Positions 1-64,000 are shown, counted from the first letter of the stretch. The stretch is 64,000 nt of DNA from Scyliorhinus canicula (GCF_902713615.1 NC_052153.1:190998826-191062825), one strand, 5' to 3'. A program made the numbers and translations. Notes: generated by a model not told the origin, from the sequence alone.

Positions 1-2262
1 CTGAATATAATACAGAATATATACTGAATAGAATACAGAATATATACTGAATATAATACAGAATATATACTGAATATAATACAGAATATATCCTGAATAT
101 AATACAGAATATATCCTGAATATAATACAGAATATATACTGAATATAATACAGAATATATCCTGAATATAATACAGAATATATACTGAATATAATACAGA
201 ATATATACTGAATATAATACAGAATATATCCTGAATATAATACAGAATATAACCTGAATATAATACAGAATATATACTGACTATAATACAGAATATATGC
301 TGAATATAATACAGAATATATCCTGAATATAATACAGAATATATCCTGAATATAATACAGAATATATCCTGAATATAATACAGAATATATACTGAATATA
401 ATACAGAATATATCCTGAATATAATACAGACTATATACTGAATATAATACAGAATATATACTGAATATAATACAGAATATATCTTGAATATAATACAGAA
501 TATATACTGAATATAATACAGAATATATACTGAATATAATACAGAATATATATACTGACTATAATACAGAATATATACTGAATATAATACAGAATATATA
601 CTGAATATAATACAGAATATATCTTGAATATAATACAGAATATATACTGAATATAATACAGAATATATACTGAATATAATACAGAATATATATACTGACT
701 ATAATACAGAATATATACTGAATATAATACAGAATATATACTGAATATAATACAGAATATATATACTGACTATAATACAGAATATATACTGAATATAATA
801 CAGAATATATACTGAATATAATACAGAATATATACTGACTATAATACAGAATATATCTTGAATATAATACAGAATATATACTGAATATAATACAGAATAT
901 ATACTGAATATAATACAGAATATATCTTGAATATAATACAGAATATATACTGAATATAATACAGAATATATACTGAATATAATACAGAATATATATACTG
1001 AATATAATACAGAATATATCCTGAATATAATACAGAATATATACTGAATATAATACAGAATATATATACTGAATATAATACAGAATATATACTGAATATA
1101 ATACAGAATATATACTGAATATAATACAGAATATATACTGAATATAATACAGAATATAACCTGAATATAATACAGAATATATGCTGAATATAATACAGAA
1201 TATATCCTGAATATAATACAGAATATATCCTGAATATAATACAGAATATATACTGAATATAATACAGAATATATACTGAATATAATACAGAATATATATA
1301 CTGACTATAATACAGAATATATACTGAATATAATACAGAATATATACTGAATATAATACAGAATATATACTGAATATAATACAGAATATATATACTGAAT
1401 ATAATACAGAATATATACTGAATATAATACAGAATATATACTGAATATAATACAGAATATATACTGAATATAATACAGAATATATATACTGACTATAATA
1501 CAGAATATATACTGAATATAATACAGAATATATCCTGAATATAATACAGAATATATCCTGAATATAATACAGAATATATATACTGAATATAATACAGAAT
1601 ATATATACTGAATATAATACAGAATATATACTGAATATAATACAGAATATACCCTGAATATAATACAGAATATATACTGAATATAATACAGAATATATAT
1701 ACTGAATATAATACAGAATATATACTGAATATAATACAGAATATATATACTGAATATAATACAGAATATATACTGAATATAATACAGAATATATATACTG
1801 AATATAATACAGAATATATACTGAATATAATACAGAATATATCCTGAATATAATACAGAATATATACTGAATATAATACAGAATATATACTGAATATAAT
1901 ACAGAATATATATACTGAATATAATACAGAATATATACTGAATATAATACAGAATATATCCTGAATATAATACAGAATATATACTGAATATAATACAGAA
2001 TATATACTGAATATAATACAGAATATATACTGAATATAATACAGAATATATATACTGAATATAATACAGAATATATACTGAATATAATACAGAATATATC
2101 CTGAATATAATACAGAATATATACTGAATATAATACAGAATATATACTGAATATAATACAGAATATATATACTGAATATAATACAGAATATATACTGAAT
2201 ATAATACAGAATATATATACTGAATATAATACAGAATATATACTGAATATAATACAGAATAT
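1..2262. repeat. AT-rich minisatellite, 23-bp unit CTGAATATAATACAGAATATATA with 25-bp and point variants; runs off the window start
   Basis: Unit read directly (second copy starts at 24). About 95 copies. The 320-aa minus ORF 1305-2267 is just its translation. Confidence 0.98.
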
Positions 2263-2653
2263 CTCACCAGATGACCTGCGGTTAAAGACCTTTCTCCCTC
2301 CAGTCAGGTCAACCTGCGGAAGGACCTAGTCCAGCGCCACCTGCTGGAAGAAGGGGTTGTTTAAAACCTAGTGAAATCCTCAGGTGAAGAATTCCAATAT
2401 TACCTCAATGGGTCTGAGGGTTAGACTGGCTGAGGTCCTACAAATGCAAGTGACTCTCTGGCGGGAACTCTACCACCTCCATGTTCTAATTGAGGACAAC
2501 CATTAGGAAAGGCAAACCAGCTGAGGAGATTGACGCCTTGCATTCTTGGGAGATCGCGGACCACAAAAACAACCTCAGCAACGATGATCCTCAAATCTTT
2601 TACCTCTTAATCCCTGCAATGTGGTTTTGGGATTAGTTAGACTAGTAGACCAT

Positions 2654-3258
2654 GGGCGGGATTCTCCGACCCCCCGCCGGGCCAGAGAATCAGCAAGGGG
2701 CGGCGTGAATCCCACCCCGCCGCTGGCTGCCGAATTCTCCGGCGCCGGATTTCGGGCGGGGGCGGGGTTCATGGCGTGCTAATCGGGGGCCGTTGGCAGC
2801 GGCCCCCCACCCGGAAATTCTCTGGGCCCCGAAGGGCTGAGCGGCCGCCCGTTCCCGCCGGCGTGAAATAGACGTGGTCCATCACAGCGGGACCTGGCTT
2901 GTCGGCCATCTAGCGGGATCCTCGGGGGGGGGGGGCGCGGGAGGACCCGGCCTCGGAAAGGGGGGAGGGCCACGGTGGCGTAGCCCTTGACGGGTGGGCT
3001 CTGTAGGGCTCCGCCATGGCCGGTGCAGAGAAGAAACCACCTGCACATGCGTAAGAACACGCTGGCGGTTCTGCGCATGCGCGGGACCACGACCATCCTT
3101 CAGCGCCGGTTGGCGTGGCGCCAACCCCTCCGGCGCCAGCCTAGCCCCCGGAAGTGCGGTGGATTCCACAACTTCTGGGTGGCCCGACGCCGGAGTGGTT
3201 CGCGCCGTTCTTGGCGCCAGCGTCAGGCCATCCCGCCGATTGTGACAGGATCCCGCCC
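2654..3258. mobile_element. GC-rich non-autonomous DNA transposon (MITE, probably PIF/Harbinger)
   Basis: Ends GGGCGGGATTCTCC ... GGATCCCGCCC. Same family as 44932-45613 and 50338-50741. No clean TSD on this copy. Confidence 0.65.
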
Positions 3259-3319
3259 AACCATTGTTCCGTTATTTCCATTAAATGATCATCTTTTACC
3301 CTTTTCTTTTTCTCTTGTT

Positions 3320-3950
3320 TTAAATTAAAGTACCCAATGAATTTTTTTCCAATTAAGTGGCAATTTAGCGTGGCCAATCCATCTACCTTCAGGTTGTGGG
3401 GGTGAAACCCACGCAGATGTCATGATGGGCACTCATGCACATAATGAGATACAGACAGGCAGTGACAGACAACCAGTACAGCCAATCAACACACAGGACA
3501 GAACACAACCAATCATCAGGCAGAACACTAGAAGGTGGTTTCCCACTATAAAACACATGAGGCATCAACACTCTGCCTCTTTCCACTGGTGACAACTGTA
3601 GTGACAGTCAGGGTGTGTATATCATTTAGCACCTTCTACAAGTGGCTCAGAGCTAGCCTGGTCTAGTTAGTTACAGTAAGCACGCTTAGATTAGTAGTGT
3701 CAAACCCACAGCGAACTGTGTGCACTGCTTAACAAGTTCAATAAAGCGTATTGAACCAACACCATAGTTTGGAGTCTACTTTCAAGTACAACTGCATCCA
3801 GTTGCAGTCCATGTTTCCCCAGGATGATTAACACGACAGCAGACACGGGGAGAATGTGCAAACTCCACACGGACAGTGACCCAGAGCCGGGATCGAACCT
3901 GGGACGTGCGGCGCCGTGAGGCAGCAGGGCTAACCCATTGTGCTGCCGTG
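3320..3950 (-). mobile_element. HE1-like tRNA-derived V-SINE, split by a solo LTR
   Basis: Reverse complement of the SINE body seen many times in the window (GTGCAAACTCCACACGGACAGTGACCC...CTGCTGCCGTGC). Confidence 0.8.
3418..3838 (+). mobile_element. Solo LTR (421 bp)
   Basis: TG...CA termini, 5-bp TSD GCAGA (3413-3417 and 3839-3843), two CCAAT boxes, TATAAAA near 3547, AATAAA near 3740. Confidence 0.9.
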
Positions 3951-4084
3951 CTTCCCTTCATCTTTTGCTCTTGTGATAAATAAACCATTAAAGATTTCAG
4001 AATACACAAATTATTGGGTTAATTCACTTATGTTGGGACTCTGGGGTCAGTGGGACTGGAACTGACCGCGTGCTCACCCAGGGT

Positions 4085-5195
4085 GTCATTACAATATTCA
4101 GTGATTTGGCCTCCACATCTGTCGGGGATGGAGAATTCCACTGGTTCACCACCCTCTGGGTGAGGACGTTTCTCCTCATCTAAGTCCTAAATGGCCTATC
4201 CCGAATCCTGAGACTCTGACCCCCTGCTCCAGACACCCCTCCCCCCAGCCAGAGGAAACAACATCGCTGTATCCAGGCTGCCCAGCCCTGTCAGAGTTGT
4301 ATACAATTCAATTAGACCCCCTCTCATTCTTCTAAACTCCAGTGAATACAGGCCTAGTCGACCCAATCTTTCCGAATCCAACAATCCTGCCATCACAGGA
4401 ATCAATCATTTGAATCCTCACTGCACATTCTCCATGGTAAGTATATCCTTTCTAAGGTCTGGAGATTCCAGGCCATAAGGCCTAGGAGCAGAATTAGGCC
4501 ACTCGGCCCATCGAGTCTGCTCCGCCATTCAATCGTGGCTGATATTTTCTCATCCCCATTCTCCTGTCTTCTCCCCTTAACCCCTGATCCCCTTATTAAA
4601 TCAATGACCTATCTATCTCTGTCTTAAAGACACTCAGTGAATTTGCCTCCACAGCCTTCTGCGGCAAAGAGTTCCACAGATTCCCCACCCTCTGGCTGAA
4701 GAAATTCCTCCTCATCTCTGTTTTAAAGGATCGTCCCTTTAGTCTGAGATGGTGTCCTCTGGTTCTAGTTTTTCCGACAAGTGGAAACATCCTCTCCACG
4801 TCCACTCTATCCAGGCCTCGCAGTATCCTGTAAGTTTCAATAAGATCCACCCTCATCCTTCTAAACTCCAACGCGTACAGACCCAGAGTCCTCAAATGTT
4901 CCTCATACGACAAGTTCTTCATTCCAGGGATCATTCTGGACCCTTTCCAAGGCCAGCACATATTTCCTTAGATACGGGGCCCAAAACAACCACAATACTC
5001 CAAATGGGGTCTGACCAGAGCCTTATACAGCCTCAGAAGTACATCCCTGCTCTTGTATTCTAGCCCTTTTGATGTGAATGCTAACATTGCATTTGCCTTC
5101 TTAACTGCCGACTGAACCTGCAGATTAACCTTAAGAGAATCGTGAACAAGGACTCCCAAGTCCCTTTGTGCTTCTGATTTCCGAAGCATATTCCC
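4085..5195 (-). mobile_element. CR1 LINE 3' fragments (two)
   Basis: Minus ORFs LGLYALEFRRMRVDLIETY..., FFSQRVGNLWNSLP, RPHLEYC: CR1 ORF2 C-terminus and 3' UTR. Confidence 0.9.
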
Positions 5196-5279
5196 ATTTT
5201 CCAGGCCAATCCTCGAGGGTTAGAACCCCTACCTTTGAGCTCAGTTAAGTGTTAAACTGACATCTTTGTGTCTTCACAG

Positions 5280-5669
5280 ATAAGAGTGAGAATCAGTGGA
5301 GCATGGAGACACCAGATGAGGTGACGGGTAGGGAAGGAAAGGCCACTGTTCTCTTCTGCAAGTTCACTCACCCCCACCTACAATATGAAGGCAACATCAC
5401 AGTCATATGGAAGGTGAAAGAAGTAAAATTATTTACTTACACAAATTATCCAGCACCAAACTCAAAGAGTAGTAGGTTTGAGAATCTGATCAACCAGAAT
5501 TTTAAGGAGCGTTTCGCAGCGATGGGAAACCCGAGGAAGAATGATGCTTCAATAATCATCAAAAAGCTGAAGGATAAAGACACAAGAAGAGAATATATTT
5601 GCCGAGTGGAGCTGAACGGGATAGACGGAGCAAAATATCAGTTAGCGCATGGAGCTCTCAAGATGACAG
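5280..5669 (+). CDS. Exon: N-terminal V-set Ig domain, Siglec-15-like, essential Arg present (YICRVEL)
   Basis: Acceptor tcttcacAG, donor G/GTAAGG, 390 nt. [51 protein letters not shown] parallels human Siglec-15 WSMQVPPEV..LPCTFTHPHRHYDGPLTAIW..RFRLLGNPRRNDLSL..YFCRVEF (recalled sequence). Confidence 0.92.
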
Positions 5670-8600
5670 GTAAGGAACAATTCAAACTAGATAGAAGATT
5701 ATAGTAAATTAAATCCAACACAAACACATGTCTTTAAGAGCTCGTTCTTGGGTTCTGGGCAATACTGACATTGATTCGAGGGGAGGCAGTGGAGTAGTGG
5801 TATTGTTGCTGGACCAGTAACCCAGAGACCCAGAGTCATGGTCTGGGGTCCCGGGTTTGAATCCCGTCCTGGCAGATGGCGAAATTCAATAAAGATCTTG
5901 AATTAGAAGTGTAAAGGTAAGCATGAAACCATTGTCGATTGTCGTAAAAACCCATCTGGTTCACCAATGTCCTTTAGGGAAGGAAATCTGCCGTCCTTAC
6001 CCGGTCTGGCCTACATGTGACTCCAGGCCCCACAGCGATGTGGTTGACTCTTAAATGCCCTCAGGGATGGGCAATAAATGCTGGTCCAGCCAGCGACGCC
6101 CACATCCCATGAACAAATTTTAAAAACGAATTGCCCATCCCAGGAAGATTATGGGGCATCTTCTTCCCAAATCGCTGATGGTGCACTGGACCATTGGGAG
6201 TCAACAGTTTTTAGTGTGGAACTGGTTGATCCTTAACTCGGATGGTACAAGGCAAACTAGACGTCTGACAACATTTCTGATTCCACTTATTGCTCATCCC
6301 GAGTGGCCTTGTGAAAGTGGCGATTGAACCGGATGGCTCACATTGACACTGTGATTGGGTTGGAGAGTTGGGAGATGTACACATCATGAAGAAATCTAAA
6401 ACTGATTAAATATTGACTCCTGGTCTCTCCTTCACTGATTGGCTGTAAGAGGTTTCACGTGATGGCAGAGAATGGTTACCTAAAGGTGAAGGTTGGAAAT
6501 TAAGGGCGTCATCTAACCGAATTGTCGCAGAGTCCTGTGTCGAACGCGTTTATCCGGGGGTTTCCTGGAGTTCGCAGTGCCGAGAAAGACCAGGCTCTCG
6601 AACAGGATTTTGTAGCAATCCAGGGCCTCGGTGGGAATGCGTCTCCAAGGCTGCACTTAGTCCCTTTCCCTGTCACTCAGGTTCTCCCCTCGTCAGAACT
6701 CCTCGGTGCAGGAGGAGACCTCTCGAACCTCTCCCCCGATGCGATTCCCTGACCGCTCTAAACCCCTCACCTACATGGAGATCCTAGAGGCCCCCACCCA
6801 CCCACTCAGCACATCAAATGAGCAGGGCACCCCTGGGCTTGATCCCAGCACCGGAAAAATGTAAACCTGGGCAGGGTGCCACCCTGTCTGGAGAACAACC
6901 CCCTGGAGGCCTCCAATCCCTGGGAGTTGCCCCCCAGGTGCCATTCCGTCTGGACCCCGTTTGTGGGGACCAGTATTGAACGGCGCTCGCCTGAGGTCTC
7001 TGAAGGGAAGGGGTTAAATCCCAGAGACTCGGGGAGATCAGGCAAGTGTAAGATTAGCTGCTCACTCTAATGTACAGATTTGCCAGATTGCAAAGACTCA
7101 TGAGATCCCGTTTGACCTCGCGAGGCATGGCGAGCGGGGTAAATCACGGAAGAGGGATATTCCGGCATCTACCGGCCACACCGCAGCCTTGTTTGCCCGA
7201 GCAGAGGCGCGTCCGGTATATCACACCCTAAGAAATAGAACAACTAAGGTGGAAGATCACCATCTGAGTAGCTTTCGTGAAGAATGTTTGGAAGCGAGTG
7301 TTAAATTGTCAGAGTCTGAATATTCGCTGATTGTATCAGAGTCTGAACATTGTAACCAGTGGATGAAGTGGAAATGTAGACACGGGTTACACACTTCCCA
7401 AGGATAAAACACGGTGTAAACTTGGTATTGTCACTTCTAAACAAAAGGACAATTCGGAGGAAAGTGTTTTGTGAGCTGGATGTCAGATACTGATGAGGGT
7501 TTGGAACTTCTATTAAGTTTCCTGCTTGAAATTTAGCAGGGTGCCTGCGGGACACGGTCCGAGTCTGATGGATTTGGATGGGCGACGGGCGTTCCATGGG
7601 GGAATATATCATGGACTTTAACAGACTGTGTAGAAGATTGAAGAAACTCAATTTGGAGATTCCTTGCTCTGTGCTCACATTTAAATTGCTGGAGTTTGCG
7701 GCGCTGTTGCATACGGACAGACAACTGCTCTTCCAATGGGGTTCAGTACTCGGAAAGAGACTCCCTTTTGACATAGACATAGAATTTACAGCGCGGAAGG
7801 AGGCCATTCGGCCCATCGAGTCAGCAGCAGCCCTTGGAAAGAGAATGCTACCTAAGTCCACCCCTCCACCCCATCCCCGTAACCCAATAACTCCACCAAA
7901 CCATGTTGGACATTCAGGGCAATTTAACATGGCTATTCCACCTAACCTGCACATCTTTGGACTGTGGAGGAAACCGGAGCACCCGGAGGAAACCCACGCA
8001 CACACGGGGAGAACGTGCAGACTCTGCACAGACAGTGACCCAAGTGGGAATCAAACCTGGGACCCTGGCGCTGTGAAGCCACAAGTTCTACGTTCTATGT
8101 TCTATGGTTTTATTTAACTGTACAGTGTTCAACAATGATCGCACCTCGAAAGTATACAAAGAACAAAGAATATTACAACACAGAAATGGGCATTTGGCCT
8201 TCCAAGCCTGTACTGGCCATGATACCCCCCCTTTGCCAAAACCCTCAGCACTTCCTTGTGCCGTGTCCCTCTATATCCATCCTATCCATGTGTTTGTCAA
8301 GATGTCTTTTGAACGCTGTTAATGCATCTGTTTCCACAACCTCCCCTGGCAATGCGTTCCAGGCACTCACCACCCTCCGGGAAAAAACCTGACTCCCACA
8401 TCTCCTCTAAACTTTACCCCACGGACCTTAACCAATGCCCCCTGGTGACTGACCCCTCCAACCTGGGAAATAATGTCTGCCCATCCATTCTATCCATGCC
8501 CCTCATAATCTTGTAGACCTCGATCAGGTCACCCCTCAACCTCTTCTGTTCTAGTGAAAACAGTCCGAATCTATTCAGCCTCTCTGCATAGCTAACGCCC

Positions 8601-11600
8601 TCCAGACCAGGCACCATCCTAGTAAGCCTCCTCTGCACCCTCTCCAAAGCTTCCACATCCTTCTGGTAGTGTGGAGACCAGAATTGTGTGCGATATTCCA
8701 AGTGCGGCTTTACCAAGGTTCTATACAACCAGGGGCTGGTTTAGCTCACAAGGCTAAATCGCTGGCTTTTAAAGCAGACCAAGCAGGCCAGCAGCACGGT
8801 TCAATTCCCGTACCAGCCTCCCCGGACAGGTGCCGGAATGTGGCGACTAGGGGCTTTTCACAGTAACCTCATTGAAGCCTACTCGTGACAATAAGCGATT
8901 TTCATTTCATTTCATTTCATACAACTGTAGCATGACTTGCCAGTTTTAATACTCAATGCTCCGTCCAATGAATGCAGGCATTCTGTATGTTTTCTTGATT
9001 ACCTTGTCCACTTGTGTTGCCATTTTCAAAGATCTGTGGTCCTGCACGCTAAGATCTCTCTGACTTTCTATATTCCTAAGAGTTTTGTCATTTATGGTAT
9101 ATTTTCACTCTATGTTAGACCTACCAAAATACATTACCTCACATTTGTCTGGATTAAACTCCATTTGCCATTTTTCTGCTCAAGTCGCCAACCTATCTAT
9201 GTCCTGCTGTATCCTCTGACAATCCTCAACACTATCTGCCACTCCACCAACCTTGGTGTCATCAGCGAATTTACTAATCAGACCGGCTACATTTTCCTCC
9301 AAATCGTTTATGTATACTACAAACAACAGAGGCCCCAGCACAGATCGCTGTGGAACCCCACTAGCCACAACCTTTCATTCAGAAAAACACCCTTCAACTA
9401 CCACCCTTTGCCTTCTGTGACCTAGCCAGTTCTGTATCCATCTTACCACCTCACGTCTGATCCTGTGTGACTTCACCTTTAGTACCAATCTGCCATGAGG
9501 CACCTTGTCAAAGGCTTTACTGAAGTCCATGTAAACAACATCCACCACCCTCCCCTCATCAATCATCTTTGTTACCTCCTCAAAAACCTCAATCAAGTTA
9601 GTGAGGCACGATCTCCCCTTCACAAAACCATGCTGTCTATCGCTAATGAGTCCATTTGTTTCCAAATGAGTATAAATCCTGTCCCTGAGAATTCTGTCCA
9701 ATAATTCACCTGCAACCGTTGTGAGGCTCACCGGCCTATATTTTCCTGGATTATCCCTGCTACCTTTCTTAAACAGCGGGACCACATTAGCTATTCTCCA
9801 GTCCTCTAGGATCTCACCTGCAGCCAATGAGGATACAAAGATGTCAGAGATGAGAATATTTTTGATTCATTGAGTTGTGATTGGGAATGTGCTGTCTGAA
9901 AGGACAATGGAGCAGATTTAAATCATAACTTTTGTTATTTGGATATCAATTGTGTTTAATTATATGCAAGTGGAGGTTTTACTTTGATCACTTCTAAAGG
10001 AACAAGGCTATTGTGTTAGGAGATATATGATTTTGATTCTGTAGTTCAATACAAAACTAAGTAAATATTGGCTCCAGTATCATCCTTCACTAATAGCTTT
10101 CAAATGGGAAATTACCAGACTGATATTTACATCTTTATTACTCTGCTTGCTGTGAGGGGGTCGAGAGACATTGAGAGTAATGGAAGTATATTGCTGTCCA
10201 GTCTAGGCAGGCTGAGAGTGGAGTTGTCCTGGTCTTATCCAATGGTGCTCTAAAAACCACCTGGCCAACCCATATACATTTCCCCAAGTCACATGTTCCA
10301 TCAGAGTTGGCAGGAAATTCACTCCAATGGAGGAGGAGTTGACCCATCTTATCACAGAGCTCCATCCGTTTAGCACTTTCACCCTTGTGTTTAAATCCCT
10401 CCATGGCCTTTTTTTTATATCTCGTTGTTGTAATCATATCCAGGTCAATTTCCCTCCAAAATCTCAGAACTTTTCCAATCCCAACTTATGCCTTTCTCAC
10501 TTCCTAAAGGCAACTATTGACTTCCCTGTGTTTATATAAATGTCAGTTGGTGTTGTTTGCCTTTGGTGTTCTAATTAAAATAATCTTTATTATTCCCACA
10601 AGTAGACTGTTCGGGTACACAGAGGGAGAAGTCAGAATGTCCAATTTGTTTAGCTGCTGTTGTATAAAGAATCAAAAGTTCTACTCCTTCTCACAAACTC
10701 CTTTAATTTCCTTTAACACAACTCTGTACAAAAACTCTATCATCACAACTCTATACAAAAACTCTATCATCACAACTCTGTACAAAAACTCTATCATCAC
10801 AACTCTGTACAAAAACTCTATCATCACATCACATGCCCCAAAGGCCACCTGAAGCTTCTTTACATATCAGTGTCAATGACTGGATACTTAACATAAATGA
10901 GACATTTAATTGGAATGTCTCTTAACCCATTCCTTAACAGTCTCCCCTTCCTTAAAGAAAAAAAATAATTTGGTGGAAATAAAATTACAAGAAATTCAAA
11001 AACACACGCTATTTCCCTTGTTTTGTTTTTGGAAGGAAAAAAAAAACAAAGTCACAGAAACAGGCGCCCTTCATTCACAATATCCAAAAGTTTCTGTGAA
11101 CTAGCCTCTCTTTTTGTCAAACAGTCTGACAATTGATAGCTACTGTCGACCCAATTAATTTTTGCTATCTCCCCTCTGTCCAACATCTGCTTCAAACTTG
11201 CGATGTCTATCCGTAACCTTTTCTCACTGACACTTTTTGTAGAGTGCACATTTTCCCACAGGGATTTATTGTCAATGTGACAGTCAATAGATATATTACC
11301 CAAATCCCCTAATCCCAAAAGGTCTGTCAATATCTGACTTATATAAAATGCCGTATCCACCGCCTCGACAAGACTTAACGCCTCAACAGCCAAAGTGCTT
11401 TTGACCACTCTCCTTATTTTCTTTGTTTCCCACACAAGAGGGTAACATTTACCATTGTTCCCCAAAAGGAAAATTATAAAACCTCCTGCGCTTGAAGCCC
11501 CATCACGTAAATTTGCATAGGACGCATCATTATAAACTATGAGTTTGATTTGCCTACGGTCACCTAAAACCGGGAACCTCAAAACACACTCCTGCATTTT

Positions 11601-14600
11601 TAGTTTGGCCAACACTTTATTTGCTCTTGTTATGTCTTCCACTTTGGGATTATTCATTTTTGTACTCAACTCTAAGACATCAAAACTCACGTCCGGTCTA
11701 GTCTGTCTTCCTAACCAATTCAGTTGCCCAATTAAACTTCTCAGTTGCTCTTTTTCCATCTTTGAAACCACTGCATCTTTTTGTGAAACCCGGCCACGAC
11801 TAATTGCTATTGGGCTGATGCTTTCCAAATGAGATTGCTGACGTAAAGTTGCCCCTAATTTAGTCTGTCCGATTTCCAGTCCAATATATTTAAATGCACC
11901 GGAAGCCTGACTTCCAATCCTGAATTCTTTCCTCAAACCAGAGATTACTATAGCTTCAAAATCACTAATCCCACCCCACAAAAAATCATCGGTGTGCATC
12001 ATACAGACGCCAGAAAGATTTCCTTTATAGTGCCAGTAAAACATTGCCGGATCTGCTTTAAACTAGCAACAGTCTAACTTTAACAAAACAGACCTAACCG
12101 AAAAATACCAGACTCCAGATGCATCATTTAATCCATATACACATTTGTTCAACTTCCACAGTAACCCTTCTGTGTTAGCTGCTTCTTTAGGAGAAAAATG
12201 TCTCTCTGGAGCTGATGCCCCTGCAAAAAGGCAGCTTTCATATCTATAGATTTGCATTCCCATGCCTTTGTGGCTAATAGAGCCAAGAAGATCTTTAAAA
12301 TAACCTTTCCTGCTATAGGTGAATCTATCCTTAAATCCTGATCTTCTAAGTTTTCTTCAAATCTCCTTGCCACAAGCCTGGCCTTTGCCTTATAAGTTCC
12401 ATCTGGAAGAACCTTTTCCGTGCAAATCCATCTGTGGGATAGAGCTCTTTGTCCCCTATTCGGTACTTCTGTGTATACCCCAAATTCACTCCAACTATGC
12501 AGGTCTTGCCGTTTGGCATCTTTGATAACTTTTTCATCTAATTTATTGGAAGCCACAAAAATCTCACGTGTATGTGGGCTTCTACTACAAGTAGTATTTA
12601 TAGTCTTACCCATGTTCCGAGACCTTGATAAACTACGTCCACTATGGTATCTCGTTCTGTACTGTTACTGCTTGATCTTTCCCTACTGCTGTGTGTCATG
12701 AGAATGTCACTTTAAGAAATGTTTGGCTGCTCATGTTACTGCAGTGATGTCAGAGTGTGGCTGGAGCTGAGCTCTGGCTCTGCTTTTTAGTTTCACTTTG
12801 AGAAAAGCTTGGGTGTGTCTGTTTGTTGTGGTTTTGTTTCAGTGTTGGAGCTGCGGTCAGCCACAGAAGGTGTAATGCTATTCTCTCTGCCATGTAAAGA
12901 CTATCTCTTGATCATTTGGGGAATTCAGAGGGATAACTGTTCTCAGCAGTGAATTTAAACCGGATTTGCTTCTGTTAAAAGTTTTTTTTAAAGTCTTATG
13001 GATGTAAAAATGAAAGTAAGGATTACTAAGTGTTGTATTCTTTGGGGGATGTATTTGAATTGATGGTTGCTAAGATGTTCACTGTATGTTTTAAAAAGGT
13101 TAACTTGAGTTCATAGAATAAACATTGTTTTGCTTTACAAATTACTGTTAGATGTCTGCTGCACCACACCTGTAGAGTGGGCCGTGTGCTCCCCATACCA
13201 CAATCAATTAAAAGTTGTGGGTCAAGTGAACTCCATGATACACTTTGGAGTTCTCGAAACCCTGGCCCATAACAAATTGGGGGCTCGAGGGGGATAGAAG
13301 TCTATCTATTGGATTGGCTTAGTGAACTTAAAGACAGTGAGGGGTGAGCATATAGTGGTTGCTTTTCAGGTGTGGTATTCCAGTTTAAGTGGGGAGTGTG
13401 TTGTGGACAATGGCTCTTTCAGAGGCTCTGAGGTTTTTGGGGGTGGAGACGGTCACACGCAGTAACTTACAGACAGAGACTAAAAGCAGACTGTTAGATT
13501 TGGCAAAAACATTGCAGTTAACATTACTTGACAAAATGCAAAAAGATGAAGTAATTGTGGCATTGGCTAAGCATTTAAAGTTCCCTGAGATATAGTTTGA
13601 CTCATTGGAAATGGAAAAAATTCAGTTACAAATTAAACAAATGGAAAATGAGAAAGAATTAAAGCAGCTTGAATACAAAAGGGAGAGAGAGGAAAAAGAA
13701 AGAGAGAAAGAGTTTGAACTTCGGAAAATGGCCATGAAACATGACAGTCAGTTAAAATTGGCAGATTTAAAGGGAAATGTACAGTTTGAGGAGAGTGATG
13801 AGGATAGTGAGAAAGAGCGTCAAAGTCGAAGGCTTGGTGGGGATCTATTTAAATATGTCCAAGCATTGCCAAGATTTGACGAGAAGGAGATAGAAGCCTT
13901 TTTCATTTCATTTGAGAAGGTAGCTAAACAAATGAAATGGCCACAGAACATGTGGGTATTGCTGATTCAAACAAAGCTGGTAGGTAGGGCTAATGAAGTG
14001 TTTGCATCACTACCGGAGGAGGTATCTGGGACGTGTGAGGAGGTGAAAAATCCATCTTAGGTGCACATGTACTAGTGCCTGAAGCCTACAGACAAAGGTT
14101 TAGAAATTTAAGGAAAGAATTTGGTCAAACATACATGGAGTTTGAAAGGCTCAGAGTAATTTTGATCGGTGGATAAGGGCTTTGAAAATAGACCAAACGT
14201 ATGAAGCTCTCAGAGAAATTATACTTTTGGAGGAGTTTAAAAATTCAATTCCTGATGTAGTGAGAACTCATGTGGAAGAACAGAGGGTTAAAACTGCAAG
14301 ATTAGCAGCAGAAATGGCAGATGATTATGAATTAGTTCATAAATCGAAGCTTGGTTTCCGACATCAGTTTCAGCCTGTGAGGGATAGAAACTGGGGACAT
14401 GAGAAATACCCAACTGGGAGAGGCAAAGGTGATCTGATGGGAGATAATAAGGAGAGTGTATCTCAGATTAAAAAAGAAATCCAGGAGGGTGGAAAAGAAA
14501 TGAAAAGTTTCAAATGTTTTTACTGTAATGAACTAGGTCATGTAAAGTCACAGTGTTGGTGGTTGAAGAAAAGCACTGGGAAGGCAGATGTGGTAAAACA

Positions 14601-26600: not shown

Positions 26601-29600
26601 GGATAGTGATGAGGACTGTCAGAGGATACAGAGGGATTTAAATTGTTTGGAATCTTGGGCGGACATAGAACATAGAACGATACAGCGCAGTACAGGCCCT
26701 TCGGCCCTCGATGTTGCACCGACATGGAAAAAAACTAAAGGCCATCTAACCTACACTATGCCCTTATCATCCATATGCTTATCCAATAAACTTTTAAATG
26801 CCCTCAATGTTGGCAAGTTCACTACTGTTGCAGGTAGGGCATTCCACGGCCTCACCACTCTTTGCATAAAAAACCCACCTCTGACCTCTGTCCGATATCT
26901 ATTACCCCTCAATTTAAGGCTATGTCCCCTCGTGCTAGCCACCTCCATCCGCGGGAGAAGGCTCTCGCTGTCCACCCTATCTAACCCTCTGATCATTTTG
27001 TATGCCTCTATTAAGTCACCTCTTAACCTTCTTCTCTCTAACGAAAACAACCTCAAGTCCATCAGCCTTTCCTCATAAGATTTTCCCTCCATACCAGGCA
27101 ACATCCTGGTAAATCTCCTCTGCACCCGTTCCAAAGCTTCCACGTCCTTCCTATAATGAGGCGACCAGAACTGTACGCAATACTCCAAATGCGGCCGTAC
27201 TAGAGTTTTATACAACTGCAACATGACCTCATGGCTCCGGAACTCAATCCCTCTACCAATAAAGGCCAACACACCATAGGCCTTCTTCACAACCCTATCA
27301 ACCTGGGTGGCAACTTTCAGAGATCTATGTACATGGACACCGAGATCCCTCTGCTCATCCACACTACCAAGAATTTTACCATTAGCCAAATATTCCGCAT
27401 TCCTGTTATTCTTTCCAAAGTGAATCACCTCACACTTCTCCACATTAAACTCCATTTGCCACCTCTCAGCCCAGCTCTGCAGCTTATCTATGTCCCTCTT
27501 TAACCTGCAACATCCTTCCGCACTGTCTACAACTCCACCGACTTTAGTGCCGTCTGCAAATTTACTCACCCATCCTTCTGCGCCCTCTTCTAGGTCATTT
27601 ATAAAAATGACAAACAGCAACGGCCCCAGAACAGATCCTTGTGGTACGCCACTCGTAACTGAACTCCATTCTGAACATTTCCCATCAACTACCACTCTCT
27701 GTCTTCTTTCAACTAGCCAATTTCTGATCCACATCTCTAAATCACCCTCAATCCCCAGCCTCCGTATTTTCTGCAATAGCCGACCGTGGGGAACCTTATC
27801 AAACGCTTTACTGAAATCCATATACACCACATCAACTGCTCTACCCTCGTCTACCTGTTCAGTCACCTTCTCAAAGAACTCAATAAGGTTTGTGAGGCAT
27901 GACCTACCCTTCACAAAACCATGCTAACTATCCCTAATCATATTATTCCTATCTAGATGATTATAAATCGTATCTTTTATAATCCTCTCCAAGACTTTAC
28001 CCACCACAGATGTTAGGCTCACCGGCCTATAGTTACCGGGGTTATCTCTACTCCCCTTCTTGAACAAAGGGACCACATATGCTATCCTCCAGTCCTCTGG
28101 CACTATTCCTGTAGCCAATGATGACCTAAAAATCAAAGCCAAAGGCTCAGCAATCTCTTCCCTGGCTTCCCAGAAAATCCTAGGATAAATCCCATCAGGC
28201 CCCAGGGACTTATCTATTTTCACCTTGTCCAGAATTGCCAACACTTCTTCCCTACGCACCTCAATGCCATCTATTCTAATAGCCTGGGTCTCAGCATTCT
28301 CCTCCACAATATTATCTTTTTCCTGAGTGAATACTGATGAAAAGTATTCATTTAGTATCTCGCTTATCTCCTCAGCCTCCACACACAACTTCCCACCACT
28401 GTCCTTGACTGGCCCTACTCTTACCCTAGTCATTCTTTTATTCCTGACATACCTATGGAAAGCTTTTGGGTTTTCCTTGATCCTACCTGCCAAAGACTTC
28501 TCATGTCCCCTCCTCGCTCGTCTTAGCTCTCTCTTTAGATCCTTCCTCGCTTCCTTGTAACTATCAAGCGCCCCAACTGAAACTTCACGCCTCATCTTCA
28601 CATAGGCCTCCTTCTTCCTCTTAACAAGAGATTCCACTTCTTTGGTAAACCACGGTTCCCTCGCTCGACCCCTTCCTCCCTGCCTGACTGGTACGTACTT
28701 ATCAAGAACATGCAATAGCTGTTCCTTGAACAAGCTCCACATATCCAGTGTGCCCAACCCTTGTAGCCTACTTCTCCAACCTGCACATCCTAAGTCATGT
28801 CTAATGGCATCATAATTACCCTTCCCCCAGCTATAACTCTTGCCCTGCGGGGTATACTTATCCCTTTCCATCACTAATGTAAAGGTCACCGAATTGTGGT
28901 CACTGTTTCCAAAGTGCTCACCTACCTCCAGATCTAACACCTGGCCTGGTTCATTACCCAAAACCAAATCCAATGTGGCCTCGCCTCTTGTTGGCCTGTC
29001 AACATATTGTGTCAGGAAACCCTCCTGCACACATTGTACAAAGAACGACCCATCTAATGTACTCAAACTATATATTTTCCAGTCAATATTTGGAAAGTTA
29101 AAGTCTCCCATAACAACTACCCTGTTACTTTCGCTCTTTTCCAGAATCATCTTCGCCATCCTTTCCTCTACATCCCTAGAACTATTAGGTGGCCTATAGA
29201 AAACTCCCAACAGGGTGACCTCTCCTTTCCTGTTTCTAACCTCAGCCCATACTACCTCGGAAGAAGAGTCCCCATCTAGCATCCTTTCCGCCACCGTAAT
29301 ACTGTCCTTGACTAGCAGCACCACACCTCCCCCTCTTTTGCCCCCTATTCTGAGCTTACTAAAACACCTAAACCCCAGAACCTGCAACAACCATTCCTGT
29401 CCCTGCTCTATCCATGTCTCTGAAATGGCCACAACATCGAAGTCCCAGGTACCAACCCATGCTGCCAGTTCCCCTACCTTATTTCGTATACTCCTGGCAT
29501 TGAAGTAGATACACTTCAAACCACCTACCTGAACACTGGCACCCTCCTGCAAAGTCAAATCTGTGCTCCTGACCTCTATACTCTCAATCTCCCGTACCCC

Positions 29601-32600
29601 AAAACGACAATCCAGGTTCCCATGCCCCTGCTGAATTAGTTCAGAGATGGCAGATGGAGATGGAGAGATGACAGATGGAGTTAATCCGGACAAATGTGAG
29701 GTAATGCATTTTGGAAGGTCTAATGCAGGTAGGGAATGTGGAAAATGGTAGAAACCTGGAGTATTGAAAGTCAGAGAGATCTAGGTGTACAGGTCCACAG
29801 GTCACTGAAAGGGGCAACACAGGTGGAGAAGGTAGTCAAGGCATACGGCATGCTTGCCTTCATTGGCCGGGGCACTGAGTATAAGAATTGGCAAGTCATG
29901 TTGCAGCTGTATAGAAACTCAGTTAGGCCACACTTGGAGTATAGTGTTCAATTCTGGTCGCCATATTACCAGAAGGATGTGGAGGCTTTAGAGAGGGTGC
30001 ATAAGAGATTTACCAGAATGATGCCTGATATGGAAGGGATTAGCTCTGAGGAGAGGTTGAATAAACTCGGTTTGTTCTCACTGGAACGACGGAGGTTGAG
30101 GGGCGACCTGATAGAGGTCTACAAAATTATGAGGGGCATGGACAGAGTGGATATTCCCCAGGGTAGAGGGGTTAATTACTATGGGGCTAAGGTTCAAGGT
30201 GTGAGGGGCAAGGTTTAGAGGAGATGTCCGAGGCAGGTTTTTTACACAAGAGGGTAGTGGGTGCCTGGAACTCGCTGCTGAAGGAAGTGGTGGAAGCAGG
30301 GACGATAGTGACATTTAAGGGGCATCTTGGCCAATACATGAATAGGACGGGAATGGAGGGATACGGACAGAGGAAGTGTAGAAGATTTTAGTTTAGACGG
30401 GCAGCATGGTCGGCACGGGCTTGGAGGGCCGAAGGGCCTGTTCCTCTCCTGCACTTTTCTTTGTTCTTAATTCTTTGAAAAGCTCAGTAAACCACTGCAA
30501 AAGAAACAAAAATTAAGGCTGGAAGTTTCAATTAAAAAGTCCCGTGCGACTAAAGAATCTAAAAATAGAAGTGCCGGAACGTTGAATCGGCAAAGTAAAC
30601 AATATTTGCCTCCGTTGTAGCTATGGCGCAGTTAAAAATTCATCGCGTTGATCAATTTGCGCAAGCGCACCAGAAAAAAACGTACTCCTCAGAAGTCGGA
30701 CATTTCAGACATGCGCAGTTAAAGGAAAAAACGCGCGATTCAGAATTTCAACCTTCTGCATGCGTGTGTGACCAGATTGCTCATGCGCACATTGAAAAAC
30801 GACGCGATCCGGAAGAACACCGTTCTGCGCTCGCGCAGAAGATTGCGCATGCGCCCTTGAAAAAAGAGCGCTCTCGGACGAGGATCGATTTGCGGATGTG
30901 CATTGCGTATTTGTGCACGGCATCATGGACGTAATGACGTCAGAATGTTGTGGACACGCCCACTTTAAGAAAAGTTGCCCGGAAATCCAAAAAACAAGTT
31001 TTAAAGGCACAGAACAGAAGTTTTTTTTTTACCTCGCAAGGCAGAACATTGCTTGAATTTGAACAAATAGCTGAAGAAGAGTTTTGCAGCAACGTGGAAC
31101 AAAATGTTGGCAGCACGCAACAAGAAGAAAATGTTATCAAATCTAAAACTAAAGAAGATAAATCCTACATTGAAAATATCACTCAGATATGGCAGAGATA
31201 TTCGGGTTCGATGATTATTCTGTTAGTAAGAAGATTGAAAATTTAAATAGCACTCTATTAATGGTAGATGAACCCAATACGTTAATGGAATTGCGTACTG
31301 TTTGGATTGGATTGGATTTGTTTATTGTCACGTGTACCGAGGTACAGTGAAAAGTATTTTTCTGCGAGCAGCTCAACAGTTCATTCAGTACATGGAAGAA
31401 AAGGGAATTAAACAAAATTCAAGAAAATACTAGAAAATACATGAGAATACATAATAGGGCAACACAAGATATACAATGTAACTACATAAGCATTGGCATC
31501 GGTTGAAGCATACAGGGTGTAGTGTTAATGAGGTCAGTCAATAAGAGGGTCATTTAGGAGTCTGGTGATAGCGGGGAAGAAGCTGTTGTTGAGTCTGTTC
31601 GTGCATGTTCTCAGACTTCTGAATCTCCTGCCCGATGGAAGAAGTTGGAAAAGTGAGTAAGCCGGGTGGGAGGGATCCTTGATTATGCTGCCCGCTTTCC
31701 CCCGGCAGCGGGAGGTGTAGATGGAGTCCATGGATGGGAGGCAGATTCGTGTGATGGACTGGGCGGTATTCACGACTCTCTAAAGTTCCTTGCGGTCCTG
31801 GGCTGAGCAGTTGCCATACCAGGCTGTGATGCAGCCCGATAGGATTCTTTCTATAGTGTATCTGTAAAAGTTGGTAAGGGTTAATGTGGACATGCCGAAT
31901 TTCCTTAGTTTCCTGAGGAAGTATAGACGCTGTTGTGCTTTCTTGGTGATAGCGTCGATGTGAGTGGACCAGGACAGATTTTTGGTGATGTGCACCCTTA
32001 GGAATTTGAAACTGCTAACCATCTCCACCTCGGCCCTGTTGATGCTGACAGGGGTGTGTACAGTACTTTGCTTCCTGAAGTCGATGACCAACTCTTTAGT
32101 TTTGCTGGCATTGAGGGAGAGATTGTTGTCGTTACACCACTCCACTAGGTTCTCTATCTCCCTCCTGTATTCGGACTCGTCATTATTCAAGATCCGGCCC
32201 ACTATGGTCGTATCGTCAGCAAACCTGTAGATGGAGTTGGAACCAAGTTTTGCCATGCAGTCGTGTGTGTACAGGGAGTAGAGTAGGGGGCTAAGTACAC
32301 AGCCTTGCGGGGCACCGGTATTGAGGACTATTGTGGAGGAGGTGTTGGTGTTCATTCTTACTGATTGTGGTCTGTTGGTCAGAAAGTCAAGGATCCAGTT
32401 GCAGAGTGGAGAGCCAAGTCCTAGGTTTTGGAGCTTTGATATGAGCTTGGCTGGGATTATGGTGTTGAAGGCGGAGCTGTAGTCAATAAATAGGAGTCTG
32501 ATGTAGGAGTCCTTGTTTTCGAGATGCTCTAGGGATGAGTGTAGGGCCAGGGAAATGGCGTCTGATGTGGACCGGTTGCGACGGTATGCGAATTGAAGTG

Positions 32601-35600
32601 GGTCAAGGCGTTCCGGGAGTATGGAGGTGATGCGCTTCATGATCAACCTCTCGAAGCACTTCATTACGACTGACGTCAGGGCCACCGGCGGTAATCATTG
32701 AGGCATGTTGCCTGGTTCTTCTTTGGTACCGGTATGATGGTGGTCTTCTTGAAGCAGGTGGGGACCTCGGAGTGGAGTAGGGGTAGGTTAAAGATGTCTG
32801 TGAATACCTCTGCCAGCTGGTCCGCGCAGGCTCTAAGTGCACGACCAGGGATCCCTATGGGCCCATCGCCTTCCGTGGGTTCACTTTCAGGAAGGCCGAT
32901 CTGACTTCGGAAACTGATGATGGGTATGGGTGAATTATGGGCTGCTGGGGCACTCGACAGCGGATTGTTGGTTACCTGGTCAAACCGAGCATAGAATGCA
33001 TTAATTTCATCGGGGAGGGGTGCGCTGCTGCCAGAGATACTGCTCGGCTTCGCTTTGTAGCCCGTTATGTTGTTTAGTCCTTGCCACAACCGCCGAGAGT
33101 CTGTCTGCGACTCTAGCTTAGTTTGATATTCTTTCTTGGCATCTCGGATGGCCTTGCGGAGGTCGTACCTGGATTTCTTGTATAGGACAGGGTCGTCTGC
33201 CTTGAACGCCTCAGATCTGTCCTTCAGTAGGGAGTCAATCTCGCGGTTGAGCCATGGTTTCCGGTTGGGGAACGTACGTACTGCTTTCTTTGGCACGCAG
33301 TCATCCACACATTTGCTGATGAAGTCTGTGACGGTGGTGGCATACTCATTTAAGTTAGTCGCTGAGTTCTTAAATATGGACCAATCCACTGTCTCTAAGC
33401 AGTCACGTAAGAGCTCTTCTGTCTCCCCGGACCAGCACTGCACAACCTTCTTAGCTGGATTCTCCCGCTTGAGTTTCTGCTTGTAAGCCGGGAGAAGGAG
33501 CACAGTCTTATGGTCTGATTTCCCAAAATGCGGTCAGGGGTTGGAACGGTAGGCGCCCTTGATTTTTGAGAAGCAGTGGTCAAGAGTGTTGTCGCCCCTG
33601 GTGGGACAGGAGATGTGCTGGTGGAATTTTGGCAGTACACTCTTGAGGTTGGCTTTGTTGAAGTCTCCGGCCACAATGAACAAGGCCTCCGGGTGTTCTG
33701 TTTCGTAGTTGTTTATGACTGTGTACAGTTCATCCAGCGCCTTCCTCACTTCTGCCTGGGGTGGGATGTAGACCGCTGTGATAATGGCTGAAGTGAACTC
33801 ACGTGGAAGATAGTATGGGCGGCACTTTACGGTCAAGTATTCCAGGTCTGGGGAGCAGTAGGTCGCCAGGGTCACCACATCCAAGCACCAGGAGGAGTTG
33901 ATGAGGAGGCAAACCCCTCCACCCTTTGCTTTGCCTGAAGATGCCGTGCGGTCCGCCCGGTGAATAGAGAAGCCTTCAGGTTGTATGGCACAGTCCGGTG
34001 AGGCGGGGGTGAGCCATGTCTCTGTGAAACACAGCACACAGCAGTCTCTTACTTCCCTCTGAGAGGTAAGTCTGGCGTTAAGTTCATCCAGCTTGTTTTC
34101 AATCGCTTGGACGTTTGCTAAGAGTATGCTGGGGAGAGGGGTCTTGAAACCGCGTTCCTTCAGTCTAACCTGCAGACCGCTGCGTTTCCCTCGCTTTCTC
34201 GGTCGGCGGCTGCTGCTGGATGATCCTGGGATCCGATGGGCGACGTCAGCCCTTGTGGAAGGTAGGTGGTTGCATCTGGCGGGGTCCAGGGCACTAGCGG
34301 GGTTCAGGGCGCTGTTTACGTTTCCGGGGTCGCGTCTGGCAGGGTCCCGGGTGCTGGTTGAGGTAGAGGGGTTGCTGGGGGGGGCGAGTTTGTGATCCGG
34401 ATGGGTCCCGGCGTTATGCGGGCGCGGGAATACCTTGCAGCGTGTTCGGGTCCTCGCGCGCGGTCTTAGCCATTTCTGGGGTACTGGGTCGTGGGCGGGG
34501 GCTTCCTGGGGCAGGTTGGGCTAGGTCCCATGGTCTGTTCCCTCCCTGGGCGCTCCTGGGGTCAGATCTTGAAGTCGGCACGGTGGAGCCTCCATGTGGA
34601 TTTTTCTTTCTTCCATCACCAGGTAGGTCGGGTTGCTGGGCGGGCCTATCCGGGTCGGGTCGCTGGGCGGATCTCTCGGGGTCGCGTTGGGCCGGGTCTT
34701 GCCATCGGGGGTCGGGTCGGGAGCTCCGGGGACTAGGCCAGGCGATCCGGGGGCTGGTGTCGGTAGTTAGGCCGGGTTTGGAGTTCCGCGGCCCGGGTCG
34801 GCTCCAAATCGAGGTCGGGGCTTCACTTCCGGTTTGGGCCCGATCTTCTTCCAGATCACAGAGGTCAGGTCGGGTCGGGTCAAAAGGTCTCCAAGGGCCT
34901 CGGAGGATCTTCAAGCCTGCAAGAGAAGATAAGTTGAAACATCGGATAGCAATTAACCTGACAAATGAACGACCAGAAGAGAAAAACTCCACAGAGAGAG
35001 CAGTGAAAGACTCCAGAGAAAGAGCTATGAAAGACTCCACAGGAAGAGCACTGAAATTCTCCAGAAAGACAGCAATGAAAGAAGAAGACTCTGAAGGTTT
35101 ATCTAGTTTATTTGATCAACAAAAAGAAGACTATGAAGATCTATCCACTTTATTTGTGAATTATGACAAAGTGATCACAAGTAGCATACAAGATGTGCAG
35201 GACAAAGGTGAGACTGACAGATCACAGCTGGACTGTACAAAAGAACATGACAATCAAAGTACAACGATGAATGACTCAATTGAGGACACATCAATCGTGA
35301 ACAGCCTACAAGAAAATGACATCTTGGAGAAGTTGACTCCAGAAGAGGACAACCAAGAGGTGAAAGATAAATCAGATCATCCAGGAGGGACTGATGTCAC
35401 AATGCTCAACGATGCATCAGATCATCCAGGAGGGACTGATGTCACAATGCTCAACGATGCATCAGATCATCCAGGAGAGACTGATGTCACAATGCTCAAC
35501 GATGCATCAGATCATCCACAGGAACCTGATATCATAAAGTGCAATGAAACATCAGATCATACAATGGACATTGAAACTTAAAAGAATTTAAAATGAATCA

Positions 35601-38600
35601 AACAATCCAGAAGGAACAGTTAGAACATAGAACAGTACAGCACAGAACAGGCCCTCGATGTTGTGCCGAGCAATGATCACCCTACTTAAACCCACGTAAC
35701 CCCTATACCCGTAACCCAACAATCCCCCCATTAACCTTACACTACTGGCAATTTAACATGGCCAATCCACCTAACCCGCACATCTTTGGACTGTGGGAGG
35801 AAACCGGAGCACCCGGAGGAAACCCACGCACACACGGGGAAGACGTGCAGACTCCACACAGACAGTGACCCAGCCGGGAATCGAACCTGGGACCCTGGAG
35901 CTGTGAAGCATTGATGCTAACCACCATGCTACCGTGAGGCCCCAAGTTCTTGGGCACGTATGAGAAACTACAGAACAACAGACTGTACACAATGGTACAA
36001 CTCTGAAACCGAACGACAACTAAACAACACAGTCCAGTGCAATGACAAGAAAGGGTTTGAACTCGCAGTCACACTTGACAGACCATACTGTATGGAAAGC
36101 ACTCCACATGGCAAGCGAGCAAGGGACTGCAGGACAGTGTGTGAAACACAGCTACCGGTTGAGGTAGAACAAACAAATGAGTGTGTAGACAATACAAAAT
36201 TGATGCATGATGGCACCAATGTCAGGAAGAACAGGACATTGTTTAGACAAATAAGAAGTCATGACAATGAATTAAATGAGTTGGTATTTGCTCAATGACC
36301 AAAAAGCAAACCAGTTTTGAGGACAAAGGACACACACACAACATCGACACCACAAACAGAGAAAAAAGACCAGGTCAGACAACAAAAGTGGTTCAACCAG
36401 TCGAACACCTGATCGATTTGAGCAGATTGGTATGTCAACACACAAGTGAAGACGGAGGATAATTTGTGGACTGTAAAAAGCATTTTTTTAAATTGTTAAC
36501 TACTGTATAATTTCTGTACTCAATTACCTGTAACGAAAATACAATGCTTCTTACTCTACATATGTTTGTAGAAATCTCCAAACATCTTTGAAAAAAAAGG
36601 GGGGATGTAATGATATGTATATTGACTGGGATGTTAATGATAATGCTTCTTACCACTAGAGGGAACCACAGAACAGTCATATGTATCATGTGACTGCGGG
36701 GATTCTGGGATTAGTAGATGATTAGGTGGTTAGGAGTTAAGGGTTAGGAGAGAGAGCTGGAAAAGTGTCAGGCATAGAGAGCATGTTATATACTTGAGAG
36801 TGCTGCAAGTTAGAGATAGCATAGTTTTATATAATAACCTTCTACTTTAGGAATGTGAACAAATCTTATTTAGTAGTGTAATCAATTTATGGTTCTGTTC
36901 GTTAACAAAGCTTTGTGCTCTTTAGTCAACACTATGCATCTGAGCTATCCAGGTAAAACAGAATACAAAATACAACAAATATGTCTCTTCCCATCTGGCC
37001 CTGAGCTTATAAGGCCTATCTTCTGAGCCTCCATGTCATAGAATCCCGACAGTGCAGAAAGAGGCCATTCGGCCCATCAAGTCTGCACTGACTCTCCAAA
37101 AGGGCACCATATCCCCCCCCCGCACTATCTACGTAACCTCACTTGACCTTTGGACACTAATGGGAAATTTATCATGGCCAATCCACCTCACCGGCACATC
37201 TTTGGACTGTGGGAGGAAACCGGAGCACCCGGAGGAAACCCACGCAGACACGGGGAGAACGTGCAGACTCCGCACAGACAGTCACCCGAAGTCTGAATCG
37301 AACATGGATCCCTGTCACCGTGCCACCCCTAAAGGTTACGGTCTTTTGAGCCAGGGTTCCATTAGGGACCTTCCCATCCAGTTCTAACACTGTTGCGAGA
37401 TTTTAATCCATGTCCCCAGAGCACTGGCCTTTGGTTTACATGCCAGTGATATCACCACTACACCACCATCTCCCCACGGGTCACTCTCTTGTTAAGATCC
37501 ACAGATGAAGTCAGACTAAGTTAATACACCTCCTCCATCAACAACAAACCCAGGAGTGATCTCTTTCCTCACTGAATATTATAATCCAATCACGATCAGT
37601 TGGGGAATGGACAGTTGAGGTCCAAAGAGACAAAGGGGGCTGGGTGTGAACAAGGGGAGATGTTGGTGCCGTGGTCAAATCACTGACTCATAATCCAAAA
37701 GCCACCTCTTATTTCTAACTGCAAACATAGATTTGGCAAAGCGATGGCAAAGTGCTCTGGGGACCCAGGTTCAAATCCCGCCACTGCAGATGGTGAAATT
37801 TGAATTCAATAAAAATGTGGAATTAAAGTCTAATGACGACCGTGAAACCTTAGCCGATTGTCGTAAAAACCCATCTGGTTCACAGATGTCCTTGAGGGAA
37901 GGAAATCTGCCGTCCTTACCCGGTCTGGCTTACATGTGACTCCAGACCCGCAGCGATGGGGTTGGCTGTTAACTTCCCCCTCAAGGGCAATTAGGGATGG
38001 GCAATAAATGCTGGCACAGCCTGCGACACCCACAGCTCATGAACGAATAATATTTTAAAAATGATAATTACCTATTTCCTGACAATAGCAGCTGGTGGAA
38101 TTTAAATCAATTGATGAATCCGGAATTGAAAGCTAGCCTCAGTGATGGTGACCATAAAGCTAACAGTGATTATTGTAAAAAGCCAGCTGGTTCACCACTC
38201 CCTTTAGGAAGGGATGTCTGATGTGACGCTTAACTATGATCTGAAATCCCCCCAGGAAGCCATCGTTCAAGGGCATTTAAAAATGGGCAACAAATACAGG
38301 CCTTGCCAGTGACTCTCACAGCCTGTGAAAGAATGATAAATAGATCATTAAATTAACATGTACAGGAAAAGAAAATTATCACTAAAGGCGAATAAAACGC
38401 TCGCCTTTATGAAATGAAAAATGAAAATGAAAATCGCTTATTGTCACGAGTAGGCTTCAATGAAGTTACTGTGAAAAGCCCCTCGTTGCCACATTCCGGC
38501 GCGGCTGGTACGGGAATCGAACCGTGCTGCTGGCCTGCTTGGTCTGCTTTAAAAGCCAGCGGTTTAGCCCAATGAGCTAAACCAGCCCCTTTATATCAAG

Positions 38601-50600: not shown

Positions 50601-53600
50601 GGCGACTGGCACGCCGTGATTCCCGCCCCCGCCGAATCACCGGTGCCGGAGAATTCGGTGGGCCAGCGGGGGCGGGATTCAGCCCCCCCCCCTCCCCCAG
50701 CGATTCTCCGACCTGGCGGGAGGGGTCAGAGAATCCCGCCCATGTTTTCCAGATGTGTAACATCTGTCTGGGCGACAGCTGTTCCCTGGGATTGGGCAGC
50801 CCTCCAACCATCTTCTCCCTGGCGAGTCCCTGCCTCCATTTGATGTGCTGCAGCACGTGTGCGGTGCTCACCAGAGGGTGAGCCAGGAGCCTGATCACTA
50901 ACATTACCCACCGAGGTGATAGTGTCTGTGATGGTGAAGGTAGTGCCGAGGATACGGTGTCTTTCCTGGAATCATGCGCCGGGGTGTCTTTAGGCTACGG
51001 CTGGGGGCCAGTGACCCTGGACAGCCTAGCCTTGCCTGATGGTGATCCTGTAAGACAAAAGACATGTGGCGAGATCTTGGGAAGGACACGTCTGTGGGTG
51101 AGCGGTAACTCACTTGCTGCAAGGGCATCCGCGTTGCACTGGACTCTCACTTGTTTGACGCATGTCGAACTCCATTCCAGATACTGTCCTCTCCCCAGCC
51201 AACCCCCCCCCCCAGGTTGCAGGGTTCTTTCCTCAGAAGGAGCATGGACCCGAATATCTGGGATTCCCCGTTCCGTGTTTTGGCGCCCCATTGCGATTAT
51301 GGGCTGCCTTATCCTCGGGGACACAGAAAGGATATAGTGAGATACTGGGACGTGGGTTTTATGGGGGGCGGCTTGTAGCTGGTGGCATGTGTGTGCAAGG
51401 GTCCTGGCCAAAGAGAATGATACATGTGCTGAGGATTCGTGGAGGGTGGGCTGTGAGGGAGATGCAAGCAGGTGGGGTGTTATTGACCTTGAGGGGATTG
51501 GGGTCAGATGTGACGAGTGAGGAATGGGAGAGATGCCAAGGGCACAGAGACTGTTAATGAGCCATGCTGCTTGAAGGTACTTGAGAAGATGCCGCATGGC
51601 AGACTGGTACAAAAGGTGACGTCACACGGGATCAGAGGTGAGATAATAAGGTGAATACAGAACTGACGAGGTCATAGAAAACAAAAGTAGCAGTAGAGGG
51701 TGTTTTCCTGAATGGAAGGTTGTGACTAGTGGTGTTCCACAGGGATCGGTGCTGGGGCCTCTGTTGTTTGTGGTGTACATAAACAATTTGGAGGAAAATG
51801 TAGCTGGTCTGATTAGTAAGTTCACGGATTACACCAAGGTTGGTGAAGTGGGAGATAGTGTTGAGGGTTGTCAGAGGATACAGGAGGACAGAGATAGGTT
51901 GGAGACATGGGCAGAGAAATGGCAAATGGAGTTTAATCCGGGCAAATGTGAGGTTATGCGTTTTGGTAGGGCTAACAGAGAGGGGAAATATACCGTAAAT
52001 GGCAAAACCGTTAGGAATATAGAAAGTCAGAGAGATCTGGGCGTGCAGGTCCACAGATCTTTGAAAGTGGCAACATAAGTGGACAAGGTAGTCAAGAAAG
52101 CAGACGGAATGCCTGCATTCATTGGACAGGGCATCGAGTATAAAAACTGACAAGTCATACTCCAGTTGTATAGGACCTTGGTAAGGTCGCACTCCAAATA
52201 TTGCGCACAATTCTGGTCACCACATTACCAGAAGGGTGTGGAGGCTTTGGAGAGGGTGCAGAGGAGGTTTACCAGGATGTTGCCTGGTCTGGAGGGTGTT
52301 AGCTATGTGGAGAGGCTGAATAGACTCGGACTGCTTTCATTAGAACGACAGAGGTTCAGAGGGGACCTGATAGAGGTCCAGAAGATTATGAGGGGCATGG
52401 ATAGAGTGGATGGGCAGGCAGTCTTTCCCAGGGTGGAGGGGCCCATCACCAGGGGGCATAGGTTTAAGGTCCATGGGGCAGAGTTTAGAGGAGATGTGTG
52501 AGGCAGGTTTTTTACACAGAGGGTGGTGAGTGCCTGGAACGCTTTGCCAGGGGAGGCTGTGGAAGCAGGTATGTCAACGGCGTTCAAAAGGCATCTCAAC
52601 AAACACATGGATAGGATGGGTACAGAGAGATATGGCACAAGGAAGTGCTGAGAGTTTTGGCCAAGGGTGGTATCATGACTGGTACAGGCTTGGAGGGCCG
52701 AATGGCCTGTTCCTGTGCTGTATTGTTCTTTGTTCTTTAAAGTCATGCATCTTCTCATGGGATTGGGTGCCATCCTATGGTGAGGCTCTCCACCATCATG
52801 GCCTTTGCCACCTCATCCCAGGCGTCGTTCAGTATCGCAGCCATGAGTCTCCATCCCACCCTGGCGAAGAGTGTGACCCTCCAGCCAGGAAGCACGCTGA
52901 TGTTATTTGTGAAGGTATCCCAACTTGCAACACCGATTCTTGGGGCTGTTTAGTTTTGTTTTGTTTTGATGGGAGGAGACAAGTGAAACCCAGAGAGAAT
53001 AAACAGCCCAGTCATCATGTCACAATTATGAAAGACTATTTATTAAGTAAAGACAAATATGCACAAAAGGGACGACTCCAGCCTCACCCAATTAAGATGT
53101 CTTGGTTTTTGAGATGTTGGCGTCGCTGGCTGGGCCTGCAGTTATTGCCCATCCCTGAGGACATTTAAGAGTCAACCTCATTGCTGTGGGTCTGGAGTCA
53201 CATGTAGGCCAGACCAGGTAAGGACGGCAAATTTCCTTCCCGAAAGGACATTAGTGAACCAGATAAGTTTTTACGACATTTGACAATAGTTTCATAATCA
53301 GCATTAGATTTTTAATTCCAGATTTTTTATTGAATTGGTGGGATTCAAACCCGGGGTCCCCAGAGCATTACCCGGGCCTCTGGATTATTAGTCCAGCGAC
53401 AGTACCACAAATCCAGTGCCTCCCCTTAAAATGTATGAGTTACTAAACGCACACAGTTTATATAGAACGTACCCCTTGCTACACAATATATCTACAGTAC
53501 CTGAACTCTGTAAGACCTCCCCTGTTCCCCAGCAACATCCAAATGGAATAACCACCTATAGTTACCACACAATACAGGGATGGTACTCAAATGTGTGAAC

Positions 53601-56600
53601 CGCCTTATTCCTGGTCCAGCAAAGATATTTTAAAACTGCTGTTACGAAGGTTTTCTGCACTGCCTCGGCTCCATGACTTAGAAGCCTGTTTGTTGTAAAC
53701 TTGTCCATGATGGCTGGAAACTGGCCTATCAATTTTTTGAGACTGCTAGATGGTAACTGCCTCCCTCCCCTCAGGAACTGGTCAAGTACACCTTTGTTGT
53801 TCATAAAATCATAGAATTTACAGTGCAGAAGGAGGCCATTCAGCCCATCGAGCCTGCACCGGCTCTTGGAAAGAGCACCCTACCCAAGGTCAACAACTCC
53901 ACCCTATCCCCATAACCCAGTAACCCCACCCAACACTAAAGGCAATTTTGGACACTAAGGGCAATTTATCATGGCCAATCCACCTAACCTGCACATCTTT
54001 GGACTGTGGGAGGAAACCGGAGCACCCGGAGGAAACCCACGCACACACGGGGAGGATGTGCAGACTCCACACAGACAGTGACCCAAGCCGGAATCGAACC
54101 TGGGACCCTGGAGCTGTGAAGCGATTGTGCTATCCACAATGCTACCATGCTGCCCCTTGTTCTTTGATTGTTCTGTGTAATTGGTTGTCTGCATCTATCA
54201 ACTTCCTTGACTACACATCAACATGTACATATTTGAGGGATCTTCCCAATCGTCTACAATCTGTTTCTCCTCCATAATCTATTCACGCTTGATTATCTAA
54301 ACTGCCGTTCTAAACTCGTTGCTGGGACTAACGCAGTGTTATGGGCCAGGGTTTAGAGAACACCAAAGTGTATCATGGAGTTCACCTGACCCAAACTTTA
54401 AATAGATTTAGTTATGGGGAGCACAAGGGCCCACTTTACAGGTGTGATGCAACAAAGAACTAAGAGTATTTTAAAACGAAAACAATGTTTATTCTATGAA
54501 ATCCAGTTAACATTTTTATAAACACACAGTAAACATCTCAGCAACTATCAACTCAACTACTCCCCCCAAAGAATACAGTACTCTATAAGTAACCCTTAAT
54601 CTTTCCTAACAACATCCATAAGACCCTCTTTAACACAGAGATCAGATTTAAATTCTCTACTGAGAGCAGTTATCACTTTTAAATTAGCAAGTGATCTGCA
54701 GATATTCCTTTCATGCAGATAGAAATCAGAATTACACCTGGTTTTGTTGGATGCAGCTCCCAATCTGCAAAATGAAACTAAACATACCCTGTAGCTGCTA
54801 GCTCAAAGCGAAAGTAAAACAGACAGACAGCCCAGCTCCACCTACACTCTGACATCACTGCAGCTATTTGATAAACACCCATTTCTTAAAGGTACATCCA
54901 CTGCAGCTATTTGATAAACACCCATTTCTTAAAGGTACATCCACTACAGCTATTTGATAAACACCCATTTCTAAAAGGTAAGCCCACTGCAGCTATTTGA
55001 TAAACACACTTAAAGGTGCTCTCACATGACAGCAGACCAGTTGAGGAAATTTGAATACTGTCCATTGCTGTCTTCAGGTAGATTCATGACATTCCTCTCC
55101 TCAACACCATCCAGCATACGTTCAATGTTAGCATCCAGGTACCTTGGTTCTGTTCTTTCAGTGGCTGTCACCTTGGCTGGAATGACAGTCAGTGCTGAGT
55201 GGAGCCTTTAAAAGCTGCTCCAGCTTGTCAGGCTCCGAACACAAATCCCCACCCCAGTGAATCAGATGCCAGCGTGCATTTACATGACCTGCATTTCTCC
55301 TGGCCGGCGCAGTTCCCTCGATTCTCCACCGGCGGCAGCACTTAGTCTCCAGGACGGAGAATCCAGGCCATTGTTTTAAAATCTGCCGGATTGTTTTGAA
55401 TAGCCAGCAGGAGATTGATGGCGGACCCGGTAGACTCCCGCTCCTTTCGAGAGGGTTAACAAAATCTTATCTACCAGGGCTATGGGGCTAGGTGGATAAG
55501 TGGAGCTGAGGCCACAATCAGAGCAGCCATGTTCTTATTGAATGGGGCAGCAGACCAAGGGGCAGAATGGCCTACTCCTGCTCCTAATTCTTGTGTCCTT
55601 ATCTGTCCTAATATCTCTTTTCTTGGCTCAGAAATTGTGTTTGTTTCTCTCTCCTGTGAAGTACCTTGAGATATTGCACAATGGTATAGGCTCTGGGTAA
55701 ATGCGTTGTTGGGCTAATTGCTTTGCGATTCAATTGTAGAAAGGTTTTTCAGGTAAGGATGAAAAGGGGGAAGTAACTGACCATATTCTGCCCAAATAAC
55801 TGATGCCTGCTCACACGTCTTCTGATCTTATATCCTTTCCAGGGCCGCAGGAGTCTCTGTACAGCAACGTTAATATTCGAAAGGAAGAGACAGGTAAGGA
55901 ATAGCAACGGAAAGATGGCAGCTAACTCAGATTCCTACTGTAACTAACTACGGGGCAACTAACTACCTAACTGTGAGTGACACGGTGACATAGTAGTTAT
56001 CAGTCCTGCATCACAGCGCCAGGGACCCGGGATCGACTCCAACCGCGGGACACTGTCTGTGCGGAGTCTGCACGTTCTCCCCGTGTCTGTGTGGGTTTCC
56101 TCCGGGTGCTCCGGTTTCCTCCCACAGTCCAAAGATGTGCAGGTGAGGTGGATTGCCCATGCTAAATTGCGCCTTAGTGTCCAAAAAGGTCAGGTGGGGT
56201 TACGGGTAGAGGGAGGAGTGTGGGTGCTCTTTTGGAGGATTGGTGCAGAATCGATGGGGCTGAATGGCCTCTTCCTGTCCTGTACTCTTCCTGGTTCTCT
56301 AATGGGCAAGATAGAGTGTGTGTCTTTTTAAATACTGACTGTTAAAAGGGCAGATTATTATTGAATTCAAATTTCACCGTCTGCAGTGGCAAGATTTGAA
56401 CCTGGGACCCCAGAGTATTATTCTAGGTCTCTGGTTTACTAGCCCAGTGACAATACCACTAAGCCACCGCCTCCCCATCTGAACTAAACAGAGAAAATGC
56501 TGGAAAAAATCTCTGCCGGTCTGGCAGCAAAATTAAAAACTAGCTGTCTCGCCTGTCTCTGAATGGGAGAAGAGATTGAAGAAGAATGTTGACAAAGGGA

Positions 56601-56986
56601 GAGATTCAACAGCTCCTTCTTAGTGCGTTCCTGTCCTATCAGTCCCAGCTTCCCACTTTCCACACTTTGTCCAGCAATAACTTAGAGCCAACAACAAACA
56701 ATTATCCAACAACTTGAATTGTGGTTTCCGTCAGCATTATATCAATTTAAGAACAGTTTGATGGCAATGGTTGGGCGACAGCGATCCTAACTTATAGTTA
56801 CAGTCAAGGCCACAGACAAGACATTCCAACTTGACACATTTAAGAATTGATATGATTCTGAAAGATTTCCTCTTTGTTGCTCTGCAATCAAGCTGCAGAA
56901 TCTCAAACAACCCGGTGCAAAAATTCCCTGACACTGAATTTTCTTTTTCAGCTGTAATCTACGCGACTGTCGCCAAATCTACCTAA
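5280..56986 (+). CDS. Siglec-15-like type I membrane receptor, V-V-C2-TM with three ITIMs; join(5280..5669,19525..19890,39321..39689,43961..44032,49800..49868,55843..55893,56952..56986); leader exon not identified
   Basis: All seven exons have AG/GT boundaries and phase 1, and concatenate without a stop until TAA 56984-56986 (about 450 aa). Domain order Ig-V, Ig-V, Ig-C2, TM, ITIM tail is coherent. Confidence 0.85.
5783..6125 (+). mobile_element. tRNA-headed SINE, second family (core GGGAAGGAAATCTGCCGTCCTTACC)
   Basis: A-box/B-box-like head. Near-identical core at 37740-38050 (+) and 53080-53420 (-). Confidence 0.75.
7200..7745 (+). mobile_element. Degenerate Ty1/Copia-type gag fragment
   Basis: [34 protein letters not shown] resembles the Copia gag capsid segment; frameshifted upstream. 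Confidence 0.6.
7780..8080 (-). mobile_element. HE1-like SINE
   Basis: Full SINE body plus CR1-derived tail in reverse. Confidence 0.85.
8090..9835 (-). mobile_element. 5'-truncated CR1 LINE (RT region to 3' end) with a SINE inserted at 8732-8920
   Basis: Minus ORFs with [33 protein letters not shown]. Confidence 0.92.
8732..8920 (+). mobile_element. Short tRNA-derived SINE with (TTTCA)n tail
   Basis: GGGGCTGGTTTAGCTCA head, GGTTCAATTCC B-box, ATACAAC-like TSD. Other copies at 38405-38590 (-) and 57553-57735 (+). Confidence 0.85.
10718..10825. repeat. 27-bp tandem repeat x4 (ACAACTCTGTACAAAAACTCTATCATC)
   Basis: Copies start at 10718, 10745, 10772, 10799. Confidence 0.95.
11052..12693 (-). 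mobile_element. Ty1/Copia pol remnant (RT and RNase H), cut by the Gypsy insertion at 12694
   Basis: [41 protein letters not shown] (YVDD position), YNDASYA, DNKSL, SDCLTK; several frameshifts. Confidence 0.9.
15062..15410 (-). mobile_element. HE1-like SINE inserted in the Gypsy pol
   Basis: Interrupts PTVVD(K)PVENQ between protease and integrase. Confidence 0.9.
18880..19225 (+). mobile_element. Rex1/Babar-type LINE 3' end inserted in the Gypsy 3' LTR
   Basis: Matches the reverse of 31301-31700; ends AATAAACAAATCCAAT(CCAAT)n. Confidence 0.85.
19525..19890 (+). CDS. Exon: second V-set Ig domain (YFCHVHI, no essential Arg)
   Basis: Acceptor tttccctatctcAG, donor G/GTAAGA, 366 nt, phase 1-1. 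[39 protein letters not shown] is a textbook V-set. Confidence 0.9.
20190..20790 (-). mobile_element. Cluster of three nested HE1-like SINE pieces inside the 5' LTR
   Basis: SINE bodies in reverse; AACAGTC flanks the cluster on both sides. Confidence 0.8.
21480..25972 (+). mobile_element. Near full-length CR1 LINE
   Basis: 5' UTR, ORF1, ORF2 (APE endonuclease plus RT) broken by single stops at 23543-23545 and 24146-24148, 3' end TTCTTATGTTCTTAT. Confidence 0.95.
21899..22819 (+). pseudogene. CR1 ORF1: zinc-finger (CSSC..CKKC), coiled coil, SGNH/GDSL esterase domain
   Basis: [24 protein letters not shown] esterase blocks; the probable ATG upstream reads ATAGCA near 21879. Confidence 0.85.
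22844..25974 (+). pseudogene. CR1 ORF2 (APE endonuclease-reverse transcriptase), two premature stops
   Basis: [46 protein letters not shown] in one frame across three ORF pieces. Confidence 0.92.
25995..26225 (+). mobile_element. HE1-like SINE
   Basis: Head CACAGTGGCGCAGTGGGTTAGC, B-box GGTTCGATCC. Confidence 0.8.
26230..30470 (+). mobile_element. 5'-truncated CR1 split by an opposite-strand CR1 (pieces 26230-26665 and 29640-30470)
   Basis: RT frame [18 protein letters not shown]... stops near 26665 and resumes at GAGATGGCAGATGGAG near 29645. Confidence 0.85.
26666..29640 (-). mobile_element. CR1 LINE ORF2 (endonuclease plus RT, one internal stop)
   Basis: Minus ORFs 27924-29693 and 26751-27914: [23 protein letters not shown]; tail (CATAGAA)n at 26665. 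Confidence 0.95.
31301..34910 (-). mobile_element. Rex1/Babar-type LINE, defective
   Basis: [65 protein letters not shown]; (TTGGA)n tail at 31301. Confidence 0.88.
35358..35525 (+). repeat. 45-bp coding-type tandem repeat x3 ([15 protein letters not shown]) in the LTR element internal region
   Basis: TCAGATCATCCAGGAGGGACTGATGTCACAATGCTCAACGATGCA repeated. Confidence 0.9.
35625..35945 (-). mobile_element. HE1-like SINE
   Basis: Full body in reverse with CATAGAA tail. Confidence 0.85.
37040..37330 (-). mobile_element. HE1-like SINE
   Basis: SINE body in reverse. Confidence 0.8.
38791..38992. mobile_element. Penelope-derived fold-back element with a 76-bp inverted repeat, inserted in a SINE tail
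   Basis: Arms 38824-38899 and 38917-38992 are reverse complements with 2 mismatches; flanked by GTCATAAGTA / GTCACAAGTA. Confidence 0.8.
38877..38911 (-). ncRNA. Minimal type I hammerhead ribozyme motif
   Basis: Minus strand reads CAC-CUGAGGA-A-GGAGC-AGU-GCUCC-GAAA-GC-UC-GUG: core CUGANGA and GAAA, 5-bp stem II, NUH triplet CUC, 3-bp stem I. Confidence 0.65.
39321..39689 (+). CDS. Exon: C2-set Ig domain plus transmembrane helix (no charged residue)
   Basis: Acceptor after a long pyrimidine tract (alternative AG at 39313-39314 is also in frame), donor [36 protein letters not shown] parallels Siglec-15 C2; [26 protein letters not shown] followed by KR. Confidence 0.92.
41165..41790 (-). mobile_element. 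Two HE1-like SINEs
   Basis: Reverse SINE bodies 41165-41460 and 41530-41790. Confidence 0.82.
41988..42275 (+). mobile_element. HE1-like SINE
   Basis: Forward SINE body with CR1-type tail. Confidence 0.8.
42785..43255 (-). mobile_element. CR1 3' fragment, same subfamily as 21480-25972
   Basis: Near-exact reverse complement of about 25520-25972. Confidence 0.9.
43961..44032 (+). CDS. Cytoplasmic exon 1 ([24 protein letters not shown])
   Basis: Acceptor tctttgatAG (same as the 49800 exon), donor G/GTATTA, 72 nt, phase 1-1, non-repeat sequence. Confidence 0.7.
44060..45900 (-). mobile_element. Penelope-like element remnant (GIY-YIG C-terminus and 3' region), interrupted by a CR1 piece (44215-44660) and a MITE
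   Basis: Minus translation IPVPYHFN...QHKLE / [11 protein letters not shown] at 45620-45890; degenerate hammerhead near 44177-44209. Confidence 0.7.
44932..45613. mobile_element. Harbinger-type MITE
   Basis: TIR GGGCGAAATTCTCC ... GGAGAATGCCGCCC; 3-bp TSD CTG (44929-44931 and 45614-45616). Confidence 0.8.
46630..46930 (-). mobile_element. HE1-like SINE (alternative tail)
   Basis: Reverse body plus GGGCTTTTCACAGTAACTTCATTG-type tail. Confidence 0.82.
47240..47655 (-). mobile_element. HE1-like SINE(s)
   Basis: Reverse SINE body, with a piece of a second tail in the opposite orientation. Confidence 0.75.
47899..47964 (+). CDS. Candidate extra cytoplasmic exon ([22 protein letters not shown]), paralogous to 43961-44032
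   Basis: ttttccAG acceptor in phase 1; [10 protein letters not shown] vs [10 protein letters not shown] (21/30 nt identical by eye); donor A/GTAATT is weak. Confidence 0.3.
48305..49475 (+). mobile_element. Degenerate 5'-truncated CR1
   Basis: [37 protein letters not shown]. Confidence 0.88.
49800..49868 (+). CDS. Cytoplasmic exon 2 with ITIM VVYTAV
   Basis: Acceptor tctttgatAG, donor G/GTAATG, 69 nt, phase 1-1: [23 protein letters not shown]. Confidence 0.85.
50338..50741. mobile_element. Harbinger-type MITE containing a 52-bp hairpin
   Basis: TIR GGGCGGGATTCTC ... GAGAATCCCGCCC, 3-bp TSD ATG; inner arms 50460-50511 and 50539-50590. Confidence 0.82.
51595..52735 (+). mobile_element. 5'-truncated CR1
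   Basis: [30 protein letters not shown], 3' UTR ending GTTCTTTGTTCTTT. Confidence 0.92.
53805..54155 (-). mobile_element. HE1-like SINE
   Basis: Complete reverse body and tail. Confidence 0.88.
54337..55031 (-). mobile_element. Solo LTR of the Gmr1-type Gypsy family, with internal ~41-bp tandem repeats
   Basis: Termini are the reverse complement of 12694-13274 (TGTTATGGGCCAGGG...CATGACA); 4-bp TSD GCAG; CACTGCAGCTATTTGATAAACACCC repeated about 4 times. Confidence 0.9.
55843..55893 (+). CDS. Cytoplasmic exon 3 with ITIM SLYSNV
   Basis: Acceptor tatcctttccAG, donor G/GTAAGG, 51 nt, phase 1-1: [17 protein letters not shown]. Confidence 0.88.
55985..56300 (+). mobile_element. HE1-like SINE
   Basis: Forward SINE body. 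Confidence 0.8.
56952..56986 (+). CDS. Terminal coding exon with ITIM VIYATV and stop
   Basis: Acceptor ttttctttttcAG; reads [11 protein letters not shown] then TAA in phase 1. Confidence 0.85.
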
Positions 56987-57241
56987 CGCCGCCGGCCAAG
57001 ATGTGAGGGAAGTGTGACTCTCTCCATCTGACAACAAGAGAAACAGAGGAACATATGAATTAGGAACTGGAGTAGGCCGTTCCCCCCCCTGTCGGGCCTC
57101 CACCCACGTTTGTTCAGGACAATGCTCCCTGTGTTGATAAGGGTTTTGGCCGAGTTAGGGAGTGAATATTGAACTGGGGCTCTGACACGCGGTGCCATGT
57201 GTCCCGAAATGCAAGTTTCAGAGGTTCCCCACCTTGGTAAC

Positions 57242-57528
57242 TGATGAGCCATCAATTGCACGAGAGACGAGTTGCTATACAAAAGTTAGGCTTTAATAAG
57301 CTAGAACTTAGCCCTGCGGTTGACTACAATAAAATGGACGACCGCCGGGCGTTCCGACTATTTATACCTCAGTATGGAGGCGTGGTTAACTCAGCCCCTC
57401 GACCAATCGGAGAGCTGTCACATGACTGGTCTCAACCAATCGGTCGAGAGGCACATGACCGACCAGGGCCAATGGTAAGCCGGTGTTCTGCACCAATGGC
57501 AGACAGCTATGCAAATCATATCACCACA
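57242..57528 (-). mobile_element. Solo LTR (287 bp), antisense to the gene
   Basis: TG...CA termini, 5-bp TSD GTAAC; minus-strand TATAAA (57361-57366) and ATTAAA (57291-57296); several CCAAT boxes; octamer ATGCAAAT 57509-57516. Confidence 0.88.
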
Positions 57529-57831
57529 GTAACCTCACCATGGCAACCTCCATGGGGGCTGGTTTAGCTCACTGGGTTAAATCACTGACTTTTAAAGCAA
57601 ACCAAGCAGGCCAGCAGCACGGTTCAATTCCCGTACCAGCCTCCCCGGACAGGCGCCGGAATGTGGCGACTAGGGGCTTTTCACAGTAACTTCATTGAAG
57701 CCTACTCGTGACAATAAGCGATTTTCATTTCATTTCCACAGAAGAGAGAAGCCAGATTCTTCAAAAGAATCTTTTCGATAGCGCCTTTCACGATCTCAAG
57801 TGCTTCACGGTTTAAGTACTGTTGAAGTTAA

Positions 57832-58590
57832 GGACAGCACGGTAGCGCAGTGGTTAGCACTGTGGCTTCACAGCGCCAGGGTCCCAGGTTCGATTCCCGG
57901 CTTGGGTCACTGTCTGTGTGGAGTCTGCACGTTCTCCCCGTGTCTGCGTAGGTTTCCTCCGGGTGCTCCGGTTTCCTCCCACAGGTTCCGAAAGACGTGC
58001 TGTTAGGTAATTTGGACATTCTGAATTCTCCCTCAGTGCACCCGAACAGGCGCCGGAGTGTGGCGACTAGGGGCTTTTCACAGTAACTTCATTGCAGTGT
58101 TAATGTAGGCCTACTTGTGACAATAAAGATTATTTTTAAAAAGTAATAGTTGTAATATTGAAAACTCAATAGACTTTTAAAAATATTCTTTTGGTGATGT
58201 GGGCTTCGGTGAACTGGCTAGGCCCAGCATTTGTTGCCCATCCCAAATGGGCCACACAGTAACACAGTGGTTGGCACAATTTCTTCACAGCTCCAGGGTC
58301 CCAGATTCATTTCCCGGCTTGGGTCACTTTCTATGCGGGTGCACCTTCTCCCCGTGTGTTCGTGGGTTTCCTCCGGGTGCTCCGATTTCCTCCCACAGTC
58401 CAAAGATGTGCAAGTTAGGTGGATTGGCCGTGTTAAATTGCCCTTACAGTCCAAAAGTTGCCCTCAATGTTGGGTGCGGTTACTGGGGTAGGGTGGAGGT
58501 GTGGGCTTGGGTAGGGTGCTCTTTCCAAGCGCCGGTGCAGACTCGATGGACTGAATGGCCTCCTTCTGCACTGTAAATTCTATGATTCTA
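57832..58590 (+). mobile_element. Two HE1-like SINEs with different tails
   Basis: 57832-58135 and 58250-58590. Confidence 0.82.
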
Positions 58591-58729
58591 ATTGCCCTCG
58601 AGAAGGCGATGGTGAGCTGCCTTCTTGAACGAGAGCAGTCCATGAGGTGTAGGTACACGCACTGTGCTGTTAGGGGAGGGAGTTCCAGGATGTTGCCCCA
58701 GCGACAGTGAAGGAACGGCGATATATTTC

Positions 58730-59030
58730 CAAGATCATCCACAGGAACCTGAAATCATAAAGTGCAGCGAAACATCAGATCATACAAAAGACACTGAGAC
58801 TAAAAGGTTTGAAAATGAATCAAACAATGCCAAGAAGAACGGGACATTGTTCAGACAAAAAAAAGAAGTCATGCCGATGAATTTATTGAGTTCATTTTTG
58901 CTCAAAGACCAAACAGCAATCCGGTATTTAAGGCAAATGACATACAAAATCGATACCACAAGCACAGAAAAAAGACCAGGTCAGACACCAAAGGTTGTTC
59001 AACCAGTCAAACACCTGACGATGACTTCTT
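58730..59030 (+). mobile_element. Fragment of the internal region of the 20101-36977 LTR family
   Basis: GATCATCCACAGGAACCTGA...AAAAGACCAGGTCAGACA matches 35510-35610 and 36225-36420. Confidence 0.8.
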
Positions 59031-59499
59031 GGTACTTCAACACACCACAAGTGAGAAGACTTCCGGTCGGCGAGCAGAGCGGTCGCACGGAGAGGGGCAC
59101 CCGCAGGGTAACAAAGTCGGGGCCTTTCTCTCCACAGGGGCAAAGAGCAGGGAAGGGGGAACCCCCCCCACACCCACCCCACACCAACCCCCCCACCAAC
59201 CCTCCCCAACCCCCCTACCAACCCCCCACCCCCCCACCCCACCCCACCCCCCACCCCACCCCACTCCCCAACCCCCAACAAACCTGTCGGCGGAGCATCC
59301 TCGGCGGCGGCGGCAAGTCCAGCTCCCCCCCCCCCCCCCCCCAACGCAGGCCAGGAGCGGTGCGGCAGCGGCCAGGACTGAAGCGGGGCACAGCCGGCGG
59401 CAGCGACCAGCGACCTAACCACCCCCACCGGGAGGGCGCGGGGTGTGAAGTGCAGCAGCCCGAACGGAGCAGCGGGGACCGAGCGGCGGGGACCGACCC

Positions 59500-59531
<32 letters not shown>

Positions 59532-60387
59532 ACCCAACTGGCAGCGACCACCACGAGGCAAGGACAAAGAGACTCTGGACAAAAGTCTCTCTCTCTCTCT
59601 CTCTATCCTGGGTGAGTGAGGGGAAAGGAAGAAGAAAAAAAGGACTTTTATAAAAACAAAACCCAAAAGAAAACTGTTAAAGAGAATGTAGAAGTGGATT
59701 TAATTTGGAACTTCGCTGATAGGGTTAATATAACAGTTCTGAAAAGCTCTGTGAAAGAGATGTCAACAGGTCAAGGGATGAAATAAAGGGAGTGTGTTCT
59801 GACCGGCATCTGTGAAAGCAGAGATGTCAGAAGGTTATGGGATGGAATAAAGGGAGTGTGGCTTTGGTACTATTTAATGTTCTGACCCGCATCTGTGAAA
59901 GCAGAGAGGTCAAAAAGTCAAAGAATGGAATGAATGGGAAGCTTACTTTATTGCAGAGATAACGCACTTAAGCTCGTTTGACCAGTTGAAACAAATAAAC
60001 ATTGAGATGTAAGAGGAATGGGCTTTGGAATGAGATAAGCCAGATGGCCATGGGATACAAAAACCTTTGTATTAATATTAATAGTGACTTGTGCTAATGA
60101 TTATGTCAAAAATAACCTCCCGACCTCGAAGAATAATTCCATATATGTACATGTTCTGGATCCTTGCCAAATCATAGGTGTATCTAGGAATTTAAGGGGA
60201 CCACCCCTAAGCTGTAAAATGTATAAAAATACAGTCCTTATTCTGGGATTTTGGCACTTCTCGAAGGTAGTTACCCGACTGCTTAGAGATTTGTCCCGGC
60301 CGTAAATAAACGAATATTCGTTACTGACGTGTTCGAGTGTTTTACTTCTGGACTGACGATCAGATACGTGAAAGCGCAATTCACATT

Positions 60388-60405
60388 TGGTGGCCCGTAC
60401 GGGGA
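60388..60405 (+). promoter_or_regulatory. Retroviral primer-binding site complementary to tRNA-Ile(AAU)
   Basis: TGGTGGCCCGTACGGGGA is the reverse complement of the vertebrate tRNA-Ile(AAU) 3' end TCCCCGTACGGGCCACCA (recalled); lies 2 nt after the LTR-terminal CA. Confidence 0.9.
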
Positions 60406-60654
60406 TCTCCAGAGGGGTCTGCGCAACTAGCCGGCGTAATCGACTGAGCTCGTTCAAAGTAGAGGACGAATTTGGCCCCCAACGTGAGTAAAAATTTCTT
60501 TTCCACCTTGGTATTCGCCTACTACCAGTTTGATCGTTGCTCAGCCTTGCCGTTGGTTTGTCGAGAAGCCTCTGCGAGATCCAGGTCAGTCCAGCGAACC
60601 CGTTTTAAAGAGGGTAAGTGAGTGAACCCTGTGGTTATCGTCTCTAGGGGCAGC

Positions 60655-60890
60655 CTGGGACTGCCGCCGTGATTCCAGGCAGCGTTCGCTGGAGTTACGG
60701 GCGGGGTTGCCAGGACTGCTAGGGGCAGCCTGAGGAGCCGCCGTGATTCCAGGCAGCGTTCGCTGGAGTTACGGGCGGGGTTCTCAGGATTGCTAGGGGA
60801 CGGTTAACGGGCTGTGGGCTCCGGACGGGACTGCCGCCGTGATTCCAGGCAGCGTTCTCTGGAAGTTACGGGCGGGGTTCTCGGAGCCTA
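60655..60890 (+). repeat. Three GC-rich direct repeats in the ERV leader
   Basis: GCCGCCGTGATTCCAGGCAGCGTTC..GGAGTTACGGGCGGGG near 60663, 60738 and 60833. Confidence 0.9.
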
Positions 60891-61076
60891 TCCCCCGGTA
60901 TAACCCATACCTTCACCGAAGAATTTTACCTACTTACCCCTTAATAGCATTGGTGTCCTGGGTCCTGTGTTATTAAGGAAGTGAAGTAAGCTAATAACCA
61001 CTTAAAATCTGGTCTTCTTGAGTTGTATTAGCTGTTTAAACTCGGCTGCTTTCCTTGTCTTTCTCCAGCAGGCTGC

Positions 61077-61117
<41 letters not shown>

Positions 61118-64000
61118 GTTGCTGTTGCAGAGTGCTGCTGCTTCTGCTCCCTGGGTTTATATTCTCTTTCGAAGAGTTATTAAGTTTTAACGACTGTATT
61201 GTATATGGGCTTGTTTCACTTTGATAGTTTAAAAGTATCTTTGATGTAAACATCTTACTACAACTCGTTATTCATTTTGGGCATATCGTCTCCTCTCAGA
61301 TCTGATTTTAAAAAATGCTTTCGTTTCAATAGTTAACTTTTATTTCTGTGATTTCAAATCGTTTAATTTTCCAATTGTCCCCAGTTCATAACTTTGCCTT
61401 TGATTTTGACTTAAATGATGTTTCTCGTAGCCAGGTCATCTCCAATTTTCTTTTAATTAACTTGATGTTCGTAGAATTTTACCCCTGAAATTGACACTAA
61501 ATTCGACTGAGCATCTTCCATTCTTTCCAGCTGTTTACTAAGAGAGTTTATTTCAATTAAGGTGTGAAACTTTGCTCTTAGCTGTATGCTAAAATTTAAC
61601 TTGGTTGTGACTTGAAAGACTTGCCTGTTTTAAACATTCGTCACTTAATGCAATTGAAACTCTCATCCATGCTTTTCAGATGCTTCCTGAGATAGTTACA
61701 TTCCATGAAGGTGGGAGCCATTGTTTTAGCTTACCACATGAAGCCTGTGTGTCTGCTGAGACCTGCTTGTGAGCAAGAATCTGCATTTTATAACCCTGCT
61801 CTTTGCAGCTGCTATTAACCTTTTGTGGGATCTTTCCCTGTACCCTCTTAAACCAGATATTGCCAGACTTTCATGTTTCAAATGACACATTTTTCTGTAT
61901 TATCAAGAACCCACCGCAAAGAAATTAATTGCCTTGTGGAGGGAATACTGTTAGTCAGTGAAAGATGCATCTATACTGGCTAGCTGGCAGGAAAATGCCT
62001 CAAAATTGGGTATTGGCCTCACTGAAGGGGGAATTGTTAAAACAGTAGAGGTCTTAAAGAGGGAATGTCAAGAATATAAAGAATGTAAGAATGCTATTCC
62101 TACCCCGGCGCCGGTCAGCAATGCGAAGCAAGGTTGGGAGGAGGGGGACGATGGGGATGAGGAACCTCTGTTCAATTGCGGGGGACGTCAGAAGCCCCCA
62201 CAGCCTCCACAGCCCCCACAGCCCCCAAAGCCCCCACAGCCCCCAAAGCCTCCACAGCCCCCACAGCCTCCACAGCCTCCATGGCCACCTCCACCACCGC
62301 CCCTGGAATGTGATCAGTATTATGAGTAACTCAGTATGTTCAGAACTACATTGGTCTCAGAATAAACAGATAAAGAATTTGTGCTGGGCAGTTTCGAAAC
62401 TGCTGCGTTGAAATTGACACTGCATGGCTCCGCAGGGTCCTAGTGCCCGCTGATCACAAACAGTCACTAGCAGAACCGCCTCAAGGAGGCACTCCTCCAG
62501 GTCCCTGCCCTTGGTCGACCCTTATATGATCGCCCTTTTCAGCTCTATTGCACAGTCCTTGCCGACTGCGACACAGCTGTCCTGACCCAACGCCACGGCG
62601 ACCGCTGTCGCCCGGTTGCATACTACTCCTCTAAACTCGATCCGGTAGCCCTTGGCTATCCTATCTGTACCCAAATTCTTGCAGCTATCTACCACAGCCT
62701 GCAATCGGCTGCTAATATTACCCTCCAACAAGATATCACTGTCTATAGTTCCCATTCTGTTACGGCCCTTTTGGGACAGCTACAGACTCAGCATCTCACG
62801 ATGGCTCATCAGAATAGATATGAGATTGCTCTCCTTAATAACCCGAAGGTCCGGTTTGCCCACTGCACCACTATCAACCCTGCTAACTTTTTGACGCATC
62901 CTCCCACAGACATGCTCGACCCAACTCATGACTGTCTGCAACTGTTGCAGGAAGTCTCCTCGGTTCGAGACGACCTCTCCGATATACCCCTCCCAAGTGC
63001 AGATTGTTCCTTTTTCACCGATGGAAGTTCTTCCGTCGGCGAAAGGGGGGATAGACAATCTGGCTATGCAATCATCGATCAAGACGGTGATGGAAAAACA
63101 GAGGATTTCTAACCTCCGCTGGTACACCCATCTCACACCAGCAGTTACTAACACAGTTATTGCAGGCCCTTATGCTCCCAGACAAGATAGCGGTGATAAA
63201 ATGCGCAGCGCATACAAAAGGCACGGGACTGGTGGAAACGGGCAACAGGAGAGCGGACGAGAAGGCAAAAGAAATTTCTAAATCTGGCAAACTAATGGTG
63301 CCTAGAATGATGAGGCAGACTAAAACCCCCCCCGGAAAAGTCTCCCTCTGAAAAACCTATGCCAACCATTGCTGACATAATCCAAATGCAGGAGGACGCT
63401 CCTGCAACTGCTGTAAATATGTGGAAAAACTTAGGATGTATATATGATATCGAAAATAAGCTGTGGGTCACCCCGGTAGGACAAACATGTATGACCGATG
63501 CATTAGCAGCCTGGGTGACCGAATGTGTACACTTTGCAACTCACTGTGGAGCTCGTGCCACAGGGGACATATTGTTAAAAAGCTGGTGGCACCCACGACT
63601 GCAAGAAATGGCCCAACAAATTAGCAGTCGGTGCCTAATCTGTCAACAGCACAACCCCGGTAAGGCCGTCCCCTGTGATCCTGGCACAACCCCCTTACCT
63701 GAGGATCCATTTGAGACCCTACAAATGGATTACATTGAGTTGGAAAGATGTCAATGCTATAAATATGTGTTAGTCATTGTGGACACTTTTAGCAAATGGA
63801 TCGAGGCCTACCCGACTACGGATAACAAGGCCTCGACAGTAGTTAAGGTGTTAATGCGAGAAATTGTTCCGCGATTTGGAATTCCAGCCCGGCTGAGCTC
63901 TGACAATGGTCCCCACTTCATAGGTCAAATCAATAAGGAATTCTGTGCTCTGCTTGGAATAAAGCAACAGTTTCATTGTGCCTACAGACCACAAGCCGCT

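What the first reader, a model, noticed from the sequence alone, without database searches (positions are those of the whole stretch)
5280..56986. An inhibitory-type Siglec-15 relative: V-V-C2-TM with three ITIMs and no TM lysine
Seen: seven in-frame exons. The first domain matches Siglec-15-specific motifs (FTHP, GNPRxND, canonical B-F cysteine pair followed directly by Arg in YICRVEL), and the C2 plus TM exon also parallels Siglec-15. Established: mammalian Siglec-15 is V-C2, has a TM lysine that recruits DAP12, and lacks canonical ITIMs. Here the TM is uncharged, the tail has VVYTAV, SLYSNV and VIYATV, and there is an extra V domain. Inference: a cartilaginous-fish inhibitory member of a paired Siglec-15-type receptor family, which bears on whether the ancestral Siglec-15 was inhibitory.
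Basis: partly seen in the sequence, partly recalled or inferred. Interest (0 to 1): 0.85.

Follow-up and report, generated by a model that had tools for sequence, protein, structure and literature searches.

The report
Catshark inhibitory Siglec-15-like receptor gene
This is a real catshark gene for a cell-surface immune receptor whose outer tip closely resembles human Siglec-15 but whose tail carries three "off-switch" motifs. Related fish carry a matching "on-switch" partner, so the single activating Siglec-15 of mammals seems to descend from a larger paired receptor family.

Summary
Seven + strand exons, all phase 1/1 with good splice sites, encode V1-V2-C2/TM and a 77-residue tail with VVYTAV, SLYSNV and VIYATV. 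The transmembrane segment is uncharged. The leader exon lies outside the window.

V1 is Siglec-15-type by sequence (human Siglec-15 7zoz E 2.7e-20; next is CD33 at 1.7e-4). It is also Siglec-15-type by fold (AF2 pLDDT 92.8; TM 0.82/0.85 to 7zoz; next about 0.65). The F-strand Arg, W44 and Y154 equivalents are kept; the C95-C104 disulfide is absent. V2 is a divergent V domain with His in place of Arg.

The window is Scyliorhinus canicula. Its NCBI model ("Siglec-15", 256 aa) holds only V2-C2-TM and reads into intron 3, so V1 and the ITIM tail are unannotated. Predicted orthologues in Heptranchias, Narcine, Rhinoraja, Leucoraja and Callorhinchus show the full architecture.

About 400-aa partners with a TM lysine and almost no tail exist in most elasmobranchs. 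Their V2 and C2 are sisters of the same species' inhibitory gene (76-99% identity). Their V1 forms one old clade that has mostly lost the Arg.

The scan noted similar genes elsewhere in this genome. I found no paper describing the family. It is a new variant of a known kind. Ligand and signalling are inferred.

The parts
5280..5669 (+). Exon V1: N-terminal Siglec-15-type V-set domain. It holds the B-F cysteine pair, the F-strand Arg codon CGA at 5603-5605 (in YICRVEL), a Trp at 5297-5299 and the G-strand KYQ at 5633-5641.
   Evidence: Phase 1/1 with AG|..|GTAAGG. Pfam V-set E 4e-7. Human Siglec-15 7zoz_A E 2.7e-20 with Arg aligned to R143. AF2 pLDDT 92.8; Foldseek best match 7zoz_A, TM 0.82/0.85. 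Coordinates.
19525..19890 (+). Exon V2: second, divergent V-set domain with His in place of the Arg (YFCHVHI; CHV at 19821-19829). The exon begins AG|GTAAGA.
   Evidence: Phase 1/1. Pfam V-set E 3.4e-16. Best PDB match is Siglec-15 at E 1.8e-12, then TIM-3. It is 100% identical to S. canicula P0194 and 88% to S. torazame P0153. V2 domains form their own starred clade.
39315..39689 (+). Exon C2 + transmembrane segment. The TM lies at about 39611-39682 ([24 protein letters not shown]), has no charged residue, and is followed by KR.
   Evidence: Phase 1/1 with donor GAG|GTGAGC. Pfam Ig/I-set/Ig_3. PDB matches are generic Ig; Siglec-15 reaches only E 0.028. It is 100% identical to P0194. TM coordinates.
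43961..44032 (+). Tail exon a: [24 protein letters not shown]. It is an ITIM-like module with His where the Tyr would be.
   Evidence: Phase 1/1. 65% identical to the first tail module of Heptranchias P0003/P0138 (VPVHSV). It shares a 43-nt, 79%-identical stretch with the acceptor region of the next tail exon.
49800..49868 (+). Tail exon b: carries ITIM 1, VVYTAV (49823-49840).
   Evidence: Phase 1/1. Motif found. Equivalent modules (P/V)VYS(V/I)V occur in Heterodontus, Heptranchias, Rhinoraja and Leucoraja.
55843..55893 (+). Tail exon c: carries ITIM 2, SLYSNV (55854-55871), which is also a YxN motif.
   Evidence: Phase 1/1. An identical SLYSNV is present in the Narcine P0152 and Rhinoraja P0147 tails.
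56952..56986 (+). Last coding exon: ITIM 3, VIYATV (56954-56971), then AKST and stop TAA (56984-56986).
   Evidence: Acceptor TTTTCAG| in phase 1. The C-terminal (A/V/E)IYA(T/A)V is conserved in Heptranchias, Heterodontus, Narcine, Rhinoraja and Mobula; Callorhinchus P0196 has the variant DVIYAVV.
57328..57333 (+). Candidate polyadenylation signal AATAAA, 342 nt after the stop codon.
   Evidence: Pattern match only; not otherwise tested.

Best explanation
The locus encodes a type I membrane receptor of the small-spotted catshark (Scyliorhinus canicula). It is the ITIM-bearing (inhibitory) member of a cartilaginous-fish family related to Siglec-15.

Shown: the seven-exon reading frame; the Siglec-15-type V1 with the F-strand Arg and two of the aromatic contact residues; a second divergent V domain; a C2 domain; a neutral TM; three canonical ITIMs; and orthologues and Lys-TM partners in other species.

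Inferred mechanism: V1 binds a sialylated ligand through the Arg salt bridge, and V2 and C2 act as a stalk. Lacking a TM lysine, the receptor does not pair with DAP12. After Src-family phosphorylation the three ITIMs (Tyr spacing 19 and 14 residues) recruit SHP-1/SHP-2 and damp ITAM signalling. The middle motif (YSNV) could also bind Grb2.

The gene evolves together with a Lys-TM, nearly tail-less partner. That partner's V2-C2 is kept similar by gene conversion, while its V1 is an old separate lineage that has mostly lost the Arg.
For: Exon structure, phases and splice sites.

V1 is Siglec-15-type: phmmer against PDB gives 7zoz_A at E 2.7e-20 versus CD33 at 1.7e-4. The AF2 model has pLDDT 92.8. 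Foldseek gives 7zoz_A at E 1.2e-11, TM 0.82/0.85, rmsd 2.4 A, versus about 1e-6 and TM about 0.65 for sialoadhesin, CD33 and MPZ.

Binding-site residues defined for human Siglec-15 in PMC10264397: C64-C142, R143, W44 and Y154 have equivalents in V1.

Neutral TM and tail.

Orthologous full-length models with the same modules: Heptranchias P0003; Narcine, Rhinoraja, Leucoraja, Mobula and Heterodontus; Callorhinchus P0196.

Partners with TM ..LIPLIKFLLLL.. and a 5-10-residue tail in elasmobranchs, 21-51 residues in the two Callorhinchus forms.

Same-species INH/ACT sisterhood for V2 and C2, with the AU test rejecting an ACT clade (p 3e-9 and 8e-6). ACT V1 forms one starred clade (96/97). Pair identities are V1 44-54%, V2 61-95% and C2 65-99% (V2 76-95%, C2 74-99% in same-species pairs).

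Arg is kept in 6 of 7 INH V1 domains and replaced by Leu in 9 of 10 elasmobranch ACT V1 domains.
Against: There is no transcript evidence here. The only S. canicula protein model for the locus (P0194) starts inside V2 and ends by reading through the exon-3 donor, so it includes neither V1 nor the ITIM exons. The leader exon is outside the window.

The C95-C104 disulfide of human Siglec-15 is absent, and Y87 has no aligned aromatic residue. PMC7226832 relays that cloned zebrafish Siglec-15 bound tested glycans poorly, so an Arg is no guarantee of lectin activity.

The partner with a TM lysine was seen in S. torazame and other species, not in this genome. SHP and DAP12 coupling are inferred from motifs only.
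Confidence: 0.7

Rival explanations
1. Only the short product annotated by NCBI is made (V2-C2-TM ending in intron 3). On this reading V1 and the four tail exons are decaying relics of an older gene or belong to no mature mRNA.
For: P0194, the S. canicula 'Siglec-15' model of 256 aa, matches the window's V2 and C2-TM at 100% and continues ..[21 protein letters not shown], the read-through of the 39689 donor. No S. canicula protein with V1 or the tail turned up in three database searches.
Against: All five extra exons are open, in phase and have consensus splice sites. V1 keeps every invariant family position and folds with confidence. The tail modules, including SLYSNV and the C-terminal IYATV, are conserved in batoids and other sharks, and Callorhinchus keeps a C-terminal DVIYAVV. 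That is hard to reconcile with relics. The P0194 model begins at an internal Met without a signal peptide, so it is itself incomplete.
Confidence: 0.1
2. The receptor is inhibitory as described, but V1 does not recognise sialic acid. It would bind a protein or another glycan ligand, the Arg being a structural leftover.
For: The C'-C'' disulfide (C95-C104) that shapes the extended face of human Siglec-15 is missing, and the Y87 equivalent is not aromatic. Zebrafish Siglec-15 reportedly bound glycans weakly. The activating partners dispense with Arg and the G-strand aromatic altogether.
Against: Arg, the N-terminal Trp and the G-strand K(Y/F)(Q/E) are kept together in most of the inhibitory lineage (sharks, most batoids) and in canonical Siglec-15 from lungfish to mammals. 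Rhinoraja and Mobula depart from this. Such retention suggests selection on the canonical pocket.
Confidence: 0.2
3. V1 and V2 are used alternatively rather than in tandem, giving V1-C2 or V2-C2 isoforms. All exons are phase 1, and V2 starts with AG|GTAAGA, which regenerates a donor after V1 is joined.
For: Uniform phase 1 allows any exon to be skipped. Heptranchias isoforms differ in the number of V2 copies (P0003 versus P0138).
Against: Predicted proteins of more than 15 cartilaginous-fish species carry V1 and V2 in tandem. This reading adds isoforms but does not replace the V-V form.
Confidence: 0.15

Closest known systems
Siglec-15 of mammals, birds and bony fishes (human structure 7ZOZ; PMC10264397, PMC7226832)
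   Same: The V1 domain is the closest sequence and fold match. It shares the B-F disulfide followed directly by the essential Arg, the WSM, FTHP and GNPRxND motifs, the Trp and G-strand Tyr contacts, and a C2 domain before the TM. The tail motif QESLYSNV resembles the canonical Q(E/D)S.YEN(L/V/F).
   Different: There are two V domains, no C95-C104 disulfide, no TM lysine (so no DAP12 pairing is expected) and three canonical ITIMs. The trees do not resolve orthology.
Predicted orthologues in other cartilaginous fishes, e.g. [quoted passage not shown]
   Same: The same V1(Arg)-V2(His)-C2-neutral TM architecture and a modular DPQ..Y..V tail ending in IYA(T/A)V (IYAVV in Callorhinchus). V1 is 59% identical to P0003.
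   Different: These are automatic models with inconsistent names (Siglec-12, Siglec-15, CXADR-like, CD276 homolog, uncharacterized). The number of tail modules and V2 copies varies. None has been studied experimentally, as far as I could find.
Primate paired Siglecs (Siglec-5/14, Siglec-11/16; PMC4042635, PMC5701461)
   Same: An ITIM receptor and a charged-TM partner have ectodomain parts kept alike by gene conversion.
   Different: By the abstracts, in primates the pairs share their ligand-binding domains (Siglec-5/14) or extracellular region (Siglec-11/16). Here the membrane-proximal V2 and C2 are homogenised. The N-terminal V1 is divergent (44-54%) and the activating V1 has mostly lost the Arg.
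Teleost siglec15l (e.g. Conger conger XP_061119044.1, P0045) and salamander 'Siglec-12' models (P0014, P0015)
   Same: A Siglec-15-type V domain with Arg and ITIMs in the tail; P0045 also has a neutral TM.
   Different: The teleost form has one V domain. The salamander models have two Arg-bearing V domains and no C2. They are different subfamilies in the V-domain tree.

Membership tests
Siglec family | N-terminal V-set Ig domain | tested here: met
   Pfam V-set E 4e-7. AF2 model pLDDT 92.8. The top PDB folds are Siglec-15, sialoadhesin, CD33 and Siglec-7.
Siglec family | Conserved Arg on strand F that salt-bridges the sialic acid carboxylate | tested here: met
   The Arg of YICRVEL (codon 5603-5605) aligns with human R143. 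The role of R143 is from PMC10264397.
Siglec family | Sialic-acid-dependent ligand binding | not testable with these tools
   This needs a recombinant ectodomain, sialidase treatment and an Arg mutant.
Siglec-15 (orthologue group) | V domain nearest to Siglec-15 among known proteins, with the C64-C142 B-F disulfide | tested here: met
   E 2.7e-20 versus 1.7e-4 for the next family. TM 0.82/0.85 versus about 0.65. Both Cys are invariant in A2.
Siglec-15 (orthologue group) | C95-C104 disulfide of the C'-C'' region | tested here: not met
   V1 has no Cys besides the B and F cysteines. The region reads ..[19 protein letters not shown]... The feature is described in PMC10264397.
Siglec-15 (orthologue group) | One V and one C2 domain | tested here: not met
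   There are two V exons before the C2 exon.
Siglec-15 (orthologue group) | Lysine in the transmembrane segment (DAP12/DAP10 coupling) | tested here: not met
   The [26 protein letters not shown] has no charged residue. The requirement is stated in PMC7226832.
Siglec-15 (orthologue group) | Orthology by phylogeny or synteny | tested here: inconclusive
   In the 95-row V-domain tree the cartilaginous-fish V1 clade and the canonical Siglec-15 cluster sit on an unresolved fork. Synteny cannot be read from the window.
ITIM-bearing inhibitory immunoreceptors | Cytoplasmic (S/I/V/L)xYxx(I/V/L) motifs behind an uncharged TM | tested here: met
   VVYTAV, SLYSNV and VIYATV lie in a 77-residue tail. The consensus is as quoted in PMC7226832.
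ITIM-bearing inhibitory immunoreceptors | Phosphotyrosine-dependent recruitment of SHP-1/SHP-2 or SHIP | not testable with these tools
   This is a biochemical test.
Paired activating/inhibitory receptors | A partner gene with a closely similar ectodomain but a charged TM and no ITIM | tested here: inconclusive
   Met in other species: S. torazame P0153 (V2 88% identical to the window, TM ..LIPLVKFLLLL.., tail 5 aa), and the Heterodontus P0141/P0148, Heptranchias P0195/P0003, Pristis P0146/P0143 and Callorhinchus P0007/P0196 pairs. The partner was not seen in S. canicula itself. Earlier scan notes are untested leads only.

The most novel reading that the evidence does not exclude
Siglec-15 is the lone mammalian survivor of an ancient multigene family of paired receptors. 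In elasmobranchs the inhibitory member keeps the canonical sialic-acid pocket. The DAP12-type partner has an old, separate V1 that lost the Arg and the G-strand aromatic. The stalk (V2-C2) is repeatedly homogenised between the two genes, which is the reverse of the mosaic seen in primate Siglec pairs. The canonical Siglec-15 tail motif (Q-E/D-S-x-Y-E-N-L/V/F) would then be a remnant of the same ITIM/YxN module as SLYSNV here.
Probability: 0.35. Interest if true: 0.75.

Novelty: new variant of a known kind. Interest (0 to 1): 0.62.

Why it matters
Siglec-15 is treated in the literature as a single, conserved, DAP12-coupled activating receptor "from fish to mammals" (PMC7226832), and it is a cancer-immunotherapy target.

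This locus and its relatives show that cartilaginous fishes carry Siglec-15-type V domains on ITIM receptors, paired with Lys-TM partners. The unusual division of labour (Arg kept on the inhibitory side, stalk homogenised) could be tested directly. The finding also corrects a truncated public gene model, because the S. canicula "Siglec-15" of 256 aa lacks its ligand-binding domain and its whole signalling tail. Finally, it gives a concrete set of sequences for asking when the inhibitory and activating branches of this lineage separated.

Tried and rejected
- **NKp30, CD300 or another non-Siglec origin of V1.** Rejected. Neither family appears in the PDB sequence list up to E 10 or in the top 50 folds.
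- **A leader exon in 1-5279.** None found.
- **Further Ig exons or further tail modules in the window.** None found.
- **The C2/TM exon as specifically Siglec-15-like.** Not supported. Contactin, NCAM and others score better, and Siglec-15 reaches only E 0.028.
- **One alignment of P0003 with all window exons (A1).** MAFFT placed V2 on V1, so A1 was not used as a search profile.
- **DNA of the S. torazame and Heptranchias loci**, wanted for exon-level and dN/dS comparison. Not obtainable: the file was too large, or the product was not on record.
- **Orthology to canonical Siglec-15 from the 95-row V tree.** Unresolved.
- **AU tests on V1** (inhibitory V1 as a clade, p 0.30; sharks as a clade, p 0.11). 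Neither is rejected, so only the starred activating-V1 clade is claimed.
- **Literature searches** for an inhibitory or two-V Siglec-15 relative in sharks or teleosts. Nothing found.
- **Rfam at gathering thresholds.** No RNA family anywhere in the window.
- **The full spliced protein** was never submitted to a search, because it has no reference and would have had to be typed.
Full report
**1. Observation**

Reading the DNA at each boundary gives seven exons:
- 5280-5669 (V1)
- 19525-19890 (V2)
- 39315-39689 (C2 plus TM)
- 43961-44032
- 49800-49868
- 55843-55893
- 56952-56986 (stop TAA at 56984-56986)

Every exon follows a pyrimidine tract and AG. Every non-terminal exon is followed by a good GT donor, and every exon is phase 1/1. 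Joined, they give 451 codons. A regular-expression scan of all six frames finds only these three Ig domains in the window. A scan for further phase-1 exons with ITIM or "PQ" starts between 39690 and 57100 finds only the four tail exons. No Met-hydrophobic-GT leader exon exists in 1-5279, so the 5' end of the gene is outside the window.

The introns are full of mobile elements:
- An LTR-type element with integrase and RT at about 13.6-18.5 kb.
- A LINE with endonuclease and RT at about 21.9-26 kb.
- A retroviral-type integrase at 63.3-64 kb.

**2. The domains**

V1 is a V-set domain (Pfam E 4e-7). Its best match among all solved structures is human Siglec-15 (7zoz_A, E 2.7e-20). The next matches are CD33 (1.7e-4) and sialoadhesin (1.4e-3). 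An AlphaFold2 model built on a 34-row family alignment (A2) has mean pLDDT 92.8. Foldseek again puts 7zoz_A first (E 1.2e-11, TM 0.82/0.85, rmsd 2.4 A, 37% identity). Sialoadhesin, CD33, MPZ and Siglec-7 follow at about 1e-6 and TM about 0.65. NKp30 and CD300 do not appear.

V2 is a stronger Pfam V-set match (E 3.4e-16). It also hits Siglec-15 best (E 1.8e-12), followed by TIM-3 and CD276. It has His where the Arg would be (YFCHVHI).

The C2/TM exon is a generic Ig domain. Contactin-2, NCAM2 and DSCAM score best, and Siglec-15 reaches only E 0.028.

**3. The binding site**

PMC10264397 defines the following for human Siglec-15:
- the C64-C142 B-F disulfide
- R143 on strand F
- a C95-C104 disulfide in the C'-C'' region
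- contacts from W44, Y87, V150, R153, Y154 and E155

Using the alignments, V1 keeps both B-F cysteines. It keeps the Arg directly after the F cysteine (codon 5603-5605), the Trp (5297-5299) and the G-strand Tyr (in KYQ, 5633-5641). It lacks the C95-C104 pair, and a Lys aligns with Y87 in a loop that aligns poorly. The pocket is thus largely, but not wholly, conserved.

**4. Whose gene it is and what is annotated**

[quoted passage not shown] P0194 is 100% identical to the window's V2, starting from an internal Met, and to the C2/TM exon. It then continues ..[21 protein letters not shown], which is the read-through of the 39689 donor up to the stop at 39745. The window is therefore S. canicula. 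The public model contains neither V1 nor any ITIM exon, and it has no signal peptide.

**5. Support for the full model from other species**

A HMMER search of 1.84 billion representatives with V1 gave 127 hits. The named ones are cartilaginous-fish, lungfish, amphibian, ray-finned-fish, bird and turtle proteins, mostly called Siglec-15, Siglec-12 or uncharacterized.

Heptranchias perlo XP_067838218.1 (P0003, 536 aa) has exactly this architecture. It has a leader, V1 with CRV (59% identical), V2 with CHV, C2, a neutral TM, and a tail built of modules. The modules carry ..VPVHSV....VPVYSI....ILYSSV....TLYSTV.. and a C-terminal AIYAAV. The His-containing first module matches the window's exon 4 at 65% identity.

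Equivalent long forms exist in these species:
- Narcine (P0152: IIYSTI, VIYSTV, SLYSNV, EIYATV)
- Rhinoraja (P0147)
- Leucoraja (P0139)
- Mobula (P0002)
- Heterodontus (P0148, partial)
- Callorhinchus (P0196)

ITIMs 2 and 3 of the window thus recur with the same or nearly the same sequence. ITIM 1 has looser equivalents, (P/V)VYS(V/I)V. These lineages separated hundreds of millions of years ago.

**6. The paired family**

The same searches returned about 400-aa proteins in most elasmobranchs: Cetorhinus, Heterodontus, Mustelus, Chiloscyllium, Rhincodon, S. torazame, Heptranchias, Pristis, Leucoraja, Rhinoraja, Hypanus and Mobula. They have V1-V2-C2, a TM reading ..M(L/F)CL(I/L)PL(I/V)KFLLLL(I/V)TGIILF with a lysine, and a cytoplasmic tail of only 5-10 residues. 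Callorhinchus has two Lys-TM forms with tails of 21 and 51 residues.

Careful IQ-TREE trees per domain show a mosaic.
- **V2 and C2.** The inhibitory and activating proteins of one species are starred sisters: Heptranchias, Heterodontus, Scyliorhinus (window with S. torazame P0153) and Callorhinchus for V2; Heptranchias, Heterodontus and Pristis for C2. The AU test rejects a single activating clade (p 2.9e-9 for V2 and 7.8e-6 for C2).
- **V1.** All elasmobranch activating sequences form one starred clade (96/97) that spans sharks and rays. The inhibitory V1 domains lie outside it as an unresolved grade.
- **Pairwise identities of the pairs**. Elasmobranch V1 is 44-54% identical. V2 is 76-95% and C2 74-99% in same-species pairs; the cross-species Scyliorhinus and Mobula pairs fall lower (V2 88% and 61%, C2 65% and 66%). 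The Callorhinchus pair is 86-93% throughout.
- **Heterodontus.** The two proteins are nearly identical across C2 (99%), up to ..CQIHFS, and diverge completely from there into the TM. In the window C2 and TM share one exon.
- **F-strand Arg**. It is kept in 6 of 7 inhibitory V1 domains (Mobula has Gln). It is Leu in 9 of 10 elasmobranch activating V1 domains (Mustelus keeps Arg).
- **G-strand motif**. The K(Y/F)(Q/E) motif is kept in most inhibitory V1 domains (not in Rhinoraja or Mobula) and lost in the activating ones.

I read this as repeated gene conversion of the stalk between two old lineages that are defined by V1 and by TM/tail. That is an inference from trees of predicted proteins.

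**7. Wider family**

In a 95-row V-domain tree (quick method), all V2 domains form their own starred clade. That clade includes the V2 domains of a second cartilaginous-fish subfamily. This subfamily has V-V-TM without C2; P0034, P0037 and P0057 carry ITIMs and P0055 carries a TM Lys. V2 is therefore an old, separate domain type and not a recent copy of V1.

The V1 clade of this family, the V1 domains of the second subfamily, a lamprey/caecilian outgroup cluster and a cluster holding canonical Siglec-15 all meet at an unresolved fork. The canonical cluster includes mammal-like P0026, bird P0024, frog P0032, coelacanth P0064 and lungfish P0006. It also includes teleost siglec15l and the single-V cartilaginous-fish "Siglec-15" (P0046, S. 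canicula P0205). The gene is therefore in the Siglec-15 family by similarity, but orthology is not shown.

ITIM-bearing relatives also exist outside cartilaginous fishes: Conger siglec15l P0045 and salamander P0014/P0015.

The single-V shark proteins have a neutral TM. In S. torazame the single-V gene (scyTo_0015103) and the activating V-V gene (scyTo_0015104) are listed with the same longest-contig length (141,275 bp) and carry consecutive locus tags. This suggests a cluster.

**8. The tail**

After the TM the tail reads [77 protein letters not shown]. Three motifs fit (S/I/V/L)xYxx(I/V/L), with Tyr-Tyr spacings of 19 and 14 residues. SLYSNV is also YxN.

Its context, QESLYSNV, resembles the canonical Siglec-15 tail: lungfish QESTYENV, bird DSTYENF, mammal-like ESNYENL. 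That canonical motif formally also fits the loose ITIM consensus. The resemblance is short and is offered only as a lead.

Exons 4 and 5 are old duplicates, sharing a 43-nt, 79%-identical stretch at the acceptor. The His variant is conserved in Heptranchias, and I cannot explain it.

**9. Mechanism and confidence**

- **Shown:** the gene structure, the domain identities, the motifs, and the family relationships among predicted proteins.
- **Inferred:** Arg-dependent sialoglycan binding by V1. No DAP12 pairing. ITIM phosphorylation and SHP-1/2 recruitment. Opposition to a Lys-TM partner.

My estimates are:
- 0.85 that the seven exons form one functional coding unit.
- 0.75 that the product signals through its ITIMs.
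- 0.55-0.6 that V1 binds sialic acid.

**10. Novelty**

I found no paper that describes an ITIM-bearing or two-V Siglec-15 relative, or paired Siglec-15-type receptors. PMC7226832 states that Siglec-15 is activating and that its TM lysine is conserved from fish to mammals.

Orthologues are nevertheless already in public protein sets as automatic predictions under assorted names. The class is not hidden; it is uncharacterised, and at this locus it is mis-modelled.

Earlier notes of this scan report similar genes elsewhere in this genome. s1-268223 describes a V-V receptor with a neutral TM and ITIM-like motifs 1.26 Mb downstream. s1-270756 describes a single-V receptor with a TM lysine 240 kb downstream. 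I could not test either.

Noticed in passing
window 19552-39745 (+): [quoted passage not shown] It ends by reading through the exon-3 donor (39689) to a stop at 39745. It therefore lacks a signal peptide, V1 and the whole ITIM tail.
   Followed up: yes
window 19523-19530: The V2 exon begins AG|GTAAGA. Joining V1 (..ACAG) to it regenerates a consensus donor, a recursive-splice-like arrangement that could allow V2 skipping. I confirmed only the sequence.
   Followed up: partly
window 43961-44032: The first tail exon is an ITIM-like module with His in place of Tyr (IPVHSA). The same His variant is kept in Heptranchias (VPVHSV) beside Tyr-bearing copies, and Pristis has DPIHNVV. Its conservation is unexplained.
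   Followed up: partly
other species: P0140, P0141, P0144, P0145, P0146, P0149, P0150, P0151, P0009: The Lys-TM (activating-type) partners have Leu instead of the sialic-acid-binding Arg in V1 (..C-L-V..). They have also lost the G-strand aromatic. Mustelus P0142 keeps Arg.
   Followed up: yes
other species: P0034, P0037, P0057, P0049 versus P0055: A second cartilaginous-fish subfamily has V-V-TM with no C2 domain. It also comes in ITIM (CTYA.., V(T/I)YAAV) and Lys-TM versions.
   Followed up: partly
other species: P0046, P0205 (S. canicula), P0209 (S. torazame): Single-V 'Siglec-15' proteins of sharks and rays have the Arg but a neutral TM and no clear ITIM. In S. torazame the gene (scyTo_0015103) is listed with the same longest-contig length (141,275 bp) as the activating V-V gene (scyTo_0015104), with consecutive locus tags.
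   Followed up: partly
window 13596-18475, 21875-25971, 62471-64000: Mobile elements fill the introns and the 3' flank. They are an LTR-type element (SCAN-like gag, integrase, RT), a LINE (endonuclease plus RT, with a 613-aa open stretch) and a retroviral-type integrase at the window's end.
   Followed up: partly
window, at least 10 copies (e.g. 7988, 15285, 35818, 37234, 41343, 41666, 54031): A SINE-like repeat translates as ..[17 protein letters not shown].. and produces chance 'GNPR' matches unrelated to the receptor.
   Followed up: no
Rfam at gathering thresholds reports no family anywhere in the window. I did not run the more permissive search.
   Followed up: partly
window 1641-2326: A tandem repeat whose translation reads YRIY(P/T)EYNTEYILNIIQNI.. 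over several copies, in an AT-rich stretch (GC 0.34 in 1-4000).
   Followed up: no
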